Source of the DNA: an uncultured bacterium
GTDB lineage: Bacteria > CG03 > SLGR01 > JAGXOG01
Reading direction: 5' to 3'
Assembly (NCBI GenBank): GCA_964476445.1
Contig: CAYZAK010000001.1
Location: forward strand, 8,351 to 72,350
Length of the DNA stretch: 64,000 bases
In this document: piece by piece, positions 1 through 64,000 of the stretch
Numbering within the stretch: position 1 is the first letter of the stretch
Layout: every line of letters starts with the position of its first letter
Made by a program: the position numbers and the translations under genes
Notes under the pieces: model-generated
Databases searched by the model: none
Told to the model about the DNA's origin: nothing
What the model saw: the letters and a program-made list of their open reading frames with translations, nothing else

Positions 1-210
1 AGCCACCCCGGTAATATTCGGTATCATAACCCAATAATTTCAGCCATCTACATAACCGGCCCCGCATGAAATCTACCAGAAATTTTTTATTATTTTTACA
101 TAAATATTTCTGATTCACTTTTAAATTATAAAATTATATCAACCGGTAAAACAAAAATCAAATTCTGTTATATACTATTTATATCAAAAATAATTTTTGG
201 TCGGAGAATT

Positions 211-1569
211 TTAGGAGTTACCTTTTTCATTATTTTCATCCTCTTCGGTAAGATGCTCTTCTAGAGTCTTATCACCTAAAATTTTCTCCAAGGCCTGCCG
301 GGCTTTATTTTTAACCTGCTCATCCGGATCATCCAGTAACTTTTCCAGAACCTTACTGGTTGCTGTTTCCTCAATTTCACCGAGAGCCCAGGCGGCAGAT
401 AATCTCATCCATTTGTTTTCACTGTTTGCCATGTCTTGAAGAACTACAATAGATTTTTCCGCATCATACCGGTAAAATTCTTTAGCCGCATTAGCCCGAG
501 TCCGGTTATCTTTAGAATCTAAAAACGGTTTTAACATATCCGGGGCCCGGGGACTATCTTTAAAAATTCGGGCAATGACTTCTACACTGTCAGCCCGGGC
601 CCGCGTTCGAGTGTCAATACCAGTTACCGCTTTCCTTCCCCCCTTTCCGTCAGGCAAAACCAGTTTCTTAGTACTCCCGTCCCTGGTTAATCTTTCCATT
701 ATATCAAAAACTTTTTTCCAGTTTCTCTCCAGTTCTTCGGCACGTTTATAGGAACTGCCGTACTGCATTAATTTTTCCGATAATTTCTGAGTATCTTTAT
801 TATAAGTGTTTTTTAAATTCTCTACTAACCGTTTTTCCTCCTTTATGTTTTTTATTAATTCTTCATCCCTCTTTTTAGAAAAACTAAGAAATAACTTCAC
901 CCCCATCACTCCGCCAAAAAGCAATAAAGCCCCAGCCATTAATATATAAAAAACGCCAGGACCATTTTCCTCTTTTATTTCCTGTTCCAGTTGAATTCTA
1001 AGTTCTTCTCTCTCCCTCCGTAATTCCTCCAGTTGAGATCTTAACTCTCCCTGGGAATCAGCGGACCGGGAAATTTCTCTTCTTAACTGAGCAATAGTAC
1101 TGCTTAAATTATCTATCCTATCCTCATATACTCTGACTTCTCTTTGAGCAACCCGGGAAGGAGTCGGTTCCGGATCGGGCTCCGGTTCAGAAACTGGTTC
1201 GGGCGCAAAGGCATCGGGATCTATTAAATTTTGAATTTCCCTAATACTATTGATTAATACTGGAGAATCAGGTATATGTCTTTGAGCAATCTGAAGGTAT
1301 CTCATTCCCTGTTGGTAATTACCGGTTTCTTTCACTTCTTCTGTTAATCTTTCTACACTGCTTTCCATCAAGTTAAGCGCTCTTTCATTTTCCGGGTCAT
1401 TCTCTAATACTGAATTCAGTGAAGAAATTGTCCCCTGTATATCACCCTCTAAATACTTCTGTATTGATTCTCCTAAAAGAACATCGACAGATGGCTCTTC
1501 CTGGGCATGTACTAATCCCATATTAGACAACAATAATAAAACTAAAATTTTCATAAACTTAACTCTCAT
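211..1569 (-). CDS. Signal-peptide protein with central coiled coil, one TM helix and C-terminal HEAT/PBS-lyase-like repeats
   Basis: N-terminal hydrophobic leader MKILVLLLLSNMGLVHA; E/R/L-rich heptad region; hydrophobic segment FYILMAGALLLFGGVMGV; C-terminal repeats such as KWMRLSAAWALGEIEETATSKVLEKLLDDPDEQVKNKARQALEKI typical of HEAT repeats. Confidence 0.45.
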   Translation of the reverse strand: MRVKFMKILVLLLLSNMGLVHAQEEPSVDVLLGESIQKYLEGDIQGTISSLNSVLENDPENERALNLMESSVERLTEEVKETGNYQQGMRYLQIAQRHIPDSPVLINSIREIQNLIDPDAFAPEPVSEPEPDPEPTPSRVAQREVRVYEDRIDNLSSTIAQLRREISRSADSQGELRSQLEELRREREELRIQLEQEIKEENGPGVFYILMAGALLLFGGVMGVKLFLSFSKKRDEELIKNIKEEKRLVENLKNTYNKDTQKLSEKLMQYGSSYKRAEELERNWKKVFDIMERLTRDGSTKKLVLPDGKGGRKAVTGIDTRTRARADSVEVIARIFKDSPRAPDMLKPFLDSKDNRTRANAAKEFYRYDAEKSIVVLQDMANSENKWMRLSAAWALGEIEETATSKVLEKLLDDPDEQVKNKARQALEKILGDKTLEEHLTEEDENNEKGNS

Positions 1570-1575
1570 TATCTC

Positions 1576-2739
1576 TTATCCCATTATTTCCAGTACATCC
1601 TGCAGTCTGTCAAATATATCCATGGCCTCTTGATTATCCGGTTCTAACCGGAGAGCCCTTATCAAATGTCGTCTGACGCTGTCTATCTCCCTTTCTCTTA
1701 TGCTGTGCCGGGCGGCGGAAAGATGGTAGTAAACTTGGGCTTGTTCATTACGGGGTTGCCTGAGATGGAGTAAATCAAACCTTACCAAAGCCTCGTTAAA
1801 TATTTCATTATTGTAAAGTTCCAATCCCTTTTCAAAAAGTTCATCTGTATCCTCACCTAAAATACCTAGATATAACGATATCATTGGATTATCAGGGGCC
1901 AGATAAAGTAACTTTTCGAAAAGTTCTTCAGCGGCCCGTTCATCTCCCACGGTCATATACTCTTTGGCCTCTTCAAGTTTATCATCAACCTGGTCTTTAT
2001 ACCAGCTTAAATCAAGTTCTCTGCTTTTTCTGGCTGCAGAACGAACATTTTCATACTCTTCATTTTCCAGGTACTCCAAAGCCCGGGAGTAAAACACCCG
2101 GGAAGCTTCCTTTTTGACCTGTTTGAATAATTCCTCTCCCCCCATATGTCCAGGATTTTCAGAAATAAAAAATCTTATTAAATCCAAAGCTTCTTCCCAT
2201 TCGCCATCATCTTTTAAATTATCTATTTTTTCTTTAAATTCCTCGAATCCAAGATCCTGAATATCAGCATATTCCGCTGCATAGCGGCTTCTCACTTCCC
2301 GGTCTAATTCATGTATCCGGGACTCCGGAGGCTGGGGATTATCTAATAAATAGTATAAAATTTCATCCGCGGCCTGGGACCGGGAGTTATCTTCTAAATA
2401 TCGGTTATACAATTCTTCTATCCTATCCGAGTACTCCCTATCGTAAGTTGACGCTTCATCTAGATTCTGGTTTGCCTCACTCATCCGGTTTGCATAGATT
2501 AATGTAAAACCCTTTTTTAATTTTTCATGAGCCACTTTTCTGTTTACCATATTTCTTATCTTTAGTGTCAGATTATCATCCGAATTATCTTGAAGATAAG
2601 ATTCTATATCCTTAAATGATTCGGTATAATTTTCATCTAAAAAAAAGTTCATAGACCGTCTTAACCTTTCAACCGCTTGCCCATTTACGGGAAAGGTAAA
2701 TAAAAACAATATTAACAATATTCTTGTCTTTATATTCAA
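1576..2739 (-). CDS. Secreted TPR-like repeat protein
   Basis: Signal peptide MNIKTRILLILFLFTFPVNGQA followed by helical repeat-rich sequence with TPR-like A/Y/L spacing; no enzymatic motif. Confidence 0.45.
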   Translation of the reverse strand: MNIKTRILLILFLFTFPVNGQAVERLRRSMNFFLDENYTESFKDIESYLQDNSDDNLTLKIRNMVNRKVAHEKLKKGFTLIYANRMSEANQNLDEASTYDREYSDRIEELYNRYLEDNSRSQAADEILYYLLDNPQPPESRIHELDREVRSRYAAEYADIQDLGFEEFKEKIDNLKDDGEWEEALDLIRFFISENPGHMGGEELFKQVKKEASRVFYSRALEYLENEEYENVRSAARKSRELDLSWYKDQVDDKLEEAKEYMTVGDERAAEELFEKLLYLAPDNPMISLYLGILGEDTDELFEKGLELYNNEIFNEALVRFDLLHLRQPRNEQAQVYYHLSAARHSIREREIDSVRRHLIRALRLEPDNQEAMDIFDRLQDVLEIMG

Positions 2740-2741
2740 TA

Positions 2742-3419
2742 TTATTCTGTTTTAAATTTATTCAGGAGGTCTTCCAGGTATTCTTTTTCTCTTTTTTCAA
2801 AATTAATTCGCTGGTTTTCAAATTCCTCCTGCCATTTCTTTCTTTGTTCCAGCAATTTTTTCTCCTTTTTTCGAAGCTCTTCCTCCCAAATATTCTTTTG
2901 TCTTTCAATGGCCTGTTCCATTTTAGCTTCAAGCTTTTCTCTTACCCGGGAGACTCTTTCCCGTATTTCCTGTTCTTTTTCTTTATTTAATTTTTTCCGC
3001 TGGCGGGAAAGAGCTTTTTCGTGTTCTTCCTCTAGGTCTTTAACCAATTCCTGCTTATCATTGCTTAGCCGGTCAAGTTTTTGAGTAGTATCTTTCCGGG
3101 TTAAGCTAAGATTATCCTCCAGGTCATTTTTTTTCTGTTTTAACTTTTTGTTTTCATCTTCAAGTTTTGCTATGTACTTATCAGTTTCTTTTATCTCCTC
3201 ACTTATCTGGGTTTTTAACAAGTCCAGTTGTCTTTCTTTTTTTTCCATAGAAATTTCATGAGAATTTTGTAAGATTTCCTTTTCTCTTTTCAACTCTCTG
3301 GTCTTTTTTTGGAGATCTTTTATTTCGGATTTAAGCTTTTCTTTTTCTCTATCCCAACGCTGCTCCATTTTCTGAAGCTGTTTTAAAATTTCAGTTTTAG
3401 TTTTTTCTTTTTCGTTCAT
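2742..3419 (-). CDS. Lys/Glu-rich coiled-coil protein, 4-nt overlap with ligA stop
   Basis: 225 aa of almost uninterrupted K/E/L heptads; start overlaps ligA stop (3416-3419), suggesting co-transcription. Confidence 0.4.
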   Translation of the reverse strand: MNEKEKTKTEILKQLQKMEQRWDREKEKLKSEIKDLQKKTRELKREKEILQNSHEISMEKKERQLDLLKTQISEEIKETDKYIAKLEDENKKLKQKKNDLEDNLSLTRKDTTQKLDRLSNDKQELVKDLEEEHEKALSRQRKKLNKEKEQEIRERVSRVREKLEAKMEQAIERQKNIWEEELRKKEKKLLEQRKKWQEEFENQRINFEKREKEYLEDLLNKFKTE

Positions 3420-5419
3420 AAGGGTCGTAAAATTTTTTCAAATTCGTCTTCATCTATAATTTTTACATTTTCCCGGCGAGCTTTATCTAATTTAGACCCT
3501 GGTTTTTCTCCCGCTACCAGGTAATCAATACGGGAACTAACAGAACTCAGCGCTCGCCCTCCTAATTTTTCAATCTCCTTTTTTGCTTCAGAACGGGTAT
3601 GTTTTTCCAACGCACCGGTAAAAACAAATTTTTTATTTTCCAATATATTTTTGGACTCCCCGGAAAAATTTGGTCTAACTCCCCGGGACAGCATTTTTTT
3701 TATAATATCAATATTTCTATTATTTTTAAAAAAATTCTTTACCGATTCGGCCACCACCGGCCCGATATCTTCGTACTCAGATAACCGGGAAAAATCGGTT
3801 TCCATTAAATTATCCAATGTCTTAAATTTACAGGCTAAAATTCCGGCCGTATACTTACCCACGTGCCGGATACTCAAAGCATAAATAAAATCTTTAAGAG
3901 AACAATCTTTGCTCTCATCTATTGATTCTAACAGATTATTAGCTTTTTTACGGGCAAATAAATTTAATTTAAGTAGATCTTCTTTTCTTAATTTATAAAT
4001 ATCAGCTATACTTTTTGCTAGGTTATTTTCAATAATCTGACCGGATACTTTTTTACCCAAACCCTCTATATCCATAGCCCGTGGAGAGGCGAAATATACT
4101 ATTTTACGTTTTAGCTGGGCTGGACAGGACATGTTAGTGCACCGTATATATACTCCGTCAGGGTCTTTAACTACTTTTCCCCCACAACTGGGACATTTTT
4201 TAGGAGTCTTAATAGGTTTTGCATCCTTAACTTTTTTTACCACCCCCATAATTTTAGGGATTACATCTCCCCCTCTTTTTACTTCAACTTTATCTCCAAC
4301 CCCAACTTTTAATCTTTTAATTTCTTCAAAATTATGTAGAGTAGCCCGAGATATTGTTACTCCACCTATATCAACCGGCTTCAACTTGGCCACCGGAGTA
4401 ATTATTGCCGTTCTTCCTATGTTAAAGGTTACATCTTTTAAAGTAGTTATCTCCCTTTTAGGCTTAAATTTAAAAGCCACCGCCCACCTGGGACTTTTAG
4501 AAGTAGCTCCTAAATGTAATCTTTTTTCAAGAGAATTAACCTTTAGGACCGCTCCGTCTATTTCATAATTTTTTTTATTTCGTTTAGCTTCAAAAACTTT
4601 AAACGCTTGAAATATTTCTTTAAAAGAACTGCATATATAAAAATTGGAATTTATGGGCAACCCCCATTTTTTATAATTTTGCAACAGTTCTTCTTGAGTT
4701 TCAGGATAGGGGAAATTTTTCACATCTCCCACTCCGTAAAAAAAAGCTTTTAATCTTCTCTTTGCTACCCTGGCCGGATCCAGTAATTTAAGAGTACCGG
4801 CACAAGTATTTCGAGGATTTGAAAAAGGAGTTTTACCTTTCTCTTTTCGTTTTTTATTAATTCGGTTAAGTTCGGATTTTGTTATAAAAATTTCTCCACG
4901 TATTTCAATAAAATCAGGATGTTTTTCTCCTCTTAATACCAGGGGGATAACTTTCTGAGTTTTAATATTTGCCGTTACATCGTCGCCCCGGTACCCGTTA
5001 CCCCGGGTAACCGCTAAAGTTAAATTTCCTTTTTCATAAATCAACGATATTCCCACACCATCTATTTTCTCTTCCACCGAATAACCTCTAAAATTATTTA
5101 GCTTTTTCTCAACTCTTCGGATCCATTGTTTTGTTTCCTCTCCTGAATAAGTATTATCAAGAGAGAGCATAGGTTTCCGGTGGTTTACTGTTTTAAATTC
5201 CGCTGCCGGTTCTCCTCCAACTCGATGAGTTGGAGAATTGGAATTGTCAAACTGCGGATATCTTTTTTCTAATAATAGCAACCTGTCATATAATTTATCA
5301 TACTTTTGATCAGAAATTCCAGGTTGCCCTTGTACATAATAAAGATTATCGTGATATCTTATCTTTTCTCTGAGATTTTCTATTTTTTTATTTATCTTTT
5401 CCTTATCTGTCATTCGCAA
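3416..5419 (-). CDS. ligA: NAD-dependent DNA ligase
   Basis: N-terminal Ia domain LREKIRYHDNLYYVQGQPGISDQKYD; adenylation motif VEEKIDGVGISLIYEKG (KxDG); Zn-finger cysteines CPSCGGKVVKDPDGVYIRCTNMSCPAQ; HhH and C-terminal BRCT (FVFTGAL...). Confidence 0.92.
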   Translation of the reverse strand: MRMTDKEKINKKIENLREKIRYHDNLYYVQGQPGISDQKYDKLYDRLLLLEKRYPQFDNSNSPTHRVGGEPAAEFKTVNHRKPMLSLDNTYSGEETKQWIRRVEKKLNNFRGYSVEEKIDGVGISLIYEKGNLTLAVTRGNGYRGDDVTANIKTQKVIPLVLRGEKHPDFIEIRGEIFITKSELNRINKKRKEKGKTPFSNPRNTCAGTLKLLDPARVAKRRLKAFFYGVGDVKNFPYPETQEELLQNYKKWGLPINSNFYICSSFKEIFQAFKVFEAKRNKKNYEIDGAVLKVNSLEKRLHLGATSKSPRWAVAFKFKPKREITTLKDVTFNIGRTAIITPVAKLKPVDIGGVTISRATLHNFEEIKRLKVGVGDKVEVKRGGDVIPKIMGVVKKVKDAKPIKTPKKCPSCGGKVVKDPDGVYIRCTNMSCPAQLKRKIVYFASPRAMDIEGLGKKVSGQIIENNLAKSIADIYKLRKEDLLKLNLFARKKANNLLESIDESKDCSLKDFIYALSIRHVGKYTAGILACKFKTLDNLMETDFSRLSEYEDIGPVVAESVKNFFKNNRNIDIIKKMLSRGVRPNFSGESKNILENKKFVFTGALEKHTRSEAKKEIEKLGGRALSSVSSRIDYLVAGEKPGSKLDKARRENVKIIDEDEFEKILRPL

Positions 5420-5813
5420 TATTTTTACTTCCGGTATCCAAAATACCGTTTACAAATTTATGGGATTTTTCAGTAGAAAAATATTTTGCCAGTTCCACCG
5501 CTTCATTTATGGCCGCGTTACGGGGTATGGTATCCTCAAAAAATATTTCATAAAACCCCATTCTTATTATTGCTCTATCCACTTTAGCTATTCTATCCAT
5601 TTCCCAATTATCAGTATTTTCTAAAATAATTTTGTCGATGAAATCTAGTTTATTATGGGTACCTCTAACTAAATATATAGCAAACTCAAATACTTCCCTG
5701 GATTCAAAAGAAGAACTTATTATATCCCAGGCAGTTTCTTCATCTATTTCCAGAGCATCCATAGCGTAAAGTACTCTAATAGCTAATTTTCGGGCTTCTC
5801 TTCTTTTTCCCAT
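5403..5813 (-). CDS. nusB: Transcription antitermination factor NusB
   Basis: MGKRREARKLAIRVLYAMD...DRIAKVDRAIIRMGFYEIFF...IPRNAAINEAVELAKYF matches NusB family; sits directly after ribH as in many bacteria. Confidence 0.85.
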   Translation of the reverse strand: MGKRREARKLAIRVLYAMDALEIDEETAWDIISSSFESREVFEFAIYLVRGTHNKLDFIDKIILENTDNWEMDRIAKVDRAIIRMGFYEIFFEDTIPRNAAINEAVELAKYFSTEKSHKFVNGILDTGSKNIANDR

Positions 5814-6278
5814 TTATTTGATTTTTCGATATAAATCGGTCATTTCCAGGGCTGCCCGTGCTGCCTCGGATCCTTTGTTGCCCCCCTTTCCTCCCGAGCG
5901 CTCAATAGCCTGATCAATATTATCGCAAGTTAATATACCAAAACTAACCGGACGGGATCCTCTATGTCCCTCTTCGGCTACCGTCCTGGCAACCTGGGAA
6001 GCCACATATTCAAAATGAGGGGTATCACCTCTTATAACCGCTCCCAAACATATTATTAAATCATATACAGAACTGCCAGAGAGTTTGTTTACCGCACCGG
6101 CAATCTCCCACGCTCCAGGCACTTCTATGACAGTTATATGCGAATCTTCCACCCCGTTTCTTATAAGTTCCTCAGTAGCTCCTTCCAGTAGATTTTTGAC
6201 CACCTGCTCATTACAACGGGATACAACTACAGCTGCTCTTTTTCCTTCACCATATATTTTACCTTTTATCTTTTCCAT
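5814..6278 (-). CDS. ribH: 6,7-dimethyl-8-ribityllumazine synthase
   Basis: AAVVVSRCNEQVVKNLLEGA...VIEVPGAWEIAGAV...ICLGAVIRGDTPHFEYVA lumazine synthase motifs. Confidence 0.9.
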   Translation of the reverse strand: MEKIKGKIYGEGKRAAVVVSRCNEQVVKNLLEGATEELIRNGVEDSHITVIEVPGAWEIAGAVNKLSGSSVYDLIICLGAVIRGDTPHFEYVASQVARTVAEEGHRGSRPVSFGILTCDNIDQAIERSGGKGGNKGSEAARAALEMTDLYRKIK

Positions 6279-6323
6279 GCTGTTATCTCCATTATATATA
6301 ATACTCTTTACCTTTACTCACCG

Positions 6324-7535
6324 TTATTCCAGATAATGTCCCAATTTTTCTTTTTTAGTATCAAGATATTTTTTATTTTCCCGGGTCGGCTTAGGTGTAA
6401 TAGAAATTCGATCAGTAATTTCCAACCCATAACCGGCAAGACCCACTATTTTTTTAGGATTATTGGTAAGCAATTTTATGCTTGATAAACCCAGATCAGA
6501 TAAAATTTGGGCCCCTGTGCCATAATCTCTTAAATCAGCTTTAAACCCTAAAGCATGATTGGCCTCAACAGTATCAAGACCCTCATCCTGCAAGGAATAA
6601 GCCTTAATTTTTTCATCCAATCCAATACCCCGCCCTTCCTGCCTCATATAAAGAAATACTCCCTGTCCTTCTTCGTCTAAAAGCCGTAATGCCATTTCCA
6701 GTTGCTGACCGCAATCACATCTTTTTGATCCTAACACCTCTCCGGTAAGACACTGTGAATGTACTCTGACCAGAACTTTTTCTTTATCTTTTACCTTACC
6801 CTTTACCAGAGCCAGATGGGATTTACTTTTATCCAAATTGGACTTGTATACATAAAGCTTAAATTTTCCATATTTTGTGGGAAGTACAGTTTTGCTTGCA
6901 CATTCCACAAAATTTTCATTTCTGTACCTGTATTTAATTAAATCCGCTATGGTAATTAAGTTAAGGTTATGTTTACTAACAAATTTTTTAAGTTCTTTCA
7001 TCCGGGCCATAGAACCGTCGTCATTCATTATCTCGCATATTACTCCGCCGGGAAAAAGTCCCGCCATTCTAACTAGATCTACGGAGGCTTCAGTATGTCC
7101 GGCCCTTTTAAGAACTCCTCCTTCTTGATATTTTATGGGAAAAACATGGCCTGGAGTTGTAATGCTTTTTTGACCTTTTTTCGGATCTGCCAGGACATTT
7201 ATGGTCTTAGCCCTATCTTCAGCTGAAATACCGGTAGTAACTCCATTGCGGGCGTCACAGGAAACAGTAAATTCCGCTTCACGGGAATCATGCCGTCTTT
7301 CCATGGGATTAAGATTTAGTTTATTTAACCTCTCTTCTTTTAGGGTAACACATATAAGGCCTCTCCCCTTTTTAGCCATAAAATTTATAGCTTCCGGGGT
7401 GGCCTGACCAGCGGCCATCACCAGATCCCCCTCATTTTCACGCTCTTCATCATCAACAATTACAACCATCTTACCGTTTTTTATATCCTCAACGGCACGC
7501 TCAACTCTTTTTATACAATTTTCTTTTTCATTCAT
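6324..7535 (-). CDS. ribBA: Bifunctional 3,4-dihydroxy-2-butanone-4-phosphate synthase / GTP cyclohydrolase II
   Basis: N-terminal DHBP synthase motif [19 protein letters not shown]; C-terminal GTP cyclohydrolase II with Zn-binding [15 protein letters not shown]. Confidence 0.92.
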
Positions 7536-8092
7536 AATTTTCTACTAGCCGCTGTCAACATATCCGGTTCAATGTTCAGCGGCTCGCCTTTCTTTATTTT
7601 CTTCAAATTAGTTCTCTTTAAAGTTTCCGGTATTATCCCTACGGTAAAATAGTTTTTACTTTTTTCATTAACTGTAAGAGAAACACCTTCCACTGCAACC
7701 GATCCTTTTACCATTAAATTTTTTAAAAAAATTTTACTGGCCCTAATTTTTAACACATCAGTGTTATTTCTTTTTGCTCTGGAAAGGAGTTTGCCAGTTT
7801 CCCATACATGACCGTAAACAAAGTGCCCACCTACCCGGTCTGTAAGCTTAAGGGCTCTCTCAAGATTGACAACATCATTTTTTCTAAGTCCACTAAGTGA
7901 ACTTACTCTCAAAGTTTCCCGACCTAAATCCATACTAATTATTTTATTTTCTTTTTTTGTGACCGTTAAACAAACCCCGTTTACCATAACACTGTCGCCG
8001 TTAGTTATATCCTCTAACCTACTTTCTACAATTAAAGTATTTTGTCCTATCCGTTTAATTACCCCTCTATCCTCAACAATTCCGGTAAACAT
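7532..8092 (-). CDS. ribE: Riboflavin synthase alpha chain (B. subtilis nomenclature ribE)
   Basis: [15 protein letters not shown]... two lumazine-binding repeats; overlaps ribBA start by 4 nt. Confidence 0.85.
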
Positions 8093-8097
8093 TTTGG

Positions 8098-9180
8098 TTA
8101 GATAAGATCTCCCTGCATAACAAGATCTTCTCCCAAGTTAAATCTTTTGACGTTTTTAATTTTGGGGGCCTTTCTCATTTTTTCAACTCCTACCCCATCA
8201 ACCGCTGTAGGCGCATCTTTTCCTCCTATTATTTTTGAACCATATATGAAAATAATTCTATCAACTTCTTTAGCTTCAATAAAATTAGCAGCCGTTGTCC
8301 CCCCCCCCTCTATTAAACATCTTTTAACCTTTTTTTTGCCCAGGAGTTTTAAAATTTTTTCCGGCGGCAACTTTTCATTAACTACAGAAGTTATCTGTAC
8401 TACCTGACACCCTTTTTTTTCAAGTCTCCTTTTTTTCTTGCTACTTGATTCTGAAGACGTCACTATTAAAGTCCCTTTTTTAATAACTTTTAAATTTTCT
8501 TTAATATTTAATTTTCCGTCTATTATCACTCTTAAAGGATTCTTGGCCCGGGGTTTATTTAATCTATAAGTAAGGGATGGATTATCCGTATTTACAGTGC
8601 CACGTCCGGCTATTATTGCTCCTATATTCCCTCTCATCTTCATTGTAAAATTACGAGAACTTTTAGAAGATACCCACCGGCTTTCCCCGGTACGGGTTGC
8701 TATTTTACCGTCCCATGAGACAGCGGATTTTAAAATTACGTAAGGCTTCTTGTATTTCACTAATTTTACATAGTCTTTTATTAAGTTAAAAGTTTCCTGT
8801 TTTAAAACCCCAACTTTAACCCGGACATTATTTTTCCTTAAATAGTTTATACCGTCTACTTCCGGACGGGGATCTTTCATTCCAATAACAACCCTGCTTA
8901 TCCCCTGTTCTACAATCTGTTTTGCACATGGTCCGGTTTTACCTTTATGGGTACAAGGTTCTAAAGTTACAAACATGGTCGAATTTTTTAAATTTCGGGG
9001 AGAATTTTTCATAGCGTTAATTTCTGCATGATGGCCGCCGAATTTTTTATGGTATCCCCTCCCTATTATACATCCGTCTTTTACAATTACACATCCTACC
9101 CGGGGATTTGAAAAGGTCAAGTTAGTACCTCTGCGACCCAATTCTAACGCTTTTTTCATAAAATAAATATCTGATATCAT
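8098..9180 (-). CDS. ribD: Riboflavin biosynthesis deaminase/reductase RibD
   Basis: N-terminal CMP/dCMP-type deaminase HAEINA...EPCTHKGKTGPC; C-terminal RibD reductase domain; N-terminus DIYFMKKALELGRRG aligns with E. coli RibD QDEYYMARALKLAQRG. Confidence 0.9.
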   Translation of the reverse strand: MISDIYFMKKALELGRRGTNLTFSNPRVGCVIVKDGCIIGRGYHKKFGGHHAEINAMKNSPRNLKNSTMFVTLEPCTHKGKTGPCAKQIVEQGISRVVIGMKDPRPEVDGINYLRKNNVRVKVGVLKQETFNLIKDYVKLVKYKKPYVILKSAVSWDGKIATRTGESRWVSSKSSRNFTMKMRGNIGAIIAGRGTVNTDNPSLTYRLNKPRAKNPLRVIIDGKLNIKENLKVIKKGTLIVTSSESSSKKKRRLEKKGCQVVQITSVVNEKLPPEKILKLLGKKKVKRCLIEGGGTTAANFIEAKEVDRIIFIYGSKIIGGKDAPTAVDGVGVEKMRKAPKIKNVKRFNLGEDLVMQGDLI

Positions 9181-9204
9181 TGTTATTGACTTTAAAAAAT
9201 AAAT

Positions 9205-9395
9205 TTAAAAAACCGGAGCTAAAAACTCCGGGCTTTACTTATTACATTATTATTCTTCTCCCTTCCGGCCTCTTACCGTCGGTATCCGAATTACACAGAT
9301 TCAATCTGATGATTTCAGAGTCGCGGACTGATGGCACTTTACCAAACACCGCCGGGCGGGATTTACACCCGTCCCGAAGTTATTCTAAATTTAAT
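9205..9395 (-). promoter_or_regulatory. FMN riboswitch (RFN element) with intrinsic terminator expression platform, in the ribD leader
   Basis: Minus-strand sequence cttcgggacgggtgtaaatcccgcccggcggtgtttggtaaagtgcc...agtccgcgac...attcggataccgacggtaagaggccggaagggagaagaat matches the RFN consensus CTTCGGGGCAGGGTGAAATTCCCGACCGGCGGTAGTAAAGCAC...AGCCCGCGA...GGATTCAGTTTAAGCTGAAGCCGACAGTGAAAGTCTGGATGGGAGAAG. It is followed by hairpin ccggag-tttttag-ctccgg plus a U-run at 9209-9237, just before the ribD ATG at 9180. Confidence 0.85.
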
Positions 9396-9425
9396 GTTTT
9401 AATATTAAATTTTAGGATTTTTATA

Positions 9426-9454
9426 ATTTTATATTCCTTACTATTTTTTGTCAA
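9426..9454 (-). promoter_or_regulatory. Candidate sigma70-like promoter for the riboswitch-rib operon transcript
   Basis: Minus-strand TTGACA (9454-9449), 17-nt spacer, TAAAAT (9431-9426), about 35 nt upstream of the aptamer 5' end; the AT-rich background makes chance matches likely. Confidence 0.25.
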
Positions 9455-9469
9455 ATTTTAATTGTATAA

Positions 9470-10321
9470 TTACCGGGAATTGGGCAACCGGTTTTTGATG
9501 AATTCATCTATGCATTTCAGCCAGTTAATAAGTTCACGGCGACTGGTCTGATTATGCCTTCCTCTCATAGAATGAAATTTTTTAGGTTCCGGGGCTATTT
9601 CAAATAGTTTTTCACCCATAAAATAAGGGGTTACCTGATCTTCACGGCTGTGTATTATAAGTTTGGGTTGAATTACTTTTTTTATTCTCCTGGATGCGTT
9701 ATAGTCAACCGTAACAAAAAGTTCTAAAAGAAAACGGGGAACAAATGGAAGCACTAACTCTCCCATCTCCAATGCGCTGGTAAAAGCGCTTTCTGAAATT
9801 AAAATTCCCTCATCAATATCAGCGGCTAAGTCTATGGCTACATTACCCCCTAAAGATTTACCGTATATTACTATATTTTCCGAACAAAAATTCAGAGTTT
9901 CCTTAACATGCCTGTAAGCTGCCCGGGCGTCTTTATAAAGTCCTTTTTCAGTGGGCTTACCCTGACTTTTTCCGTAACCCCGGTAATCTATTATAAAAAC
10001 ATTAAGTTTCAGACTGTTTAGTAATTTTAATCTTTCCAGACGGTGACTAATATTTCCGGCATTGCCATGAAAATAAATGAGTATTTTTTCACTGTTTTTA
10101 TAGGGGATATACCAGCCATGAAGTTTTGTACCATCTTCAGCTTTTAAATTTGTATCTCTATACTCTAATTCCACTCCGGCGGGGGTTCTATGTACATTAT
10201 TATCGGGAAAATATATTCCCCGAGCCTGGTAAAACCTTATAAAACCCCATAACAGGAAAAGTAAAACTAATACCACCCCTCCCGCTTTAATGATAAATTT
10301 AATTATCAGATGACCATTCAC
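9470..10321 (-). CDS. Membrane-anchored alpha/beta hydrolase
   Basis: N-terminal TM helix; HGNAGN oxyanion-hole region; nucleophile elbow GKSLGG (GxSxG); catalytic Asp/His region IIHSREDQVTP ... RGRHN. Confidence 0.7.
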   Translation of the reverse strand: MNGHLIIKFIIKAGGVVLVLLFLLWGFIRFYQARGIYFPDNNVHRTPAGVELEYRDTNLKAEDGTKLHGWYIPYKNSEKILIYFHGNAGNISHRLERLKLLNSLKLNVFIIDYRGYGKSQGKPTEKGLYKDARAAYRHVKETLNFCSENIVIYGKSLGGNVAIDLAADIDEGILISESAFTSALEMGELVLPFVPRFLLELFVTVDYNASRRIKKVIQPKLIIHSREDQVTPYFMGEKLFEIAPEPKKFHSMRGRHNQTSRRELINWLKCIDEFIKNRLPNSR

Positions 10322-10350
10322 TTTTTTTTAGAGCACATCAACATTAGAAT

Positions 10351-11118
10351 CTATTTTGAATTTTCAATAATAGATTTGGCAGCGTGTTTCCCGGAAAGAA
10401 GCATACCTCCGAATATGGGACCCATACGTGGCGCACCGTACACCGCATTAGCAGCCATTCCGCACACATAGAGACCGGGATACACCTCGTTAGTATTTTT
10501 CACCACTACAGACTCGGCCTTTTCCGCCCACATTGACCTTTCACCCATAATTTTACCGGTAGCAGTATTCAAATCTCCTGTCTTCTCTTCCACCACTTTA
10601 CATATTTCTAAAGGATGCCCGGTGGCTTCTATAACAAATTTTGATTTTACCGCTACCGGATCCACATGCAGTCCCGTCTGTTCAATTGGAGTCCAGTTTA
10701 TAACCACCCCGCAAACTTTATCTTTTCTTATTAAAACATCTTCTACCGAAATACAGTTATTTAGATGACAGCCGGCATCGGCCGCTCCGGCAATTAATTT
10801 GGAAACTGCCTCTATAGATGAAGAAACCAGCTGCCCCTCTTCCCTTTTATAGCTGATATCAAAATCATTCATTATCATTTCTGCTTCAGGCTGAACAACT
10901 ATTTTAGGAAACATCATACCTCCCCCCCACATTCCGCCGCCAAGAGAAAGCTTTCTTTCAAACAGGACTACTTCTTTTCCCTCCTCCGCCAGATACTTTG
11001 CGGCCACCAGCCCCGAAGGACCTCCCCCACCAATTATTACATCAACATCCAGATTATTAAGTAATTCCTCAACCGCGTTATTAATAATCAATTTAGTTAC
11101 TTTAGTTTCATCTATCAT
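10351..11118 (-). CDS. thi4: Thiazole synthase of the Thi4 family (sulfide-dependent type)
   Basis: Dinucleotide-binding motif DVIIGGGGPSGLVAAKYLAEEGKEVVLFERKLSLGGGMWGGGMMFPKIVV, characteristic of Thi4/THI1 ribose-thiazole synthases. Confidence 0.8.
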   Translation of the reverse strand: MIDETKVTKLIINNAVEELLNNLDVDVIIGGGGPSGLVAAKYLAEEGKEVVLFERKLSLGGGMWGGGMMFPKIVVQPEAEMIMNDFDISYKREEGQLVSSSIEAVSKLIAGAADAGCHLNNCISVEDVLIRKDKVCGVVINWTPIEQTGLHVDPVAVKSKFVIEATGHPLEICKVVEEKTGDLNTATGKIMGERSMWAEKAESVVVKNTNEVYPGLYVCGMAANAVYGAPRMGPIFGGMLLSGKHAAKSIIENSK

Positions 11119-11130
11119 TTTTTTTCCTTT

Positions 11131-11538
11131 CTAAAAATGCAATTCCATCGCTTTAGGCGGACAGGGTTCAATACATAATTCACAGGCTATGCAACTGTCC
11201 GATTTAAAAATTACTTCCCTTGTATGTACATCTATTTCTAAGGCGTCGGTGGGACAAATAACCACACAGGCACCGCAATGAGTACATCTATCTTCATCTC
11301 TTTTTATATCTCTGGCCAGAGGCTGTATAGAAACCCCTGCCTTTTTAAGATATTTCATACCTTCCTCATAATCTTTGGCTTCACCTCTTAAAGCCATTAC
11401 CATCAGTCCTTCCTGATCGGGTAATATTTTAGCTTTAAGTATATTAAAACTTAAATTAAAATCCTTAATAAGTCTGTAAACTATAGCTTCATTTACCAAG
11501 CTCCTTGGGAAATGAAGAACTATTTTTTTTGTTTTCAT
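11131..11538 (-). CDS. NIL-domain / 4Fe-4S ferredoxin protein (MA1822-like homocysteine biosynthesis partner)
   Basis: N-terminal NIL-like ligand-binding region followed by two CxxCxxCxxxCP motifs (CTHCGACVVICP, CIACELCIEPCP); adjacent to a COG1900 gene as in methanogen homocysteine biosynthesis clusters. Confidence 0.7.
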   Translation of the reverse strand: MKTKKIVLHFPRSLVNEAIVYRLIKDFNLSFNILKAKILPDQEGLMVMALRGEAKDYEEGMKYLKKAGVSIQPLARDIKRDEDRCTHCGACVVICPTDALEIDVHTREVIFKSDSCIACELCIEPCPPKAMELHF

Positions 11539-11588
11539 ACTTTTCCTCCAACCGTTTTTATGGTCTCTTAATAGTAACTTTTAATATT

Positions 11589-12752
11589 TTATTTTGGCCC
11601 GGGGCCGGGAAGCATTTTCTGGGGTTCCCCGATTAAAAATTCTCCGGCTTTAATATTTTCTTTTAACTTATCGGCGATCTGAACAGCCCGGTAGTAAGAA
11701 GAGAGGGAAGCGGTGGGTACTTTTTTTCCTTTAACTTTTATAGTCCCCGATTTCAACTCCTCATAATTCACCCGACCCAAAATTTTACCTCGGGCTTCAG
11801 GGTAGTCATCGGAATAGTCTACTATGGTACACTCAATATCTTTATCCGAAGCCCCGCAACTGGCCGCTATATCTTCGTCTAAAACGGGAATGGGAATTCC
11901 TAGTCCAACCATTAAACTTACCCCGTAGCCTACCATAGAAACTCCTTTTATCCATTTAGAAGACATCTGTTTTAAATCACCGGTCACCGATAAGGTTCCG
12001 GCCGGCTTTTTGGGAATACCCAGGCTGTTTCGGGGAACATCCGTAACATGCTGAGTCCCGTTCCAGGTTACATAACCGGTAGTACCTCCCAAAAATATTT
12101 TAGTGCCTATACCAATAGTTCTAAACTTAGGATCATTTAATAACGGGGACAACTGACCGGCCGAACAGTAGTTTGCATTACCCAGATCAGGTTTTAATAA
12201 GCCCATGTAGGTATATATAGTTTCATCTGATGTATTGACCGCGCAGTTATAATTCTGATACGCATTTCGAGGGTTATGCATAATAGCTTCGTTAATATCA
12301 TCTATGGTTATTTCGGATTTAACTTCCTTTCTAGGATAGCAATCTGTACCGTATGCTGTTCCCCGAAGAATTACTTTCTTCCCCTTTATTAAATCTTCTA
12401 TTACATGCCCACCTCCATACAAGAACCTGCCCGGATGAACACGGTTTAAAGAATCGTTTTCGCTCATCTGAGTAGCTCCAAGATAGACATCTACCGCCGC
12501 CAGGCCTGCATAAGCTTGTACATCGTTGATATAAATTTCCTGTATTTTTATTTTAGGTTTAGGCTGATCAAAATTTAAAAATACTCCGGAAGAACACATA
12601 GGTCCAAATGTGCCAGTAGTTACTACATCCACCTTCCGGGAAGCCTCTTTGGTGCCCTTATCCTTAACTATATCAACCATCTCTTCGGCAGTGACAACCA
12701 AGGCTTCTCCCTGTTTGATTTTAGCGTTAATCTCTTTTATGGTTTTACTCAT
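11589..12752 (-). CDS. COG1900/DUF39 homocysteine biosynthesis protein (MA1821-like)
   Basis: 387 aa, no TM helices; overall architecture and conserved co-occurrence with the NIL-ferredoxin gene match the DUF39 family. Family assignment from memory of sequence patterns; not profile-verified. Confidence 0.6.
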   Translation of the reverse strand: MSKTIKEINAKIKQGEALVVTAEEMVDIVKDKGTKEASRKVDVVTTGTFGPMCSSGVFLNFDQPKPKIKIQEIYINDVQAYAGLAAVDVYLGATQMSENDSLNRVHPGRFLYGGGHVIEDLIKGKKVILRGTAYGTDCYPRKEVKSEITIDDINEAIMHNPRNAYQNYNCAVNTSDETIYTYMGLLKPDLGNANYCSAGQLSPLLNDPKFRTIGIGTKIFLGGTTGYVTWNGTQHVTDVPRNSLGIPKKPAGTLSVTGDLKQMSSKWIKGVSMVGYGVSLMVGLGIPIPVLDEDIAASCGASDKDIECTIVDYSDDYPEARGKILGRVNYEELKSGTIKVKGKKVPTASLSSYYRAVQIADKLKENIKAGEFLIGEPQKMLPGPGPK

Positions 12753-12823
12753 TGTTTCCTCTTAAATATCTTTATTTATTCCTTATTCTATAAAATTATA
12801 TTATTTTAGCTTTTTGTTCTATT

Positions 12824-13561
12824 TTATTTCATCTGAGTTAAATTGCAAATTTCAATTTGACCGACAGCTCCCATTTTATCATCCATAATAATAAGACATC
12901 CATCCAGACCCGGTATCTTTTTTGATAAATTTAAGCCTTTTTTAATATCTTTTTTATCAATTACACTATTACATATTCTGGTTGCAGCAGCATCCGCCAG
13001 CGCGGTATTTCCGGATATACATACTACAGCATCAGCATTGCCGCCGGATTTAGAATGGCCGACCGTACCGGAAGAGGTGCATAGCCCATAACCCTCTTTT
13101 CGGGGGAACAGTTTTATCCCGACTTTCATACTTAAAGGAGAATCTCCTGCATAAACCGCACTGATCCTTTCCTGTTTAAGTTTAATAAAAACATCGCCCC
13201 CGTTTTCAACAATTACTTCTTTTGATAATTTCAAAAGCTGAACGCCAACATAATCAGACACCGCGCCAGCTACCGCCGCCATAGGACCAACTGAACATTT
13301 TTTAGATTTTCGTACCATCTCCTTTACAATACCGGGCATATCGGAAGAAATTAAAACAGGATCCATCGAAAGTTTAAAATACGGTTTTTTTTTAATGTAA
13401 TTTTCAATCTTTTTACGGGCCTGCAACAAAAATTTACAGCTCTCTTTTTTATATATACCATTCGTAGAAATAAATAAATCGGAGGTTTTTACCTTCACTC
13501 TGTAAGAATCCAGATTATTTTTTTTTATTTTATTCCTGTATTTCCTAAGTAGTTCAACCAT
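12824..13561 (-). CDS. UPF0280 / ApbE-superfamily protein (COG2122-like)
   Basis: Motif SVGPMAAVAGAVSDYVG and overall size match UPF0280. COG2122 is the third member reported with COG1900 and NIL-Fer in anaerobic sulfide assimilation. Confidence 0.5.
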   Translation of the reverse strand: MVELLRKYRNKIKKNNLDSYRVKVKTSDLFISTNGIYKKESCKFLLQARKKIENYIKKKPYFKLSMDPVLISSDMPGIVKEMVRKSKKCSVGPMAAVAGAVSDYVGVQLLKLSKEVIVENGGDVFIKLKQERISAVYAGDSPLSMKVGIKLFPRKEGYGLCTSSGTVGHSKSGGNADAVVCISGNTALADAAATRICNSVIDKKDIKKGLNLSKKIPGLDGCLIIMDDKMGAVGQIEICNLTQMK

Positions 13562-13591
13562 TTTAGCTGATTTGTTTTTTGTTTTCTCTTT

Positions 13592-14467
13592 TTAATAACC
13601 CCATATTTTTTTTTGGGCAAGCTTTTCCCGATTCTCGTCTTCCTGTTTTTTAAATGCTTTTACAATTCCCAAACCAACCTGATTGCATACCGTCTTTAAA
13701 ATTATCTCATCCTCCAGTGAAAACCCGGAAGAATTCTTATCTTTTCCCAATAGTATATACCCTAAATTTTTATTATCTGAAACCATAGATGCCCCCATAA
13801 CCCAGCAATTTTTTTCCAGGACTTTAAATTTATTACCAGAATGTTTTTTAATTAAATGTTCTGCGTTTTTTGAAGTTAAGATACTGTTTTCTGTTTTATA
13901 AACTGTCTGAAACATATCGCTGAAAGGATTTTTTATGCATACCATGCCGCCGTTAACACCTTCTATTCCACCGGACATTATTTTTAATATTCTTTTTGAA
14001 AGTTCATTTATTGAAAGATCTCTTCCCACTATTTTTCCGGTTTCATATACCATTATAAAATACTTAGAAGTTCGCCGTAATCTTATAGATAATTCTTTTA
14101 TACTGTTAAATAAAAAATATAATCCTTCCTCATGGTGTTTAGTAAGAAATTTTTTAAATTCAGAATTATTCAGTTTATATAAAATGGAATCTGTCCTGGC
14201 TATAGCAGTAGCACTACGTTTTTTACTTTCAAAAAGTGCCATTTCCCCGAACATATCTCCTTCTGTAAATAATCCCAGCAACTTGTTCTGTTTTTTAATG
14301 GCTATTTTTCCTTTTACTATTATGTAAATGGCCTGGCCCGGGTCCCCTTCATTAAAGATAGTTGCCCCGGAAGTATATTTTTCTAAAACAATAAGATTTG
14401 CCAAGTCCTGTAAAGAATTTTCAGAAAATACTCTAAAAGATTGTATGTTCTTTAATTTTTCGATCAT
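13592..14467 (-). CDS. Cyclic-nucleotide-binding domain protein with C-terminal GAF-like domain
   Basis: cNMP-binding signature FNEGDPGQAIYIIVKGKIAIK...GDMFGEMALFESKKRSATAIA; C-terminal half is GAF-like; start overlaps pilT stop by 4 nt. Confidence 0.6.
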   Translation of the reverse strand: MIEKLKNIQSFRVFSENSLQDLANLIVLEKYTSGATIFNEGDPGQAIYIIVKGKIAIKKQNKLLGLFTEGDMFGEMALFESKKRSATAIARTDSILYKLNNSEFKKFLTKHHEEGLYFLFNSIKELSIRLRRTSKYFIMVYETGKIVGRDLSINELSKRILKIMSGGIEGVNGGMVCIKNPFSDMFQTVYKTENSILTSKNAEHLIKKHSGNKFKVLEKNCWVMGASMVSDNKNLGYILLGKDKNSSGFSLEDEIILKTVCNQVGLGIVKAFKKQEDENREKLAQKKIWGY

Positions 14468-15534
14468 CGTTGAGCACCGCTTTCTCTTAGTTGCTTCTGT
14501 ATCATATCAGGATTATTTGATTTTGCTACAGCGGTTCCTGAAGTTATTTTTCCGGTTTTTACCAGTCGAATTAAATCTTTATCCAGTGTCTGGCTTCCCT
14601 CCTGCTGGCCGGTCTCTAGGGCACTGTAAATCTGATGAGTTTTGCCCTCTCTTATAAGATTGGAAATACCGGAAGTAACCACCATTATTTCTCTGGCTGC
14701 TACTCTACCCTTTTCATCTGCGGTAATCATAAGTTGCTGACATACTACCGCCTTTAGTACCCCTGCAAGCTGAGTACGAACCTGCTGCTGCTGGTAAGGC
14801 GGGAACACATCTATGATTCTGTCTACAGTCTGGGCCGCATCCGTTGTATGCAGGGTAGCCAGTACCAGATGCCCGGTTTCGGCCAGAGTAAGAGCGGAAG
14901 AAATAGTTTCTAAATCTCTCATTTCTCCAACCAGGCAAACATCGGGATCCTGTCTCATAGCCCGTTTCAGAGCTTCTTTAAAAGAATTGGAATGGCTTCC
15001 TATTTCTCGCTGAGTAATTACACATTTCTTTCTGGGGTACACGTATTCAATAGGATCTTCAATAGTAATTATATGATCTCTTCGGTTTTTATTAATATCG
15101 TTTATTAAGCTGGCCAGCGTTGTAGATTTCCCGCTCCCCGTAGGCCCGGTCACCAAAACCATACCCCGGGGTACCTCTGATAATTCCAGTAATCTTTCCC
15201 CTATCCCAATCTCCTGGGGAAGAGGAATTTCTGATGGTATTACTCTTAAGACCGCTCCTATGCCGTCTTTTTGTTCCAGAACATTTACCCGGAAGCGACC
15301 AATACCCTGCACAGATATGGATGTATCCAGCTCCATATTTTTTTTAAATTTATTAATTAAACTTTCATTTAAAAATCCGAAAATTAAATCCTGTACGTCA
15401 GCCGAAGTCAATACGTCAGTATTTAAACTTTTCATTTCCCCATTGATCCTCAAAAACGGCGGTCGGCCGGGAATTATATGTATATCGGATGCGTCAAATT
15501 TTACAGCGGCCATTAAAATCTCTTTTATACCCAT
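14464..15534 (-). CDS. pilT: Type IV pilus retraction ATPase PilT
   Basis: Walker A VLVTGPTGSGKSTTLASLI; Asp box and His box of PilT/PilU secretion ATPases; whole-length similarity to PilT, with no N-terminal extension of PilB type. Confidence 0.85.
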   Translation of the reverse strand: MGIKEILMAAVKFDASDIHIIPGRPPFLRINGEMKSLNTDVLTSADVQDLIFGFLNESLINKFKKNMELDTSISVQGIGRFRVNVLEQKDGIGAVLRVIPSEIPLPQEIGIGERLLELSEVPRGMVLVTGPTGSGKSTTLASLINDINKNRRDHIITIEDPIEYVYPRKKCVITQREIGSHSNSFKEALKRAMRQDPDVCLVGEMRDLETISSALTLAETGHLVLATLHTTDAAQTVDRIIDVFPPYQQQQVRTQLAGVLKAVVCQQLMITADEKGRVAAREIMVVTSGISNLIREGKTHQIYSALETGQQEGSQTLDKDLIRLVKTGKITSGTAVAKSNNPDMIQKQLRESGAQR

Positions 15535-16095
15535 TTTTTTTCTCCTATTTTACTTGTTATCTATACTCTACACCATCTTAACTATATTAAGATTTAAACC
15601 CGGTAATATGAAATATTTTATTAATGTAACCCGGAATTGGCCTATTTTAAAATATGATTTAAAATTACACCGGTTTTTAAAAATTAAATTTAATTTTGTT
15701 ATATGAAATTTAGATGTCTTTTTTAAATAGTTATCTAATTTAAAAGGGAAGGAAACTGAAAATATTTTTTGAACTCTAAATGTACAATTTAGAAGTTGTA
15801 CGGAATTTTTATTTGATTTAAAAATAAACGTAAATATGATCGAAAACAAACTGTCAACTGGCTTTAAAAGATATCTTATTTTCTTCAGGGGGCAGTATAA
15901 TAATATATTCATTTTATTTTTCCTTTAATAACCGGCTTTGTGAAAGATAAAGAGTTTTTATTCTTAAACTCCCGATGGGCGCCCAGCATATATCTGGGAC
16001 ACTCTGGGCTAGCAAGCTTAGTCAACCTTTTGGAAGAAAAAATATTCCTCCACAGTGCCAGTTCTGGTACTCATCCCATAAATATTTTATAAAAA

Positions 16096-16170
16096 TGGAG
16101 CGGGCGATGGGATTCGAACCCACGACCCTCACGTTGGCAACGTGATGTTCTTCCACTGAACTACGCCCGC
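16096..16170 (-). tRNA. tRNA-Gly (anticodon GCC), CCA encoded
   Basis: Reverse complement GCGGGCGTAGTTCAGTGGAAGAACATCACGTTGCCAACGTGAGGGTCGTGGGTTCGAATCCCATCGCCCGCTCCA. It has a perfect 7-bp acceptor stem, TTCGAAT T-loop and anticodon loop TTGCCAA. Confidence 0.92.
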
Positions 16171-16186
16171 TTTTATATCTATAGCT

Positions 16187-17374
16187 TTATTTTTTTTTAA
16201 GAACTTCTATGCCGGGGAGCGAACTTCCTTCTAAAAAAGTAAGACTGGCTCCACCGCCGGTTGAAATATGAGAATAATCGCTATCGGAAAATCCAAGTTT
16301 TTTAACAGCTGAAACCGTATCTCCACCTCCTAAAATAGTGGTGGCCCCTGATTTTGTTGCTTTCTTTATTCCTTTAAGAACAGATAAAGTTCCCCGGGTA
16401 AACTGTTTTTTTTCAAAAACTCCCATGGGGCCGTTAAAGACTACTGTCCGGGCTGAAAATAATTCCTTCTGATATATTTTAGCAGTTTTTCTGCCTATAT
16501 CCAACCCCATCATATCCCGGGGAATATTTTCATTATATATCTCCTCAATTTTTCTGGGATTTTCTAGGCTGTCTGCCACAATATGGTCTACAGGTAATAA
16601 AATTTCAGCTTTTGAACTATCTGCTTCTTTTAATATATCTTTAGCTGTTTTAATATTTTTTTCATCTATCAGCGATTTACCTACCGACACATCTTTTGCT
16701 TTTAATAATGTATAGGCCATACCGCCGCCTATTAAAATACTGTTGGCCTTATCCAGCATATTGCGTATCACACCTATTTTAGTAGTTATCTTTGCTCCCC
16801 CCAGACAGACAATAAACGGGTTTTCAGGGGTTAATCCCTGGGAAAGAAATTTTACCTCTTTCTGTATAAGTTCACCGGCAAAAGATTCAAGATGTTTGGG
16901 AACTCCTACCATGGAAGCGTGTTCCCGGTGAGCGGTACCAAAAGCATCCTGGACAAAAACATCCGCCAATTCAGCTAAACTCAGGGCAAACTCGGGATTA
17001 TTTTCCTCTTCACCAGAATTGAATCTTAAATTTTCTAAAAGATATACCTGACCTGCAAAAAGTTCAGCCGCTGTCTGTTTTGCTTTTTTTCCGGTAGTAT
17101 CACCAGTAAATTTTACTTTTGTATCAAGCAATTCATTCAACCGCTGAGCCACCGGTCTAAGGGAAAGCTCATTATTTATTTCTCCTTTTGGACGACCAAG
17201 ATGACTCATTAATATTACAGCGGCTCCTTCTTTCAATAATTTTTTAATGGTAGGCAGCGCTTTTTGGATCCGGGTATCATCAGCAATTTGACCTTGTTCA
17301 AGGGGAACATTAAAATCACACCTAACCAGGACCCTCTTGCCATTAACATTTATATCTTTTAGCGTTTTTAACAT
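16187..17374 (-). CDS. pgk: Phosphoglycerate kinase
   Basis: MLKTLKDINVNGKRVLVRCDFNVPLEQGQIADDTRIQKALPTIKKLL...HLGRPKG aligns with the Pgk N-terminus; start moved to ATG at 17374 (the ORF-track extension upstream has no homology). Confidence 0.92.
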   Translation of the reverse strand: MLKTLKDINVNGKRVLVRCDFNVPLEQGQIADDTRIQKALPTIKKLLKEGAAVILMSHLGRPKGEINNELSLRPVAQRLNELLDTKVKFTGDTTGKKAKQTAAELFAGQVYLLENLRFNSGEEENNPEFALSLAELADVFVQDAFGTAHREHASMVGVPKHLESFAGELIQKEVKFLSQGLTPENPFIVCLGGAKITTKIGVIRNMLDKANSILIGGGMAYTLLKAKDVSVGKSLIDEKNIKTAKDILKEADSSKAEILLPVDHIVADSLENPRKIEEIYNENIPRDMMGLDIGRKTAKIYQKELFSARTVVFNGPMGVFEKKQFTRGTLSVLKGIKKATKSGATTILGGGDTVSAVKKLGFSDSDYSHISTGGGASLTFLEGSSLPGIEVLKKK

Positions 17375-17381
17375 GTCTATC

Positions 17382-18383
17382 TTACATTGAGGCCATCTTC
17401 TTAAATAGATCAACACAACGACAGGAATATCCCCACTCATTATCATACCAGGACAATATTTTAATCATATTGTTTTCCATCACATTGGTAGATTGAGCGT
17501 TAAATATAGAAGAAGCGGGATTGTCAATAATGTCACTTGAGACTATGGGATCCTCGGTATATTCAAGAATTCCCTTGAGCTCGCCTTCGGCAGCTTCTTT
17601 CATTGCCCCATTTATTTCTTCTTCAGTAACATCTTTTTCCAGCTCTCCGACAAAATCAACTAAAGAACCGTCAGGGACCGGAACTCTTACAGCCATGCCG
17701 TCAAGTTTGCCATTCATCTCAGGAATTACTTTACCCACTGCAACAGCAGCTCCGGTGGTGGTTGGAAGAATATTTACTGCTGCCGCACGACCACGGGTTA
17801 ATTTGCTGTGAGGCATATCCAGTATAGCCTGTCCGTTAGTATAACCGTGTATAGTAGTCATGAGACCTCTTTTTACTCCAAAATTCTCATTCAATACTTT
17901 TATCAGGGGCGCAAAACAATTTGTGGTACATGAAGCATTGGACACTATCTTATCTTCAGGTTTTAAAATATCATCATTTACTCCCAGTACCAGAGTAGCA
18001 TCTATTTTATCTTTAGCCGGTACGGATAAAAGAACTTTTTTTGCCCCGGCCTGTAAGTGTTTCTCAATTTGTGCTTTTTCTCTAAATACTCCGGTTGATT
18101 CTAGAACATAATCAACCCCTTTTTCTTTCCAGGGTAAATCAGCAGGATCTTTGATACTCAATACTTCAATTTCCTCGCCGTCAACAATTAAACTGTTTTC
18201 TGTAGCTTCTACTGTACCCGGATATTGACCGTGCACTGAATCGTACTTCAATAGATAAGCTAAAGTTTTAGCATCGGTTAAATCGTTTATAGCCTTTACA
18301 TCAAACCCGCCTTCGCTCTGCATTTTCTTGAAAACCTGCCTACCAATTCTACCAAACCCATTAATTCCTATACTTAAACTCAT
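17382..18383 (-). CDS. gap: Glyceraldehyde-3-phosphate dehydrogenase
   Basis: NAD-binding INGFGRIGRQVFK; catalytic SNASCTTNCFAP; start set at ATG 18383, preceded by GGAGGAG Shine-Dalgarno. Confidence 0.92.
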   Translation of the reverse strand: MSLSIGINGFGRIGRQVFKKMQSEGGFDVKAINDLTDAKTLAYLLKYDSVHGQYPGTVEATENSLIVDGEEIEVLSIKDPADLPWKEKGVDYVLESTGVFREKAQIEKHLQAGAKKVLLSVPAKDKIDATLVLGVNDDILKPEDKIVSNASCTTNCFAPLIKVLNENFGVKRGLMTTIHGYTNGQAILDMPHSKLTRGRAAAVNILPTTTGAAVAVGKVIPEMNGKLDGMAVRVPVPDGSLVDFVGELEKDVTEEEINGAMKEAAEGELKGILEYTEDPIVSSDIIDNPASSIFNAQSTNVMENNMIKILSWYDNEWGYSCRCVDLFKKMASM

Positions 18384-18485
18384 ATTCTCCTCCTTAAAAT
18401 TCAAACTTGTCTTTTCCAATACTAAGTTACATTAATCATTAGTATTTTAAACAATTTCCTTAAACTGTCAAATAATATTATTTTT

Positions 18486-19184
18486 TTATCGTAATTGAAT
18501 ATCAGGCTGAAATTCCTGAACTTCTTCCTGGACCTCGCCCAGAATATAAAGTCTTTTAGCAGCAGTTTCTCCCCAGTAAGTGTTTTGATAACGGCTCTGT
18601 AATCTGTTATAAATTTCAACGGCCCTGTCAGTTTCATCTATTAATTCGTAAATTCTAGCTTCCCCGGCCAAGGCTTCGGGTTTCAAATAACTGTCTTCAG
18701 ATACCTGTGTATATACGTCCCGAGCTTCTTCAAAATTCTGATTTTGCTCATAAGAGGAGGCCAGAGACACCAAAATTTCATCAAATATATTGCTCTGGGA
18801 GAATTTTTCCGACGCATTAAATAATACCTGAGCGGACTTCTCAAAATCCTGCTTTTCATAATAGGACATACCTTTTAAGTAATAAACATGGTCCATAATT
18901 CGGGCATTTTTATATTTTTCTTTTATTTCGTTGCTTTTTTCTATAACCCGGTCATAGTTAAATCGTGAATATGCCTCCTGGGCCTCTGAAAATGACTGGG
19001 TTGCATATCTATTTTCAAGGACCCGGGTTCTTATTATAAAAAAACCGGCCAGTCCTAAAATTATAAAAACAGCGACTCCCACTAAAAAATTTTGTCTGTT
19101 TGCTTTTAAGTATTTTATTAGTTTAATGAAAAAATCCTGAACCGGATTTTTTTTCAATTCTTCTTTTACCCATCTTCTGGTCAT
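18486..19184 (-). CDS. Single-pass membrane-anchored TPR-like protein (YfgM-like architecture)
   Basis: N-terminal cytoplasmic stretch, TM helix FLVGVAVFIILGLAGFFII, then helical repeats with TPR spacing. Confidence 0.45.
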   Translation of the reverse strand: MTRRWVKEELKKNPVQDFFIKLIKYLKANRQNFLVGVAVFIILGLAGFFIIRTRVLENRYATQSFSEAQEAYSRFNYDRVIEKSNEIKEKYKNARIMDHVYYLKGMSYYEKQDFEKSAQVLFNASEKFSQSNIFDEILVSLASSYEQNQNFEEARDVYTQVSEDSYLKPEALAGEARIYELIDETDRAVEIYNRLQSRYQNTYWGETAAKRLYILGEVQEEVQEFQPDIQLR

Positions 19185-19187
19185 ATT

Positions 19188-19847
19188 TTAACCTCTTATT
19201 TTATCTATTAACTCTTTAGAGTTTTCTCTTAAAAAACTACCATATTTTTTTTCTTCCCACCCGCAATCCTTTAACACCTGTTTTATTTTTTGTCTATCAA
19301 GTAAATCATCCGGACCGTGTGTGTCTGTATTAAGTATAAGTTTACAGTTTTCCTTTTGAGCTACCCGAGCCACTTCATTGTTGGTGTTTCGGTGGCCCCG
19401 GCGGGTCGTCAACTCTATGTATACGTCATTTCTGGCGGCTTTACTGGCCTGCCGGGAAGTTAAACTTCCCGGGTGGGCAAGTATATCACAACTTTCTTCT
19501 ATTGCTGCCTTGTTAGTCCCGGGGGGGACAGGTTCAACCGAAGTTTCTCCGTGAACTACTACCAATTCAGCCCCCATTTTTCGGGCTTTTTTTATCATAC
19601 TTGATAAATTTTTTGGAGGCACATACGTTAATTCAACTCCGGGGATAACTTTTATATTATAATATCTTTCCAGCTGTATTGCCGCACCGGTCAGGGAATT
19701 TATAATAAAACTTATATTGGAATAATCAACGTGATCAGTTAAGGCCACCGTTTGGCAGCCTCTAACTTTATACCTGTAAACCAGCTCCGCCGGAGCAAGC
19801 ACCCCGTCCGATAAAAAAGTGTGAGTATGTAAATCAATAAGTTCCAT
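19188..19847 (-). CDS. PHP-domain metal-dependent phosphoesterase
   Basis: MELIDLHTHTFLSDGVLAP...VALTDHVDY...VVHGETSVEP...NTDTHGPDD histidine/aspartate metal ligands of the PHP family. Confidence 0.7.
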   Translation of the reverse strand: MELIDLHTHTFLSDGVLAPAELVYRYKVRGCQTVALTDHVDYSNISFIINSLTGAAIQLERYYNIKVIPGVELTYVPPKNLSSMIKKARKMGAELVVVHGETSVEPVPPGTNKAAIEESCDILAHPGSLTSRQASKAARNDVYIELTTRRGHRNTNNEVARVAQKENCKLILNTDTHGPDDLLDRQKIKQVLKDCGWEEKKYGSFLRENSKELIDKIRG

Positions 19848-19891
19848 AATATTAGCTTAAAAATATACTAATTAGTCAGTAAAAAATCAAT

Positions 19892-21976
19892 CTATATTTT
19901 TTCTAATTTTTCTGCGGGCACCCATATTCTTCTATTTTCATACTCTAAAATTACTTCGGCCCAGTTATCCGTAAACTGTAGAATTAATACTTTATTGCCT
20001 TCAGACAACCTACCCGCTACTGAAGTTCTGTCATCAAAATCACTGTATATTGAAGTCTCCTCTATTATAACGGCCGGGCCGGGCGGGGGGTCTCTTAAAG
20101 AATATATATACATATAGCCGGCTAAACATGAGAATATAATAAATCCTCCGATTCCCACCCAGATATACTTTTTATCTTTTAAAATATAAAATCCCAGAAA
20201 GCTCAAACTAAAAATCCAGCCCCAAAATACAGATAACAATACCAATTTTTCAAAAGAAAAATATTCTTTAAATCCACTGTATATTGATAAAGTTCCCCCC
20301 CTGTTTCCGGTAAATTTTTTAACCAAATTTATATTTTGTACCGTTTTTTTATTAAACGGATTAATTTCATAAGCCCGTTCCCAGTAAAGCCGGGCTTTAC
20401 CCGGTTTATTAAGATGCCAGTAACTATTTCCAAGATTGTACAAAATTCCTTCATAAATTTTATACTTTAATATAGTATTATATTTTTGAACGGCCAGCTC
20501 AAATTCATTTTCTTTATAAAATTCATTAGCGGTTTTAAAAATTTTTTGTTCACTTAACTGATAGTCTATATCTTCTCTTACATTTCCCCAACCGACAACC
20601 GGGGAAGTCCCTACCAGTACAATCAAGATCTTTATACTTTTCTTTATTATTTTTTTAATTTTATTTAAATCCCGGGCTGCGGATCTTTTATTTCCCCTAT
20701 AATCAGGAGAATATATAATTTTACGTGACCGGGCAACAATACTTTCACCTTCCGGAGGAAGTTTATCCGGTTCGCCTGAAATATTTTCAATAATTTTATA
20801 AACTTCCATTATTTGATTTTTATTTAATTTATCTTTAGCCTCTTTAAATTTTTTATTTATTTCTCTTTTTTTCCTTAGCTTAGGATACGCTGGTTTAAAA
20901 ATATATTTATTTGAAAATTTGTATAAAAGGGCCAGAATCCAGATATAAATAGGAATACCGGCGAGAACTCTGAAAATTTTTCTATCATAAATTGGCTCCC
21001 GGAAAGGCCGACCCATATTTAGGGTGATATCTGATATACCGCCGTTTACCATTGGGTATTTATCCTCGCTAAAACGATTAATTTTAGATTCCGCGACTTC
21101 ACGGGTAGCTGCTTCAACCTTAAATGATACGGGCTGGCTTCTCTTTGTAATATATTTTTTAGTATAGGGGTTAAAATAATTAAATATTACCGGGGGAACT
21201 CTAAGAACGCCTGAAGAAACCGGGACTAAAGTTGTTTTGAAAGTTCTTTTGCTATAAACGTTATTTGCTTTATTTTTAATATCAAAATCCGAGTCTGTTC
21301 CCATAACTTTAAAATCTGGTAAATGGGGTAAATCCGGACTTTTTATAAGCCGGAGATCTCCACGACCTTTTATTTTTTTAATTAAAGTAACCGCCTCTCC
21401 TTTTGAAATTGGTCCCTCTTTATCGGTCTGAACTTTAAAAGTAAAATCCCCCACCCCGCCGGAAAAATCAGCGGGTCTGTTTTTTGCGGGTAACGGTTTT
21501 ACTTCAAGAAGCAGAGCACCGGTTTCTAATTTTAATTCCTCATCTGTTGTAAATTGAAATACCCCGGACACCCCGTCTACCCCTTCTACAATTAACTTTA
21601 TCTGGGCTGGCTCTATTTTAAATCTACCAGATCTCATTGGAAAAAAACCAAATTTTCTTTCGGTTAAAATATAAGTCTGTCCCCCGGGGCCGGTGGTCTT
21701 TTCTTTTTTTCTATCCAGATCCACTCTCATAAAATCAGAATAATCAGGAAGCCTAAGGCGAGGGGTATCCTCAACTGGCCGGCCCCTAAAAAACCTAAAA
21801 GTATAGGTTAATTGTTCGCCGGCGTAAATACTTTTTTTATCCAATTCCTGTTCAACTATAAAATCTTCTATTTCTATTTCTTTAGGGTAGGTTTTTATGC
21901 TGTATATCCGTCTTTGACTGTGTAAAAACTCCAGCGGATACAATATTAAAATAAAAAAAAATATGATCTTTACCAT
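19892..21976 (-). CDS. batD: BatD-like protein (aerotolerance operon) with embedded TPR repeats and TM helices
   Basis: Signal peptide, large N-terminal extracytoplasmic domain, TM helices (YIWILALLYKF, FWGWIFSLSFLGFYIL, IWVGIGGFIIFSCLAGYMYIY) and TPR-like repeats; terminal position in a Bat-type operon. Confidence 0.55.
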   Translation of the reverse strand: MVKIIFFFILILYPLEFLHSQRRIYSIKTYPKEIEIEDFIVEQELDKKSIYAGEQLTYTFRFFRGRPVEDTPRLRLPDYSDFMRVDLDRKKEKTTGPGGQTYILTERKFGFFPMRSGRFKIEPAQIKLIVEGVDGVSGVFQFTTDEELKLETGALLLEVKPLPAKNRPADFSGGVGDFTFKVQTDKEGPISKGEAVTLIKKIKGRGDLRLIKSPDLPHLPDFKVMGTDSDFDIKNKANNVYSKRTFKTTLVPVSSGVLRVPPVIFNYFNPYTKKYITKRSQPVSFKVEAATREVAESKINRFSEDKYPMVNGGISDITLNMGRPFREPIYDRKIFRVLAGIPIYIWILALLYKFSNKYIFKPAYPKLRKKREINKKFKEAKDKLNKNQIMEVYKIIENISGEPDKLPPEGESIVARSRKIIYSPDYRGNKRSAARDLNKIKKIIKKSIKILIVLVGTSPVVGWGNVREDIDYQLSEQKIFKTANEFYKENEFELAVQKYNTILKYKIYEGILYNLGNSYWHLNKPGKARLYWERAYEINPFNKKTVQNINLVKKFTGNRGGTLSIYSGFKEYFSFEKLVLLSVFWGWIFSLSFLGFYILKDKKYIWVGIGGFIIFSCLAGYMYIYSLRDPPPGPAVIIEETSIYSDFDDRTSVAGRLSEGNKVLILQFTDNWAEVILEYENRRIWVPAEKLEKI

Positions 21977-22578
21977 AATTTATCCAGTCCGTAAAAATCG
22001 GAAATATCAAAATGCATCTCTCTTTTTATTTCCTGTTCTTCATGTTCAATCAGATTTAAAATTTGTTCGGCTAACTGCTCATCTTCGGTTTCCGGCTCCC
22101 GATCCAACTCTCCTTCGTCTTCTTCAGGCTCGGCGCCGTCTTGTTTTTCTTGTTCACTTCCTTTCTTTTCCTGTAAAGCAACCAGTAGATTATGGCGAGC
22201 ATCTTCGTCTTCTGAATCCACAATAAGAGCTTTTATCCAATATTCTACGGCTTCTGATTTTTTCTCCCGTTCATACTCAGTATTACCCAGATTATAAAGG
22301 GTTTTCTGGTTAATTCTAGAGTCTCCTATAGAAATAGCACTGTTGTAGTATTCAGCTGCTTTTTCATAATTGCCCCTTTTAAAAAAAACATTCCCTAAAT
22401 TATATAATACCTCTGGACCCTCTTTTTTTTCTTTTGCTCTCTTATAAATAACTGCCGCGCTACTGTAATATTTATTGTAGTATAGTCTATTACCCTCCTG
22501 TATGAGTTTTTCCACCGAACACTCTGCCTGCAAAATCATTGATAAAAATATTATGACCGTTCCTAATAACTTTTTCAT
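21970..22578 (-). CDS. batC: BatC-like secreted TPR protein with acidic C-terminal tail
   Basis: Signal peptide then three TPR-like repeats (YYNKYYSSAAVIYKRAKE, LYNLGNVFFKRGNYEKAAEYYNSAI, LYNLGNTEYEREKKSEAVEYWIKAL) and a D/E-rich tail. Confidence 0.55.
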   Translation of the reverse strand: MKKLLGTVIIFLSMILQAECSVEKLIQEGNRLYYNKYYSSAAVIYKRAKEKKEGPEVLYNLGNVFFKRGNYEKAAEYYNSAISIGDSRINQKTLYNLGNTEYEREKKSEAVEYWIKALIVDSEDEDARHNLLVALQEKKGSEQEKQDGAEPEEDEGELDREPETEDEQLAEQILNLIEHEEQEIKREMHFDISDFYGLDKLW

Positions 22579-23585
22579 ATTAATTTACCCCGGGTTCCTA
22601 CCATAAAATCAATTAATAATACCAGCAATGCTAAAAAAAGAGGTAGCTGATAGCGAAGTTTAAGATTCTGCAAACTATCTCTTTTGATATCATCTACAGT
22701 CTGAATATTTACGGCCCCGGCAATTTCAGTTATATCATCTAATTTTTTTGAATACCCTATATATTCCCCGCCGGTTTTCTCGGCTAAATTTTCAAGCAAT
22801 TCCTCATCTAATTTAGATACCACAATATCTCCGGAAGGGCCTCTTTTATAGGAGGTAATTTTACCATTTTCATAAAAAGGGATTCTAGCTCCTTCCGAGG
22901 TGCCTATTCCATAGGTAATTACCTTTATATTCTCTCTATTTAATTGCTTTATCCTTTTTTTATAGTCCCCCTGAAGTTCTTCGCCATCGGTTATAAGTAC
23001 TATATATCTTTGAACAACATGTTTTGAAGTCGGGAAAGATTCTATAGCGAGATTTAAAGCTTCTTCTATATTGGTTCCGGGGAGAAGTACCATATCATCC
23101 CAGGCATCTTCTACAAAAGATTCTACCGCATTAAGATCAAAAGTTACCGGACAATGATTAAAAGCCGATCCGGCAAAAAATATAAGGCCAATTCTGCACT
23201 GAGCTAGTTCCTGGATAATAAAATTAATTTTTTTCTGTGCGGCATCTATTCGGGAAGGAGCTATGTCTTCAGCCCTCATACTTGAAGATATATCGGTAGC
23301 TATTATTACATCCCCGGCAGGTTTTTGGACTTCACCCTCGTATATAATACCCCATCGCGGGCCGGCGGCGGATATAATCAACACTATCAGGCCGAGAAAC
23401 AGTAAAATTAACTTTAATATAATTTTAGTTGAAGAATATTTTACAATTCCTTCAACTTTGACCATATATTTAAAATCGAAAATCCTTTTTAATGCTCGAT
23501 AAAACAACCCCAAACCGATGAAAAAAAGTACCGGTAAAAAAATGAGAACAATAGGGTTTTCCCACTTCATCGAATCAGCCCCCAA
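22575..23585 (-). CDS. batB: VWA-domain protein BatB-like
   Basis: Two N-terminal TM helices, then a von Willebrand factor A domain with MIDAS motif DISSSM...; C-terminal TM. Confidence 0.7.
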   Translation of the reverse strand: MGADSMKWENPIVLIFLPVLFFIGLGLFYRALKRIFDFKYMVKVEGIVKYSSTKIILKLILLFLGLIVLIISAAGPRWGIIYEGEVQKPAGDVIIATDISSSMRAEDIAPSRIDAAQKKINFIIQELAQCRIGLIFFAGSAFNHCPVTFDLNAVESFVEDAWDDMVLLPGTNIEEALNLAIESFPTSKHVVQRYIVLITDGEELQGDYKKRIKQLNRENIKVITYGIGTSEGARIPFYENGKITSYKRGPSGDIVVSKLDEELLENLAEKTGGEYIGYSKKLDDITEIAGAVNIQTVDDIKRDSLQNLKLRYQLPLFLALLVLLIDFMVGTRGKLI

Positions 23586-24553
23586 TTTAAAAATCTTAAA
23601 ATTATTTCCGCCACCATAAACAGTAAGGCGGCTAATATAAAATTAAAATATAATTCATTATACTGGTAATGTCCCCTATGGGGGACATCTCTTGTTTCTA
23701 ATTTTTCAATCTCCTCATAAATTTCATTAAATTTCATTAAAGACGTGGCTCTAAAATATTTTCCACCGGTCTTTTCAGCGATCCGGGTTAAAGTTTCTTC
23801 ATCCAGTTCATCGGGGATGGTGACTAACCTGGTTTTAAACTGATCTTCGGGATGCTCTACAGGTACTCTCGCAGGGCCCGGACGGCCACAACCTATAGTG
23901 TAGATTTTTATTCCCATCCCCCGGGCCGCGCGGGCGGCAGTCAGGGGAGCAATAGTTCCGGCATTATTAGCTCCATCGGAGAGCAGCACCATTACCTGTT
24001 CCGGAGCATCGGCTTTTTCAAGATATTTCAGTCCCAGAGAAATTCCGCTGCCTATAGCCGTTCCCGGTATTTTTACCATGCCAGGTTCTATATATTCGGT
24101 CAGCCGGATTAGAGATTTTGTATCAGTAGTAAGAGGGGCATGCAACAGGGGCTTCCCGGAAAAAACCACCAATCCTATTCTATCCATGGCCCTGGACTTA
24201 ATAAATTCTCTACTTCCTATCAAAGCGGCCTCCATCCGGTTTCGGGGTTCAAAATCTATGGCTCTCATACTGGTAGAAACATCCAAAACCATCATAATAT
24301 CCACCGCCGGGTTAACCGGTGATTTCTCTTCAATTTCTCCTTTAGGCCGGGCTAGGGCCAGAATAATGAGCGTGAATACAATTCCTCTTAAAACAAAAAA
24401 AATATATTTTCTTAGTACACTACTTTTAATATTTGCTTTTAAAAACCCGGCTAACGAATATTCTATTGTTCCCGGACGTTGTTTAAATTTCCAATAAAAA
24501 ATTAATACCACCGGAATAATTAAAACTAAAAATAAAGGGTTCTCAAATTTCAT
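23567..24553 (-). CDS. batA: VWA-domain protein BatA-like
   Basis: N-terminal TM pair, VWA domain with MIDAS DVSTSM; C-terminal TM; overlaps neighbours, as is typical of the bat operon. Confidence 0.7.
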   Translation of the reverse strand: MKFENPLFLVLIIPVVLIFYWKFKQRPGTIEYSLAGFLKANIKSSVLRKYIFFVLRGIVFTLIILALARPKGEIEEKSPVNPAVDIMMVLDVSTSMRAIDFEPRNRMEAALIGSREFIKSRAMDRIGLVVFSGKPLLHAPLTTDTKSLIRLTEYIEPGMVKIPGTAIGSGISLGLKYLEKADAPEQVMVLLSDGANNAGTIAPLTAARAARGMGIKIYTIGCGRPGPARVPVEHPEDQFKTRLVTIPDELDEETLTRIAEKTGGKYFRATSLMKFNEIYEEIEKLETRDVPHRGHYQYNELYFNFILAALLFMVAEIILRFLNWGLIR

Positions 24554-25361
24554 CAGATATAAGAGTAAAAGCCTCTTCCCAAATTTTTTCCATATATCTA
24601 GGCTTTCTTCCCTGGGGAGAAAACTTAATTTTATCGCATTTTATTAAAAGTTTAGTCACTCTATTTAAATTTTTCCGGTTAAAAATAATTTTTAATTTAT
24701 TATCTAACTCCAAACCGGTTAAATTCAGAGCGTTTATCTTGTATTGTTTCTCTATATAATATCTCATATAATAGGAAATCTTTTCATAGTACTCTTTATA
24801 TTTTTTCTGGCCGGGCAGATTTTGTTTTTTTAGTTCTTTGAGTCGTTTTAAGGTTATTTCTCTGATAGATAAAGTTTTTGAATCTGCTTTTTGGGGGATT
24901 TTGTTTTTAAGAACAATATAAACAATAACAGCAGTCAGTATAATCAAAAACGCCGTAAATAACCACTGTATAAAATTTATTTCAACTACTGTTTTTATCG
25001 GACGGATATCTTCATTTTTAAGTTCTTTTTCCTCCACATTTACTACCAGCGTAGAAAGTTCTGCTCGTTTTATTATCTCACCGTCTAAATAATATAATGT
25101 TACCGGTATTTTAACTTCCCCAAGAGCATAGACCCCCAGAGTTACTGCCAGTCGGTCTTCTTTTAGCTCCTTATTGAATATATGTATGTCTTCGGATTCA
25201 ATTTTTACTTCTTTAACATTATAATGACGGTATTCTTCTAAAAAAATTTCTACTTCGGTTTTCATACCCAAACCGGTAGTAATTCTTTCACCGGACTGAG
25301 AAAATATTAATCTAAGGGGGGAGGTTAGTAATATAAATAAGCAGAGTGCTATAATTTTCAT
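24543..25361 (-). CDS. Small membrane protein of the Bat operon (DUF4381-like position)
   Basis: Signal peptide, central TM helix WLFTAFLIILTAVIVYIVL, K-rich C-terminus; located between the DUF58 and VWA genes as in canonical Bat operons. Confidence 0.4.
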   Translation of the reverse strand: MKIIALCLFILLTSPLRLIFSQSGERITTGLGMKTEVEIFLEEYRHYNVKEVKIESEDIHIFNKELKEDRLAVTLGVYALGEVKIPVTLYYLDGEIIKRAELSTLVVNVEEKELKNEDIRPIKTVVEINFIQWLFTAFLIILTAVIVYIVLKNKIPQKADSKTLSIREITLKRLKELKKQNLPGQKKYKEYYEKISYYMRYYIEKQYKINALNLTGLELDNKLKIIFNRKNLNRVTKLLIKCDKIKFSPQGRKPRYMEKIWEEAFTLISDEI

Positions 25362-26236
25362 CGTTTTTTAAACCGCCGTTTAAAATATGAGAAAAGATCC
25401 TTAAAATAGGGGCGGTTAGTAAAAAGCTCTACGTAATCCAGCTTCATTTTCTTAAAATTTTTCGAGCGACGTCGGTTTAATTTCCTAAGTTTTTCCCTGA
25501 CCTGTTTAACTTTATTTTTGGGAAGAAAAAACGACTTTCCACTTTCGCTGTCTTTAAAAATTATATCATATTGTAACCGGGGGAACTCCTCATGATTTTC
25601 CCAGGGATCTGTTATTACCACCGGGATAACATCATGTTTTTTAGAAAGTATTTTAAGAGGCTTTTCATAACCCGGTTCTAAAAAATCACTAACAACAAAG
25701 ATAACCGCTCTTTTTTTTGTCATATTGTAAGCATATTTAAGAGCTTTGCCCAGATCGGTTCCTTTACCTTTTACCCGGTAGGCAAGTACTTCCCGGATAA
25801 GTTTAAGAATCTGATGTCTGTCTTTACGGGGTTTCACATATTCCTCTATAACATCCGAAAAAATCAGCATTCCTACACGATCATTATTAACTATGGCCGA
25901 CCAGGCTAAAAGAGCGGTGATCTGGGCAGCCATCTCTTTTTTTGTTTTCTGGCTCCCAAAATTTAAGGATGGACTTAAATCCAGTAAAATTAAAAGGGTG
26001 AGTTCACGTTCTTCTACAAATTTTTGAATATAAGGCTTTCCATACCTGGCGGTTACTTTCCAGTCAATATTTCTTATATCATCTCCGGGTACGTATTCTC
26101 GGACTTCTTCAAACTCAATCCCGGTCCCTTTAAATACGCTTCTGTATTCACCGGCAAATACATTTTCAACCGACTTTTTAACTTTAAAAAATATTTTTAG
26201 TATATTTTTAAATAAATCTGTTTCTTCTTTTTCCAT
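25358..26236 (-). CDS. DUF58 protein (MoxR-associated)
   Basis: Size and position immediately downstream of the MoxR ATPase; motif DDIRNIDWKVTARYGKPYIQKFVEERELT, typical of DUF58. Confidence 0.7.
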   Translation of the reverse strand: MEKEETDLFKNILKIFFKVKKSVENVFAGEYRSVFKGTGIEFEEVREYVPGDDIRNIDWKVTARYGKPYIQKFVEERELTLLILLDLSPSLNFGSQKTKKEMAAQITALLAWSAIVNNDRVGMLIFSDVIEEYVKPRKDRHQILKLIREVLAYRVKGKGTDLGKALKYAYNMTKKRAVIFVVSDFLEPGYEKPLKILSKKHDVIPVVITDPWENHEEFPRLQYDIIFKDSESGKSFFLPKNKVKQVREKLRKLNRRRSKNFKKMKLDYVELFTNRPYFKDLFSYFKRRFKKR

Positions 26237-26282
26237 AAATTTTCAGATTATTTAAATCCGGTAAAAGTACGGTGTTCCGGCG

Positions 26283-27266
26283 TCAAGGTATTTCTATATG
26301 CTCAAATATCTGCTCTATTATATCTTCTGAGGTCAGTTCTTCTGCTTCCGCTTCATAACTTAGAATAACCCGGTGCCTTAATACATCGTAGCCAATTTTC
26401 TTAATATCTTCCGGTATAACATATCCTCTTTTATTTATAAAAGCAAGAGCTCTGGCCGCCTCAATCAAGTATATACTGGCCCGAGGACTGGCACCGTACT
26501 CAATAAGATGATCTAAATTTTTCAGACCGCTGCTTTCAGGTTCTCTAGTAGCAAAAACAAGATTAATAACATAATCTTTTATCCGCTCATCCACATATAT
26601 TAACTTCACAACATCCTGCGCTTTTTTCAATTCCCTGTAATTAGTTATCTTTTCGGGTTCTTCAATACCATTTACGGCAACCCGGTTTAAAATTTCCTTT
26701 TCCTCATTTTTAGATGTATAATCCACCTTAACTTTAAGCATAAACCTATCCACCTGAGCTTCGGGTAATGGATATGTGCCTTCCTGTTCAATAGGATTTT
26801 GAGTGGCCAGAACTAAAAAAGGGGAGGGTAAATTATGGGTGGTTTTTCCTATGGTAACCTGGTTTTCCTGCATCGCCTCTAATAGAGCGCTCTGCACTTT
26901 AGCTGGAGCTCTATTTATCTCATCCGCTAGTACAATCTGGGAAAATATAGGGCCCAGTTTAGGAGTAAACTCCGCATTTTTGGGATTATATATTAACGTT
27001 CCTATAAGGTCGGCCGGCAACAGATCCGGAGTAAATTGTATTCTTTTAAAATTTAAATCAAGTATCTTTGATAAAGTACTTACCGAAAGTGTTTTTGCAA
27101 GTCCGGGAACTCCTTCAAGCAAAAGATGTCTCTGACACAAAAGACCTATTAACATCCGGTCTATCAGAGCTTTTTGGCCGACAATAACTTTTCCCATCTG
27201 ACCAACCAGTTCAGATACAAATTTACTCTCTTGTTTAATTTTTTCTTCTATCTGTTCTAATTCCAT
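26283..27266 (-). CDS. moxR: MoxR-family AAA+ ATPase
   Basis: Walker A LLLEGVPGLAKT; Walker B VLADEINRAP; sensor/arginine finger regions; ~320 aa MoxR architecture. Confidence 0.88.
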   Translation of the reverse strand: MELEQIEEKIKQESKFVSELVGQMGKVIVGQKALIDRMLIGLLCQRHLLLEGVPGLAKTLSVSTLSKILDLNFKRIQFTPDLLPADLIGTLIYNPKNAEFTPKLGPIFSQIVLADEINRAPAKVQSALLEAMQENQVTIGKTTHNLPSPFLVLATQNPIEQEGTYPLPEAQVDRFMLKVKVDYTSKNEEKEILNRVAVNGIEEPEKITNYRELKKAQDVVKLIYVDERIKDYVINLVFATREPESSGLKNLDHLIEYGASPRASIYLIEAARALAFINKRGYVIPEDIKKIGYDVLRHRVILSYEAEAEELTSEDIIEQIFEHIEIP

Positions 27267-27361
27267 GAGTATCCTCCTTAAAGAGTGAATTTTAAATAAC
27301 TCTATGTTTACAATTTAAAAATAGAAATAATTACAATAAATAAAAGAAGTGAATTTAAAGG

Positions 27362-28504
27362 TCAATCAAGTATTGCATCGCCCATCCCATCGGGTTCGTC
27401 CTGTTCTTCCTGGCCGTCGGGCTTATGATGTATTTTATTAATTATTTTTTTAACTACAACAAAATATACTACCAGCGGTACTATCAAGAAAATCCCCAGA
27501 AAAGCCCACCAGGACATTGCCGCTTCCGGCCCCCCGGTAATTAACTGGGTCGTAAATCTATCAAGATTAAAAATAATAATTATAAAAGAACTATATATTA
27601 AACTGAAATTAGTCCTTGGGTCACTGGCTTTTACCAGTTCAAAACCCTCGGTCCGGGGGGCAAGTAAAGGCCACAGAAGCGAACCGCCTATATGCCCGGT
27701 CATATCTTCGGTTATATGGGTGGCAAAGCCTATAAAAGCAACTAAAGGGTACATCCACCATAAATACAGCCCCATAATATAGGTAATTATTCCCACGGGT
27801 ATGGATATTAAAATCCCCAAAACATATGAATGGCTCCAGGTTCTATGCCAGGGCAACCAGTTAAAGTATATGTTCCCATCGGTCTCTTTTTCCAGACCAA
27901 ACATTGTACTTGAAAGTATATCTATGGTAGATGGTTGTACTCTGGTTTTTTTCTTTTCTCCCCCTTTAATTTTCTTTCTTAAAAATCTTATAGACCGGTT
28001 TAACCAATCCACCTCGTCCGAACGCGGTTTTAAGGTATGGTTTAATTTAGCTCTTCCCACCCTATTTTTTTCAGGAGCGGTTCCCTCAAACGGAATCTGA
28101 GACGTGCTGACAATTTCATTTATCTGAACTACCACTTCATCCTTTTCAAAGAAAATACAATACTGCCTCCATCTGTTTCCACCCAGCTGTATAGGGAAAT
28201 ACTGTATCCGTACTTCTTTTCCGGTACGGGCTGCTTCATCTACAGCATTGGCAAATGCCTGAGCCATCTTCTGGGGATCAGGATTGCGGGGATCAGGATC
28301 AATTTCATATTCGGGATCCTGAAAAAACTGACCAAATTTAAAATCAAGGGTATCGGGCATAATACCGTACATACCGGCGAGAACTAAAATAAAACTGGAA
28401 GAAGCTCCCTGTACATCTAAACGGGAAGAGACCGACATTCTAACCACCTGGGGTATAAAAGTGGATACTGCAACTCCGGAGACAAAATGGGTAAGACCTT
28501 TCAT
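27362..28504 (-). CDS. Membrane-bound metal-dependent hydrolase, DUF457/YdjM-like, with a large soluble insertion
   Basis: N-terminus MKGLTHFVSGV and later GIMPDTLDF ... FATHITEDMTGHIGGSLLWPL resemble DUF457 histidine motifs; a ~170 aa charged insertion sits between the membrane segments. Confidence 0.45.
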   Translation of the reverse strand: MKGLTHFVSGVAVSTFIPQVVRMSVSSRLDVQGASSSFILVLAGMYGIMPDTLDFKFGQFFQDPEYEIDPDPRNPDPQKMAQAFANAVDEAARTGKEVRIQYFPIQLGGNRWRQYCIFFEKDEVVVQINEIVSTSQIPFEGTAPEKNRVGRAKLNHTLKPRSDEVDWLNRSIRFLRKKIKGGEKKKTRVQPSTIDILSSTMFGLEKETDGNIYFNWLPWHRTWSHSYVLGILISIPVGIITYIMGLYLWWMYPLVAFIGFATHITEDMTGHIGGSLLWPLLAPRTEGFELVKASDPRTNFSLIYSSFIIIIFNLDRFTTQLITGGPEAAMSWWAFLGIFLIVPLVVYFVVVKKIINKIHHKPDGQEEQDEPDGMGDAILD

Positions 28505-28508
28505 TGGA

Positions 28509-29924
28509 TTAAATCAACCCGAATACTCTGGCCACCGCATCACCGTAACCGGCCATATTCAAAGCTATTGGAACTAAAAGAACTGCCATACAGTGACTGC
28601 GCCGGCAACCGTAAAAAACCGGAATTAAACCTATGCTAGTTGTTATAAGGGATATGCCTATCCCCAGCCACCCCCCACCAACAAAAAATATTATTGAAAA
28701 TACAACGACCAGACCCACAATATAAATTAGCCTTAAATTTAACTTAGGCAATATTTTAACCATCCAGTTTACAATATATATAAGAAGTATAAAAGCCAGC
28801 GAACCGCTAAAAAGTATAGAGCTAATCATTACAAAAAAATCGCCTTTTTCAGCAGTAAATATGGGCCTTAAAATAAATGTTAACCCTCCCCGTCCGGTTC
28901 CAAATGGGGTAAGTTCGGTAAGAATAAATAAAAGTAAAAAAGCTCCGACATAGTATAAAAGTTTTATCATACCACCGGCTATCAGAAAAATTCTTTCCTG
29001 TCTGTAGTACATTTCTGGAGTATGCAGATGTTTATGTTCCTTTTCATTAATGGGATCTGTAAATTCCGCACGTTCTATATTTCGATGGTTGGTGACATGT
29101 CCGGCCCACATCGCTCCTATACCGGCAGTTACCGCCGGAAGATAAGCGGCCATCATCCCCCCTACAAAACCGGGTAATAAACCATATCCAAAATCTTCCC
29201 AGCCTGCACTAATATAATCATTATCATACTGTTTGGGTGGCTGGTAATTGGATATCAGGGCCTGTATTATAGAAGGTATGGCAAAAAAACCTATAAACAC
29301 CGGCATTATATTCTGAAAACTGGATTCCACCGGTAAAATTGGTTTGGTAAGAAAAATAAGGCCGAATATAGCGGCCAAGGTAAAGGTGGCCAGTCCGGCA
29401 AAACAGTTTCTCCAGGCCTCTTTAAACTTCTGCCAGGGAGTATCTCCCCGGCCCGCTCCTTTGGGCCACTCGCTCATCAAATAATGAATTATGACCAACC
29501 CCAGCACCCAGTGCAGGTGAGGGCCGGTAACTCTTGCTATATATGGCCACATATACCAAAAATAAGGATATAGAAGAGCTAAAAAAACTACTCCGACAAG
29601 CGTTCCCAACCCGGTTAAAAGACTGGCATCTTTTCCCCTACCCCGGGTAACCATATCGGTAGAAGGAAGCATAGATGCTCCTGCGGATTCATCAGCAGTA
29701 TTAAAAAAAGTCATGGGTACAGTATTTATAAAAGCAAAAGCAACCACCAGAGACATAAAAAAAGGAGCCAGAGCATAGTAAGGAATAATTCCCCTTATAC
29801 TTAACCAGGCAATCATGGCGATGCCTGCTACATTGTATATGTGGAGAGCGGGAATCGAACAAAAAAGCGCGCCCAGCAGGGTTCCCAAAATCACATATCC
29901 TATAATTACCGGGCCGACTTCCAT
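28509..29924 (-). CDS. Polytopic integral membrane protein (about 12 predicted TM helices; possibly TctA/DUF112-like)
   Basis: Hydrophobicity pattern with Gly/Pro-rich re-entrant-like motifs (GLLPGFVGGMMAAYLPAVTAGIGAMWAG); no catalytic motif recognised. Confidence 0.4.
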   Translation of the reverse strand: MEVGPVIIGYVILGTLLGALFCSIPALHIYNVAGIAMIAWLSIRGIIPYYALAPFFMSLVVAFAFINTVPMTFFNTADESAGASMLPSTDMVTRGRGKDASLLTGLGTLVGVVFLALLYPYFWYMWPYIARVTGPHLHWVLGLVIIHYLMSEWPKGAGRGDTPWQKFKEAWRNCFAGLATFTLAAIFGLIFLTKPILPVESSFQNIMPVFIGFFAIPSIIQALISNYQPPKQYDNDYISAGWEDFGYGLLPGFVGGMMAAYLPAVTAGIGAMWAGHVTNHRNIERAEFTDPINEKEHKHLHTPEMYYRQERIFLIAGGMIKLLYYVGAFLLLFILTELTPFGTGRGGLTFILRPIFTAEKGDFFVMISSILFSGSLAFILLIYIVNWMVKILPKLNLRLIYIVGLVVVFSIIFFVGGGWLGIGISLITTSIGLIPVFYGCRRSHCMAVLLVPIALNMAGYGDAVARVFGLI

Positions 29925-31111
29925 TATTGTATATTAAATTCAGAGGCTTCCAGCAGGTTCAGTTGTATATCCCCGTCAACCTCTGTAACCTTTACAGGCG
30001 CTTTTATTTTCTCCTGTCCCGAATCTAAATCGGAAAAATCTTCAATTTGTTCCCGCTGATCATAAGACACAAACATTGGAAACTCGGAATCAGAAAGCTC
30101 CAAATACGCTCCCTCTATCCCTAAACTTACCCGTTTCACGTCAGCCAGAACTATATATTTTTTGCCCTCATCAAGCAAAGAAATTTCCGACGACGGGATT
30201 TCATCTAAAGAATCGACATCTACTTTTTCTACTATTGTCACGGCTGTCTCATCCAAAAGCTGTATATTCTCCGGACGTCCGGACGGATCTACCAGATCAA
30301 TCTGGGGGTCGCCGCGAAATTCGCCTGCCCTAACTTTCATTCTGAACGGGGCGCCTTCCTGGGTAATAGCCTGTTTAATTTTATCCGGAAGAGCTTTAAA
30401 CTGACCGTCAAAAAGAACCATTTCTATACTACCAGAACCGTCATTAAAAGCTATTCTATGTAGAATCAAACCCTCCCGAGGCGAATCTTTGCTATAGTAT
30501 TCCACATCGGCTTCCACCCAGTAAATTTCCCCTTTATCAGCGGGAGTTATACTGATTATCGGCTGTTCTTTTATCTCATAGTTTTCCACCAAACGCATAC
30601 GGTCGGGGATAGATAAAAACATGGACACTCCCCAGGTCTGAGAAACATTAAGGGTACCTATAACATTAACAACATCTCTTAAGTCAGGCATGTCATCCCC
30701 GTGATATCTACGAAAATTATCCAGGTCATTTACTGCCCTGGCGTTTATCTGGCCGGTTCCGTCATCTATTGTCATACTAAAACTGTTTCTGTCCTCCTGA
30801 TACTCCACCTCCCTGACTTCACCTTCAATTTCAACCAGGGCGTTATTCATAGTTTCGGTAATATTGCCAATATTAACCCTGGGGGGCTTTTTCATATAGG
30901 CTGCCACCCATAAAAGTATCAGTCCTACAATAGAACATATAATGGCAAGTTTTTTAATAAGATTTATGGATATGCGTTTTTCGATCCTGGATCCGCATCT
31001 TACGCAGGTAGCTCCACTCCCGACATAGTACCCGCAAACAGGACAGTTACTTATTCCTTCAGAAGAATTTTCGGGATTTTGTTCTTTTATTTGTGTGTTT
31101 TTTTTAGACAT
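29924..31111 (-). CDS. Zinc-ribbon, single-TM protein with two extracytoplasmic OB-fold-like domains
   Basis: CPVCGYYVGSGATCVRCG zinc ribbon, TM LAIICSIVGLILLWVAAY, then two repeats resembling OB-fold cores (TIDDGTGQINARAV; FNDGSGSIEMVLFDG). Confidence 0.45.
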   Translation of the reverse strand: MSKKNTQIKEQNPENSSEGISNCPVCGYYVGSGATCVRCGSRIEKRISINLIKKLAIICSIVGLILLWVAAYMKKPPRVNIGNITETMNNALVEIEGEVREVEYQEDRNSFSMTIDDGTGQINARAVNDLDNFRRYHGDDMPDLRDVVNVIGTLNVSQTWGVSMFLSIPDRMRLVENYEIKEQPIISITPADKGEIYWVEADVEYYSKDSPREGLILHRIAFNDGSGSIEMVLFDGQFKALPDKIKQAITQEGAPFRMKVRAGEFRGDPQIDLVDPSGRPENIQLLDETAVTIVEKVDVDSLDEIPSSEISLLDEGKKYIVLADVKRVSLGIEGAYLELSDSEFPMFVSYDQREQIEDFSDLDSGQEKIKAPVKVTEVDGDIQLNLLEASEFNIQ

Positions 31112-31154
31112 TTTTTTTATTATACTAAATTAATTTTATAAATCAATTTTAATA

Positions 31155-31991
31155 TCAAAGGGCTTCTTCTATAGTTTCTTCCACAGCAGTAGACAGCCGC
31201 TGTACAATTAAATCCACCCGGCGGTTCATAGCTCTTTGTTCGGCTGTACGGTTAGCAGCCACCAGGTGTCTCTGAATAACTTCTTGCATCTCTCTTTGGA
31301 GACTCAACTGCCGATGCCGTATTTTTCTTATTACCATCTCTTCTTCTTCGGGAGTGCCGGCTTCAACAATTTCTTCGGAAAATTCGTGGGGGACATCTTT
31401 TACTCTCTGTTTATACCTGCTAATTTCCTCATTAAACTCTGTCTCTACCGCAGGATGGTATTTACTGTATCCTCCCGCCGATAGACGGCCCGGAGGAAAA
31501 TCCAGCTGTTCGGTAAGAAATCTAGTTATATTAGTAGCCCGGGTGGCCGAAAGTTCCCAGTTAGAGGCAAACTCCGCCGTTCTTATAGGAACACTGTCAG
31601 TATGCCCTTCCACTCTGATATCATTGGGGATATCTATTATCTCTTCGGAAATATCGGCCAGAATATCTTTTGCCTCTTCGTATATATCAGCTTTGCCGGA
31701 ATCAAACATAAGTTTTTCACTTAGACTTATTACCAACCCCCGGGTATCTATTTCCAGAACTATGACTTCTTCAAGCTGGTTTTGATCAGCGTAGGTTTCC
31801 AATCTTCTTTTTACCTGAAGTAACTGCATCTCGTTTAGAGTAGCAGCCAGGGCAAACATCATGACAAAAAATATTAAAAGCTGGGTTACTAAATCAGAGT
31901 ACGTGGTCATCCAGGGCGGGGACCCTTTACCTATCTCTATATCTTCATCCTCACCTTCTAAGAGAATATCATTTTCTTCATATTCGGCCAT
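31155..31991 (-). CDS. motB: Flagellar-type stator protein MotB (OmpA-like peptidoglycan-binding C-terminus)
   Basis: Conserved TM with proton-binding Asp: WMTTYSDLVTQLLIFFVMMFALA (cf. E. coli MotB YADFMT...); OmpA-like core RVEGHTDSVPI...NWELSATRA...NRRVDLIV. Confidence 0.82.
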   Translation of the reverse strand: MAEYEENDILLEGEDEDIEIGKGSPPWMTTYSDLVTQLLIFFVMMFALAATLNEMQLLQVKRRLETYADQNQLEEVIVLEIDTRGLVISLSEKLMFDSGKADIYEEAKDILADISEEIIDIPNDIRVEGHTDSVPIRTAEFASNWELSATRATNITRFLTEQLDFPPGRLSAGGYSKYHPAVETEFNEEISRYKQRVKDVPHEFSEEIVEAGTPEEEEMVIRKIRHRQLSLQREMQEVIQRHLVAANRTAEQRAMNRRVDLIVQRLSTAVEETIEEAL

Positions 31992-32878
31992 TATTTTTTC
32001 TTCTTGGATTTATACTTAAATTTTTTCTTTTTAGTCCTTTTATTGGTTCTTTTTGATTTTTTCTGTTTAGTTTTCTTACCCTTTTTATTTTTTTTCTTAT
32101 CTTTCTTACCGGTATTTTCTTTGTCCGTCGACCGGGGTAAATACGCCCTGAGTTTAGATACCGCAATAGAAGGTATTTCACCCGCCTGTAATGAAAGAAC
32201 CCCCCTTAAAATAACTTTTTTAATAAAAATTTCATCTTCCGACCGTCTTTTTAACTTACCGGCTATAGGCAAAAACAACAAATATGCAACCAGGGCTCCG
32301 TAAAACGTGGTAAGTAAAGCCACGGCCATTCCCGAAGCTATCTGAGCCTGATCCCTGAGATCGGCAAGCATCAATATCAACCCCATTATAGTACCTATCA
32401 TCCCAAAAGCAGGAGAATAAGTTCCTAGAGTCACAAAAATTTCCTGCCCGACCTTATGGCGTTCCCGGGTAAAAGCCAGCTCGGTCTCAAGTTCCTCCTT
32501 AATGAGCTCGTAGCTCTGACCGTCAACAACCATCTTCACACCGCTTTTTAAAAACTCGTTGTCCATACTTTTTATATCATTCTGAAGAGATAGAACACCT
32601 TTTTTAGAAGCTTTTACTATTAAGGCCCGGATGGTATCAATATATTTCTGGGGATCTTCCTGCTCCTCGGTAAAAACCTTTTTCACTATTTTAAAAGCTT
32701 TTAAAACCTGTTTAAGGGGATAAGTAACCATAAGAGCGGCAAAAGTTCCTCCGAAAGTTATTAGAGCCGAAGGTAAATCTATAAAACCCATTAGACCGCC
32801 CGCTCCACCTCGTTGAAAAACAGACATAACTACAAGGATTATCCCCCCGGACAATCCTATTATAGTGGTTAAATCCAT
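31991..32878 (-). CDS. motA: Flagellar-type stator protein MotA with ~45 aa poly-lysine C-terminal tail
   Basis: Four TM helices; TM3-TM4 signature GTIMGLILMLADLRDQAQIASGMAVALLTTFYGALVAYLLFLPIAGKLK close to MotA/PomA. The C-terminus ends with STDKENTGKKDKKKNKKGKKTKQKKSKRTNKRTKKKKFKYKSKKKK. Confidence 0.85.
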   Translation of the reverse strand: MDLTTIIGLSGGIILVVMSVFQRGGAGGLMGFIDLPSALITFGGTFAALMVTYPLKQVLKAFKIVKKVFTEEQEDPQKYIDTIRALIVKASKKGVLSLQNDIKSMDNEFLKSGVKMVVDGQSYELIKEELETELAFTRERHKVGQEIFVTLGTYSPAFGMIGTIMGLILMLADLRDQAQIASGMAVALLTTFYGALVAYLLFLPIAGKLKRRSEDEIFIKKVILRGVLSLQAGEIPSIAVSKLRAYLPRSTDKENTGKKDKKKNKKGKKTKQKKSKRTNKRTKKKKFKYKSKKKK

Positions 32879-32882
32879 AGAA

Positions 32883-33104
32883 TTATTCTTCTTCTTTTAA
32901 ATTGGAAAGTTCTTTCCAGGCTTCTGCGTTGATATTTTTACGGTACTCTTTAACTTTTTCTACAATTTCTTCAATTTTTTCTTTAACCATTAACCGGTTT
33001 CCGCTGGTAAGAGAGATATGAGTATCCGGATGGGCGGTAATTGTCTCTATTAATTCGGCATTTAAAACTATCCGGGTACCGTTCATTTTTGTCACAGTTA
33101 TCAT
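32883..33104 (-). CDS. flbD: FlbD-family flagellar protein
   Basis: MITVTKMNGTRIVLNAELIETI...TLTSGNRLMVKEKIEEIVEKV matches the short FlbD family encoded immediately upstream of motA in spirochaete and Firmicute flbD-motA-motB operons. Confidence 0.75.
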   Translation of the reverse strand: MITVTKMNGTRIVLNAELIETITAHPDTHISLTSGNRLMVKEKIEEIVEKVKEYRKNINAEAWKELSNLKEEE

Positions 33105-33106
33105 AA

Positions 33107-36100
33107 TTATAAAACTAAAATATCTTTAGATGAATTTTTCTTAAATTTATCAGTAATTTTTTTAAAGAAAGATTTCCGCTCTTCCTGAAGTTCACGTAAA
33201 AGACGGGCCTGGTTTTTCTCCAGTTCCTGTCTTTTCTTCTTCTCCTGTTCAGCTATTTGGGATAGCTGTTTCTGGTCTCTTAACATTATATCAAATTTTT
33301 TCTTTAAATTATCTCTTTCCTTAATAACTTTCTGAGTTTTATCTATGAAATTCTTGATTTTTTTCTCCCGATCATCCCATTTTTTCTGCCAATCCTGTTC
33401 CATTTTTTTCTTATCGGCTTTTGAAATCCGGTCGGAATTTTGTTTAGACATTTCCTCTAATCCTATTTCTAACTGAGCTTTAAGTTCCCGAATTCTGTCT
33501 TTTAAAGTGTTATTTTTCTGTTTAAGATTATTAACTGTAGTTTTATTCTGAGAATTCGAAACAGATTTTTCTTTTAGTTCCTTTAACTGTTTGTTTTTAA
33601 GCTCTATATCTTTTATAGCTTCTTCAAGTTCTCCTTTCAACTCGTTTATCATATTTACTTTTTGTTCCTGCTTTGCCAGAATTTTTTTGTTTTTTTCAAG
33701 TTTTTGGTTTAACTTTTTATTTTCCTGTTTTAAATTTTCCAGCTCCTGTTCATCCTCTTCAGAAGGTGTCCGGGAAAGATTTTCCTGTAAATTTTCTATC
33801 TTTAAAGTTTTCTCTTCCAACTCATTCTTTAAGTTTTCAATAACCTTACTTTTTTGGGTCAAATTTTCCTCAAGGTTTTCCTGCGCTTCAAGTTCTACGT
33901 TTAAATTTTCCACTCTGTTGGATAATTTTGCTATCCGTTCTTCTTTCTTTTTCAGTTCGTCATTATCAGGCCTGCTGGAAAGATTTTCCTGTAAATTTTC
34001 TATCTTTAAAGTTTTCTCTTCCAACTCATTCTTTAAGTTTTCAATAACCTTACTTTTTTGGGTCAAATTTCCCTCAAGGTTTTCCCGCTCTTCAAGTTCT
34101 ATGTTTAAATTTTCCACTCTGTTGGATAAGTTTGCTATCCGTTCTTCTTTCTTTTTCAGTTCGTCATTATCAGGCTGGGAGGCGATTTTTTCTTCCAAGT
34201 TTTTGATTTTTTGTTCTTTTTTTTCAAGTTCTTCTTTTTCAGGATTATGTATTAATTTCTTTTCTAAATTTTTAATACGGTCTTTCTGATTTCCTATAAT
34301 TTTTTCTTTATCAACTACATCGGTTTTTAAAGTTTCTATCTTTTCTGCTTTAGCCGTAATTTCATCTTTTAAATTATTGGCTTCACTCTGGTCTATTTTA
34401 TACCTCATTTCTGAGGTTAAATCCTTTATTTTAGAATCTTTTTTTTCAATCTCTTTTAAAATCTGGTTGATCTCTTCTTGATGAGAGGCCTCTTTTTGGG
34501 AAAGTCGCTGTTCTAATTTTTCTATACGCTCTTCTTTATCTTTTAAATCGTTTTTTACCCTTTTAAATTTTTCTGTTATATCTGACAGTTCTCTTTCCCG
34601 ATTTTCTGATATTTGGTTGTTTTTATGGAAATTCTCAACATATTCCTCGGTCTTTTGTTTGAACCGGTTAAAATTATATTTTAAATTATCCAGTTCCTTG
34701 TTTTTATATTCAAGCTCTCTGTTTAATTTATTATTTTCTTCCTCTAATTGTTCCAGCTCTAATCTAAAATCCTTTTTTCTTTCTTCGTATTTATCAGCTG
34801 AATCCCATTTTTCCTCCACCTTGTGCAACAGATCCTGATAATTATTTTTAAGCCGGTCTATTTCATTTCTAAGCTTATCTTCTCGCTTTTCAAGTTCAAA
34901 TTTAATAACCTTGTTTTCTTCTATCTTTTTATCATATTTATTTTTCCACATTTCTATTTCCTCCCTAGCGGTTTTAAGCTCTTCCCGAGCTGACGCAAAT
35001 TTAGCTCTGTGTTCTAAGAGCTTGCTTTCCTGAGTTTCTAATTTTTGATTAAGTTCAACAATCTTGTTTCTGGCATTATTTAAATTCTGTTTAAGTATAT
35101 TTTTTTGTTTATATATATGACTTTTGAGATCTTTTATTTCGGATTTATAATCTTCTATTTTTTGGGCGTGTCTTTTTTCCTGTTCATTTAATTTTAATTT
35201 TAATTCCTCTTTTTCAGAGGTTCTTTGTCTTTTAATATCTCTTACCCGGCTTTGAAGACTTGAAATTTCATCTTTTAACTCTTCTTCTTTTTCCTGATAA
35301 TTAAGACGGAGTTCCTCCTTCTGTTTATCCCATTCCTCTTTAAGCCACCGGGTATTTCTTTTATAATCTTCGAATTCTCTTTTTAAACTCCGTATTCTTT
35401 GATCCTTACGGTTTCTTAATTCTCTTACAGTATTCCGGGATTCTTCAAGCTGGTTATTAAGTAACTCTAATTGCCGGTTATAATCCTCTTCGTTTTTATT
35501 AAGTTTTTCCCGTTCTTCGCGTCTTATTTCTCTAATTTTACTCTCTATTTCAAAAGCTGCGTCTTCTTTTTCCTTAATTACACCGGACAATTTTTCCTTC
35601 ATCTCTTTATTTGTACGGTTTAGATTATGATTTTCATCGTCAAATTCCTGTAAATCTGTTTTTAACTGTTCATTTTTCTTTTTAAGATTACGGTTCTGCC
35701 TTATATTATTTTCCAGTTCTTCTTCTAAATTTTCAATCTTTTGGGCTGTTTTACGGTGTATTTTTTCTTTCTCTTCTTTTAGAGTTTCCACTTTATTTTT
35801 CTGAGTTTCATAACTTTGTCTTAAACTGTTCATTTTTTCTTCATATTCATCTTCTATTTTGGTTTTTATTTTTTCATAATTTACTTTTTTTGTTTTTATA
35901 TTTTCTAACGCTCGGCTGTGAAGTTCTTCTTTAGCGGAAATCTGCTGTTCATATTTTTGCTGAATATTCTTAAACTTTTCTGCCAAATTAGCCTTGCTGT
36001 TCTCTAAATCTTTAATTTGGGATTGGTAATCTTTAATTTTATTACTATATTCTCGTTCCAAAGTTCTAATTTTATCTTCATTCTGTTCATTAATATTTCT

Positions 36101-37426
36101 TATTTTTTCAGTCCAACGGCGGTGGTGAGTATTTAATTTAGATTCTAGATTATTAATTTTTTCATTATAAACGTCCCGCTGAGATTCATATTTACTCTGT
36201 TTGGACTTTATCTGATCAGTGAGTCTATTTATCTTGTTTTTATATCTTCTATCTAATAAATCCTTTTCTTTATTTAAACTGTTAATCTTATTTGTGTACT
36301 CTACCTTTTCCTGTTCGTACTTTTGTTTAATATTTTCATACTTATGTATAGCATCTTCTTTATTTTGAACTTCTCGGGTGAGTTTTTCCTTGTAATTATA
36401 TTTAAGTTTGCTTATCTTCTGCTGAAATTCAGAGACCGCTTTTTCCTTCTCGTTTATATTGTCCCTTAATCTTTCTTCCCACAGTTCGCTTTTATTATTA
36501 AATTTCTGCTGAATTTTCCACAGTTCTCTATTAGTTTCGTCGTTGTTTTTTTGAAGTTCATAAATCTTATTTTTTAAATTATGCCGAACTTCTTTAAGCC
36601 TGTTTTGATAGTCAAGTTTTAAATTATCTCTTAAATTTTCACTTCTTTGAAGTTTTTTACTCCATTCTGTTCTCTTCTCTATAAGTTTCTTTTCCATCTC
36701 CCGCAGTTGCTCCCGGAGTTGTTGTTTCTCTTCACGGGTCTGGTCAAATTTTTTATTTAACGCCGTACTCTGTAAAACTTCCTTTAATGACTGTTCAACT
36801 TTAACGGCATTTTTTTCTTCTTCTTTATATTTTATTCTTTCTTCGTAAGCTCTTTTTTTTGCTTTTTCAAGCTCCTCTTTTAATTCCTTAACTTGTTCCT
36901 GAACCTGGTTTTGAGCTTCCCTGTATGCCTCCTGACGGATCTGATTCTGGGTTTTTTCTTTAGCTATCTTAGCTTTATTTTCTTTACGTATCTTTTCTAA
37001 AGTTTCCTGCCATTTTTTTCTTTCTTCGGCAAGTTCCTGCTCTCTTTTTTTATATTCTTCCTCCAGACTCTTTTTAAGATTAGCCAATTCTCTCTGTCTA
37101 TGGCGAGTCTGTTCTTTTTCTTTCTTGAGAAATTTTTCCTGAAGTTCTAAATTTTCTTCCTCAGTTTCTTTAAGACGGTTCATTAATTCTTCTCTTTCTT
37201 TTACCATCCGACCTTCTATATCTTGAATTTTATTTTTGGCTTCTTCGGCTTTTTGAGACTTTTGTTTTTTCTGTTTATCTTTTTCAGACGGGGGTCCCGG
37301 CGGGAGGGTCGGACCCTGGCCGAAATTGCTGGAGCTGGAGCTGCTATTTTTACCGGGGCCGGGTACCGGAGGAGTTCCCGGCGTCGGATCAGGTAAATTA
37401 GGAAATTTTGAGTTTTTGTTTTTCAT
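33107..37426 (-). CDS. Giant (1439 aa) Lys/Glu-rich coiled-coil protein with Pro-rich N-terminus and internal 68-aa tandem repeat
   Basis: N-terminal PNLPDPTPGTPPVPGPG...SSSSSS low-complexity, then >1300 aa of continuous heptad K/E/L/N/Q sequence. Residues ~1085-1225 contain two near-identical 68-aa units (SQPDNDELKKKEERIANLSNRVENLN...KIENLQENLS). Confidence 0.7.
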   Translation of the reverse strand: MKNKNSKFPNLPDPTPGTPPVPGPGKNSSSSSSNFGQGPTLPPGPPSEKDKQKKQKSQKAEEAKNKIQDIEGRMVKEREELMNRLKETEEENLELQEKFLKKEKEQTRHRQRELANLKKSLEEEYKKREQELAEERKKWQETLEKIRKENKAKIAKEKTQNQIRQEAYREAQNQVQEQVKELKEELEKAKKRAYEERIKYKEEEKNAVKVEQSLKEVLQSTALNKKFDQTREEKQQLREQLREMEKKLIEKRTEWSKKLQRSENLRDNLKLDYQNRLKEVRHNLKNKIYELQKNNDETNRELWKIQQKFNNKSELWEERLRDNINEKEKAVSEFQQKISKLKYNYKEKLTREVQNKEDAIHKYENIKQKYEQEKVEYTNKINSLNKEKDLLDRRYKNKINRLTDQIKSKQSKYESQRDVYNEKINNLESKLNTHHRRWTEKIRNINEQNEDKIRTLEREYSNKIKDYQSQIKDLENSKANLAEKFKNIQQKYEQQISAKEELHSRALENIKTKKVNYEKIKTKIEDEYEEKMNSLRQSYETQKNKVETLKEEKEKIHRKTAQKIENLEEELENNIRQNRNLKKKNEQLKTDLQEFDDENHNLNRTNKEMKEKLSGVIKEKEDAAFEIESKIREIRREEREKLNKNEEDYNRQLELLNNQLEESRNTVRELRNRKDQRIRSLKREFEDYKRNTRWLKEEWDKQKEELRLNYQEKEEELKDEISSLQSRVRDIKRQRTSEKEELKLKLNEQEKRHAQKIEDYKSEIKDLKSHIYKQKNILKQNLNNARNKIVELNQKLETQESKLLEHRAKFASAREELKTAREEIEMWKNKYDKKIEENKVIKFELEKREDKLRNEIDRLKNNYQDLLHKVEEKWDSADKYEERKKDFRLELEQLEEENNKLNRELEYKNKELDNLKYNFNRFKQKTEEYVENFHKNNQISENRERELSDITEKFKRVKNDLKDKEERIEKLEQRLSQKEASHQEEINQILKEIEKKDSKIKDLTSEMRYKIDQSEANNLKDEITAKAEKIETLKTDVVDKEKIIGNQKDRIKNLEKKLIHNPEKEELEKKEQKIKNLEEKIASQPDNDELKKKEERIANLSNRVENLNIELEERENLEGNLTQKSKVIENLKNELEEKTLKIENLQENLSSRPDNDELKKKEERIAKLSNRVENLNVELEAQENLEENLTQKSKVIENLKNELEEKTLKIENLQENLSRTPSEEDEQELENLKQENKKLNQKLEKNKKILAKQEQKVNMINELKGELEEAIKDIELKNKQLKELKEKSVSNSQNKTTVNNLKQKNNTLKDRIRELKAQLEIGLEEMSKQNSDRISKADKKKMEQDWQKKWDDREKKIKNFIDKTQKVIKERDNLKKKFDIMLRDQKQLSQIAEQEKKKRQELEKNQARLLRELQEERKSFFKKITDKFKKNSSKDILVL
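33770..34177. repeat. Two tandem near-identical 204-bp direct repeats inside the coiled-coil gene
   Basis: Unit ggaaagattttcctgtaaattttctatctttaaagttttctcttccaactcattctttaagttttcaataacc... at 33773 recurs at 33977 (offset 204) with only a handful of substitutions, ending ...ttcagttcgtcattatcagg at 33970 and 34174. Confidence 0.9.
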
Positions 37427-37542
37427 AAGATTATCAAGTACTAATGTAAAATTTGATTTTTTTCAAGTTTTAAATTTTATTTTACAGTTTTATATTATTA
37501 TATCCTTATTTTTCTATTGCCATTTTCATTGTATTTATATTC

Positions 37543-39495
37543 TTAATGAACTTCTACCCATTCTTTTAATTCCTGATTATCCGGATTTAACTGCAGGGAT
37601 TTTTTATAAGAAGCTTTAGCTTTACTTTCCTCCCCCATAGCTAAATAACAGGAGCCCATATATTGATGGGTCTGCCATATATCAGGGTTGTACTGTAAAG
37701 ATTGCTGGAATTGCTGCACGGCCTGGCTGTAATTTTCGTTCTTATAGGCTTCCAGACCCTTTTCATAAAACTTAAAAGCTATTTCATCGTTATTGGTCTC
37801 TTCTTTTGGCGGACTTTCCATATTTTCTTTTTCTTCAATTGCTTCTTTGGCCGCATTTATTATGTTCTCAAGAACGGACTCTTTCTCTTCTTCTCCAAGT
37901 TCTTCTTCCCAAAGCTCCGCAGTTCCTTCCCCTGTTACACCCGTTATAGTACCGTCCGCTTCCAATTCTTTTATTTTGGCTACAATACCACGCTGACTGT
38001 TTTTTATCTGCTCTCCAGTCACATTACGACCGTATTCAATCTCTTCTTTTAATAAAGCTGCCGCTCCTTCACTCATGTTTTCCATAAACCTCTCCCTGAA
38101 CTCTTCAGAAGTATTTTTAAGGGCAACTCCCAGATCTTTGGTTTCTACTTCCTGGATAATCATCTGTATAGCCGCATCATCCAGATTCATTATATCTTCA
38201 AAACTAAAAATTTGACTTTCAACTTTCTGAGAAAATTCAGGATCTTCTCTGGAAATAGACTCAAGTATCTGATCTCTCTCAGTTTCGCCCATCACCTCCA
38301 GCATACCTACCAGCTTGTCCGCTCCACCGGACACATATTCTATCTTTTGGCTTAAAAATTCATCCACGTGCTCCATAATCTCTTTTGAAGTGCATTGCAT
38401 ACTCACTATCTTTTTAGCAATTTCCGCTTTATTCTCTTCCGGTAAAGCGGCTAACACTTTTGCCGCTTTCGGCGCATCTAAATAATCTATTAACAGTGCC
38501 GCCACAGACGGCTTTTCAAAATTCAAAAGATAGGCCAGTTTTTTTAAATCTTTATTCTCCAAAAACTTTAAAGGTTTATAGGTCATTTTTTCAAACTCCT
38601 CCTCTTCGGTCTCTTCTTGTGTTTCCCCTTCTATATATTCTCCGTCTTCAATTTCTTCTTCCGGTTTTTCTTCATCAAATTCTTCCTCCAGTTCTTCTTC
38701 CATTTCCATTTCAGTTTCCCCGGCCCCCATACCGGCACCTATGCCGCCACCGCCGGCCGTGGCACCGGTAAATTCTGTTTCGGATTTCATCTTTTTTAAA
38801 TCTTTTAAAGTCTGAAGAGTAGCAAAAAGAAATTTACGGAGAGGACCGAACAGAAAAAGGCCAATTATACCCAAGGTAATTAAGCCCAGGACGATTACAT
38901 AAAAATAAGGATTAAATAAAAACCCTACAAAATCAATAGTTCTCCCGGCAAAATCCACCCGCTGAATAGTAAGCCTGTCTCCCCGGGCCGGATTTATATC
39001 AAGAACATCGGTTAGTACATTTTCAATAGTTAGTACGGTTTCATCAGGTATTCCCCGGTCCAGTATTAAACTGACCTGAATACTAGCCAGAAATTCAGAA
39101 GGCAGAGTAATTACATCTTCTATTCTTTTTGCCCCGCCGGTACCTCTTTCGGCATCCTGATCTTCGGGCTGTTCCTCTAACTGTTGTCTTCTTAACGGAA
39201 CTCCGGGAAGGTACTCTTCTACTTCAGGGGAGTACGGCTGATCTTCTTCTCTTTCTTCGGACCACTGCTCGGTCTGAGTTCTGGATTTTTCCAGATCGGC
39301 CAGCTCAACGCTGACAATGACCGATGATTTTCCCTCCCCTACAATTCTTTCCACTATACCGCTTAAATGGGTTTCCAGGCGCTGTTCAGTTTCCATCTTC
39401 TGATTTATCAGGGTAGTATAATCAGAGAATTCAGCTTGGCCCATAAAAAGGGGTACTGCCAACAGTACTGCCAGTTTTTTTAGTATATTTTTCAT
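37543..39495 (-). CDS. Membrane-anchored FliF-like ring-building-motif / FliG (middle + C-terminal domains) / TPR fusion protein
   Basis: Residues ~35-185 contain two FliF/YscJ-like RBM blocks: RLETHLSGIVERIVGEGKSSVIVSVELAD and SIQVSLILDRGIPDETVLTIENVLTDVLDINPARGDRLTIQRVD (cf. FliF ASVTVTLEPGRALDEGQISAVVHLVSSAVAGLPPGNVTLVDQSG). TM at ~187-218; acidic/Gly-rich linker. Residues ~305-525 align with the FliG M and C domains: ILESISREDPEFSQKVESQIFSFEDIMNLDDAAIQMIIQEVETKDLGVALKNTSEEFRERFMENMSEGAAALLKEEIEY versus T. maritima ILESLEEEDPELAEEIRKKMFVFEDILKLDDRSIQLVLREVDTRDLALALKGASDELKEKIFKNMSKRAAALLKDELEY. The C-terminal ~85 aa form TPR repeats. Stop overlaps the upstream FadL-like gene start (ATGA). 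Confidence 0.7.
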   Translation of the reverse strand: MKNILKKLAVLLAVPLFMGQAEFSDYTTLINQKMETEQRLETHLSGIVERIVGEGKSSVIVSVELADLEKSRTQTEQWSEEREEDQPYSPEVEEYLPGVPLRRQQLEEQPEDQDAERGTGGAKRIEDVITLPSEFLASIQVSLILDRGIPDETVLTIENVLTDVLDINPARGDRLTIQRVDFAGRTIDFVGFLFNPYFYVIVLGLITLGIIGLFLFGPLRKFLFATLQTLKDLKKMKSETEFTGATAGGGGIGAGMGAGETEMEMEEELEEEFDEEKPEEEIEDGEYIEGETQEETEEEEFEKMTYKPLKFLENKDLKKLAYLLNFEKPSVAALLIDYLDAPKAAKVLAALPEENKAEIAKKIVSMQCTSKEIMEHVDEFLSQKIEYVSGGADKLVGMLEVMGETERDQILESISREDPEFSQKVESQIFSFEDIMNLDDAAIQMIIQEVETKDLGVALKNTSEEFRERFMENMSEGAAALLKEEIEYGRNVTGEQIKNSQRGIVAKIKELEADGTITGVTGEGTAELWEEELGEEEKESVLENIINAAKEAIEEKENMESPPKEETNNDEIAFKFYEKGLEAYKNENYSQAVQQFQQSLQYNPDIWQTHQYMGSCYLAMGEESKAKASYKKSLQLNPDNQELKEWVEVH

Positions 39496-41090
39496 TCCAT
39501 TAAATCCTCTATTTCAAATTCTTCACTGTCTCTATCCACCGGCCGGCGAACCTGATTAATAAAATTCCTCAGATCATCATCGGCCGGATTAAGCTGCAGA
39601 GATCTTTCCCAGGCCTCCACAGCTCTCTCTTCGTTGCCTATAGAGTAAAAAGACGAGCCAATTCTTTTGTACGCCTGGGCGTTTTCGGGCTCAATAACCA
39701 GCACTTCCTGGTATTCTTCAATGGCCTGGGCATAATCCTCGTTGTAAAAATGCTGAAGTCCCTTATGTAATTTGTACTCGGCCAGGGACATTCCCGAAAC
39801 AACTCTTATCCGGGGATCTGCTAAATTTTCCTTTTCCCCTATCCATCTTAAAAGCTCTTTAGCCTGTTCATCAGTGGGATCTTCAGTAATTATGTGATTT
39901 AAAGCCAGTACTATGATATCAACATTATCATTTTCTATGTACTCCCTTATACCTCTTCTTAAAAGAGAACCCGATCGGGTATCCTCCACTTTACGGGGAA
40001 TCCATTCTGCTATATCGGATAAAATATCCCTTTTTCTGGATACTTCACGGTCAAAAGGATTTAAACTGTAAGCTTTTTCAAAACTTTTCAAGGCATCGTC
40101 ATAAAGACCTTCCCGGTAAGCCACATCACCTTCCGTTTTATATTCCCGGGCGGACCTTTCCTTTATTTCCTTAACAGAACGTCCGAAACTTATAGTGGCC
40201 GATAGCCTGTGCGAGCCACCTAAATCATGGGCCGCATAGGCATAATCCACTCCGTAATCATCATATTCAATTCCAAAACCCAGGTTTAATTCCTGGGGAT
40301 CTATACCCATCCTGAGAGCCAGATAATCCAGAGCCCAGAACTCCATCCCTATATTGTAAGGAAGTCCGCTATCCCAGCCTATGGCAGTACTTATATCCGC
40401 ACCCAGGGACAACCGGTCCCTTAATAACTTGTAATTCACTCCCAAACGGGCCATTATGGGTAATTCATCGGAAGTATTGTAGGATTCGGAAAGTAAATTC
40501 TGCATATTCAATCCCACTCTTAAATCCTCTATGGGGGTATATATTCCCCCAATATCTAAAATATAACTGCCGCTTTTATGATTATCAAGGGTATGGCTCA
40601 TTTTTTTAAAGGTTCCTCCAACTGCCAGCTCTTCTAAAATTCTCTGGCCGTAAGATAAACCGTAAGCACTCTGAATATCCTCAAATGTATGGGTAACTCT
40701 ATTTTTGGCATCTCTTCCTTCAAATCCTCCCATAAAAAGCCGAGTTCCCGAAAACCCGAAAGTTCCCCCGAACTCGGTGGGCTGAACATAACTTACAAAA
40801 TCATATACCGACCCTCCCCATAAAACTGAATGAAGAGCAGTTAATTCACTCCGGTGAAGGTCAGCCAGTCCGGCTGGATTCCAGTAAGTAGCCGAAGCAT
40901 CGTCGGCCAGGGCAACAAAAGCTTTTCCCATGCCCAGAGACCGGGCTCCCGCTCCCCAGGACATAAAAGCACCGGGCATACCCCCACGACCGCTCTTACG
41001 AGCCCAGTTTAAAGTAAACTGGCCCAGCGAAATTATATAAGCCAGAACAATTAATACCAAGACTGATTTTTTTATCAATTTATATATCAT
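39492..41090 (-). CDS. FadL/PorV-like outer-membrane beta-barrel protein with ~230 aa C-terminal TPR extension
   Basis: Signal peptide MIYKLIKKSVLVLIVLAYIISLG (start set at ATG 41090); hatch-domain motif ARSLGMGKAFVALADDASATYWNPAGLADL matching FadL [27 protein letters not shown]; alternating amphipathic strands; C-terminal TPR repeats (YKLHKGLQHFYNEDYAQAIEEYQEVLVIEPENAQAYKRIGSSFYSIGNEERAVEAWERSLQLNP). Confidence 0.6.
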   Translation of the reverse strand: MIYKLIKKSVLVLIVLAYIISLGQFTLNWARKSGRGGMPGAFMSWGAGARSLGMGKAFVALADDASATYWNPAGLADLHRSELTALHSVLWGGSVYDFVSYVQPTEFGGTFGFSGTRLFMGGFEGRDAKNRVTHTFEDIQSAYGLSYGQRILEELAVGGTFKKMSHTLDNHKSGSYILDIGGIYTPIEDLRVGLNMQNLLSESYNTSDELPIMARLGVNYKLLRDRLSLGADISTAIGWDSGLPYNIGMEFWALDYLALRMGIDPQELNLGFGIEYDDYGVDYAYAAHDLGGSHRLSATISFGRSVKEIKERSAREYKTEGDVAYREGLYDDALKSFEKAYSLNPFDREVSRKRDILSDIAEWIPRKVEDTRSGSLLRRGIREYIENDNVDIIVLALNHIITEDPTDEQAKELLRWIGEKENLADPRIRVVSGMSLAEYKLHKGLQHFYNEDYAQAIEEYQEVLVIEPENAQAYKRIGSSFYSIGNEERAVEAWERSLQLNPADDDLRNFINQVRRPVDRDSEEFEIEDLME

Positions 41091-41112
41091 ATCATTTGTA
41101 CAAAAAAAATAC

Positions 41113-41149
41113 CGATTTACCTTTATAAACATGATAAAGGCAAATCGGC
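41113..41149 (-). terminator. Intrinsic terminator-like hairpin between the two FadL-like genes
   Basis: Minus-strand RNA gccgatttgcctttat-catgttt-ataaaggtaaatcggt (15-bp stem, 1 G-U) followed by AUUUUUUUUG. Lies 22 nt upstream of the ATG at 41090 and ~220 nt downstream of the stop of the 41371-42444 gene. Confidence 0.55.
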
Positions 41150-41370
41150 AATTCCAATACATCAACCTGTATTGACTTCCAATTCAACCTACTGGCAATT
41201 CAGCCTTCCTTAACTTTACCAGGAACTGTAATTTTGCGTTACGACGGTTACCCACCGGTTGCCTTTATCAGTAGTTTTTCAATATTCTATTTTCTTTTCC
41301 TATTAAATTAATAACACGAAATCCGGTTTTTTTCAAGGAATTCATTAATGTACCGGTAACTTTCCGTTAT

Positions 41371-42444
41371 TTAATTATCAAATTCAGTTCTTTTATTTTT
41401 AGTTCTTTCCATCCAGTTTCTAATTCTCTTATAATTACTATCTAAAGAATATACCTTATTGAACTCCAGCCAGGCCTTACGGTACTGTTCATCCTTAAAA
41501 AATTTTTTGCCTTTTCTGTACATCTGTTCTATTAATACCGGTTCACCGAATTTAAAATTTAAATCCACCCGATGAGAAATTCCCAGTTCCCCAAAAGGTG
41601 CCAGAGCGTAATCTAGTTCTAAATCCCCCCATCTAACACCTCCCCCAAAACGAAAAGTTTCATCTATATCCGACCGGCTATTCCAGCCGCCCCTAAAATA
41701 AAGAGATTGCCACAAGTCAAACTCCACCCCCCCACCGTATCTTAACTGGTCATTTATATAAATAACGTCGGCGGCTATAAGGGTAAATTTATTCAGTCTT
41801 AATCCCAGACCCGTAAAAAATGAAACAGGCATAGAAGGAACTTCTTCAACCAGCCTCCCGCTCACCCCGGCGTTTTTAACCCCCCCCGAAAGCCACAATC
41901 CTTCAACAGGTTCTACTATAACTCCCCCGTCAAGTCCCACGGCAAAAACACTGTCTTCATGGAGTTGTTCAAATATTCCCTTTAAAGTTAATCCACCGGA
42001 CAGGTACCGGGTAATCCTCTGGGCCTGGGTGTAAGATATATAGTAGTCCCTGGCCGACAATGTCCCGGAAGGTTCCCCATACCAGTCATACCCTTCTATC
42101 TGCTCCACTGAAAGAATGGATATATTAATCCCCCCGGCGGCCATATTCTCCATAGGAAAAGCGAACCCTATTCTCTGCTGGTTTACATCTTGAAAATACT
42201 GATTGTGCATAGCCGAAACAGAGTATCTTTCCACATATCCCAGCCCGGCAGGGTTCCACCAGTAGGCATTGGGGCCATGAGAAACCGCCGTGCCCACCCC
42301 CATTCCTATTTCCCTGGCCCCCACGGGCAAATTAAGAAAATCAAAGGCCGTACTCCCCGGGCCGCTTCCCCAAAGAGAGGGAATTGCTATAACAGATATA
42401 TAAAGAAAAATTATGTATGATTTTTTTAGTATTTTAATCGTCAT
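41371..42444 (-). CDS. FadL/PorV-like outer-membrane beta-barrel protein (paralogue of 39492-41090) with short C-terminal TPR
   Basis: Signal peptide; same hatch motif VGAREIGMGVGTAVSHGPNAYWWNPAGLGYV; C-terminal QMYRKGKKFFKDEQYRKAWLEFNKVYSLDSNY TPR-like repeat; its start overlaps the stop of the 1915-aa CTD protein by 4 nt. Confidence 0.6.
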   Translation of the reverse strand: MTIKILKKSYIIFLYISVIAIPSLWGSGPGSTAFDFLNLPVGAREIGMGVGTAVSHGPNAYWWNPAGLGYVERYSVSAMHNQYFQDVNQQRIGFAFPMENMAAGGINISILSVEQIEGYDWYGEPSGTLSARDYYISYTQAQRITRYLSGGLTLKGIFEQLHEDSVFAVGLDGGVIVEPVEGLWLSGGVKNAGVSGRLVEEVPSMPVSFFTGLGLRLNKFTLIAADVIYINDQLRYGGGVEFDLWQSLYFRGGWNSRSDIDETFRFGGGVRWGDLELDYALAPFGELGISHRVDLNFKFGEPVLIEQMYRKGKKFFKDEQYRKAWLEFNKVYSLDSNYKRIRNWMERTKNKRTEFDN

Positions 42445-42700
42445 CTTATTATCATCAGTTTACCGGTTTTCCGGTTCCCGCCGCTTTTTATATGATAGAT
42501 ATAAGTCCCGCTGGCCACAGTCGCTCCCCGGGTATTTTCCACCGGATACCAGTTGTAAATTCCCGGCTGGGGCGCCTGGGCGTCAGAATGTTTCAGCGTT
42601 TTAACCACCCGCCCGGAAAGAGTGTATATTTCAATTTCGCATTCTGCAGGCAGATATCTGAAAGTAATACCGTCCCGGGGGGCGCCAGTTGGCCTCTCGG
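42441..42700 (-). other. T9SS-type C-terminal sorting domain (CTD) of the 1915-aa protein
   Basis: Terminal ~80 aa with the IY.LSGR.V...G.Y.W...G..VASG.Y.Y.I..G...GKL pattern ending in basic residues. Confidence 0.55.
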
Positions 42701-45700
42701 ACGGTTTATAGGGAACCGGATAGGGATGAGAGTCCTCCATATCGTAATTTCTTCCCCCCATTACCGTGTATACACTAAAATTTTTAAGAGGTGCGCTTAC
42801 CCTGTTTTCTTTGATATTTACCTTCGATGAGATCGGAACCCATTTTTTAGAATTTTCGTCAAGGTAGTAAACTTTAAGAGTACTTTCCTTTACCGGGGGA
42901 TTTAAACCGCTCCTTAAATATTTATCCTCGTAAAGTAAATCAGTATAGTCAAAAGTTATGGTTCCCAGATCTTCAAAAATTTGGTTTTGAGCTATCCCTT
43001 CAGTGGATCTGAAAATTACTTCAGTTGTAAATTCCTCAAACGGATAGTGAAACTTATCCCCCCAGGTCGCCTCAGCGTTATTTGCCGATATTACTTCCGA
43101 AACAGAGGCCAGCTGAGGTTCATTCTGGGGAATTTCTTCGGTGAACTCTATACGGCCGGAAGAGGGAAACTGGCCCGGTTCAACGGTTACTCTTATTCTT
43201 CCCGATGGACTGACAAGGTGATTTCTGTCTTCGTTTTCCACGATAGTCCGGAAACTCCATTTAAAATCTTCATGCATGTTTATCCTGAAAAGGGAAATAA
43301 TATTTTCAGAAGATACCTTTACCCTTATTTTAGAGTTGCCCGGCAGTGACCGGGCGGGAGTAAAAGTTATTGAAGACATGACCACACCCTGCTCGGTTTC
43401 CCGGGGCTGGGCGTAATTTCCGGCCTGAACCGAACTGAAGTGAATTTCCCGGTTAACTTCATTTCCTTCGGAATCGTTAACCTGAATAACCCTTAGGGCG
43501 TCCGAAATTCCTTCGGGAAGTATAAACTGGTCAATATAAATTTCTATCCGGGCGGTGGTATTGTCCTTATTTTTATCCAGTATATGTTCAAGATCCTCAG
43601 GAAACACGGATACAATTCCGGGTCCTTCCTCTTCCTCGTCAATATCTATAAAAATATCAAAATTTTCTTCCGGATCCACCTTATTCCCCGACAGATCTCT
43701 TATTGTCCGGCTGCTGACATCAAGATAGAGCTTGTCATCATCCGCTTCCTCCCGCAAACTCCATATTATATTATGTTCTTCTTCGGGTATCCCTATATAA
43801 ACACCCTTAGAATTCATCTCGCCGGTCTCTATAGTATAAATCTCGCCGGTAAACTCCCGTTTATTTTCGGTGGACGCATATATCGAAAGACCGTCCAGTT
43901 CTATGGTGGTGGAGGAAAGTTCCGGGGAAGTCCATACATCCATGTACTGGTTAAATTCAAGGAAAAGACGAATATCTCCCCCTATAATTTTATAGGTCGC
44001 CTCTTCCAACTGCGGTGAGGTCTCATCCCGGTGCCAGTTAATATCCTGTCTGAATAAAGCGGTGGCCCTTTTTATTGAGTAATTGCCGTGGGTATCTGCG
44101 GTGGCCGAAGATAAGATCCGAAGAAACGGTTCGCCTCCGGGGGGTTCCCCGGCGGCCCGGAAAGCGGCGTCCCACCGGGAAATTTTTTGGCGAAGATGTT
44201 TAGGTATAATAATTTCAACAGCCGAACCGGGGGGACCCACAGTACTGTAATCGAATCCTACAAGAGAAACAGGATTCTCTAATGAGGTCGAACTTTTATA
44301 TAATTCAATCTTTGTAATATCAGTTTTTTCTTTATCTAATTCAGGATGAGGCTCGTTCTCAAAACTTTCTCTTTTGAACTTTAAGTTCAATATAGATTCA
44401 TCGTGTTCATAATAAGTACCGGTTATATCTAAAATTGGTCGGGAATTATTTATTAAAAATTCTTTGCTGGTTAATTTATAATCTATTCCGGGTATCCCGG
44501 ACGAACCGTCATTTACGATTACCCTTAATTTTGTCTGTTCATTATAGGCCCCTTCTTCATCCTGTTGAGAAAGCCAGTTAAAAGTTACCGTGTTAGTACC
44601 GTATTCGGTAACGATATTTTTTATTTGATACTCTTCTTCCGGAGTAAATTCCACGTTCTCTTTCCCTTCAGTTACCGCCCCGGTAGAAGGTAAAGTTGCT
44701 TTTTGCCAGGGAGCATCCGGAGCAGTAGAATACTCCACTTTAAACCTTACTTCGTAGTTAGATTCAGCCCCTACATCCACCTTTACTATTACTTCACCGG
44801 AACCGTCTCTTTTCTTATTCGGGGTTTTTGAAAAAACAGCAGACGGAGGGTCCCGGGTCAAAGCTGTAGTGGTGGCTGTTCGGCTTTCATACCCAAACTC
44901 ATCATAAGCCCACAGACAACCCCAGTACCTGGTATCTCTTTGATGTTTCAGAGTTGTCGTTGATTGAGTATCTATATTTTTAAATTCTATAACCTCCGCT
45001 GTAGAAGTATCTCTGTATATTACATACTCATAACCTGAACTGGAATACCATAATTCATACCGGTCAAAATTCGCTTCTACTGCCTTATCCCACGACCAGT
45101 CCATACTTGTTTCAATGGGATTTTCTATTTGTACATTACCTAAAACCGGGGAACTAATATCTACCGTAAAATCTGTATTATAACTAGCAGAAGTTTCATC
45201 TTTATGATCAGTAAACTTAAGCTGAACAGCGGTAATACTATAATCCTCACCGGCGGCCGGTTCTAAATCTTCTTTTGCATTCCAGACAAAAGTATAGGTG
45301 GAAAACTCATTGTTAAAATTTAATTCCGGGCTGAACTTTTTATCTTTATAGGATGGAGCCATAATATAATTTTCTCCGGCGCCCAGCCAGAACTGGTTTC
45401 CATCCGGAACATAGGTGGAAATTTCCACGTCGTGATCTTTTCCTTCAAACTCAATATCTACCAGTCCGGAACCATCCCTTCTCTGAGCCGCCGAAAGAAT
45501 ATTTACTTTGGGCGGATGATTGGTCTTTTTTACAGCTTTATATGAATAACTATAATTTCCAAAATTATCGTACCCGAAAATAGAAAAATGGTAGGTGGTA
45601 TCCGGGGTAAGACCCGAAACGGTCACCGAAGACCTGCCCCCGTAATAAACAAAATCCAGAAATCCATACCCGGGATTATCTTTTGTAATACAGCCGTCGT

Positions 45701-48188
45701 AAAATTCCGGTTGATGATAGGGAGCTTCACCCGGCGAGGGATCCTCCAGCCAGAATATCTTGTACTCTCGAAAATTAGTATCCACGGCGGTATGAGTGCT
45801 TAAATCAAACTCTATACTCTGCCGGTCATAATTTTTTGTTGGCTCCGGGGGGCCGGGTTTTTGGGGATTTTTATTGTCCACCGTAAATGTGGAAGATACA
45901 ACCGTGGTGGATGCACCGTGAATATCAAAAATAGTATATTTTATCCTGATATCCCCCTCAAAATTTTGGGGAAGATGCTGACCGGTTATCCAGGTGAAGG
46001 TACTCATCTCAAAATCCGATGTAGCCGGGTAGTAATGGTAATCGCTTTTTGAGTGGTCCCAGACTCCTTTTAAATTTTCATCCTCATCGGCTACCGGATG
46101 CCATTGGCCGGCCGGCGAAGTGGAGTATTTAAATCCGGTGAGGTAGCAATCGTTAAATTCCAGATCCAACAATTCAAAATGGATATCCAGGTGGTACCTG
46201 TTATCCGCAATATATTCTAAAGGTTCATCTTCAAAGACAAAGTTTTTATCCCTCTGCTGAGCCCCGCTCCACATTCCTTCGGGCGGGGTATTTACTATCT
46301 GGCTGTCCGACCAGCCGCCTCGATTTTTAGCCGTATTTACAGCCTGAACCTGCCAGTAAAAAGTTCTTGAGGGTATATTGAGATAGACATAGGTGGACCG
46401 TCCAATATTCCCCCAGAACCCCCCCGACCTGTCGGTAGTTCCCATGGCCCCGGATATTACTGTCCAGGGTCCAAATTCTGATAAAGAACTTATCCGGATA
46501 TTATAAGCAAGCTGACTTTCGCTAGTTTGGTAATCGTCGCCGGGACCCCACTCAAGTTTTAGATGCCCCTCCTGAAAATCATAGGCCCCGTTAAACTCTC
46601 CTGAAGGGGGGGAAGGGGGTTCGTTTACCGGCCCGTCATTATTTACAAAAAATATATCGCTGTCTTCACGCAGGCCCCAGGTCATATCCAATCTGCTGTC
46701 ATTTGTAAAATCATAAAGAATGGTAGACCGGGCCTCTTCATTATTATTAAAACTGTGGCCAAACATTTCAAACGTATCCTGACCCTCGACATATTTATAC
46801 AGACGGTTATAATTATCTGAGTTTCCCGAAAAGTAGTCCATCATACCGTCTCCGGTAATATCCCCGGAGGAAACAGAATAACTGCTGTCCGTCTCCCAGG
46901 TTTCCCCGACCAACTCGAATTTACCGGATCCGTCGTTTATATAGTAAACATCCGGTTCATTCTGTTCGTTTACCGCCACAAAATCCCATATCCCGTTTCC
47001 GTTGATATCGGTAACCGCCACTCCCCGGGTGTTGTCAGGCTGCTCACCGGTTATATCCTTTAAACTAAAATTACCTTCGCCGTCGTTTATAAAAATCCTG
47101 TTGGGCTCCCCGTCAGTACCCCCGTAATTCCCAGCTATAATATCCAGGTAGGAGTTCCCGTTGACATCGGCAAGGACCACCGAAAGAGTATTGTCAGCTG
47201 TTGGAACATCAGGCAACTCCTGCGGAGCACCGAATTTTCCTGTGCCGTCATTAAAAAATATCCGGTTTTCTGAATTGTAAAGAGCCTCTACAAAATCCAT
47301 GTGCCCGTTACGGTTTATATCCCCTACCGCTATGGCCCGGCTGGCCGTGTTGTGTCTTCCCAGCTCCCGGTCAAACTCGAAATTACCGTCACCGTCGTTC
47401 ATATAAATTGCAATATCCCCGTAAGGGGTGACAGTCTCATTTATTATTATAAGGTCCAAATATCCGTTGTTATTTAGATCAACCAGGGCTACCACGCGGG
47501 AATGAGTATCCTCAATGCTCTGGCTTAAACTGAACGAACCGGTCTGATCGTTAATATAGATATCCACCGTTCCTCTGTCGTGTCGGGCCAGTACTAGGTC
47601 TGTATAATCGTTGCCGTTTATATCCCCCGCGGCATGGCCTTTGTTAGAACCCTCGCTCTCGTATTCAAAAATTTTTCGGCGTATAAAATGGTTCATTTCA
47701 AAAAATGCCGGAACAGAATAAGGGGAGACTTTATCCGCTTCATCCCAGGTTCTCACCGCCCAATAGTAGGTGGCGCTGGATTTTAGTTCCTCCTCTCCTC
47801 CGCCGGGAAGGCCGTAAGAGGTATAGGTATGGGTGGATTCCACCTTGGAGCTGTCCCAGCTATTCCCGGTACCCGTTTCCACATCCCCCAAATCTGTGGA
47901 GACAATTACCTGCCAGGCGCTCTGTTGGACCCCGGGATCGGGAATCCAGCTAAACTCAGGACGGGGTTCCTCTACACCACCAGGATTTCCCGGCTCAATC
48001 CAACCCTCAGTCCTCAGATCGTCAGGAGCTTCTACGGCCAGGGAAATCCCCGAAACCCATAATAACAAAACCGGAATTAATATTAACTTCTTTTTTATTT
48101 TTATTGTTAAATTCACCTGATTATCCAAAATATAATCTCTTTTTTCTCTTAACCTAGATATTATGTCAAATACGCCAAATATATTCAA
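42441..48188 (-). CDS. Giant (1915 aa) cell-surface protein: FG-GAP/VCBS beta-propeller, FN3/Ig-like domains, T9SS-type C-terminal sorting domain
   Basis: N-terminal signal/TM; at least six FG-GAP repeats (DINGNDYTDLVLARHD, DLNNNGYLDLIIIN, DINRNGHMDFVEALY, DVNGNSYLDIIAGNYGG, DINGNGIWDFVAVN, DITGDGMMDYFSGN); C-terminus ...CEIEIYTLSGRVVKTLKHSD...GIYNWYPVENTRGATVASGTYIYHIKSGGNRKTGKLMIIR resembles the Por secretion-system CTD. Confidence 0.7.
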   Translation of the reverse strand: MNIFGVFDIISRLREKRDYILDNQVNLTIKIKKKLILIPVLLLWVSGISLAVEAPDDLRTEGWIEPGNPGGVEEPRPEFSWIPDPGVQQSAWQVIVSTDLGDVETGTGNSWDSSKVESTHTYTSYGLPGGGEEELKSSATYYWAVRTWDEADKVSPYSVPAFFEMNHFIRRKIFEYESEGSNKGHAAGDINGNDYTDLVLARHDRGTVDIYINDQTGSFSLSQSIEDTHSRVVALVDLNNNGYLDLIIINETVTPYGDIAIYMNDGDGNFEFDRELGRHNTASRAIAVGDINRNGHMDFVEALYNSENRIFFNDGTGKFGAPQELPDVPTADNTLSVVLADVNGNSYLDIIAGNYGGTDGEPNRIFINDGEGNFSLKDITGEQPDNTRGVAVTDINGNGIWDFVAVNEQNEPDVYYINDGSGKFELVGETWETDSSYSVSSGDITGDGMMDYFSGNSDNYNRLYKYVEGQDTFEMFGHSFNNNEEARSTILYDFTNDSRLDMTWGLREDSDIFFVNNDGPVNEPPSPPSGEFNGAYDFQEGHLKLEWGPGDDYQTSESQLAYNIRISSLSEFGPWTVISGAMGTTDRSGGFWGNIGRSTYVYLNIPSRTFYWQVQAVNTAKNRGGWSDSQIVNTPPEGMWSGAQQRDKNFVFEDEPLEYIADNRYHLDIHFELLDLEFNDCYLTGFKYSTSPAGQWHPVADEDENLKGVWDHSKSDYHYYPATSDFEMSTFTWITGQHLPQNFEGDIRIKYTIFDIHGASTTVVSSTFTVDNKNPQKPGPPEPTKNYDRQSIEFDLSTHTAVDTNFREYKIFWLEDPSPGEAPYHQPEFYDGCITKDNPGYGFLDFVYYGGRSSVTVSGLTPDTTYHFSIFGYDNFGNYSYSYKAVKKTNHPPKVNILSAAQRRDGSGLVDIEFEGKDHDVEISTYVPDGNQFWLGAGENYIMAPSYKDKKFSPELNFNNEFSTYTFVWNAKEDLEPAAGEDYSITAVQLKFTDHKDETSASYNTDFTVDISSPVLGNVQIENPIETSMDWSWDKAVEANFDRYELWYSSSGYEYVIYRDTSTAEVIEFKNIDTQSTTTLKHQRDTRYWGCLWAYDEFGYESRTATTTALTRDPPSAVFSKTPNKKRDGSGEVIVKVDVGAESNYEVRFKVEYSTAPDAPWQKATLPSTGAVTEGKENVEFTPEEEYQIKNIVTEYGTNTVTFNWLSQQDEEGAYNEQTKLRVIVNDGSSGIPGIDYKLTSKEFLINNSRPILDITGTYYEHDESILNLKFKRESFENEPHPELDKEKTDITKIELYKSSTSLENPVSLVGFDYSTVGPPGSAVEIIIPKHLRQKISRWDAAFRAAGEPPGGEPFLRILSSATADTHGNYSIKRATALFRQDINWHRDETSPQLEEATYKIIGGDIRLFLEFNQYMDVWTSPELSSTTIELDGLSIYASTENKREFTGEIYTIETGEMNSKGVYIGIPEEEHNIIWSLREEADDDKLYLDVSSRTIRDLSGNKVDPEENFDIFIDIDEEEEGPGIVSVFPEDLEHILDKNKDNTTARIEIYIDQFILPEGISDALRVIQVNDSEGNEVNREIHFSSVQAGNYAQPRETEQGVVMSSITFTPARSLPGNSKIRVKVSSENIISLFRINMHEDFKWSFRTIVENEDRNHLVSPSGRIRVTVEPGQFPSSGRIEFTEEIPQNEPQLASVSEVISANNAEATWGDKFHYPFEEFTTEVIFRSTEGIAQNQIFEDLGTITFDYTDLLYEDKYLRSGLNPPVKESTLKVYYLDENSKKWVPISSKVNIKENRVSAPLKNFSVYTVMGGRNYDMEDSHPYPVPYKPSERPTGAPRDGITFRYLPAECEIEIYTLSGRVVKTLKHSDAQAPQPGIYNWYPVENTRGATVASGTYIYHIKSGGNRKTGKLMIIR

Positions 48189-48224
48189 CCGGCCGGATTA
48201 TGGGAAGATTCTTTGGGTCTTAAT

Positions 48225-48540
48225 TTACCTTATTATGGCTATCCGCCGGGTCTTTTCCACCGTTCCTTCGTCGGATTTTACCACTATTCGGGCCAGGTAC
48301 CCACCTTTAGCCACGTCCTGACCCCGCTCGTTTACGGCGTACCAGGGGAAACTGTTGTGTCCCTGCCGACCGCCGTTCTCCCCGGCGTCAAATTCCCAGT
48401 ATTTAACCAGATACCCCATCATATCGTACAGATATACTTCAACATTGGCGTCCTGATTAAGAATGTAGGTTATCTTAGTCTTCTCGGCGCCCAAATCAAA
48501 CCGGGCGGGATTGGGATAGTTGGATACCTCGCTTACAACC
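48225..48540 (-). other. T9SS-type C-terminal sorting domain of the giant adhesin
   Basis: Last ~100 aa SNYPNPARFDLGAEKTKITYILNQDANVEVYLYDMMGYLVKYW...GGYLARIVVKSDEGTVEKTRRIAIIR: NP.NP start, Y.Y.D..G..V, G.Y..R pattern of Por_Secre_tail-like CTDs. Confidence 0.6.
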
Positions 48541-51500
48541 TCATCGGGCATTCCGGTAACCGCAGGTTCGGAAATTTCCGACCACGGTCCCCAGTTTCCG
48601 GCGTTATCCCGGGCCCTTACCCGGTAGTAATAGAAATGGCCGGGATCTTTTTCTTCAATGAAATAACTGTTATTATCCGAAGAAACATAAGCTACTGTCT
48701 GCCAGTCAGGTGAAGTATCTCTTCTTTCCTGAACTTCATACCGGGCGACCCCGCTTTCCGTTTCCGAAGCATCGTCCTGGGCGTCATCCCAGCTTACGTT
48801 ATAAGAGACCATGGGTTTATCCTGTCTTTGCTGATCGGGAACGGGTTTACCGGGTTCGGTCGGCGGATTCAGATCCACTCTGAAACTAGCTTCCCCGTGC
48901 CCCGGCGACCAGACCACGTTGCCTTCGTCATCCTGGGATGCTGTTCTTACACGGAAAGTATAAATTTCACCGTGTCTTAAAGATAATCCGTGTAAAGTAG
49001 CTTCGGCCGAAGACCATCCCTCGGAATCGGACGTTTTACCCAGGTCTCTAAATTCGGCACCGGCGGCAGAATAAAGATTATGGGTAATACCTTCTTCAGA
49101 AGTGGTATGAGATCTCCAGTTGGCACGGACCGTAGTGGGAGAATTTATCCACTCTTCCACGTCTACCTCCGGTATAGTGGGAGCATACTCGTTTCTTATG
49201 AGCATGGCCGCCACTTCAAAAAACGGTTCCTTTTTCTCTCCGGTAATTATTCTCTGCTGGGGAGTTATATTTAAATTTGTGGTTATATCCGACTCCAGTC
49301 GGAGACCGATTAATCCGTTCACCCGAGCGGCGTGAGCAACATCAAAAGTCAGGTAATAGATCTGATACTGAGCGGTTATCACATTACCAGTAGTTAAATC
49401 TATCCTGGCCGCGCCGGCTTCAAAAATGTCATCGCCGGAAGTTACAAGCATATCTTTAACCGGGTCGAACTCCCCGTCTCCGGTGGTATCCCGGTACATC
49501 TTTATAATGTCTATACCGGTATCGTCAAGATCGCCGGTTTTTAAAAACCGAAGATAATTCAAAGTGGGTCCACCATCGGCGCCGGCTGCGGTTTGGGTCG
49601 CCACCCGGACTCTGAATTCAGCCATGGTTACATCCCTCTCATTCTGTCTGGCCCCCGCCGGAGAAACATCCACCGGCTCAAAATCAATTTTAATCGGATC
49701 TATAAAGGCTTCTTCGCTTTCTACAGGGTAAATCTCAGGTTGTTCGGCAATCTCATTGTTACCGCTGATTGAGAATATTCCGGGAGAAGTAATCCGGGAG
49801 CCGGGGGCATGCTCCGGTTCAGCTTCCACTGCAATATCGTAAACAATAAAGTACCGTCTTGCCCGCGAACCTATAGTCTGTATGTGTTCTTTAGGGAAGG
49901 TTATATTCACATCTCTTCCTTCAGAAAAAACTTCTGTGGAAAGAGTTATCAACCGGTCCGCTCCGGGTTCAAAAATACCGTTATTGTTGGAGTCATAGTA
50001 TATCTTAACCGCTTTAATATCATCTATTATGCTTTCACCGGTAAGTTCTATTCTAACCCCGTACCAGTCGGCTTCGGCAGAAGGTATATAGGGATCCGGA
50101 TTTCTGGTGGTAAGAGTGAACTGGTCCATAAGGACATCGCCCTCTCCCTGGACAACCCGGGCAGGGGTCGGAGGACGTCCGTCCGCATCCCTTTCGGGAG
50201 TTAACCGTATAATATCTTCAAATTCGGTTATTTGGGCCAGCGAAGTAGTGAAATCACCCTCATCAAATTCTATCCAGTCATTATTAATTCCCGGTTGGGA
50301 CATATTCTCATCCACCGTAGATTCCCATAGCTGTTCCTGATATTCAACCACATCTCCTATCTGATAAGCCTCTTCTTCCTCTTCCGGTTCGCTCCACCGG
50401 GAATAATTTCTCCATCTCACTTCATCCCAGTCCCCAACATACCTAAAGTCATCGGTATTGAAACGTATTCCAACCTCTCTTCCCACGCGGGCCTGGTTGG
50501 ACATTTCAAGGACAATAAAATATCTTTGAGGATTGGTATCTATTGTCTGATAATTCTCTTCCCTGAAATTGAGTTCGCAAACCCCGTCCACAAAAATATT
50601 CATGGCGTCGCTTACAAGTTCGGCGGTTTCCGGGTCAAAGACTCCTTCATCCTGGGTATCTTTGTAAATTCTGGCGCTGGAAATATCCGGGTCGGCGGCG
50701 TCTCCCTCTAAATGTATATCCATCCCGGTCCATATAGATGCATGGGCATCGGTCTCCAGCACAATTGTACCGGCCAGAAGTCTGCCGTAAGGATTGTCTT
50801 CAATTTCTTCGTATTCAATTTCTCCTTCCTCATAAAGGTCCCTTAAATGCTGAAAATACCGTACACTGTCTCCCTGAACTACTCTGAGCATTTCCCGGTC
50901 ATCGGGAGTTACTATCATGGTATCCTCTGTGGGATCAATCTGAATATGTCTGGTCTCAAATTCTATATCATCCACGGCATGAGGATAAGCTACCGTGAAG
51001 TATCCCCGGTCTCCGATTCTTAACCCCACTTCACTGTTATTGTCAGCGTCAGCGGAAATATCGGCTACTATAAACCAGAAGTTTTCCTCATCTGACCTAA
51101 TAATCTGACTTCCATATTGGTCGGTAAAATTCAGATTGACAAATCCGTCCCGAACTTCGCCTTCGGCCACCAGTTCATCCACATCCGGAGTGAACGGAGG
51201 TTCTTCCCCGGGGTCATGGGGGGACTCGTTCCGGTAAACAGCAACCCGGGAAAAATCGCTGTCTCTGGAATAATCGTTGCCCACTCTACGCAATCTCAAT
51301 CCCTCCCAATCCACGTGGTAACCGTCAACTTCCATATCCAGTGTGGCCATGTGAACATCTCTTGTCCCCTGAAATTCACGGACCGGAGCTTTGTCTGCAG
51401 GATCCACAGTTACTAAACTGGGCGAAGCTATTATAGTGGAAACCTGAGTGATATAAGGCAGATTTTCGTCGCTCATAGTATTGGGAGAAGATATGGAAAA

Positions 51501-54500
51501 ATTAGCCTGTTCATTAATAGACAGCTGAATAGTTCTATCAGGTACAGCGTGACGATCCAGGTCCAGGGAAATGATAAATGATTTGGGCAGAGGCTCAAAG
51601 CTGCCGTCAGGTTCGCCTAACATCTGGGCTTTATCTTCAGGTATCCTAATCCGGCATACTCCTTCGGTAAACCTGTTCCCGGTAGATATTCTTACATCAC
51701 CGGTATTAATCCGGCCGGTCAGATCTTTATCCCACCACAGGGTGACGTTTTCTATGTCCTCATCGGAGGCGGTACCCTCCTGGAAAAGTACCAGGGCGGG
51801 TTCATTTTCTGCTTCGTTATCCATCCAGTGAGCATAAGAAATTTTTGTTTCAAAATTAAGCCGTAAAGTGGGCATATCAGTTCTGTTCTGGATAAAAAGC
51901 CCGTCCTGTACCCCGGTATCCGGATCGGTAATCTGGTAAGAAATATCCGTGGGCTCGACAGTAACGGTATCCGGATAGGGATTCACTATTTTTTCAGAAA
52001 CATCAATTGGAATCTGAGCATCTGAAACCTGATTGGGATCCGTCACAGTAAAATAATCCGTATCGGCTATTCTTATACCCAGTGATTCATCTTCCGGAGC
52101 GTAAGGATTAAGATCTATAGTCACCAGATAACGCCTTGGATAACCTGGAGTTCCACTGTCTCTTATATCCTGGTGGTTGTCTTCGTCAAATTCCATAAAA
52201 GTTGTCGAAGAACTGAATACGTCGGCTCCCTCTGATATAAGCCTATCTGCCAGTCCCGTGGGACTATTGGTAGTGGTATTAACCACCGGCTGGCCGGCAG
52301 CGTCCGTAGAACCGGATACCCACCACCAGACCTTGACTGCGTCAACCCATTCATCGGTAAGGGACCCGGTCTTATCCACCCGGAGACCGGTCCATATTAC
52401 TGAGTTTGCATCCGAACGTAAATCCAGTATTGAATATGCAGCGTTCCGGGCACCCTGTCTTATATTGCCCATTGTAGAATCTCTGGCTATAAGCAAAGTA
52501 TCTTCGGTGGGCTGAATCTCAGGCTGGGGTGTATCTTCATCCGCAGGCATAGGAGCGGGAAAGGTATCTTCTTCACCGGGATCCTGAACCCCGTCTCTGT
52601 TTTTATCGTTAAAATCCAGAACTCTGTTTTCTCCTTCATCGTCCCTGGCTATAACTCTGTCGGGAGAATCAATCCTTATACCCACTTCTGCTCCCGGAGT
52701 GGCCGCAGGGTCAAAATCTAGAGCCACAAAATAGGTCTGGGTAGACTCTCTTATGGTCTGGGGCCGTTTTTCAAATTCTCCGTCCACGTAGTGCCCTATA
52801 TCAATCATAGCCACTCCTTCTATTTCGGCACCGAACCTATCGTGACCGGAACTAATAATTTCATCGGCTAAGGGTTTAAAATCCTTATCTCCCGTCGCGT
52901 CCCGGAAAATTTTTATAGCCCGGATATCGTCATCACTAACTCCGTCTCCACGCAGGGTAACTCTTAACTCAGTCCAGTCAATAGTATACCTGGTGGTAAC
53001 CATATCGAAGGCCATAAAACCTACATCTTCTTCAGCCTGTCTTACCGTATCGGTATCTTTTATAAGAGACCAGGACGGCATAACAATATCTCCGGGCGCA
53101 ATTCTCACCGTAACTGTGGGAGTATTAATATCAAAGTTATTGTCAGCTACTTCGGTACCTCTCCATCTTCCGGAGGCTGAAAAATATCTTTTTTCCCAGT
53201 GCAGGTTCAGGTAGTTATCCGGTTCGGCGTCATAGGCCATATCCACGGTTATAAAATAGTGTCTGGCACTTTGACCTATATATTGGGGATGACCGGTATT
53301 TTCCTCCAGATCCAGTATGGCAAACCCGTTCTGAAAAGTTCCCGAAGAGAGCAAAGTTTCCGGAGACGAACCATCAAGATTATTGGGGTCGTCCGGTTCC
53401 GGCGGAGTAAATGCTCCGTCACCGTCATCCAGCCATATTCTGACAGCTATTACATCTTCATCGGGAACCGTACCTTCCAGATCCACCCTCATTTCCGACC
53501 ATTCGGCAGTTCCGGTGGTGGTAAAAATATCCAGCCGGTCCATTAAAGCGTTTGTATGATCCTGGAAAAGATCGTCAACGGTCATTCTTTCCCCGGTCAT
53601 TGCGTCCGTGTAGGGCCGTACTATGGCCCCGGTCACGGTAAGCTCATCGGATTCGCCGTATATTGTATCGTCTTCTGAATCGGTCATCTGTATAACTATG
53701 GGCTCAACCCCCACCGCTTCGTCGGTAACTACATCGGCTCTTATTTCAGCGGTCAGTTCGCCGGGCTCCCAGAATTCGTGCCCCACCGAATTTGCAAAAT
53801 CATAAGTTTCCGTCTGGCTTCCGTCTATCGTAAATATAGGACGTCTCTCCTCGGGATAACCGGGCGCTACTATATTAAAGGTAGCCTTTCCCACATAGTA
53901 ATGCCAGGTATCCGTTGAACCATAAGGTTTATTGGGATCCGGATGTCCGGATGCATGGTTCCCGTAGGTATCCTTCGCGGTTATGTCCACTCCTTTATTC
54001 CGGTACACTGTAGCGTAATTGTTATCATGTAAATCCAGTTCAAACTCCACCGGATCGGCCGGATATACGTTTACAACCTGGCTGGCCTCTTCCCAGCCCC
54101 GGTAAGGATCTTCGGATACCGTGACCTTATTTTTGCCCGCCACACGCGAGGTATAGTAAAATGAGGAAGAATGACTTCCCCCGGGAATTGAAATAACGCT
54201 AACGCCCCAGTTTTCACCGCCATCAGTGGAAAAATTCGCGCCCGGATCTTCGATTCCGGGTGGACCCGTGGCATCCAGACTCAGATCCACCGATTCTTCC
54301 ACACGGGAATAGTTGCCGTATTTATCCCTGGCCTGAACGGTGATTCTATAATCTTCCGGATTGTACTGAGTGTAATCGGAATACTCCGGAGATACTATTA
54401 TATTCCGGGTGGAAGTAATTATCTCCAGCTGGGTTATTTCTCCTCCTACCACTTCAACTTCCTGACGGCCCCAGTTCCAACCTCCGGCAGCCCTTTCGGC

Positions 54501-57500
54501 TTCTATTTCCCAGGTACCCGATCTGTATGCTTTCATATAGTAAGACACTCTGGACGTTCCGGTAGTCATCACCACCCTGTTATCAGGGTAAATATCCACC
54601 CAGTTAGTAGAAGATTTGGAAAACTCATATATATCCGATGAAGTTGAATCGCCGGTTTCCGCGTCTTTAAAATAGAGGTTAATTTCTTCGTTGTAATCCA
54701 CTTCCGACCAGTTTCCGTACTGATCCCTGGCCTCTATGTCAATTCGCCAGCTGGTGGCCCCGGCAACCAGAGGATGTTCGGAAGTGTAAGGTTCGGATAC
54801 ATATACCAAACGGTCTGGATCGGCGGGATCTACCTGCTGAACCTGCTGGGCGCTTCCCCAGTTCACCGGCGCGCCTTTGTATTCAGACGGTCCACTAACA
54901 TCCACCCTGGGATTACCCCGGACATGATCCAGATAATTAAACTCAGCCTGGTAGGGCAGCAGAGATTTTTCAGAATCCGTTGAAATATATAACTTTGGTC
55001 TGGAGGGTTCCCAGTCATCCACGTAGCTGAACGTTCCCATATTGGTTTCAAAACCGCACCATGAGGAATCCGAATCCAGGGTCAATTCCACGGTTTCGGT
55101 AACCGGTTTGACATTTCCGTAATCATCGTAAAGGCGGATTCTCATCTGAGGGGAATAGTTTCCGGCCCGCATCTCCATGGACCCGGTATCAAAATTTATA
55201 GACATTATATCGTCGGGATCAACCCGGACATCATATACACCGTCACCGGTCGGGGGGTGGGGATCCCCGGTTCCTCCCAGATTGGCATCGGCGGTTATTG
55301 TATGGGAAGCCATAGTTACTTCGTCCCAGGAAGCTTTTTCCTCATAATAATATATTTCCCTCACGTACTCCCCGCTGGGTATTAAAATATCCTGCAGACC
55401 GTTATTATTATTGTCCGTCAAAGGTAAATTATTTTCATCGTAAAACCGGTGCCTGGGACTAACATTCGAACCCACATCCCACGGTGACCCGGAATCAGTA
55501 TATATATTAATTCTGGTATCCCCGGTCACCGCATCGTTGCCATACTGATCTTTTCTAAATAATACGTAAGGTATATCCACATCCGGCGAATCCCCGGCCG
55601 TAAACTGCGGATTTCCCTCTTCAAATATCAAATAATCGGCAACTCCTCCAATAGAGGTTATCCATGCCGACTGTCCGCTTATGGGTTTTGTGGAAGCTGA
55701 TACGTCTATTATGGCCTCGTCGCCGGCGTACTGGGAGACGGTATAACTTATCCCTCTAACCATACCCGAAGAATCAACCACCGAGGTCTGGGGGGTTATT
55801 ACACTGCCTTCATTTTTATTGCCGATATCTAAGGTCTCAGTAAAAGAGATATTATAAGTGGAAATTTCAACTTCCAGTCCCTCAGCCCCTTCTATGGTGG
55901 TATTGTAATAATTATCGGTGGCGAAAGCCCTAATTTCTCTTGTATCGCCAGCCGGAATATCCACCGGATCCATGGGGAATACCGTAAACCGGCTCACCGA
56001 TCCGGGCGATATTTCTATACCGGTCTGTTCGCCGTAAATACCGTTGAATTCGTAAAAACTGTCCTCCACCCGTACGGTCCGGTCGCCGGCCCGTCTTAAA
56101 GTTACACCGGCGTCCCAGGTTCTTACTCCTTCATCTTCCACAGTAAAAGTGTAGTTACCGGGTAAACCGGAGCCGGGAGCTTCCGTGGTTCCGGGCCAGT
56201 CGGCGTCCTCATCGGCGGAAAATACTACCTCGCCCTGATAGGCCCGGTCTTCGGGCACTGTACCGCCGTCGGCTACATTTCCAAACTGGTCCCTGGCGGT
56301 GACCGTAACATCGCTGGCTGACCCGGCGGAAGTATCCTGGATGCCGGTAACATCCAGATAATCGGTATAATCCGGGTCCAAGGGCTGATGGGAGGAAGTA
56401 GCCCTTATTATACCGTAACCGTCTACAGCATCCGCATATATCCGGTTTGATTCCAGGACCGTCTTTAAAGTTATATCCGGAAAAGTTCTGTCTCCGCCGG
56501 TCAGCACCCGGGCAGAAGGTAAATCAGCCTGGGGATCTTTAGAAGATAGTCCTACTTCCGGACCGGTGGAAACCAGGTTCCAGTAATCATCCACTGCCCG
56601 GACGGTAATATCAAATCCCTCTCCGGCTCGCTGTATATCGGGAGTTCCGGCGATACCGTCATCGGAACCGGGTTCGGGAAATTCATCGGGAAGTACTACC
56701 TGCAGCCGGCTAAACTGGTTGGGATAAACCTCTATTTCGGGGGTATATCCAACTTCAAGCTTTTCGGCAGTATCGGTCAGTTCCACCGTCCAACCGCCGT
56801 CTGGCGTGGTCCCGGCGTTACGGGCGGTTCTAAAGGTAATATCAATATTCCTTTCACCATCTGAAAGCGTACTGGGAGCCGGAGTTATACCGTAGGGATC
56901 ATCCACTGTGGCGTGCACCTGGGCGGTGGACCGGGCTACATTCCACCAGTCATCACAGGCCTGTAAATAAGCTATGACAGGTTCACCGGCGATTTGAGAA
57001 TCGGGATCGCCCGAAAAACCGGTAGCCGAATTTCCAACATCAGCTTCAAGTCCGGGTACAAGGACCCTTAACTGAGTGGCCTCGTTGGCCACTACATCTA
57101 CCGGCTGGGACTCATCTGACTCATAGGGGGGGAGTTTTCCGGAGTCATCCTCCACAGTTAGGGTAGTCTCTCCCTCCCTGGCGGTGACCAGGGTGAGAAA
57201 AGCTTCGGCGGTACCATTTTCAAGATGGACACTTTGAGCGGTGTATCCATAGGAGTCACTATGGGGATCACTAGAATCAAGCTCCACTACCGGACTTGTG
57301 GTAGTAACCACATTCCAGTGTCTGTCGGTTAAATTTATAGTAACCGGAAATACCTGACCGGCTACCTGAGTTTCCGGAGAACCTTCTCTTCCGTCTTCGG
57401 AACCTGGTAAACCCGTAACTCCTTCTGGCAATACCTGGAGCCGGTCAGGATCTCCAACCTGGACTGGGACCGGATCGGATGTATCTTCATCCAGAGCACC

Positions 57501-60500
57501 GGTGGAGGCAGTATCTTCGGCAGTAACCGTAAATCCCGTATCATTGGCGGTTTTAAATATTACTGTAAAATCAGTAGTTCCGCCGGTCAGGATCTTCTGG
57601 TTTTCTATAACTTTGCCGTATTGATCAGTTACGGTAACTAAGACTTCAGGAGCGGCGCCGGTAACGTGGTTCCACCAGGTATCCACTGCCTCCACGGTTA
57701 CTTCAAACTCCTCCCCGGCGGTCTGGGGAGCGGGTTCGTCGGTACGCCCTTCAGATCCGGTATTACCGGGTTGAGGTTCGACCCCGGGAACCAGTACTCT
57801 CAATCGCTGGGCGACATTGGGATCAACGGTTACCTCTGATGAAGTATAATTGACCAGGTCCGAATGTTCAGCAGTGACCATAGAAATTCCCGCGGTATAT
57901 AAAGTTATAGGTACCTGCGCCGTACCACCTTCAACATTTACCGGACCGGGATCAACATCGTAAAGATCGCTGGTATATACCTCCACTTCTTCGGTTACAT
58001 CGGTAATATTCCAGAACCGGTCGGTAATACTAACCGTGGAATAAAAGACCTGGCCGGCTACCTGGTCATCCGGATCTATACCGGAAACTTTTCCGTAAGG
58101 TTCCTGAGAATTCTTAACCTCCGGTTCGTCGGCATTACCGGGCAGTGCTTCTTCACCTTCTAAAAGAACCTGCAGTCTGGCCGGAGAGGCGGCATCAACC
58201 TGTACTACAGAAGAAGTGGACGAACTGTAATATCCTCCGGTATCCACCGCGGTAACCGTCCAAGTAGACGCGGCAACCAGGGGCATATCAAAATCCCTGT
58301 AACCGTCCGAGGTGAGAGACCGGGCCGTTGGCCTTTTGGCGAAAGGATCCTCCGGATACACTCTTACCGTGGGATTGGGATCAATATCTTCGCCTTCAAC
58401 AACATTCCATACAGAATCGGTCAGGTACACCCTGACAGTAAAATCTTCACCGGCGGTCTGGGGATCAATTTCTCCGCCGTCGTGACCCACACCGGGAACG
58501 TTTTCCTGGTAGGGGTGTATCAGAGCCTGCAATCTTTCCGGGGGCCCTGCTTTAACCGGAACTTCCCGGGATATATCCCCGGTAAGATCAGTCCCGTCAT
58601 CGGTAGATACATACACTGTCCAGCCCGAATAATCCTTGGTAATTAAAGTAAGACCGTCCTCATCGGACCCAAAAACATATCTGCCGTCAAACAAAGCGGC
58701 CCGGTCAGGGTCGTAACCGGCGGCATTTTCATCATCGGACCAGATACGGATAATATTGTCGGCATCGTAGTCCCTATTCCACCATTCATCCACCGCCATC
58801 ACTTCAACTTCAAATGATTCTCCGGCGGTCTGAATTTCCGGCTCCCCGGTCCGGCCGTACGGAGCTTCGGAAACGGGAGAATTTTCCCAGCCCCCGGGCT
58901 GATGTTCAACTCCGGGAACTAAGACAATAAGTTTTGTGGTTGTAGAAGCGGTAACTTTCACCGGTTCTGTAGTATAAGAATCCAATTCCCCGTCAGCATG
59001 GATAGCCCTGACCCAGGATGTTGCCGCTCTTTTTAGGGTAATTTCAAAACTATCATATCCGTCAATTAGATATTTTTCAGCCGGTTCTATATCGTGGGAG
59101 TCATACGTTTCTATATCCACCAGGGGCTCATAATCCGAATTGATATTCCAGTGATTGTCCACCGCATATACATCCACTTCAAACGGCGCGCCGGCAACCT
59201 GTTCTTGGACTTTTCCTACCTTTCCCGTATCCGTACCCGGTTCATAGGTTTCCCCGGGTAAAATAACCAAGAGTTTTTGTGCAGAATCGGGATCAACCGG
59301 AATTCTTGCCGATTGAGAGGATAAAAGAATATCTTCGGTATCTTCCGCCCTTATCCACCATTCTGTATTGGCCGTCTCAAAAGTGACTGTGAAAGTAGAC
59401 TTACCGCCCATTAAATATCTATCTTCTATAACAGTTGTATTTGGATCTTCGGTTATTAAACTAACCGTGCCTTGAGCTTCTTCATCTAAATTCCAATGTT
59501 CGTCGACCGCCCGTACAATGGCAGTAAAACTCTGTCCGGCAGTCTGCTCTTCGGGCTCACCTATAATCCCATATTCTGTGCCGGGTAAATATTCCTGTCC
59601 GGGAACTTCAACCGAAAGTTTTACCGCCCCGGCCGGGCCGGTGTAAACTGTGGAAGTACTGCTGTAAAGATTATAGTCCGTATTCCATTCATTAGCAGAA
59701 ACTTTATTGTACTGATTGGCAGTCTTTAATACCATGGTAAATTCCGTCGTTCCTCCTATAAGCGTTCCGGTTGAGGGAAGAACGGCGTTATCATCGGTGG
59801 AAGTTATCCTGACCGCCGCCGTAGTATCGGTAATATTAAAGTCCGAGTCCACCGAATAAACATCAAAAGTAAACTCTTCTCCCGCAGTCTGGGTATCGGG
59901 CTGACCTTCTTTCCCAGTGGGATAATTCCTAGACGGGGTATGCTCTTCTCCCGGAAGAACAGTCATCAACGCGTAAGGTTCGCCGGCCTCGGTATATATT
60001 CCTGAATGAGTTTCTCCGGTAAGCAGCTCGGGATAAATATCCTCCACGGTAAGATAAGAAGTAGTATGGGCCCGGGCCAGGGTGACATCGAAGAAAGCCC
60101 GGCCGTTGGTGAGCTCTTCAGCGGGGGGATCTATATAATCAGCTTCTAAATAATCGCTGGTAAGTTCCACTATTGTATCATCTTCTACGTCCGGAGTTAA
60201 GTTCCAGAATTCATCCACTCCCCTCACTTCCACTTCAAAAGAGATCCCGGCGGTCTGCATCCTGACTTCCCCGCCGCGACCGGCTTCCGCGACATTGCCC
60301 CCGTCCTCGTATTCATCGGGAGCGAGTATCTGAAGTTTGACCGGAGTATTGGGCCGGGTAAATATACCCCGGGGTGTAGTATAATTTTCTATTCCGGAGG
60401 CCACCGCATCTATAGTCCAGGTGGAGTGGGCCCGCCTAAAATCTATGTTAAACGTGGTCGCTCCTCCGGTAAGAGACCGGGTGGGCGGATGGGTATCGTG

Positions 60501-63500
60501 GGGATCCTGGGTATTTATACTGACCGAAGGTTCGGCGGTGGTCTGGTTCCAGAATTCGTCAGTAGCGTAAACGTCTATTTCAAAAGGTTCTCCGGCAACC
60601 TGGACTTCCGGTAACCCGGTCTTACCCTCAGAAGAACCTTCCACATAATCTTCGCCGGGTAACACAATAATTAATTTTTCCGTACCTGCCGATTCAACAT
60701 ACACCAGCTGAGAAGTGTGGGATTCAAAAGCCTGGCCGTCAACGGTAGACACCTTTACCCGCCAGGAATCATTGGCTGTTCTAAACTCATGACTTATTTC
60801 AGTCTCTCCCACAAAACTAAACTCTTCACTTGAATCATGGGGATCGGTAGAAGTTAGTTCCGCGGTAACTCCGGCCTGGGTAATGTTCCAGAAATCATCA
60901 ACTGTTCTTACGGTAATATTAAGAGGCTGACCGGCCACCTGACCTTCAGGAATCCCCGTACGGCCCGAAAGGCTTCCGGGATCCCCCCCTTCACCGGGCA
61001 GAAGAACCTGCAATTTTTCCGGATCGGCAGACTCAACCGGTATATAGGAAGAAATATTCGGCAGTATATTATCACCCTCGGATGTGGAAACCTTCACCTG
61101 CCAGGGGGCGTTTTCGGCGTCTTTTAAGATAATCTGAAAATCCTGTGTACCGTTAGTAAGGCCCTTTTCTGTTTCCGGAGACTCAAAATATTCATCTGTG
61201 GCCTCTATTTCTACTCCGGGATTGGCCGAAGGTTGTAGGTTCCAGAACTCATCCACCGCTGCTACATTAACCGTAAAACCGGAACCTGCCACTGCTTCCT
61301 GAACCTGTCCTGTCTTACCGGATACCGAACCCGGGGTTACACTTTCACCGGGTACCAGAGCCTGGAGTCTTTCAACTTCAGCGGGTTCCACAGAAATTTC
61401 AGATGATACATAATCATCCCAGCCGGCGGCCTGGGCGGCAACCGTCCAGGTAGCCTGAGAGTAATTTTGCCACTGGGTATTGTCCTTCCATGCAGTCTTT
61501 AAAATAATGCCGTAATCCCGGGTGCCGGTAACCATTCGTGATCGCGGCGAGGATTCGCCGGGCTCGCCGTGAGGATCATTTGCGGCAACGCTTACTTCTG
61601 CGCTGGAAGAATATTTTATATTCCAGTATTCATCGGTTAAATTTACGGTCACATCAAAATCTGCGCCGGCGGTTATTTCCTCTGTTTCTCCATCTTTGCC
61701 GGTTCCCGGACCGGGAACTCTTTCCTGACCCGGAGTAAGTACCTGAAGCCGGTTTCCGGCGCCCGGGTCAACGGTAACACCCACTGAATCGGTATCCAGA
61801 TCTCCGTCAACATTCACCACGGTTACAGTCTGAACCTCTGCCCGGTACATGGTAAAGAATCCCTCCCCGTGTCCGTCAACTAAGGGCATACTGGAAGATT
61901 TCGTACCGTAGGGATCAGTTATCTCAAAATCCACCCAGGGTTCAGCGTCTGTAGTTACATTCCAGTAATCGTCGGTAACGTAGATATCTGCGGTAAATTC
62001 CTCTCCGGCAACCTGGACTTCGGGCTCCTTCTCCGGGTTCTTTCCGGTATCCGTACCCGGAAAGGTCTCTTCCCCGGGAAGGACAAGCTGCAATTTTGAA
62101 GGAGTATCAGGTTCAACAGTAGCCGGATTATTCTGGGAGTGACCGGCAGGGAAATTATCATAACCGTCAGCGGCCGCCTCAACGTGCCAAGTATCTGCGG
62201 TCACCATAGTTACCAGAATATCTTCAGTTCCGGTTATTTCCAGACTTCCCGGATTATCAGCGTTGGGATCGGTAGTTGTAACATTTACCGTTCCCGTGGC
62301 CTGAGGCACTATATTCCAGTATTCGTCACATATATTTACCGTAGTGTAGAACGCGTCCCCGGCAATCTGGTTTTCAGGCATAGCCACCGTCTTACCGGAA
62401 TCCGTACCCGGATCGGTCTCTTCTCCGGGAAGGACAACCTGAATCTGTTCGGCAGTGGTGGGTTCCACGTTTATATTGGCCTGTTCGCCGTACACCGAGG
62501 GAGTGGCCGTATCATATACCAGCAAAAATTTGCGGGAGGACGGATCAATCGAAGCGGTCCGGAATCTGACAAGGTTGGTCAGAGTTATTATTCCTTCGTC
62601 TTCCTCGGGTACGAAGGTATAGGTAGCAACTTCCACGTCGTTCCCTTCTATTCTAAAATCCGATTCAGACCATTCTTCCTCATCACGTTCGGCGATCTGG
62701 TCCGGATCTTTAGTTCTGAACCTTACCGTCCCGTTGTAAGTAAGAGCAGTCTGCCCATCTCTGTCTAAGGCCTCTACGGTTATATGCTGGCGAGCGCCGG
62801 CCTCGACGGGATCGGAAATACCGGTCACCCTAAACTCTTCCGCGGGAAGAACAACCACAAAATCGGAGACATCCGGGGCGGTTTGAACATTACCGGCCAT
62901 ATCTATACCCCTGCTGCTCATCCTGTACTCCCGGCCGGTGACCCACATCTCAGAGGGAAAAGAATATGACCAGGTGCCTTCCTGCTCCCCAGATGGATAA
63001 TTATGAGCATCCATCCATAGTTCGGAACTGTCCGTCCATGTAGAACCATTCCAGTAGTAACTGTCCCCTTCCTGGGGATAATCATCTATTCTGAGGGAAA
63101 ATTCAACCTTATCTACCAGTCCCGGCGGCGTATCGGCCACTTCCCCGGAAAGCAATGTCAGGGCGTCCCGGTCTTCGGTAGCTTCGTCAGCCGGGCGGAT
63201 ATTTTCTGAAACCGGCGGAGTTTCGTCGTAAATCATTTCCACAGGACCCATCCACCCGGAAAGGTTGCCCACATTATCCTCAGCCCGGGTGTAAAACTCA
63301 TACACCCGGTTATCGTCCCAGGAAAGGTTGGCGTTAACATAACTCCAATTTGTGGTACCGGGTTCAATCCCGGTATCCAACGGCACCGGGTCTTCAGCCT
63401 GAAAACCCACTCCGTCAAACCAGTTTCCGGTGGCGCTGTCAAATATACTCAGTTCAACTTTCTCAACTTCGCTGGTTTCATCATGAGCAGTACCGTATAT

Positions 63501-63992
63501 AGTCTGTCCGTAAGAGTTGTAGTGGTTGCCGTCTTCCGGTTCGGTCACTGTTGAAAGCGGCGGCGTGTCGTCAAATAAAAACTCAATTTCAGCCACCTGG
63601 GACTGAATATTTTCAGGAGTTGCCGAATCTTCGGCATAAACTTCCAGACGATAAGTATTTCCCGATTCCCAGTCAAGATTGGTATCTATTCCCAGTCCTT
63701 CAGCATTCCACTCTATATCCGGCCCCTGGGATAGAAAATTGGTACTCCACCAGTTATCCGGACTTTCAGCCCAGTCTTCAAGGGCCCAGTAGTAAGTAGT
63801 TGAAGCGGTAATATCAGAAATACGTACTCTAACTCTTCTCACATCGCTTAACCCGTCGCTGGCCGTTCCGTGTATATCGGCGCCGGCAAGCTCAGGCAGA
63901 GTCTGGGCATCGGCCGGGTTTACAATTTCAGAATCGGGTTCGGTCATATCTATGGTAAACCGATGATGGTTCCGGTCCCCTTCCGCACCCAC
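48225..63992 (-). CDS. Giant (>5255 aa, 5' end outside window) repetitive surface adhesin-like protein with T9SS-type CTD
   Basis: ORF is open to the window edge (true N-terminus upstream of 63992). It contains 17 tandem ~112-aa repeats with motif [KR]LQVLLPGEE.PG...GKTG.P..Q.AG..F...V...D.[FW]WN and a second repeat family with motif L.G......DI..V.IY.D..GDG.FDP..D.L. It also has Big_1-like segments (DVTVTARDQFGNV) and two FN3-like domains. C-terminal CTD: VEVYLYDMMGYLVKYWEFDAGENGGRQGHNSFPWYAVNERGQDVAKGGYLARIVVKSDEGTVEKTRRIAIIR. Confidence 0.7.
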   Translation of the reverse strand: MGAEGDRNHHRFTIDMTEPDSEIVNPADAQTLPELAGADIHGTASDGLSDVRRVRVRISDITASTTYYWALEDWAESPDNWWSTNFLSQGPDIEWNAEGLGIDTNLDWESGNTYRLEVYAEDSATPENIQSQVAEIEFLFDDTPPLSTVTEPEDGNHYNSYGQTIYGTAHDETSEVEKVELSIFDSATGNWFDGVGFQAEDPVPLDTGIEPGTTNWSYVNANLSWDDNRVYEFYTRAEDNVGNLSGWMGPVEMIYDETPPVSENIRPADEATEDRDALTLLSGEVADTPPGLVDKVEFSLRIDDYPQEGDSYYWNGSTWTDSSELWMDAHNYPSGEQEGTWSYSFPSEMWVTGREYRMSSRGIDMAGNVQTAPDVSDFVVVLPAEEFRVTGISDPVEAGARQHITVEALDRDGQTALTYNGTVRFRTKDPDQIAERDEEEWSESDFRIEGNDVEVATYTFVPEEDEGIITLTNLVRFRTASIDPSSRKFLLVYDTATPSVYGEQANINVEPTTAEQIQVVLPGEETDPGTDSGKTVAMPENQIAGDAFYTTVNICDEYWNIVPQATGTVNVTTTDPNADNPGSLEITGTEDILVTMVTADTWHVEAAADGYDNFPAGHSQNNPATVEPDTPSKLQLVLPGEETFPGTDTGKNPEKEPEVQVAGEEFTADIYVTDDYWNVTTDAEPWVDFEITDPYGTKSSSMPLVDGHGEGFFTMYRAEVQTVTVVNVDGDLDTDSVGVTVDPGAGNRLQVLTPGQERVPGPGTGKDGETEEITAGADFDVTVNLTDEYWNIKYSSSAEVSVAANDPHGEPGESSPRSRMVTGTRDYGIILKTAWKDNTQWQNYSQATWTVAAQAAGWDDYVSSEISVEPAEVERLQALVPGESVTPGSVSGKTGQVQEAVAGSGFTVNVAAVDEFWNLQPSANPGVEIEATDEYFESPETEKGLTNGTQDFQIILKDAENAPWQVKVSTSEGDNILPNISSYIPVESADPEKLQVLLPGEGGDPGSLSGRTGIPEGQVAGQPLNITVRTVDDFWNITQAGVTAELTSTDPHDSSEEFSFVGETEISHEFRTANDSWRVKVSTVDGQAFESHTSQLVYVESAGTEKLIIVLPGEDYVEGSSEGKTGLPEVQVAGEPFEIDVYATDEFWNQTTAEPSVSINTQDPHDTHPPTRSLTGGATTFNIDFRRAHSTWTIDAVASGIENYTTPRGIFTRPNTPVKLQILAPDEYEDGGNVAEAGRGGEVRMQTAGISFEVEVRGVDEFWNLTPDVEDDTIVELTSDYLEADYIDPPAEELTNGRAFFDVTLARAHTTSYLTVEDIYPELLTGETHSGIYTEAGEPYALMTVLPGEEHTPSRNYPTGKEGQPDTQTAGEEFTFDVYSVDSDFNITDTTAAVRITSTDDNAVLPSTGTLIGGTTEFTMVLKTANQYNKVSANEWNTDYNLYSSTSTVYTGPAGAVKLSVEVPGQEYLPGTEYGIIGEPEEQTAGQSFTAIVRAVDEHWNLDEEAQGTVSLITEDPNTTVIEDRYLMGGKSTFTVTFETANTEWWIRAEDTEDILLSSQSARIPVDPDSAQKLLVILPGETYEPGTDTGKVGKVQEQVAGAPFEVDVYAVDNHWNINSDYEPLVDIETYDSHDIEPAEKYLIDGYDSFEITLKRAATSWVRAIHADGELDSYTTEPVKVTASTTTKLIVLVPGVEHQPGGWENSPVSEAPYGRTGEPEIQTAGESFEVEVMAVDEWWNRDYDADNIIRIWSDDENAAGYDPDRAALFDGRYVFGSDEDGLTLITKDYSGWTVYVSTDDGTDLTGDISREVPVKAGPPERLQALIHPYQENVPGVGHDGGEIDPQTAGEDFTVRVYLTDSVWNVVEGEDIDPNPTVRVYPEDPFAKRPTARSLTSDGYRDFDMPLVAASTWTVTAVDTGGYYSSSTSSVVQVDAASPARLQVLLEGEEALPGNADEPEVKNSQEPYGKVSGIDPDDQVAGQVFYSTVSITDRFWNITDVTEEVEVYTSDLYDVDPGPVNVEGGTAQVPITLYTAGISMVTAEHSDLVNYTSSEVTVDPNVAQRLRVLVPGVEPQPGNTGSEGRTDEPAPQTAGEEFEVTVEAVDTWWNHVTGAAPEVLVTVTDQYGKVIENQKILTGGTTDFTVIFKTANDTGFTVTAEDTASTGALDEDTSDPVPVQVGDPDRLQVLPEGVTGLPGSEDGREGSPETQVAGQVFPVTINLTDRHWNVVTTTSPVVELDSSDPHSDSYGYTAQSVHLENGTAEAFLTLVTAREGETTLTVEDDSGKLPPYESDESQPVDVVANEATQLRVLVPGLEADVGNSATGFSGDPDSQIAGEPVIAYLQACDDWWNVARSTAQVHATVDDPYGITPAPSTLSDGERNIDITFRTARNAGTTPDGGWTVELTDTAEKLEVGYTPEIEVYPNQFSRLQVVLPDEFPEPGSDDGIAGTPDIQRAGEGFDITVRAVDDYWNLVSTGPEVGLSSKDPQADLPSARVLTGGDRTFPDITLKTVLESNRIYADAVDGYGIIRATSSHQPLDPDYTDYLDVTGIQDTSAGSASDVTVTARDQFGNVADGGTVPEDRAYQGEVVFSADEDADWPGTTEAPGSGLPGNYTFTVEDEGVRTWDAGVTLRRAGDRTVRVEDSFYEFNGIYGEQTGIEISPGSVSRFTVFPMDPVDIPAGDTREIRAFATDNYYNTTIEGAEGLEVEISTYNISFTETLDIGNKNEGSVITPQTSVVDSSGMVRGISYTVSQYAGDEAIIDVSASTKPISGQSAWITSIGGVADYLIFEEGNPQFTAGDSPDVDIPYVLFRKDQYGNDAVTGDTRINIYTDSGSPWDVGSNVSPRHRFYDENNLPLTDNNNNGLQDILIPSGEYVREIYYYEEKASWDEVTMASHTITADANLGGTGDPHPPTGDGVYDVRVDPDDIMSINFDTGSMEMRAGNYSPQMRIRLYDDYGNVKPVTETVELTLDSDSSWCGFETNMGTFSYVDDWEPSRPKLYISTDSEKSLLPYQAEFNYLDHVRGNPRVDVSGPSEYKGAPVNWGSAQQVQQVDPADPDRLVYVSEPYTSEHPLVAGATSWRIDIEARDQYGNWSEVDYNEEINLYFKDAETGDSTSSDIYEFSKSSTNWVDIYPDNRVVMTTGTSRVSYYMKAYRSGTWEIEAERAAGGWNWGRQEVEVVGGEITQLEIITSTRNIIVSPEYSDYTQYNPEDYRITVQARDKYGNYSRVEESVDLSLDATGPPGIEDPGANFSTDGGENWGVSVISIPGGSHSSSFYYTSRVAGKNKVTVSEDPYRGWEEASQVVNVYPADPVEFELDLHDNNYATVYRNKGVDITAKDTYGNHASGHPDPNKPYGSTDTWHYYVGKATFNIVAPGYPEERRPIFTIDGSQTETYDFANSVGHEFWEPGELTAEIRADVVTDEAVGVEPIVIQMTDSEDDTIYGESDELTVTGAIVRPYTDAMTGERMTVDDLFQDHTNALMDRLDIFTTTGTAEWSEMRVDLEGTVPDEDVIAVRIWLDDGDGAFTPPEPDDPNNLDGSSPETLLSSGTFQNGFAILDLEENTGHPQYIGQSARHYFITVDMAYDAEPDNYLNLHWEKRYFSASGRWRGTEVADNNFDINTPTVTVRIAPGDIVMPSWSLIKDTDTVRQAEEDVGFMAFDMVTTRYTIDWTELRVTLRGDGVSDDDIRAIKIFRDATGDKDFKPLADEIISSGHDRFGAEIEGVAMIDIGHYVDGEFEKRPQTIRESTQTYFVALDFDPAATPGAEVGIRIDSPDRVIARDDEGENRVLDFNDKNRDGVQDPGEEDTFPAPMPADEDTPQPEIQPTEDTLLIARDSTMGNIRQGARNAAYSILDLRSDANSVIWTGLRVDKTGSLTDEWVDAVKVWWWVSGSTDAAGQPVVNTTTNSPTGLADRLISEGADVFSSSTTFMEFDEDNHQDIRDSGTPGYPRRYLVTIDLNPYAPEDESLGIRIADTDYFTVTDPNQVSDAQIPIDVSEKIVNPYPDTVTVEPTDISYQITDPDTGVQDGLFIQNRTDMPTLRLNFETKISYAHWMDNEAENEPALVLFQEGTASDEDIENVTLWWDKDLTGRINTGDVRISTGNRFTEGVCRIRIPEDKAQMLGEPDGSFEPLPKSFIISLDLDRHAVPDRTIQLSINEQANFSISSPNTMSDENLPYITQVSTIIASPSLVTVDPADKAPVREFQGTRDVHMATLDMEVDGYHVDWEGLRLRRVGNDYSRDSDFSRVAVYRNESPHDPGEEPPFTPDVDELVAEGEVRDGFVNLNFTDQYGSQIIRSDEENFWFIVADISADADNNSEVGLRIGDRGYFTVAYPHAVDDIEFETRHIQIDPTEDTMIVTPDDREMLRVVQGDSVRYFQHLRDLYEEGEIEYEEIEDNPYGRLLAGTIVLETDAHASIWTGMDIHLEGDAADPDISSARIYKDTQDEGVFDPETAELVSDAMNIFVDGVCELNFREENYQTIDTNPQRYFIVLEMSNQARVGREVGIRFNTDDFRYVGDWDEVRWRNYSRWSEPEEEEEAYQIGDVVEYQEQLWESTVDENMSQPGINNDWIEFDEGDFTTSLAQITEFEDIIRLTPERDADGRPPTPARVVQGEGDVLMDQFTLTTRNPDPYIPSAEADWYGVRIELTGESIIDDIKAVKIYYDSNNNGIFEPGADRLITLSTEVFSEGRDVNITFPKEHIQTIGSRARRYFIVYDIAVEAEPEHAPGSRITSPGIFSISGNNEIAEQPEIYPVESEEAFIDPIKIDFEPVDVSPAGARQNERDVTMAEFRVRVATQTAAGADGGPTLNYLRFLKTGDLDDTGIDIIKMYRDTTGDGEFDPVKDMLVTSGDDIFEAGAARIDLTTGNVITAQYQIYYLTFDVAHAARVNGLIGLRLESDITTNLNITPQQRIITGEKKEPFFEVAAMLIRNEYAPTIPEVDVEEWINSPTTVRANWRSHTTSEEGITHNLYSAAGAEFRDLGKTSDSEGWSSAEATLHGLSLRHGEIYTFRVRTASQDDEGNVVWSPGHGEASFRVDLNPPTEPGKPVPDQQRQDKPMVSYNVSWDDAQDDASETESGVARYEVQERRDTSPDWQTVAYVSSDNNSYFIEEKDPGHFYYYRVRARDNAGNWGPWSEISEPAVTGMPDEVVSEVSNYPNPARFDLGAEKTKITYILNQDANVEVYLYDMMGYLVKYWEFDAGENGGRQGHNSFPWYAVNERGQDVAKGGYLARIVVKSDEGTVEKTRRIAIIR
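49400..53600. repeat. Second family of ~8 tandem ~150-170 aa repeats with DxDGDGxFDP-like putative Ca-binding loops
   Basis: Recurring blocks MRVDLEGTVPDEDVIAVRIWLDDGDGAFTP, LRVTLRGDGVSDDDIRAIKIFRDATGDKDFKP, GMDIHLEGDAADPDISSARIYKDTQDEGVFDP, GVRIELTGESIIDDIKAVKIYYDSNNNGIFEP, LRFLKTGDLDDTGIDIIKMYRDTTGDGEFDP and others; coordinates approximate (+/-150 nt). Confidence 0.6.
56390..62450. repeat. Array of 17 diverged tandem ~336-bp (112-aa) domain repeats inside the giant adhesin gene
   Basis: Protein-level periodicity LQ[VA]L.PGEE...G..GKTG.P..Q.AG..F...V.A.D..WN recurring every ~112-127 aa from residue ~515 to ~2535 of the window-truncated translation; the copies are diverged at the nucleotide level. 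Confidence 0.8.
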
Positions 63993-64000
63993 TATTTCCT

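What the first reader, a model, noticed from the sequence alone, without database searches (positions are those of the whole stretch)
9470..13561. Sulfide-utilising biosynthetic operon: COG2122 + COG1900/DUF39 + NIL-ferredoxin (homocysteine from sulfide) directly coupled to Thi4 thiazole synthase
The COG1900 (DUF39) / NIL-Fer pair, with COG2122, has been implicated in sulfide-dependent homocysteine biosynthesis in methanogens and other anaerobes. Here the trio is followed after 12 nt by a Thi4-family thiazole synthase. In anaerobes Thi4 uses free sulfide rather than the suicidal cysteine mechanism. An alpha/beta hydrolase comes next. Co-transcription of two sulfide-incorporating pathways (methionine and thiamine branches) hints at a shared sulfur-relay or regulatory logic. 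It also marks the organism as a sulfide-tolerant anaerobe. No TPP or SAM riboswitch is evident upstream, since the intergenic spaces are under 75 nt.
Basis: partly seen in the sequence, partly recalled or inferred. Interest (0 to 1): 0.5.

Follow-up and report, generated by a model that had tools for sequence, protein, structure and literature searches.

The report
Homocysteine and thiazole sulfide-assimilation gene cluster
An uncultured Elusimicrobiota bacterium carries the three known genes for making homocysteine directly from sulfide next to a sulfide-using thiamine-thiazole synthase; every part is a known family, and the pairing recurs in several phyla but has no demonstrated shared mechanism.

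Summary
On the minus strand lie COG2122/UPF0280 (13561..12824), DUF39/HcyBio (12752..11589, Pfam E=2e-156), NIL+2x[4Fe-4S] ferredoxin (11538..11131), Thi4 (11118..10351, TIGR00292 at twice its cutoff) and an alpha/beta hydrolase (10321..9470). The gaps are 71, 50, 12 and 29 nt, with no terminator-like site. Thi4 has His151 where suicide enzymes have Cys, as in the catalytic M. jannaschii enzyme. No TPP or SAM riboswitch was found.

The four-gene block is kept in seven relatives whose context was read (Thi4 69-87% identical), while the downstream genes differ. The hydrolase is therefore not part of it.

In samples of 80 loci each, Thi4 lay beside DUF39 in 6/80 DUF39 loci, and DUF39 in 4/80 Thi4 loci. 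Ten control genes scored 0-3/80. These cases come from several phyla and show different gene orders, often with Rrf2, CysK, CysE and NifS.

Best reading: a co-expressed sulfide-assimilation module of independent enzymes. A direct sulfur hand-off to Thi4 is possible but untested. A 2026 paper already lists HcyBio among neighbours of Cys-type Thi4 genes.

I rate it a new member of a known kind, of modest interest. The inference that the organism is a sulfide-tolerant anaerobe over-reaches.

The parts
12824..13561 (-). COG2122 / UPF0280 (ApbE-superfamily) protein, 245 aa. It is the accessory factor of the sulfide-to-homocysteine pathway.
   Evidence: NCBIfam PRK04334 models match at E=7e-73, below the equivalog cutoff. 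Pfam PF27030 AbpE_bact. Homologues are named UPF0280. PDB 2o34 matches at E=9e-25.
11589..12752 (-). DUF39/COG1900a (HcyBio) protein, 387 aa. It is the predicted L-aspartate-semialdehyde sulfurtransferase catalytic subunit. It has no CBS domains and no ferredoxin insertion.
   Evidence: PF01837 matches at E=2e-156 over profile positions 1-349 of 349. The methanogenesis-marker-16 model scores only 152 bits against a cutoff of 364. It is 58-64% identical to DUF39 from about 80 species of many phyla. C53 and C138 are invariant in 16 sequences.
11131..11538 (-). NIL domain + 2x[4Fe-4S] ferredoxin, 135 aa. It is the predicted electron-supplying subunit of the sulfurtransferase.
   Evidence: PF09383 NIL matches at E=7e-14. 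Fer4 families also match. The motifs CTHCGACVVICP and CIACELCIEPCP are present.
10351..11118 (-). Thi4-family ADP-thiazole synthase, 255 aa, non-Cys type (His151).
   Evidence: TIGR00292 scores 315.7 bits against a cutoff of 148.3. PDB 4y4n (M. jannaschii) matches at E=2e-74. His151 aligns to the Cys of A. thaliana THI1 (1rp0) and to the His of the methanococcal enzymes. His151, Asp153 and His168 are invariant in 15 homologues.
9470..10321 (-). Alpha/beta hydrolase with a hydrophobic N-terminus, 283 aa. It is a downstream neighbour, not a conserved member of the module.
   Evidence: Hydrolase_4 matches at E=1.5e-13. It is present after thi4 only in the window and in L003, and is replaced by unrelated genes in L004, L006, L008, L171 and L172.
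13592..15534 (-). Upstream neighbours that are syntenic in the clade: a PilT-like T2SSE ATPase (15534..14464) and a cNMP-binding protein (14467..13592). The transcript may start upstream of these.
   Evidence: Searches give the family matches. The same pair lies upstream of COG2122 in L003, L004, L006, L008, L171, L172 and L090. An M23 peptidase is usually inserted between them and COG2122.
9249..9384 (-). FMN riboswitch that opens the next unit (ribD-ribE-ribBA-ribH). It marks the 3' limit of the cluster.
   Evidence: Rfam RF00050 scores 77.7 bits against a gathering score of 66.2. A promoter-like TTGACA-17-TAAAAT lies at 9454-9426.

Best explanation
This is a sulfide-assimilation gene block of an Elusimicrobiota bacterium. 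Two independent biosynthetic steps that both consume sulfide are placed together and are probably transcribed together.

Step 1 is inferred from homologues. COG2122, DUF39 and NIL-ferredoxin convert L-aspartate semialdehyde plus sulfide to homocysteine. DUF39 (essential Cys, here C53) carries out the sulfur transfer. The two [4Fe-4S] clusters of the NIL protein supply electrons. COG2122 aids sulfide use.

Step 2 is also inferred from homologues. Thi4, with His151 in place of the sacrificial Cys, makes ADP-thiazole catalytically from NAD, glycine and sulfide, using a bound metal.

The genes are linked because both steps depend on the same substrate and on the same reduced, metal-replete conditions, so co-expression is useful. 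No physical sulfur hand-off between the two systems is required.

Gene identities, the active-site residue, gene order and the recurrence of the order are shown here. Enzyme activities, co-transcription and the reason for the linkage are inferred.
For: - Family assignments are strong.
- DUF39, NIL/ferredoxin and COG2122 are each required for homocysteine synthesis in D. vulgaris, and homoserine is not an intermediate (PMC5764234, read). MA1821/MA1822 form the L-aspartate semialdehyde sulfurtransferase, with Cys54 essential (PMC12068725). The window protein has invariant C53 and C138.
- Thi4 has His151 at the suicide-Cys position and matches the methanococcal Thi4 structures in the PDB (4y4n, 4y4m, 6hk1) at E=1e-70 to 1e-75.
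- The NIL-Fer to thi4 gap is 12 nt, and no terminator-like site lies in the block. The gap is 1-92 nt in seven relatives.
- The order COG2122-DUF39-(DUF4139)-NILFer-Thi4 is kept in L003, L004, L006, L008, L171 and L172, although the gene after thi4 differs in nearly every one.
- Thi4 lies next to DUF39 in 6/80 DUF39 loci from GTDB species. DUF39 lies next to Thi4 in 4/80 Thi4 metagenome loci. Ten control genes scored 0/80, except Gap at 3/80. Naive binomial P is about 3e-6 and 9e-5.
- The linked Thi4s fall in at least 7 separate places of a Thi4 NJ tree, with different gene orders.
- In other phyla the same neighbourhood also holds Rrf2, CysK, CysE and NifS, for example Rrf2-CysK-Thi4-CysE-DUF39-NILFer-COG2122-NifS in L040. 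These gene assignments rest on generic Pfam folds (PALP, Hexapep, Aminotran_5) and sequence motifs. They suggest a sulfur-assimilation theme rather than a thiamine or methionine theme.
- No TPP or SAM riboswitch occurs in the window or in 10 linked loci.
Against: - No transcript data exist. All credible genes in the 64-kb window share one strand with short gaps, so adjacency here is weak evidence of an operon.
- Within the clade, the unrelated upstream genes (pilT, cNMP-binding, M23 peptidase) are as conserved as the block. Part of the conservation may therefore be plain inherited synteny.
- Linkage is a minority arrangement, about 5-8% of sampled loci. It is absent from an archaeal relative at 68% identity (L009) and from an Endomicrobiales relative, where thi4 sits in an aromatic amino-acid operon (L010).
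- The enrichment statistics are not corrected for phylogeny, and many metagenome contigs are short.
- The window has no regulator such as the Rrf2 seen in other phyla.
- The rest of the thiamine and methionine pathways could not be inspected.
Confidence: 0.55

Rival explanations
1. There is a direct sulfur relay. COG2122 (and/or the DUF39 cysteine persulfide) captures sulfide and hands it to Thi4 as well as to the homocysteine enzyme. In vivo, the 'sulfide-dependent' Thi4 would then use protein-bound sulfur rather than free HS-.
For: - In a Desantisbacteria-like lineage, thi4 is followed after 7-8 nt by COG2122, with no DUF39 or NIL-Fer within 5-6 kb. This is seen in L173 and L094, which are 87% identical, and the Thi4 was read on 24 contigs.
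- COG2122 is described as needed for efficient sulfide assimilation and as possibly forming persulfides on more than one client (PMC5764234; PMC9431491).
- Oliveira-Filho 2026 makes the analogous relay proposal for Cys-type Thi4s.
- Thi4/DUF39 gaps of 4-21 nt occur in L017, L025 and L041.
Against: - Methanococcal His-type Thi4s work in vitro with free sulfide and Fe(II) (literature summarised).
- No fusion proteins appear among the top 120 Thi4, DUF39 or COG2122 homologues.
- COG2122 lies next to Thi4 in only 2/80 Thi4 loci, and it stands alone in L174 and L175.
- Most Thi4 genes have no such neighbour.
Confidence: 0.17
2. The linkage is incidental. thi4 happened to insert or remain beside the homocysteine genes in a compact, single-strand genome region, and the adjacency carries no functional or regulatory meaning.
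For: - The whole window is co-directional with short gaps.
- Unrelated upstream genes are equally syntenic in the clade.
- In Endomicrobiales, thi4 sits in an unrelated aromatic amino-acid operon. thi4 therefore seems to be dropped into assorted biosynthetic operons.
- More than 90% of sampled Thi4 and DUF39 loci are unlinked.
Against: - Adjacency recurs in Planctomycetia, Sumerlaeota, Chloroflexota, Omnitrophota, Elusimicrobiota and unclassified lineages, with different gene orders and with both His- and Cys-type Thi4.
- Ten control genes are essentially never found in the same flanks.
- The flank downstream of thi4 has been reshuffled repeatedly, while thi4 stayed attached to NIL-Fer.
Confidence: 0.22
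3. The Thi4 homologue is not a thiazole synthase here. It has been recruited as a nucleotide-binding accessory of the homocysteine pathway, or to another sulfur-insertion reaction.
For: - No other thiamine gene lies in the window.
- Thi4 homologues have been annotated as other enzymes, for example 'ribose 1,5-bisphosphate isomerase'.
Against: - It scores at twice the cutoff of an equivalog model.
- It aligns end to end with methanococcal Thi4 structures.
- HVDP and ATGH are conserved, and the protein aligns over its full length.
- The homocysteine pathway works without Thi4 in Desulfovibrio and Methanosarcina.
Confidence: 0.03

Closest known systems
DUF39 (COG1900a) / NIL-ferredoxin / COG2122 homocysteine pathway: L-aspartate semialdehyde sulfurtransferase. 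Examples are MA1821-MA1822 plus MA1715 in Methanosarcina acetivorans, DvMF_1464/0262/0044 in Desulfovibrio vulgaris, and DET0921-DET0919 in Dehalococcoides.
   Same: All three protein families are present. The DUF39 domain is full length with the two conserved cysteines. The NIL protein has two 4Fe-4S motifs. DUF39 lies directly before NIL-Fer, as in many bacteria (34/80 sampled loci).
   Different: COG2122 lies upstream of DUF39, whereas in the Dehalococcoidia/Firmicutes-type loci it follows NIL-Fer. There are no CBS domains, unlike the archaeal enzymes. A thi4 gene is attached 12 nt after NIL-Fer. Function was not tested here.
Catalytic, sulfide-dependent Thi4 (EC 2.4.2.59), e.g. Methanocaldococcus jannaschii Thi4 (PDB 4y4n), Methanotorris igneus Thi4 (4y4m) and Thermovibrio ammonificans THI4 (7rk0).
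   Same: The proteins align over their full length (E=2e-74 to 4y4n). His sits at the position of the sacrificial Cys. The HVDP and ATGH motifs are conserved.
   Different: The source is a bacterial (Elusimicrobiota) host. The published genomic context of non-Cys THI4s is TRASH, cobalt/nickel and thiamine genes (PMC8454699). Here the neighbours are homocysteine-synthesis genes, and no TRASH or thiamine gene is nearby.
Clusters of Cys-type ('suicide') prokaryotic Thi4 genes with sulfur-relay and sulfur-using genes (Oliveira-Filho et al. 2026, PMC13325395).
   Same: Thi4 lies next to sulfur-metabolism genes. That paper's list of recurrent neighbours includes CysK, CysE, NifS and 'HcyBio, L-aspartate semialdehyde sulfurtransferase'. 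Two loci found here (L034, L075) are of that type, and L034 also has DUF6775.
   Different: The window's Thi4 is His-type, not Cys-type. There is no ThiS, ThiF or DUF6775 nearby. The rationale in that paper (rescuing a suicide enzyme) does not apply to an enzyme that is already catalytic.

Membership tests
DUF39/COG1900a L-aspartate semialdehyde sulfurtransferase system | Full-length PF01837 (HcyBio) domain, and not the MMP16/ComF subtype | tested here: met
   PF01837 matches at E=2e-156 over profile 1-349/349. TIGR03287 methan_mark_16 scores only 152.6 bits against a cutoff of 364, and there is no ferredoxin insertion.
DUF39/COG1900a L-aspartate semialdehyde sulfurtransferase system | Two conserved cysteines (Cys54 essential, Cys131; M. 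acetivorans numbering, PMC12068725) | tested here: met
   C53 (GTFGPMCSSG) and C138 (YGTDCYPR) are invariant in a 16-sequence alignment. Correspondence to Cys54 and Cys131 is inferred from position. MA1821 itself was not aligned.
DUF39/COG1900a L-aspartate semialdehyde sulfurtransferase system | Partner protein with a NIL domain plus a 2x[4Fe-4S] ferredoxin | tested here: met
   PF09383 and Fer4 families match, and two CxxCxxCxxxCP motifs are present. The gene starts 50 nt after DUF39.
DUF39/COG1900a L-aspartate semialdehyde sulfurtransferase system | COG2122/UPF0280 accessory protein | tested here: met
   PRK04334 models match at E=7e-73 (below the equivalog cutoffs), PF27030 matches, and 2o34 matches at E=9e-25.
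DUF39/COG1900a L-aspartate semialdehyde sulfurtransferase system | Required for homocysteine/methionine synthesis, with the genome lacking the homoserine-activation routes | not testable with these tools
   Only 64 kb of the genome is available and it holds no met genes. No genetics are possible.
Catalytic (sulfide-dependent) Thi4, EC 2.4.2.59 | Thi4 family membership at equivalog level | tested here: met
   TIGR00292 scores 315.7 bits against a cutoff of 148.3, and PF01946 matches at E=2e-75.
Catalytic (sulfide-dependent) Thi4, EC 2.4.2.59 | Non-Cys residue (typically His) at the sacrificial-Cys position | tested here: met
   His151 in GLHVDP aligns to the Cys of 1rp0 (SCMDP) and to the His of 4y4n, 4y4m and 6hk1. 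It is invariant in 15 homologues.
Catalytic (sulfide-dependent) Thi4, EC 2.4.2.59 | Multiple-turnover ADP-thiazole formation from NAD, glycine and sulfide, within a complete thiamine pathway (ThiC/D/E or N) | not testable with these tools
   No assay is possible, and no thi genes lie in the window.
Suicide Thi4, EC 2.4.2.60 | Active-site Cys that donates the sulfur | tested here: not met
   His151 occupies the site.
Riboswitch-controlled thiamine or methionine operon | TPP (THI-box) or SAM riboswitch in the leader | tested here: not met
   Rfam gathering scan of the whole window and an E<=1 scan of 9000-16300 found only FMN, tRNA and c-di-GMP-I. None was found in 10 related linked loci.
Thi4 / sulfur-relay clusters of Oliveira-Filho 2026 | Cys-type Thi4 with ThiS/ThiF and/or DUF6775 neighbours | tested here: not met
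   The Thi4 is His-type. Pfam scans of the window ORFs of at least 110 aa, other than the giant 48225-63992 ORF, found no ThiS, ThiF or DUF6775. The HcyBio neighbour named in that paper is present.

The most novel reading that the evidence does not exclude
COG2122/UPF0280 is a general sulfide-delivery (persulfide or metal-sulfide) chaperone whose clients include the 'sulfide-dependent' Thi4 as well as the DUF39 homocysteine enzyme. In vivo, catalytic Thi4s would then draw sulfur from a protein relay rather than from free HS-. This would explain the recurrent Thi4 linkage to COG2122/DUF39 clusters, and the bare thi4-COG2122 pair in Desantisbacteria-like genomes.
Probability: 0.15. Interest if true: 0.6.

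Novelty: new member of a known kind. Interest (0 to 1): 0.3.

Why it matters
If the linkage reflects function, it would place thiazole synthesis within a wider set of sulfide-consuming enzymes (CysK, DUF39, Thi4) that anaerobes co-regulate. It would also point to COG2122 as a candidate helper for catalytic Thi4s. That has some practical interest, because catalytic THI4s are being sought to replace the costly suicide enzyme of crops, and their in-vivo sulfur donor at low sulfide is unresolved (PMC8454699). As it stands, the finding is mainly a sound annotation. It shows that this Elusimicrobiota lineage probably makes homocysteine and thiazole directly from sulfide.

Tried and rejected
- Riboswitch control: TPP and SAM riboswitches were sought in the window (gathering scan, plus E<=1 on 9000-16300) and in 10 linked loci. 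None was found.
- The alpha/beta hydrolase as a member of the module: rejected, because it is not conserved beyond the closest relative.
- Suicide-type Thi4: rejected, because His151 occupies the site.
- MMP16/CoM-synthase identity of the DUF39 protein: rejected, because it scores below the cutoff and has no ferredoxin insertion.
- Other met or thi genes in the window: none was found in the 26 further ORFs scanned.
- Literature on the linkage: no paper in the library contains both COG1900 and Thi4, or both 'non-Cys THI4' and homocysteine. Only PMC13325395 names both thiazole synthase and the sulfurtransferase. Its supplements, and Rauch & Perona 2016, are not held.
- COG2122-centred context: two look-ups (Saganbacteria, WOR-1) showed stand-alone genes and gave no information.
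- Thi4 loci with at least 3 kb on both sides: 0/26 held DUF39. The positive cases all sit near contig ends, so the Thi4-side frequency is uncertain.
- The AT-rich gap of about 560 nt upstream of pilT: it was read and scanned, and nothing recognisable was found.

Full report
**Observation.** Five consecutive ORFs lie on the minus strand. They are a 245-aa protein (13561..12824), a 387-aa protein (12752..11589), a 135-aa protein (11538..11131), a 255-aa protein (11118..10351) and a 283-aa protein (10321..9470). The gaps between them are 71, 50, 12 and 29 nt.

Profile searches assign these proteins as follows.
- The first is COG2122/UPF0280. NCBIfam PRK04334 models match at E=7e-73, although below the equivalog cutoffs. 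The precomputed Pfam assignment is PF27030. Homologues are named 'UPF0280 family protein'. PDB 2o34 matches at E=9e-25.
- The second is DUF39/HcyBio. PF01837 matches at E=2e-156 over the whole profile.
- The third has a NIL domain plus two 4Fe-4S motifs.
- The fourth is Thi4. TIGR00292 'sulfide-dependent adenosine diphosphate thiazole synthase' scores 315.7 bits against a cutoff of 148.3.
- The fifth is an alpha/beta hydrolase of the Hydrolase_4 and Abhydrolase_1 families.

The consensus scan finds no terminator-like site on the minus strand inside the block. Rfam finds no TPP or SAM riboswitch in the window, or in 9000-16300 at E<=1. Immediately downstream, a promoter-like site and an FMN riboswitch (9384..9249) open the riboflavin operon. 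This marks the 3' limit of the block.

**Source.** The exact Thi4 protein is on record on an ENA metagenome contig and in an NCBI assembly. The nearest homologues of all three proteins searched are labelled Elusimicrobiota.

**The Thi4 active site.** In the HMMER alignments to solved structures, His151 of the window protein (GLHVDP) aligns with the sacrificial Cys of Arabidopsis THI1 (1rp0, SCMDP). It also aligns with the His of the methanococcal enzymes 4y4n, 4y4m and 6hk1, which match at E=1e-70 to 1e-75. His151, Asp153 and His168 are invariant among 15 homologues. This is therefore a non-Cys Thi4 of the kind shown in methanococci to be catalytic and to use sulfide (literature summarised in PMC8454699).

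**The homocysteine trio.** DUF39, NIL/ferredoxin and COG2122 are each required for homocysteine synthesis in Desulfovibrio vulgaris, and homoserine is not an intermediate (PMC5764234). In Methanosarcina the DUF39 and NIL-ferredoxin pair is the L-aspartate semialdehyde sulfurtransferase. Cys54 is essential there and Cys131 is dispensable (PMC12068725).

The window DUF39 is 58-64% identical to DUF39 proteins from 80 species of many phyla. It keeps invariant C53 and C138. It lacks the ferredoxin insertion of the MMP16/CoM-synthase subtype and scores far below that model's cutoff. I conclude by homology that these three genes encode the known sulfide-dependent homocysteine route. The activity itself is inferred.

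**Is the thi4 linkage more than chance? Within the clade.** Seven Elusimicrobiota relatives had their gene context read, with Thi4 69-87% identical to the window's. These are L003, L004, L006/L007, L008, L171 and L172.
- All keep the order COG2122, DUF39, NIL-Fer, Thi4.
- In L008, L171 and L172 a DUF4139 gene is inserted between DUF39 and NIL-Fer.
- The NIL-Fer to thi4 gap is 1-92 nt.
- The gene after thi4 differs: hydrolase, TonB, a small ORF followed by a sigma factor, a 700-aa protein, YfhO, or a 172-aa protein.

The hydrolase is thus not part of the module. Matching contig lengths in the three homologue tables point to further co-located cases, for example contigs of 3722, 4227, 3917 and 6496 bp.

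There is a caveat. The unrelated upstream genes (pilT-like ATPase, cNMP-binding protein, M23 peptidase) are just as syntenic. Some of this conservation is therefore simple inheritance.

**Is the thi4 linkage more than chance? Across phyla.** This is the stronger evidence. In a sample of 80 DUF39 loci from GTDB species representatives, tblastn found Thi4 within about 1.5 kb of DUF39 in six:
- Planctomycetia L017
- Sumerlaeota L025
- an unclassified bacterium L034
- Chloroflexia L040
- Dehalococcoidales L041
- Omnitrophota L075

In a sample of 80 His-type Thi4 loci from metagenomes, DUF39 lay in the flank of four (L133, L144, L167, L168). COG2122 alone lay in one more, L094.

Ten housekeeping genes from the window served as controls. 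They were found in 0 of 80 flanks, except Gap in 3 of 80. Naive binomial probabilities are about 3e-6 and 9e-5.

The gene orders differ:
- thi4-DUF39-NILFer
- DUF39-NILFer-thi4
- thi4-cysE-DUF39-NILFer-COG2122-nifS
- thi4-x-Rrf2-cysK-DUF39
- thi4-COG2122

The linked Thi4s fall in at least seven separate places in a neighbour-joining tree. Two of the linked Thi4s (L034, L075) are Cys-type and the rest are His-type.

The statistics are not corrected for phylogeny and many contigs are short. None of the 26 Thi4 loci with at least 3 kb on both sides held DUF39. The linkage is a recurrent minority arrangement of roughly 5-8%, not a rule. It is absent from an archaeal relative (L009). It is also absent from an Endomicrobiales relative (L010), where thi4 sits in an aromatic amino-acid operon.

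**What the neighbourhoods say about function.** In other phyla the linked loci also hold an Rrf2 regulator, a PLP-dependent CysK-like enzyme, a hexapeptide CysE-like transferase and a class-V NifS-like aminotransferase. The CysK, CysE and NifS names rest on generic fold-family hits and N-terminal sequence motifs. None of the ten linked loci scanned has a TPP or SAM riboswitch.

The common denominator is therefore sulfide assimilation, not methionine or thiamine as such.

My preferred explanation (confidence 0.55) is a co-expressed module of independent sulfide-consuming enzymes.

A direct sulfur relay to Thi4 remains possible (0.17). Its best support is the Desantisbacteria-like lineage, where thi4 is followed after 7-8 nt by COG2122 and no DUF39 or NIL-Fer lies nearby. 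Published suggestions that COG2122 aids sulfide assimilation for more than one client also fit.

Incidental linkage cannot be dismissed (0.22), because the whole 64-kb window is co-directional.

**Comparison with the literature.** The trio and its frequent adjacency to ferredoxin and COG2122 genes are published. For non-Cys THI4s the reported context is TRASH, cobalt/nickel and thiamine genes. For Cys-type prokaryotic Thi4s, a 2026 survey reports clustering with sulfur-relay and sulfur-using genes. It lists CysK, CysE, NifS and 'HcyBio, L-aspartate semialdehyde sulfurtransferase' among the recurrent neighbours. No other paper in the searchable library joins the two.

The window therefore extends a partly published association to a His-type Thi4 in Elusimicrobiota. 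It is a new member of a known kind, not a new system.

- Non-Cys THI4s also occur in aerobes from low-sulfide habitats and function in air. Thi4 type alone therefore does not mark a sulfide-tolerant anaerobe. The DUF39 route and the general gene content make an anaerobic lifestyle plausible, but this was not tested.
- The proposed refutation test, presence of canonical met and thi genes, could not be run. The window holds none, and the rest of the genome was out of reach.

**Verdict.** Interest is modest at 0.3.

Noticed in passing
L173:6001-7492 and L094:77-1416: In a Desantisbacteria-like lineage, a His-type thi4 is followed after 7-8 nt by a COG2122/UPF0280 gene. No DUF39 or NIL-ferredoxin gene lies within 5-6 kb. 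The two loci are 87% identical in Thi4 and 85% in COG2122, and the L173 Thi4 was read on 24 contigs. This hints that COG2122 may serve Thi4 independently of the homocysteine enzyme.
   Followed up: partly
L040:4974-11530; L025:188-4295; L075:5760-9221; L168:2215-6821: In Chloroflexota, Sumerlaeota, Omnitrophota and an unnamed lineage, DUF39 and thi4 sit in larger sulfur clusters. These also hold an Rrf2 regulator, CysK-like, CysE-like and NifS-like genes (assigned from generic Pfam folds).
   Followed up: partly
L010:5987-8729: In an Endomicrobiales MAG, thi4 lies between DAHP synthase and prephenate dehydrogenase, inside an aromatic amino-acid operon. There is no gap after the DAHP synthase gene.
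   Followed up: no
L008:5129-6538; L171:4176-5579; L172:4065-5486; L090:5622-7067: A 470-aa DUF4139 gene is inserted between DUF39 and NIL-ferredoxin in several Elusimicrobiota relatives. It is absent from the window. Its role is unknown.
   Followed up: no
window 5814-9384: An FMN riboswitch (77.7 bits) precedes ribD-ribE-ribBA-ribH, followed by nusB and ligA. A terminator-like hairpin at 9231-9213 is probably the riboswitch expression platform.
   Followed up: partly
window 31155-41273: A c-di-GMP-I riboswitch (41273..41191, 44.7 bits) precedes a TPR/UPF0164 protein. Next come a 650-aa FliG-domain+TPR protein, a 1439-aa protein with no Pfam match, and MotA/MotB homologues.
   Followed up: no
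window 42441-63992: There are two giant ORFs: 1915 aa with FG-GAP repeats, and 5255 aa that was not scanned. G+C rises from about 0.35 to 0.47-0.53 across them.
   Followed up: no
window 1-64000: Every ORF that has a family match or looks real lies on the minus strand. GC skew is negative throughout.
   Followed up: no
window 19892-27266: A MoxR AAA ATPase, DUF58, an unassigned ORF, two VWA proteins (one with a BatA N-terminus), a TPR protein and BatD form a Bat/aerotolerance-like operon.
   Followed up: no
window 15535-16095: An AT-rich stretch of about 560 nt lies between tRNA-Gly(GCC) and the pilT-like gene, with no credible gene and no Rfam match. The same junction is only about 80 nt in relative L006.
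   Followed up: partly
window 10351-11118: Outside Elusimicrobiota, the nearest Thi4 relatives are archaeal (Altiarchaeota and DPANN-type MAGs, 62-68% identity). The clade groups with them in the NJ tree, so an inter-domain transfer is possible.
   Followed up: no
L133:3004-5349: A 782-aa ORF with a CysK-like N-terminus lies directly upstream of DUF39-NILFer-thi4. It may be a fusion protein, but it was not scanned against Pfam.
   Followed up: no

What the first reader, a model, noticed from the sequence alone, without database searches (positions are those of the whole stretch)
27362..63992. Candidate new machine: a flagellar-type stator/rotor module (FlbD-MotA-MotB + FliF/FliG-like fusion + giant coiled coil) co-transcribed with FadL/PorV-like barrels and T9SS-CTD giant adhesins
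On the minus strand, ~36 kb of co-directional genes run with start/stop overlaps or gaps below 50 nt. The order is: giant CTD adhesin, then the FG-GAP CTD protein (36-nt gap), then FadL/PorV-like barrel 2 (ATGA overlap). A hairpin follows, then FadL/PorV-like barrel 1, then the mini-FliF/FliG/TPR fusion (ATGA overlap). Next come the 1439-aa coiled coil, FlbD, MotA and MotB (1-nt overlap), then the Zn-ribbon/OB membrane protein, a polytopic membrane protein (1-nt overlap) and a DUF457-like hydrolase. No canonical flagellar export, hook, rod or filament genes (flhA, fliPQR, flgE, fliC), and no fliL/fliM/fliN, accompany the stator genes. Instead the neighbours are T9SS cargo and cargo-shuttle-like (PorV/FadL-family) genes. 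In Bacteroidetes the T9SS is energised by the GldL/GldM (PorL/PorM) motor, and the giant SprB adhesin is propelled over the surface for gliding. Here a MotAB stator plus a FliG-domain rotor-like protein sits in the equivalent genomic context. That suggests a MotAB/FliG-derived motor either powers secretion or movement of giant CTD adhesins, or forms an alternative surface-motility or adhesin-tethering apparatus. The TPR-rich, Zn-ribbon and OM-barrel content also loosely parallels Myxococcus Agl-Glt gliding complexes. This is an architectural inference only.
Basis: partly seen in the sequence, partly recalled or inferred. Interest (0 to 1): 0.9.

Follow-up and report, generated by a model that had tools for sequence, protein, structure and literature searches.

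The report
Flagellum-free FliG–MotAB motor operon
Bacteria of the phylum Elusimicrobiota, most of which lack flagella, carry a conserved, c-di-GMP-riboswitch-controlled operon that joins the rotor and stator core of the flagellar motor to a PorV-like outer-membrane barrel and a giant coiled-coil protein, which points to an undescribed envelope-spanning motor that may move or handle giant surface adhesins.

Summary

The real unit is smaller than the 36 kb claimed. Six genes recur in order in about 25 Elusimicrobiota loci, down to 27% identity of the fusion: PorV-like barrel with TPR, the FliF/FliG fusion, a proline-rich coiled coil, FlbD, MotA and MotB.

It sits behind a conserved promoter, and this riboswitch class precedes the operon in 22 loci. 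The adhesin genes therefore form a separate upstream unit, and a giant adhesin gene lies upstream in only about a third of loci. The three genes downstream of motB are never conserved.

FliG's FliM-binding motif and two torque-helix arginines are lost, and the paired MotA glutamate is usually glutamine. Two papers report that flagellar structural genes are absent from most Elusimicrobia.

Best reading: a non-flagellar motor derived from the flagellar motor and repressed by c-di-GMP. Its function is inferred, not shown.

The parts
41307..41336 (-). Sigma-70-type promoter of the motor operon: TTGAAA, 17-nt spacer, TATTAAT
   Evidence: The -35 and -10 columns are invariant or nearly invariant in an alignment of 10 orthologous leaders, although the flanking proteins are only 52-64% identical. 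Sequence read.
41191..41273 (-). c-di-GMP-I riboswitch aptamer (RF01051)
   Evidence: Rfam: 44.7 bits against a gathering score of 35, E 1.7e-5, full-length match to the model. The same class, or its GGC variant RF03167, lies directly upstream of the orthologous gene in 21 further loci.
41100..41150 (-).
   Evidence: Its 5' arm UUGCCUUUAUC is complementary to the aptamer 5' segment GAUAAAGGCAA. The minimum-energy fold of the nascent transcript contains this antiterminator helix; the full leader folds into the terminator.
39492..41090 (-). Outer-membrane PorV/PorQ-family beta-barrel with a C-terminal TPR domain of about 220 aa (the ORF is open to the TTG at 41165)
   Evidence: NF033709: 120.6 bits against a cut-off of 90. 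UPF0164 and several TPR models also match. It lies immediately upstream of the fusion in 24 of 24 loci where the upstream sequence is present.
37543..39495 (-). Rotor-like fusion protein: signal peptide or anchor; FliF RBM3-like periplasmic domain (residues ~30-185, with an LPG[IV]P insertion); TM helix (196-216, then the FLFGPLRKF motif from residue 214); Gly/acidic linker; FliG_M; FliG_C; TPR
33107..37426 (-). 1439-aa cytoplasmic coiled-coil protein with a proline-rich N-terminus; no signal peptide and no TM segment
   Evidence: No family match. Residues 47-1439 hold only 4 Pro and 6 Gly, and 63% of windows show 3.5-residue hydrophobic periodicity above the 95th percentile of shuffles. A protein of 756-1655 aa with a Pro-rich N-terminus occupies the same position in 17 loci.
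32883..33104 (-). FlbD
   Evidence: PF06289: 86.7 bits. Present in 16 of 18 loci that extend far enough.
31991..32878 (-). MotA-type stator A subunit with a polybasic C-terminal tail
   Evidence: 172 bits to C. sporogenes flagellar MotA (6ysf/8ucs), and PomA. MotP model: 246.5 bits, below the 394 cut-off. Orthologues are 77-80% identical in the near clade.
31155..31991 (-). MotB-type stator B subunit: plug, channel Asp33, OmpA-like peptidoglycan-binding domain
   Evidence: PF13677 and PF00691. The YSDL motif with D33 was located.
41371..42444 (-). Second PorV/PorQ-family barrel; belongs to the adjacent upstream adhesin unit
   Evidence: NF033709: 99.8 bits against a cut-off of 90. Orthologues found only in L001/L015 and L005.
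42441..48188 (-). 1915-aa FG-GAP/Ig surface protein with a T9SS type A C-terminal domain; adhesin unit
   Evidence: FG-GAP_3: 122 bits. TIGR04183: 23.4 bits on the whole protein and 29.0 bits on the isolated tail, against a cut-off of 23.
48225..64000 (-). 3' part (more than 5255 codons) of a giant surface-protein gene that runs off the window, ending in a conserved T9SS-like C-terminal domain; adhesin unit
   Evidence: The frame is open to the window edge. CTD: TIGR04183 22.0 bits against 23, and matches to the tails of PorU and PorZ. The last ~100 aa are conserved in the giants upstream of the operon in L001, L005, L006, L007, L011, L014 and L016.
27362..31111 (-). Zn-ribbon/OB protein, TctA-family membrane protein and YdjM-family protein. 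They are co-directional and tightly packed but are NOT a conserved part of the module
   Evidence: Family calls. None of the three has a homologue downstream of motB in any related locus.

Best explanation
The core is a six-gene operon at 31155-41336: PorV-like barrel with TPR, a mini-FliF/FliG/TPR fusion, a proline-rich giant coiled coil, FlbD, MotA and MotB. [quoted passage not shown]

Shown:
- the identity of the parts
- their strict co-linearity across deep Elusimicrobiota lineages
- a conserved c-di-GMP-class riboswitch in front of the operon
- loss of the features that tie FliG to FliM and to FliF's C-terminus
- a torque interface altered on both partners

Inferred mechanism:
1. When c-di-GMP is low, the leader RNA forms an antiterminator and the operon is transcribed. 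When c-di-GMP is bound, the aptamer forms, the terminator follows and the operon is switched off.
2. The RBM3 domains of the fusion oligomerise into an S-ring-like ring on the periplasmic face of the inner membrane. This holds a ring of covalently attached FliG_MC domains under the membrane. No FliG_N/FliF-C contact, FliM/FliN or export apparatus is needed.
3. MotA5B2-type stators anchor to peptidoglycan through MotB, conduct protons through Asp33 and are assisted by FlbD. They push on the FliG_C helix through the retained charge pair (MotA K92/K93 with FliG E484/E485).
4. The output goes outward to the periplasmic TPR domain of the PorV-like outer-membrane barrel, and inward through the rotor's cytoplasmic TPR to the coiled coil.
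5. Where present, the neighbouring giant proteins with C-terminal sorting domains are the likely clients of the barrel. The most likely role is therefore surface motility or the handling and movement of surface adhesins, turned off in the high-c-di-GMP (sessile) state.
For: Part identities:
- FliG_M/C, FlbD, MotA, MotB and the PorV family.

Conservation:
- The barrel lies upstream of the fusion in 24 of 24 loci.
- MotA (and MotB where the contig continues) lies downstream in 18 of 18, FlbD in 16 of 18, and a Pro-rich coiled coil between them in 17.
- This holds down to 27-30% identity of the fusion.
- A PorV-family barrel with TPR also precedes a short-type fusion followed by MotA and two MotB genes in a distant lineage (L037), and precedes the divergent, incomplete fusion protein P0026 in L042.

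Family size: 289 clusters (at 50% identity) match the mini-FliF profile at E<=1e-10. Of the 144 top hits not already held from earlier searches, 123 carry FliG_MC after it.

Derived interface:
- In all 26 fusions aligned at this region, the E. coli R281 equivalent is not arginine (Gly or Ala in 25, Glu in L034) and the GPVR(297)L motif is lost. D288 is kept as Glu in the long-type fusions (Gln in the two short-type loci).
- The partner MotA has Gln at the E98 position in 14 of 20.
- The EHPQR motif that binds FliM is degenerate (FEKPS or EEPW).

Regulation: a riboswitch in 22 loci, with a conserved promoter and a conserved antiterminator/terminator design.

Absence of flagella in the phylum:
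- bioRxiv 10.1101/2022.07.08.499144 states that most free-living Elusimicrobiota lack structural flagellum proteins yet carry motAB, flbD and fliG homologues of unclear role.
- PMC7031533 notes the absence of flagellar genes in Elusimicrobia.
Against: - No experiment or structure shows that the fusion forms a ring, rotates, or touches the barrel or the coiled coil.
- The full genome of this organism could not be inspected, so flagellar or gld/por genes elsewhere are not excluded for this MAG. A few Elusimicrobiota do have complete flagellar gene sets.
- Two of the five classical torque-helix charges are missing, and MotA falls below every NCBIfam equivalog cut-off. Torque generation as in flagella is therefore not guaranteed.
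- The adhesin linkage is found in only 8 of 24 loci.
- The OFF logic of the riboswitch rests on folding calculations only.
- The deep clade uses the GGC variant of the aptamer. As far as I know its ligand is not established.
- The full-length AlphaFold model has low confidence (pLDDT 60.6).
Confidence: 0.55

Rival explanations
1. A Ton/Tol-like energiser unrelated to adhesins or motility. The MotAB and FliF/FliG assembly would pass proton-motive energy to the PorV/FadL-like barrel for uptake, export or outer-membrane maintenance. The neighbouring adhesin genes would be incidental.
For: - The barrel-fusion-MotAB linkage is universal, while the adhesin linkage is found in only 8 of 24 loci.
- Other 5:2 motors energise outer-membrane processes (own knowledge; listed in PMC12204202).
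- FadL/PorV-family barrels are transport proteins.
Against: - FadL-type transport is not known to need energy (own knowledge).
- A c-di-GMP riboswitch is typical of motility and adhesion genes, not nutrient uptake.
- The giant coiled coil and the FliG ring have no counterpart in Ton or Tol.
- Where a neighbour recurs upstream, it is always a protein carrying the C-terminal sorting domain, which is what PorV binds in T9SS.
Confidence: 0.2
2. A static, non-rotary assembly. The FliF/FliG fusion and coiled coil would form a membrane scaffold or c-di-GMP-linked regulatory platform, with FliG/MgtE-N-like domains acting as interaction modules. MotAB would act only as an anchored ion channel or sensor.
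For: - FliG domains are homologous to MgtE N-domains (weak MgtE_N hit).
- Two torque-helix arginines and the MotA glutamate are lost.
- There is no axial structure to turn.
Against: - Similarity to true FliG is strong and specific (142 bits).
- The plug, Asp33 and the peptidoglycan-binding domain of MotB, as well as FlbD, are retained.
- One charge pair is kept on both partners, while the other is lost on both, which looks like co-evolution of a working interface.
Confidence: 0.12
3. It is simply the stator and switch part of an ordinary flagellum, with the other genes elsewhere in the genome.
For: - FlbD-MotA-MotB is a typical flagellar gene order in spirochaetes and Firmicutes (own knowledge).
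- A few Elusimicrobiota are reported to have complete flagellar gene sets.
Against: - The fusion lacks FliG_N, RBM1/RBM2 and the EHPQR motif that binds FliM.
- No other flagellar gene appears in the 64-kb window or in any of about 30 related loci.
- Two papers report the absence of flagellar structural genes in most of the phylum.
- The operon is instead fixed to an outer-membrane barrel and a coiled coil.
Confidence: 0.04
4. A decaying remnant of a lost flagellum with no present function.
For: Loss of several canonical motifs.
Against: - Intact ORFs, 52-64% identity with many invariant columns, and gene order kept down to 27% identity.
- A conserved promoter and riboswitch.
- 289 protein clusters in metagenomes.
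Confidence: 0.02

Closest known systems
Bacterial flagellar motor core (FliF MS-ring, FliG, MotA5B2 stator, FlbD/SwrD)
   Same: - Homologous RBM3 ring-building domain, FliG middle and C-terminal domains, MotA, MotB (plug, channel Asp, peptidoglycan-binding domain) and FlbD.
- The K264, D288 and D289 equivalents of the torque helix are retained in the near clade. The deep clade keeps only the D288 equivalent.
   Different: - No FliG_N, RBM1/RBM2 or beta-collar.
- FliF and FliG are one polypeptide.
- The EHPQR motif, R281 and R297 are lost.
- No FliM/FliN, export gate, rod, hook or filament genes in any locus.
- Extra C-terminal TPR domain.
- Fixed partners are an outer-membrane barrel and a coiled coil.
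Engineered FliF-FliG fusions (Salmonella full-frame fusion, PMC6079021; Vibrio FliFG fusion S-ring, PDB 8z4d, PMC11481574)
   Same: FliF covalently joined to FliG still assembles rings. 8z4d is among the top three structural matches.
   Different: Those fusions are laboratory constructs of full-length FliF within a flagellum. Here the fusion is natural, reduced to RBM3, and lies outside any flagellum.
Type IX secretion / Bacteroidota gliding machinery (GldLM/PorLM motor, GldKN ring, SprA translocon, PorV shuttle, SprB adhesin)
   Same: - A proton-driven 5:2 motor in the inner membrane.
- A PorV-family outer-membrane barrel.
- Giant surface proteins with type A C-terminal sorting domains.
   Different: - The motor here is MotAB plus a FliG ring, not GldLM.
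- The barrels reach only family level (about 30 bits against 250 for true PorV).
- No gldK, gldN, sprA or porU in any fetched locus.
Myxococcus Agl-Glt gliding complex
   Same: An envelope-spanning set made of an inner-membrane proton motor, TPR proteins, outer-membrane barrels and a large cytoplasmic coiled-coil protein (AglZ) (own knowledge).
   Different: The motor there is TolQR-like (AglRQS). It has no FliG or FliF ring, and no sequence relationship to the non-motor parts was found.
Salmonella SiiAB with the SiiE giant adhesin, and Zorya ZorAB
   Same: MotAB-like 5:2 motors recruited for non-flagellar tasks. One is paired with a giant adhesin, the other with a very long coiled coil (own knowledge; listed in PMC12204202).
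   Different: Neither has a FliG/FliF rotor, FlbD or a PorV-like barrel. ZorA's coiled coil is part of the A subunit itself.
Clostridioides difficile Cd1 c-di-GMP-I riboswitch upstream of the flgB flagellar operon
   Same: A GEMM-I aptamer followed by an intrinsic terminator in front of motor genes. c-di-GMP acts as an OFF signal there (own knowledge), and is inferred to do so here.
   Different: - That switch regulates a true flagellar operon.
- Here the ligand response is untested.
- The deep clade uses the GGC variant with a translational platform.

Membership tests
FliG (flagellar rotor/switch protein) | FliG middle and C-terminal domains | tested here: met
   PF14841: 61.9 bits. PF01706: 106 bits. 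TIGR00207 positions 110-332 of 338. 142.6 bits to 1lkv.
FliG (flagellar rotor/switch protein) | N-terminal domain that binds the FliF C-terminus; full-length equivalog score | tested here: not met
   TIGR00207: 154 bits against a cut-off of 226.7, with model positions 1-109 unmatched. The FliG_N Pfam hit overlaps the M domain.
FliG (flagellar rotor/switch protein) | EHPQR motif (FliM binding) and a FliM/FliN partner | tested here: not met
   The motif reads FEKPS...K in the near clade and EEPW in the deep clade. No fliM or fliN in the window or in related loci.
FliG (flagellar rotor/switch protein) | Five conserved torque-helix charges (E. coli K264, R281, D288, D289, R297) | tested here: inconclusive
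   K460, E484 and E485 are kept. R281 is replaced by G477 and R297 by T493; none of the 26 fusions aligned at this region keeps Arg at the R281 position or the GPVRL motif. The residue pairs are cited in PMC12505986.
FliF (MS-ring protein) | RBM3 ring-building fold between two membrane segments | tested here: met
FliF (MS-ring protein) | RBM1, RBM2 and the beta-collar; ring formation | tested here: not met
   Only one RBM fits between the signal sequence and the TM helix. A disordered 55-residue insertion (70-122) replaces the collar. Ring formation cannot be tested with these tools.
Flagellar stator MotA/MotB | MotA_ExbB channel domain and a cytoplasmic torque loop similar to solved flagellar stators; MotB plug, channel Asp and OmpA-like domain | tested here: met
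   172 bits to 6ysf/8ucs MotA and 163 bits to PomA. PF13677 and PF00691; D33.
Flagellar stator MotA/MotB | NCBIfam equivalog cut-offs; R90 and E98 charges | tested here: not met
   Best MotA model: 246.5 against 394. Best MotB model: 130.6 against 264. R90 is replaced by S91 (with K92 and K93 next to it) and E98 by Q99.
FlbD | PF06289 above the gathering score | tested here: met
   86.7 bits against 24.7.
PorV/PorQ family (FadL-like T9SS outer-membrane barrels) | Family HMM NF033709 above its cut-off | tested here: met
   120.6 and 99.8 bits against 90.
PorV proper (T9SS cargo shuttle) | Equivalog NF033710; association with SprA and PorU | tested here: not met
   30.4 and 29.2 bits against 250. 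No sprA or porU in any fetched locus. Genome-wide presence is not testable.
T9SS type A C-terminal sorting domain | TIGR04183 / PF18962 above the cut-off at the extreme C-terminus | tested here: inconclusive
   FG-GAP protein: 23.4-29.0 bits against 23 (met). Giant: 22.0 against 23 (just below). Pfam: 20.2 and 15.3 against 27. The tail is strongly conserved among orthologous giants.
Type IX secretion system | Core genes gldK/L/M/N (porK/L/M/N), sprA/sov and porU in the genome | not testable with these tools
   None in the 64-kb window. The rest of the MAG could not be read.
c-di-GMP-I riboswitch (RF01051) | Covariance-model score above the gathering threshold, 5' of a gene, with an expression platform | tested here: met
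   44.7 bits against 35. The terminator follows directly. Twenty-one further loci have it. Ligand binding was not tested.

The most novel reading that the evidence does not exclude
This would be a new class of bacterial nanomachine. A ring of mini-FliF/FliG subunits is spun by MotAB stators with no type III export apparatus and no axial structure. Its rotation is passed to PorV-like outer-membrane barrels that hold giant adhesins carrying C-terminal sorting domains. That would make it a flagellar-motor-powered counterpart of T9SS gliding and adhesin propulsion, switched off by c-di-GMP.

An even bolder version, which the evidence does not exclude, is that this minimal FliF-FliG/MotAB rotor resembles the motor that existed before it was joined to a secretion system, rather than a reduced flagellum.
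Probability: 0.3. Interest if true: 0.95.

Novelty: categorically new. Interest (0 to 1): 0.85.

Why it matters
The MotAB-FliG torque couple is known only from flagella. A conserved operon that keeps just that couple would show that the rotor-stator core can work, and be selected for, outside a flagellum. Here FliF is fused to FliG, FliM, FliN, the export gate and all axial parts are absent, and the couple is wired to an outer-membrane barrel.

This bears on three questions:
- how the flagellar motor arose and how modular it is
- how members of the phylum Elusimicrobiota that have chemotaxis and magnetosome genes but no flagella might move, a question raised but left open in bioRxiv 10.1101/2022.07.08.499144
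- what drives proteins with T9SS-like sorting domains in lineages outside Bacteroidota

It also gives a natural minimal rotor for structural work. It provides a clear gene association for c-di-GMP-I riboswitches, including the poorly understood GGC variant.

Tried and rejected
1. A word-indexed protein search with a profile of the N-terminal domain returned only 3 hits and missed known members. It was replaced by the exhaustive HMMER search.
I rebuilt the alignment from accepted fragments.
3. Names for family members are almost absent. Taxonomy therefore rests on the submitters' MAG labels. A few labels (Deltaproteobacteria, Sumerlaeota, Caldiserica, Thermoprotei) may be binning errors; this was not resolved.
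4. The full-length AlphaFold model of the fusion has low confidence (pLDDT 60.6, pTM 0.26). It was used only for domain layout and was not fold-searched.
5. The upstream genes of short-type loci L004 and L040 show no similarity to the PorV-like protein of L037. The barrel link is therefore universal only for the long type.
6. L013 and L016 have no riboswitch even at E<=1.
7. Nine literature searches found no description of the operon beyond the passing remark in the Uzun et al. preprint. The paper defining the GGC riboswitch variant is not held.
8. Rejected: one 36-kb operon. A promoter, riboswitch and terminator lie in between.
9. Rejected: the Zn-ribbon/OB, TctA-like and YdjM genes as parts of the module. 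They are not conserved.
10. Rejected: a flagellar remnant. Conservation is too strong.
Full report
**Observation.** Profile searches confirm every domain call.
- FlbD: 86.7 bits.
- MotA: MotA_ExbB 106.7 bits.
- MotB: plug plus OmpA-like domain.
- The 650-aa protein: FliG_M (61.9 bits), FliG_C (106 bits), C-terminal TPRs and a weak full-length YscJ_FliF_C match.
- Two barrels above the curated cut-off of the PorV/PorQ family (120.6 and 99.8 bits against 90).
- A 1915-aa FG-GAP protein with a T9SS type A tail (23.4 bits against 23).
- A TctA-family protein, a YdjM (formerly DUF457) protein and a Zn-ribbon/OB protein.

Two details needed correction. The giant ORF is cut by the window edge, so it is longer than 5255 aa. 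Its last ~100 residues look like a T9SS C-terminal domain but score just under threshold (22.0 against 23). The rest of the window holds housekeeping genes and a MoxR/Bat-type operon, with no flagellar genes.

**Organism.** The fusion protein has full-length orthologues of 52-64% identity. Every named one comes from an Elusimicrobiota MAG. A scan of species-representative genomes gave 31 loci, almost all labelled Elusimicrobia.

**What is conserved.** I called ORFs in all fetched loci and compared them with the window's proteins, alongside the gene tables.
- One order recurs: PorV-like barrel with TPR, then the fusion, then a Glu/Lys-rich protein of 756-1655 aa with a proline-rich N-terminus, then FlbD, MotA and MotB.
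- The barrel precedes the fusion in 24 of 24 loci where the upstream sequence exists.
- MotA (and MotB where the contig continues) follows in 18 of 18 that extend far enough. FlbD is present in 16 of 18.
- This holds down to 27-30% identity of the fusion, including high-GC groundwater lineages.
- The Zn-ribbon/OB, TctA-like and YdjM genes never recur.
- A homologue of the giant protein lies directly upstream in L001, L005, L006, L007, L011, L014 and L016, and its C-terminal domain is strongly conserved. FG-GAP plus barrel 2 occur only in the window, L001 and L005.
- The real unit is therefore six genes. The adhesin genes are a frequent but optional neighbour.

**The hairpin is a riboswitch terminator.** I aligned the ~300-nt region upstream of the barrel gene from ten loci. 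DNA conservation there is much higher than in the flanking genes. It covers a TTGACA/TATTAAT promoter, an ~80-nt element and the hairpin.
- Rfam identifies the element as a c-di-GMP-I riboswitch (41191-41273, 44.7 bits against 35).
- The hairpin at 41110-41150 plus T8 is the best terminator-like site in the region.
- The same class, or its GGC variant RF03167, sits directly in front of the barrel gene in 21 further loci. These include loci with no adhesin genes upstream. It is absent from two long-type loci and from the short-type loci.
- In the high-GC clade the aptamer abuts the start codon, which suggests translational control.
- The terminator's 5' arm is complementary to the aptamer's 5' segment. 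The nascent transcript folds into this antiterminator (-43.4 kcal/mol) and the full leader folds into the terminator (-50.9 kcal/mol). I infer an OFF switch in which c-di-GMP represses the operon. This is an inference from folding, not a measurement.
- The promoter, riboswitch and terminator also show that the adhesin unit and the motor operon are separate transcription units.

**The fusion protein.**
- An AlphaFold model of residues 1-235 (pLDDT 72.9) has an alpha-beta/beta-alpha-beta fold interrupted by a disordered insertion, followed by a membrane helix.
- The cytoplasmic part matches T. maritima FliG middle and C-terminal domains at 142.6 bits.
- FliG_N is missing, and the covalent link to the FliF-like part replaces it.
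- The EHPQR motif that binds FliM is degenerate.
- On the torque helix, the equivalents of K264, D288 and D289 are kept (K460, E484, E485). R281 is glycine and R297 is threonine. Across the 26 fusions aligned at this region the R281 position is never arginine (Gly or Ala in 25, Glu in L034) and the GPVRL motif is gone, while canonical FliGs picked up by the same scan keep both arginines.
- The partner MotA, 172 bits to C. sporogenes flagellar MotA, has lysines next to the R90 position. It has glutamine at the E98 position in 14 of 20 loci. E98-R281 is a known interacting pair (PMC12505986). Its loss on both partners, with the other pair kept, looks like co-evolution of a working but simplified interface.
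- MotB keeps the plug, Asp33 and the peptidoglycan-binding domain.

**Family size.** An exhaustive HMMER search with the mini-FliF profile found 289 clusters (at 50% identity) with E<=1e-10. Of the 144 top hits not already held from earlier searches, 123 carry FliG_MC after the domain. Twenty-eight of these have the C-terminal TPR (long type) and 95 do not (short type, about 450-500 aa). Short-type genes sit next to MotA and one or two MotB genes (L004, L034, L037, L041). In L037 the short-type gene follows a PorV-family barrel with TPR and LysM domains; in L042 a PorV-family barrel with TPR precedes the divergent, incomplete fusion protein P0026.

**The coiled coil.** The 1439-aa protein has no signal peptide or membrane segment. 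It has almost no Pro or Gly after residue 46 and shows strong heptad-type periodicity. Its proline-rich N-terminus and short C-terminal tail are the conserved features. It is probably cytoplasmic. I suggest it binds the rotor's cytoplasmic TPR, but nothing tests this.

**Literature.** One preprint on magnetotactic Elusimicrobiota remarks that most free-living members lack structural flagellum proteins yet have motAB, flbD and fliG homologues whose role is unclear. It adds that only a few genomes have full flagellar gene sets. Another paper notes the absence of flagellar genes in Elusimicrobia. Nine searches found no description of the fusion, the operon architecture, the barrel link or the riboswitch.

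**Interpretation.** The best-supported reading is a non-flagellar, envelope-spanning motor derived from the flagellar motor core and controlled by c-di-GMP. The identities, synteny, regulation and motif changes are shown. The following are inferred: ring formation, rotation, contact with the barrel and the coiled coil, and a role in gliding-type movement or adhesin handling. A Ton/Tol-like energiser role unrelated to adhesins is the main rival. An ordinary flagellar role or a decaying remnant is unlikely.

The system fails the membership tests for a flagellum and for a T9SS, although it shares parts with both. I therefore rate it as a new kind of system built from known modules. The caveat is that all the evidence is genomic.

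Noticed in passing
window 9249-9384 (-): FMN riboswitch (RF00050, 77.7 bits) directly upstream of a ribD-type gene (8098-9180). This is an ordinary arrangement.
   Followed up: no
window 16099-16170 (-): A tRNA gene (71.2 bits) lies immediately downstream of the phosphoglycerate kinase gene (16187-17446) and upstream of the 114-aa ORF at 15568-15912.
   Followed up: no
window 19892-27266 (-): MoxR AAA+ ATPase, DUF58, BatA/BatB-like VWA proteins, a TPR protein (BatC-like) and BatD. This is a complete Bat/aerotolerance-type operon immediately downstream of the cluster. It is not linked to the motor operon in other genomes.
   Followed up: partly
window 33773-34175 (inside the coiled-coil gene): A perfect-frame tandem duplication of 204 nt (2 copies, 97% identical), which indicates recent length change of the coiled coil. 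Orthologues range from 756 to 1655 aa.
   Followed up: partly
window 31991-32130 (MotA C-terminus) and 38580-38790 (fusion linker): The MotA tail has 27 Lys/Arg in its last 45 residues. The fusion's linker between the TM helix and FliG_M has 27 Asp/Glu in 55 residues. This may be an electrostatic tether between stator and rotor. Basic tails also appear in near-clade orthologues.
   Followed up: partly
L021 7094-7174, L022, L024, L025, L026, L027, L035, L036: In the high-GC deep clade the leader is the c-di-GMP-I-GGC variant (RF03167, 65-68 bits) and abuts the start codon. As far as I know the ligand of this variant is not settled. Its fixed association with this operon could help to work out its biology.
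   Followed up: partly
L005 1-1014 (gene table): The orthologous giant surface protein upstream of the operon in this metagenome contig is annotated as 17,658 aa.
   Followed up: no
L004 14936-21401: A short-type FliF/FliG fusion with MotA, two MotB genes and a TPR protein lies next to a T2SS-F gene and several pseudopilin (N_methyl) genes. This may be a link to type IV filament systems, or it may be chance.
   Followed up: no
window 13592-15534 (-): A PilT/T2SSE-type ATPase gene sits next to a cyclic-nucleotide-binding-domain protein gene. This fits type IV pilus functions in this organism.
   Followed up: no
L010, L011, L013; P0171: Near-identical operons occur in MAGs labelled Deltaproteobacteria, Sumerlaeota, Caldiserica and even Thermoprotei. 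This is probably binning error, possibly horizontal transfer.
   Followed up: no

What the first reader, a model, noticed from the sequence alone, without database searches (positions are those of the whole stretch)
31991..32150. MotA ends in an unusual ~45-residue poly-lysine tail; motB start overlaps its stop
After the canonical MotA C-terminal cytoplasmic helix (…SKLRAYLPRST) the ORF continues as DKENTGKKDKKKNKKGKKTKQKKSKRTNKRTKKKKFKYKSKKKK before the stop that overlaps the motB ATG. Such a highly basic tail is not a feature of characterised MotA/PomA proteins. It could mediate binding to the very acidic partners in this locus. The FliG-like protein carries a run of ~40 Glu/Asp just before its FliG domain, MotB has an acidic N-terminus EYEENDILLEGEDEDIE, and the PorV-like linkers are acidic. 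It could also bind nucleic acid or membrane. Alternatively it may be a homopolymer-associated sequencing artefact, since the coding strand here is an A-rich tract.
Basis: seen in the sequence. Interest (0 to 1): 0.5.

Follow-up and report, generated by a model that had tools for sequence, protein, structure and literature searches.

The report
Lysine-rich tail on a stator protein
The ion-driven motor protein MotA in this uncultured Elusimicrobiota genome really does end in a long, floppy, strongly positive tail, which is shared by its closest relatives and probably helps hold the motor unit to a matching negatively charged stretch of its partner protein or to the membrane.

Summary
motA (31991-32878, minus strand, 295 aa) ends in a 44-residue tail with 25 Lys and 2 Arg. 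Its TAA stop overlaps the motB ATG by one base.

Two other assemblies hold the same DNA. All 26 closest homologues (70-78% identity, Elusimicrobiota MAGs, 35-51% GC) carry a basic tail of 35-56 aa, and most end in a motif like KKVKFK.

AlphaFold2 models the MotA core confidently and the tail as disordered. Solved MotA/PomA structures stop matching at residue 248. More distant MotA proteins have short, nearly neutral tails.

The gene sits in a conserved cassette without other flagellar genes: a PorV-like barrel with TPR, a membrane-anchored FliG-like protein, a giant coiled coil, FlbD, MotA and MotB. The FliG-like protein's linker next to the membrane is the most acidic segment in the window. 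The MotA tail is the most basic. Both traits appear in the same clade.

The acidic MotB N-terminus is not conserved. The PorV-like protein is modelled outside the cytoplasm, so the tail could not reach it.

Best reading, with confidence 0.4: an electrostatic tether between stator and rotor-like protein. Binding to anionic membrane lipids is the main rival. This is a new variant of a known kind, of moderate interest.

The parts
32126..32878 (-). MotA core, residues 1-251: a PomA/MotP-type stator A subunit with four TM helices and a cytoplasmic torque domain.
   Evidence: Pfam MotA_ExbB at 8.8e-31. Aligns to solved MotA/PomA chains over residues 1-248, with E down to 1e-49. AF2 pLDDT is above 90 over most of the core. 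E. coli P173 and P222 equivalents are kept; R90 is S and E98 is Q.
31994..32125 (-). Polybasic C-terminal tail of MotA, residues 252-295: 25 K and 2 R in 44 aa, net +24.
   Evidence: Searches give the sequence. AF2 pLDDT is below 50 for residues 252-284. A basic tail of 35-56 aa is present in all 24 distinct tail sequences of the clade. Tail-coding GC ranges from 28 to 57% across orthologues, with K replaced by R in the GC-richer ones.
31994..32032 (-). Terminal motif KKKKFKYKSKKKK, alternating basic and hydrophobic residues. The clade consensus is roughly [KR][KR]x[VIM]K[FY][KR].
   Evidence: 20 of 24 distinct clade tails have [VIMF][KR][FYM][KRS] within the last 24 residues, and two more have near variants (AKFK, KYKYK).
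31991..31993 (-). motA stop codon TAA, sharing one base with the motB ATG (TAATG).
   Evidence: Relatives show the same or a similar junction (shared coordinate, adjacent, or a 4-nt overlap) in L003, L011-L014 and L121.
31155..31991 (-). motB, 278 aa, with plug and OmpA-like domains. The acidic N-terminus MAEYEENDILLEGEDEDIE lies at 31932-31991.
   Evidence: Pfam MotB_plug and OmpA. The N-terminal acidity is specific to this genome and a few relatives: net -9 here, +2 in L001 and L012.
32883..33104 (-). flbD, 73 aa, immediately upstream of motA.
   Evidence: Pfam FlbD at 7.9e-25. Present in every tail-clade locus and most related loci, though several (e.g. L007, L018) lack it.
33107..37426 (-). 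1439-aa Glu/Lys-rich coiled-coil protein with a Pro-rich N-terminus.
   Evidence: No Pfam hit. A counterpart of 522-1655 aa sits in the same position in the related loci examined for it (L001, L012, L015, L018, L019, L039, L041, L055, L058); L007 has none there. Charges are mixed, with no segment beyond +8 or -7 in 44 aa.
37543..39495 (-). FliG-like protein, 650 aa: signal or anchor sequence, weak FliF_C-like domain, TM helix, acidic linker, FliG_M, FliG_C and TPR.
   Evidence: Pfam FliG_C at 1.6e-30, FliG_M at 6.7e-17, TPR, and weak YscJ_FliF_C. TIGR00207 fliG scores 154 bits against a cut-off of 226.7 and matches only model positions 110-332. E. coli K264 and D288/D289 equivalents are kept (as K and EE); R281 is G and R297 is T.
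38584..38847 (-). Juxtamembrane linker of the FliG-like protein, residues 217-304: Gly-rich then poly-acidic, net -22, containing ETEMEMEEELEEE. This is the proposed partner of the MotA tail.
   Evidence: It holds the most acidic 44-aa segment of the window, -26, and the next is -18. All 10 tail-clade loci have linkers of -9 to -28. Most tail-less relatives have 0 to -4.
39492..41165 (-). PorV/PorQ-family outer-membrane barrel fused to TPR repeats; the first gene of the conserved cassette.
   Evidence: NCBIfam NF033709 PorV_fam at 120.6 bits, above its cut-off of 90. Pfam UPF0164 plus TPR. Conserved upstream of the FliG-like gene in related loci.

Best explanation
The tail is a genuine, clade-specific, intrinsically disordered polycationic extension on a PomA/MotP-type MotA. 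It has three parts: a short segment just after the core, a variable Lys/Arg-rich spacer, and a conserved terminal motif of alternating basic and hydrophobic residues (KKVKFK-like).

The C-terminal helix of Vibrio PomA lies parallel to the membrane at the rim of the pentamer. By homology, five such tails per MotA5B2 unit would fringe the stator at the cytoplasmic face of the inner membrane.

I propose that the tails act as an electrostatic tether. They would capture the poly-acidic linker just below the membrane in the FliG-like rotor protein encoded three genes upstream. That linker is anchored at the same membrane face and appeared in the same clade. The tether would concentrate and hold stator units at the FliG-like ring. 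It may compensate for canonical salt-bridge residues missing in this lineage (MotA R90 is S and E98 is Q; FliG R281 is G and R297 is T). Free stators may instead rest their tails on anionic lipids.

Shown here: the tail is real, conserved and predicted disordered, it co-occurs with the acidic linker, and the two segments share a compartment. Inferred: the physical contact and its effect on stator recruitment.
For: Real and translated:
- Identical DNA in the ENA and Logan assemblies.
- 26 homologues at 70-78% identity all carry a tail.
- The basic character persists from 35 to 51% locus GC, with K-to-R replacement.
- AAG codons break up A runs. No run exceeds 8 A in 11 orthologues, and a pooled permutation test gives P=0.005.

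Beyond the known fold and disordered:
- PDB MotA/PomA matches end at about residue 248.
- AF2 gives pLDDT below 50 for residues 252-284.

Geometry: the PomA C-terminal helix runs parallel to the membrane and contacts the interface helix of the neighbouring subunit. PomA C-terminal regions vary in length among stator types (PMC10374538).

Partner:
- The FliG-like linker is the most acidic segment of the window and the tail the most basic.
- The linker is -9 to -28 in all 10 tail-clade loci and 0 to -4 in most tail-less loci. Pearson r = -0.82 over 19 pairs.
- On a tree of MotA cores, a second lineage, L019, pairs an intermediate tail (+7) with an acidic linker (-12). Its sister group has neither.
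- The linker carries an alternating acidic/hydrophobic motif (GEMEMEEE-like) that mirrors the alternating basic/hydrophobic end of the tail.

Rewired interface: the R90/D288-D289 and E98/R281 pairs are the documented stator-rotor contacts (PMC12505986). In this system they are partly lost.
Against: - The co-occurrence rests on one clade plus one intermediate lineage, so on only one or two independent events.
- Within the tail clade, tail charge and linker charge do not correlate (r = -0.34, n = 9, not significant).
- L058 has an acidic linker (-9) with a tail of only +4.
- Tail charge is not uniformly high in the clade. P0025 is +1 and P0024 is +6, while the terminal motif is better kept. A specific docking site, rather than bulk charge, may therefore be what matters.
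- A MotA in a canonical flagellar operon (P0234, locus L125) has a moderately Lys-rich tail ending KKKLFKIKERL. No membrane-anchored FliG-like gene lies on its 5-kb contig.
Confidence: 0.4

Rival explanations
1. The tail binds the membrane. It would lie on the cytoplasmic leaflet by attraction to anionic lipids (phosphatidylglycerol, cardiolipin), with the conserved Val/Phe/Tyr of the terminal motif inserting at the interface, as in polybasic domains such as the MARCKS effector domain. This could stabilise the stator's cytoplasmic rim, recruit anionic lipids around the channel, or place stators in lipid domains.
For: - The terminal KKKKFKYKSKKKK combines a basic cluster with aromatic residues.
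- By homology with PomA, the C-terminus lies at the membrane surface.
- Electrostatic membrane binding by disordered polybasic segments is well documented (PMC10771482).
- A similar K-rich tail with KKLFKIK occurs in a MotA from an ordinary flagellar operon, which suggests a generic target.
- The hydrophobic/basic motif is better conserved than net charge.
Against: - This does not explain why the tail arises in the same clade as the strongly acidic FliG-like linker.
- MotA is already an integral membrane protein, so no anchoring is needed.
- Tails stuck to the bilayer would add drag to a MotA pentamer that is thought to rotate around MotB.
- Nothing here tests lipid binding, and the lipid composition of these organisms is unknown.
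Confidence: 0.3
2. The tail is a tolerated low-complexity spacer with no specific partner. The MotA C-terminus is free and variable in length, and A-rich codon expansion in AT-leaning genomes inflated a pre-existing basic tail. This genome is simply the extreme case.
For: - PomA/MotA C-terminal regions vary in length and sequence.
- Tail sequences in the clade diverge quickly, and net charge ranges from +1 to +24.
- The window has the highest K+R fraction, 0.59 against 0.24-0.51.
- Moderately K-rich tails recur in other MotA lineages, including one on a 33% GC contig.
- The last Lys codons also form the A-rich leader of motB, like other gene starts in this genome.
Against: - All 26 relatives keep a tail within a narrow length range of 35-56 aa.
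- A terminal motif is conserved in 20-22 of 24 distinct tails.
- Positive charge is maintained by Arg where GC is higher; the L122 tail is 57% GC with 10 K and 8 R.
- The window's locus GC (41%) is not the lowest in the clade.
- AAG placement limits A runs.
Confidence: 0.15
3. The tail pairs with the acidic cytoplasmic N-terminus of MotB inside the same stator unit, for example as an autoinhibitory or assembly contact.
For: - MotB here starts MAEYEENDILLEGEDEDIE, net -9 over 26 aa.
- Tail-clade MotBs have a slightly more acidic [DE]-I-[EQ]-[IV]-G motif than the E-I-K-[IV]-G of the sister clade.
- Both segments are cytoplasmic and belong to one complex.
Against: - N-terminal charge in tail-clade MotBs runs from -9 to +2. 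L001 and L012 are +2, and L013 and L014 are +1.
- There are two MotB N-termini for five tails.
Confidence: 0.05
4. The tail binds another polyanion in the cytoplasm, such as nucleic acid, ribosomes or polyphosphate.
For: Only the composition: a +24 disordered segment binds any polyanion in vitro (inference).
Against: - No nucleic-acid-related genes or domains lie in the cassette.
- The tail is fixed at the membrane next to a motor partner.
- The conserved terminal hydrophobic/basic motif is not explained.
Confidence: 0.05
5. The tail is an artefact: a homopolymer indel in the A-rich tract shifted the frame, and the true MotA ends near residue 250.
For: - The coding strand is A-rich. The tail is 28% GC with one A8 run.
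- A second frame is also open across the region, the 67-aa ORF at 31978-32181.
Against: - Zero differences over motA (888 bp) in both the ENA and the Logan assemblies, and over all 2,888 bp of the ENA locus.
- The annotated frame yields the clade-conserved terminal motif.
- The tail joins the core without a break.
- 26 homologues with different DNA encode the same kind of tail and the same stop/start junction with motB.
Confidence: 0.01

Closest known systems
PomA / MotP / MotA stator A subunits of the flagellar motor (5:2 MotA5B2 rotary units; e.g. PDB 8bri, 6ysf, 6ysl, 6ykm)
   Same: - Full-length core homology, with E = 1e-49 to 1e-27 against solved chains over residues 1-248.
- Pfam MotA_ExbB.
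- E. coli P173 and P222 equivalents conserved.
- The partner MotB has plug and OmpA-like domains.
- motA and motB are coupled by overlap, and flbD lies upstream as in many flagellar operons.
   Different: - Carries a 44-aa polybasic disordered tail that no solved or characterised homologue has.
- Scores below every NCBIfam equivalog cut-off; the best is MotP at 246 bits against 394.
- R90 is S and E98 is Q.
- No other flagellar structural genes in the 64-kb window.
- The neighbouring FliG is a membrane-anchored fusion without an N domain.
C-terminal helix (CH motif, K246-D253) of Vibrio PomA
   Same: It occupies the position directly after the last core helix. It shows that the MotA/PomA C-terminus matters: truncation abolishes motility. 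It lies at the membrane surface on the stator rim (PMC10374538).
   Different: - The CH motif is eight residues, helical, and docks on a neighbouring subunit.
- The tail here is about five times longer, disordered and polycationic.
- This genome even lacks the [ST]A[FY][MV]E segment that its relatives have at the CH position.
Polybasic, aromatic-containing membrane-binding segments (MARCKS effector-domain type)
   Same: A disordered cluster of Lys with interspersed Phe/Tyr, located next to an anionic membrane leaflet.
   Different: Those are eukaryotic peripheral proteins controlled by phosphorylation. This is the end of a bacterial integral membrane motor protein. Lipid binding was not tested. 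The resemblance in sequence pattern is from my own knowledge of the MARCKS sequence.
ZorA of the Zorya anti-phage system (a MotA-like protein with a long C-terminal tail)
   Same: A 5:2-type MotA relative whose C-terminus carries a long lineage-specific extension thought to convey a signal from the motor. The description of ZorA's tail is from my own knowledge.
   Different: The MotA here has no PADLOC match at all. Only MotB gives generic ZorB/MotB hits. The ZorA tail is a long folded coiled coil, not a short polybasic disordered segment.
Orphan motAB-flbD-fliG genes of non-flagellated Elusimicrobiota
   Same: The same gene set in the same phylum. Uzun et al. report that most free-living Elusimicrobiota lack flagellar structural genes yet carry motAB, flbD and fliG homologues of unclear role (bioRxiv 10.1101/2022.07.08.499144).
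   Different: In the passages I read, that report does not describe the tail, the FliG fusion architecture, the PorV-like/TPR gene or the coiled-coil gene.

Membership tests
Flagellar-type stator A subunit (MotA/PomA/MotP) | MotA_ExbB channel domain with four TM helices and a large cytoplasmic torque-generating domain between TM2 and TM3 | tested here: met
   Pfam PF01618 at 8.8e-31, with MotA_N just below its cut-off. Aligns end to end with solved MotA/PomA chains. The AF2 model has pLDDT above 90 with long TM3/TM4 helices.
Flagellar-type stator A subunit (MotA/PomA/MotP) | Reaches a curated equivalog score for MotA, PomA or MotP | tested here: not met
   NCBIfam best scores are MotP 246.5 bits (cut-off 394), PomA 234 (341) and MotA 206 (340). 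All are far above ExbB/TolQ at 19.7 bits.
Flagellar-type stator A subunit (MotA/PomA/MotP) | Conserved prolines P173 and P222 (E. coli numbering) | tested here: met
   Both are conserved in the window protein and all relatives aligned with E. coli MotA.
Flagellar-type stator A subunit (MotA/PomA/MotP) | Charged residues R90 and E98 that pair with FliG D288/D289 and R281 | tested here: not met
   R90 is S and E98 is Q in the window; R90 is S in every tail-clade sequence examined, and E98 is Q in most of them. The neighbouring Lys (K91 position) is kept. More distant relatives keep R/K and E. The pairs are defined in PMC12505986.
Flagellar-type stator A subunit (MotA/PomA/MotP) | Partner B subunit with plug, a TM helix carrying the conserved Asp, and a peptidoglycan-binding OmpA-like domain, encoded directly downstream | tested here: met
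   Pfam MotB_plug at 1e-11 and OmpA at 6.8e-15. The TM segment reads ...WMTTYSDLVTQLL with an Asp; I equate this with E. coli D32 from my own knowledge of MotB, not from an alignment. motB starts at the motA stop.
Flagellar-type stator A subunit (MotA/PomA/MotP) | Works in a flagellum, i.e. is encoded with or alongside flagellar structural genes | tested here: inconclusive
   Only flbD and a non-canonical FliG-like gene are nearby. No FliF, FliM/N, export apparatus, rod, hook or flagellin genes lie in 64 kb. The rest of the genome was not available. The literature reports that most free-living Elusimicrobiota lack flagella.
FliG (the proposed partner) | Three domains: N (binds FliF), M and C (torque helix) | tested here: not met
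   Only the M and C domains match (Pfam). TIGR00207 matches model positions 110-332 at 154 bits, below the cut-off of 226.7. The N domain is replaced by a signal or anchor sequence, a FliF_C-like region, a TM helix and the acidic linker. A TPR domain is added at the C-terminus.
FliG (the proposed partner) | Torque-helix charged residues K264, R281, D288, D289 and R297 | tested here: not met
   K264 is kept, D288/D289 are kept as EE, R281 is G and R297 is T. The pattern is similar in all 18 FliG-like proteins aligned: the R281 and R297 arginines are replaced in every one and the acidic pair is kept in all but one.
Zorya ZorA | Match to ZorA profiles and a long C-terminal coiled-coil tail | tested here: not met
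   No PADLOC family matches the MotA. The tail is 44 aa and predicted disordered.
ExbB / TolQ | Match to ExbB or TolQ equivalogs, with a condensed cytoplasmic domain | tested here: not met
   19.7 bits against cut-offs of 206 and 221.
Polybasic membrane-binding segment (functional class, not a homologous family) | Disordered cluster of about 10 or more basic residues with interspersed aromatic or hydrophobic residues, next to an anionic leaflet | tested here: met
   27 basic residues with F287 and Y289. Predicted disordered. Membrane-proximal position inferred from PomA.
Polybasic membrane-binding segment (functional class, not a homologous family) | Demonstrated binding to anionic lipid bilayers | not testable with these tools
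   Needs liposome binding assays or molecular dynamics.

The most novel reading that the evidence does not exclude
The Lys-rich MotA tail and the Glu-rich FliG-like linker form a disordered polycation/polyanion clasp. The clasp docks flagellar-type stator units onto a membrane-anchored FliF-FliG fusion ring. That ring belongs to a previously undescribed non-flagellar rotary machine of Elusimicrobiota, made of a PorV-like barrel with TPR, a giant coiled coil and giant FG-GAP/Ig surface proteins, which moves or secretes surface adhesins. Stator recruitment by bulk charge rather than by the canonical R90/E98 salt bridges would be a new solution to stator-rotor coupling.
Probability: 0.2. Interest if true: 0.75.

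Novelty: new variant of a known kind. Interest (0 to 1): 0.42.

Why it matters
How stator units find and stay on their rotor is a central question for ion-driven 5:2 motors. In flagella the answer is a few conserved salt bridges plus peptidoglycan anchoring.

In this lineage those salt-bridge residues are partly gone. Instead, the stator and its FliG-like partner carry opposite, extreme charge tracts tethered to the same membrane face. If the tracts pair, this is a simple, testable case of motor assembly driven by disordered polyelectrolytes. It would also give a handle, through tail truncation or charge reversal, on a motor cassette whose function is unknown in a phylum with almost no cultured, motile members.

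If the tail only binds lipid or is neutral, the finding is a minor lineage-specific decoration.

Tried and rejected
- **Artefact or frameshift:** rejected. The DNA is identical in two other assemblies, and the frame and motif are conserved in orthologues.
- **MotB acidic N-terminus as the conserved partner:** rejected as a general mechanism. Its charge ranges from -9 to +2 within the clade.
- **PorV-like acidic linkers as partner:** rejected on topology, since it is an outer-membrane PorV/PorQ-family protein, and on weak acidity.
- **Giant coiled-coil protein as partner:** it has no acidic tract, at most -7 in 44 aa, and it is also present in tail-less relatives.
- **Zorya, ExbB or TolQ membership:** no support.
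- **Metagenome scan with the MotA alignment:** it returned 80 loci but no further tail-clade members. These loci served only as tail-less comparators.
- **Quantitative charge matching within the tail clade:** not significant, r = -0.34 with n = 9.
- **A-run avoidance in this gene alone:** not significant (P of about 0.08 to 0.2). Pooled over 11 orthologues it gives P = 0.005, but the orthologues are related.
- **Literature searches for lysine-rich MotA tails:** nothing relevant found.
- **Raw reads:** they could not be inspected.
Full report
**1. The observation**

The minus-strand ORF at 31991-32878 encodes a 295-aa MotA. After ...SKLRAYLPRST it ends in DKENTGKKDKKKNKKGKKTKQKKSKRTNKRTKKKKFKYKSKKKK. 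These 44 residues lie at 31994-32125 and hold 25 Lys, 2 Arg and 3 acidic residues.

The TAA stop (31991-31993) shares its last base with the ATG of motB (31155-31991), giving TAATG. Overlap of motA and motB is ordinary; the E. coli genes overlap by 4 nt.

The charge is far outside chance:
- At net +24 the tail is the most basic 44-aa segment in 20,382 residues of window ORFs. The next is +15.
- In 150 representatives of the MotA family (clusters at 50% identity), the last 40 residues average +1.0 with SD 3.4 and a maximum of +11.

**2. Not an artefact**

- The exact protein is on record from three sources. The ENA and Logan loci show no differences from the window over motA, and the ENA locus none over its full 2,888 bp.
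- The 26 nearest homologues (70-78% identity, 284-305 aa, named Elusimicrobiota where named) all extend 35-56 residues past the conserved ...KL[KR]AY[ILV]P[RK].
- Their DNA differs. Locus GC runs from 35 to 51% and tail-coding GC from 28 to 57%. Lys is replaced by Arg in the GC-richer genomes, for example 10 K and 8 R in L122, and 7 K and 11 R in L011.
- No A run exceeds 8 in any of 11 orthologues. AAG codons are placed so as to shorten A runs. The sum of longest runs is 74, against 85 ± 4.4 after permuting the Lys codons (P = 0.005, though the orthologues are related).
- A second frame is open across the tract (ORF 31978-32181), but only as a by-product of the A-rich sequence. The annotated frame is the one that yields the conserved motifs.

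**3. What the tail looks like**

- Solved MotA/PomA chains (C. sporogenes, B. subtilis, Vibrio, Aquifex, C. jejuni) align with residues 1-248 at E-values down to 1e-49, and nothing in them matches the tail.
- AlphaFold2, run with a 61-sequence alignment, gives pLDDT above 90 for most of the core, below 50 for residues 252-284 and about 51 for the last ten residues. The tail is therefore predicted to be disordered.
- Across the 24 distinct tails of the clade, the sequence drifts quickly. Net charge ranges from +1 to +24 with a mean of +12.6, and the window is the extreme.
- Two elements recur:
  - [ST]A[FY][MV]E sits directly after the core. The window lacks it and reads STDKEN.
  - A terminal alternating motif, [VIMF][KR][FYM][KRS], appears in 20 of 24 tails, typically as KKVKFK. 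Here it is KKKKFKYK.
- The next group of homologues (about 61% identity) has 17-20-residue tails of net +3 to +6. About 110 further MotA genes in fetched loci have tails of 4-42 aa with net charge -8 to +7.

**4. Context**

The gene lies in a conserved cassette, listed here in order of transcription:

| Gene | Coordinates | Notes |
|---|---|---|
| PorV/PorQ-family barrel fused to TPR | 39492-41165 | passes the NCBIfam cut-off |
| FliG-like protein, 650 aa | 37543-39495 | signal or anchor sequence, weak FliF_C-like region, TM helix, acidic linker, FliG_M, FliG_C, TPR |
| Glu/Lys coiled-coil protein, 1439 aa | 33107-37426 | Pro-rich N-terminus |
| flbD | 32883-33104 | |
| motA | 31991-32878 | |
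| motB | 31155-31991 | |

Upstream lie giant FG-GAP/Ig-type proteins of 1915 aa and at least 5255 aa. The rest of the window holds a Bat-like MoxR/VWA operon and housekeeping genes, with no flagellar structural genes.

The same cassette occurs in every tail-clade locus with enough flank (L001, L003, L010, L012-L014, L121, L122, L124). It also occurs, in shorter or variant form, in tail-less Elusimicrobiota relatives (L007, L015, L018, L019, L039-L041, L055, L058, L067).

A preprint on Elusimicrobiota notes that most free-living members lack flagellar structural genes but carry motAB, flbD and fliG homologues of unclear role (10.1101/2022.07.08.499144).

**5. Candidate partners**

*FliG-like linker.*
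The linker between the TM helix and the M domain (residues 217-304) has net charge -22.
- It contains the most acidic 44-aa segment of the window at -26. The next is -18.
- All 10 tail-clade loci have such a linker, at -9 to -28, with a recurring GE-x-E-[MF]-[ED]-[FIMV]-EEE segment.
- Most tail-less relatives have 0 to -4.
- Over 19 non-redundant pairs, Pearson r = -0.82. Inside the tail clade r = -0.34, which is not significant.
- On a neighbour-joining tree of MotA cores the tail clade is monophyletic. Its sister group splits into L019 (tail +7, linker -12) and the L015 group (tail +4, linker 0 to -4). The evidence therefore amounts to one or two coupled changes.

*MotB.* Its N-terminus is acidic here (-9) but ranges up to +2 in tail-clade relatives. 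It is not a conserved partner.

*PorV-like protein.* It is an outer-membrane family member and only mildly acidic. The cytoplasmic tail cannot reach it.

*Coiled-coil protein.* It has mixed charges and is present whether or not MotA has a tail.

**6. Geometry and the canonical interface**

In Vibrio PomA, the last eight residues form a helix that runs parallel to the membrane and docks on the interface helix of the neighbouring subunit. Truncating it abolishes motility. C-terminal regions vary among stator types (PMC10374538). By homology, the tail here starts at the cytoplasmic membrane surface on the rim of the pentamer. The FliG-like acidic linker is anchored at that same surface.

The documented stator-rotor charge pairs are MotA R90 with FliG D288/D289, and MotA E98 with FliG R281 (PMC12505986). 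Aligned with the E. coli proteins:
- Every tail-clade MotA examined has Ser at R90, and most have Gln at E98.
- Every FliG-like protein of the cassette lacks the R281 and R297 arginines. K264 is kept (as K or R) in all, and the acidic pair in all but one.

The classical interface is thus partly dismantled in the lineage that gained the opposite-charge tracts.

**7. Interpretation**

I commit, at 0.4, to an electrostatic tether. Five disordered polycationic tails per stator unit capture the polyanionic linkers of the FliG-like ring. This raises the local concentration of stators at the ring and lengthens their stay there. The alternating basic/hydrophobic end possibly zips onto the alternating acidic/hydrophobic segment of the linker.

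The main rival, at 0.3, is binding to anionic lipids. It is favoured by:
- the Lys-plus-aromatic pattern;
- the membrane-proximal origin of the tail;
- the finding that a MotA from a normal flagellar operon (P0234, locus L125, 33% GC) also ends in a moderately Lys-rich tail with KKKLFKIKERL.

The two readings are compatible if free stators park their tails on the membrane.

A neutral low-complexity spacer (0.15) is disfavoured by the conserved length range, the terminal motif and the K-to-R replacement. The variable charge and the extreme Lys content of this one genome show that drift does contribute.

Binding therefore remains inferred.

**8. Classification and verdict**

The protein works like, and is homologous to, flagellar-type stator A subunits. 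However, it falls below all curated equivalog cut-offs, lacks R90 and E98, and sits in a cassette without other flagellar genes. It is not a ZorA, ExbB or TolQ.

The tail is a new variant on a known kind of protein. It is real, conserved in one Elusimicrobiota clade and disordered, and it has a plausible but untested partner. Its interest is moderate. The surrounding cassette may be the larger story.

Noticed in passing
window 31155-41165 (-) plus 42441-63992 (-); loci L001, L003, L007, L012-L015, L018, L019, L039-L041, L055, L058, L067, L121, L122, L124: A conserved Elusimicrobiota cassette: a PorV/PorQ-family barrel with TPR, a membrane-anchored FliF_C-like/FliG_M+C/TPR fusion, a 500-1650-aa Glu/Lys coiled coil with a Pro-rich N-terminus, FlbD in most loci, MotA and MotB. 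It often lies next to giant FG-GAP/Ig proteins (1915 aa and at least 5255 aa here; up to 16,455 aa called in L001). It looks like a non-flagellar machine built from flagellar motor parts. The one paper found that covers these genes (10.1101/2022.07.08.499144) mentions them only as orphan motAB/flbD/fliG.
   Followed up: partly
window 32590-32611 (MotA residues 90-96 region) and 38500-38700 (FliG_C torque helix): The canonical stator-rotor charge pairs are partly lost. MotA R90 is Ser in all tail-clade proteins and E98 is Gln in most. In the FliG-like proteins of the whole cassette family, R281 is Gly/Ala/Glu and R297 is replaced by Thr, Ser, Gln or Gly, while K264 and the acidic pair are kept in nearly all.
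   Followed up: yes
window 31155-31420 (-), C-terminal third of MotB: MotB is 276-286 aa in the tail clade but 217-227 aa in the sister clade. The extra ~60 residues follow the OmpA-like domain (Pfam match ends at residue 192) and are rich in Glu, Arg and Gln.
   Followed up: no
L125 (Logan SRR32546281 contig, 33% GC), MotA at 2922-3767: A MotA in a canonical FlgD / rod-hook protein / FlbD / MotA / MotB operon has a moderately Lys-rich tail ending KKKLFKIKERL (+10 over the last 40 aa). This may be convergent with the KKVKFK motif of the Elusimicrobiota clade.
   Followed up: partly
window 31978-32181 (-): A 67-aa ORF in a second frame runs across the tail-coding tract. It is open only because the sequence is A-rich and has no support as a gene.
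   Followed up: yes
window 31992-32016 and 32879-32903: The last Lys codons of motA (AAGAAGAAAAAATA before the ATG) double as the purine-rich leader of motB. motA itself has a similar AAAGAAGAAGAA leader. Many genes in the window have A-rich leaders without a clear Shine-Dalgarno sequence, so the final KKKK may be partly shaped by motB translation initiation.
   Followed up: partly
window 25358-25489 (-), C-terminus of the DUF58 protein: This is the second most basic segment in the window, +15 over the last 44 aa (...KLRKLNRRRSKNFKKMK...FKRRFKKR). It lies on the DUF58/VWA protein of a Bat-like operon.
   Followed up: no
window 19892-27266 (-): A Bat-like aerotolerance-type operon directly downstream of the region: MoxR AAA_3 ATPase, DUF58, an unannotated 272-aa protein, BatA-like VWA, a second VWA, TPR, and a BatD-domain protein.
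   Followed up: no
window 28509-31111 (-) versus L001, L003, L122-L124 downstream of motB: In five tail-clade relatives (L001, L003, L122-L124) motB is followed by a Wzy_C (O-antigen ligase-like) plus TPR protein, and in four of them by trp genes. In the window it is followed by a zinc-ribbon/OB-fold protein, a TctA-family membrane protein and a YdjM-like protein. Synteny therefore breaks right after motB.
   Followed up: no
window 13592-15534 (-): A PilT/PilB-type T2SSE ATPase lies next to a cyclic-nucleotide-binding-domain protein. They are the only other motility- or secretion-type genes in the window.
   Followed up: no
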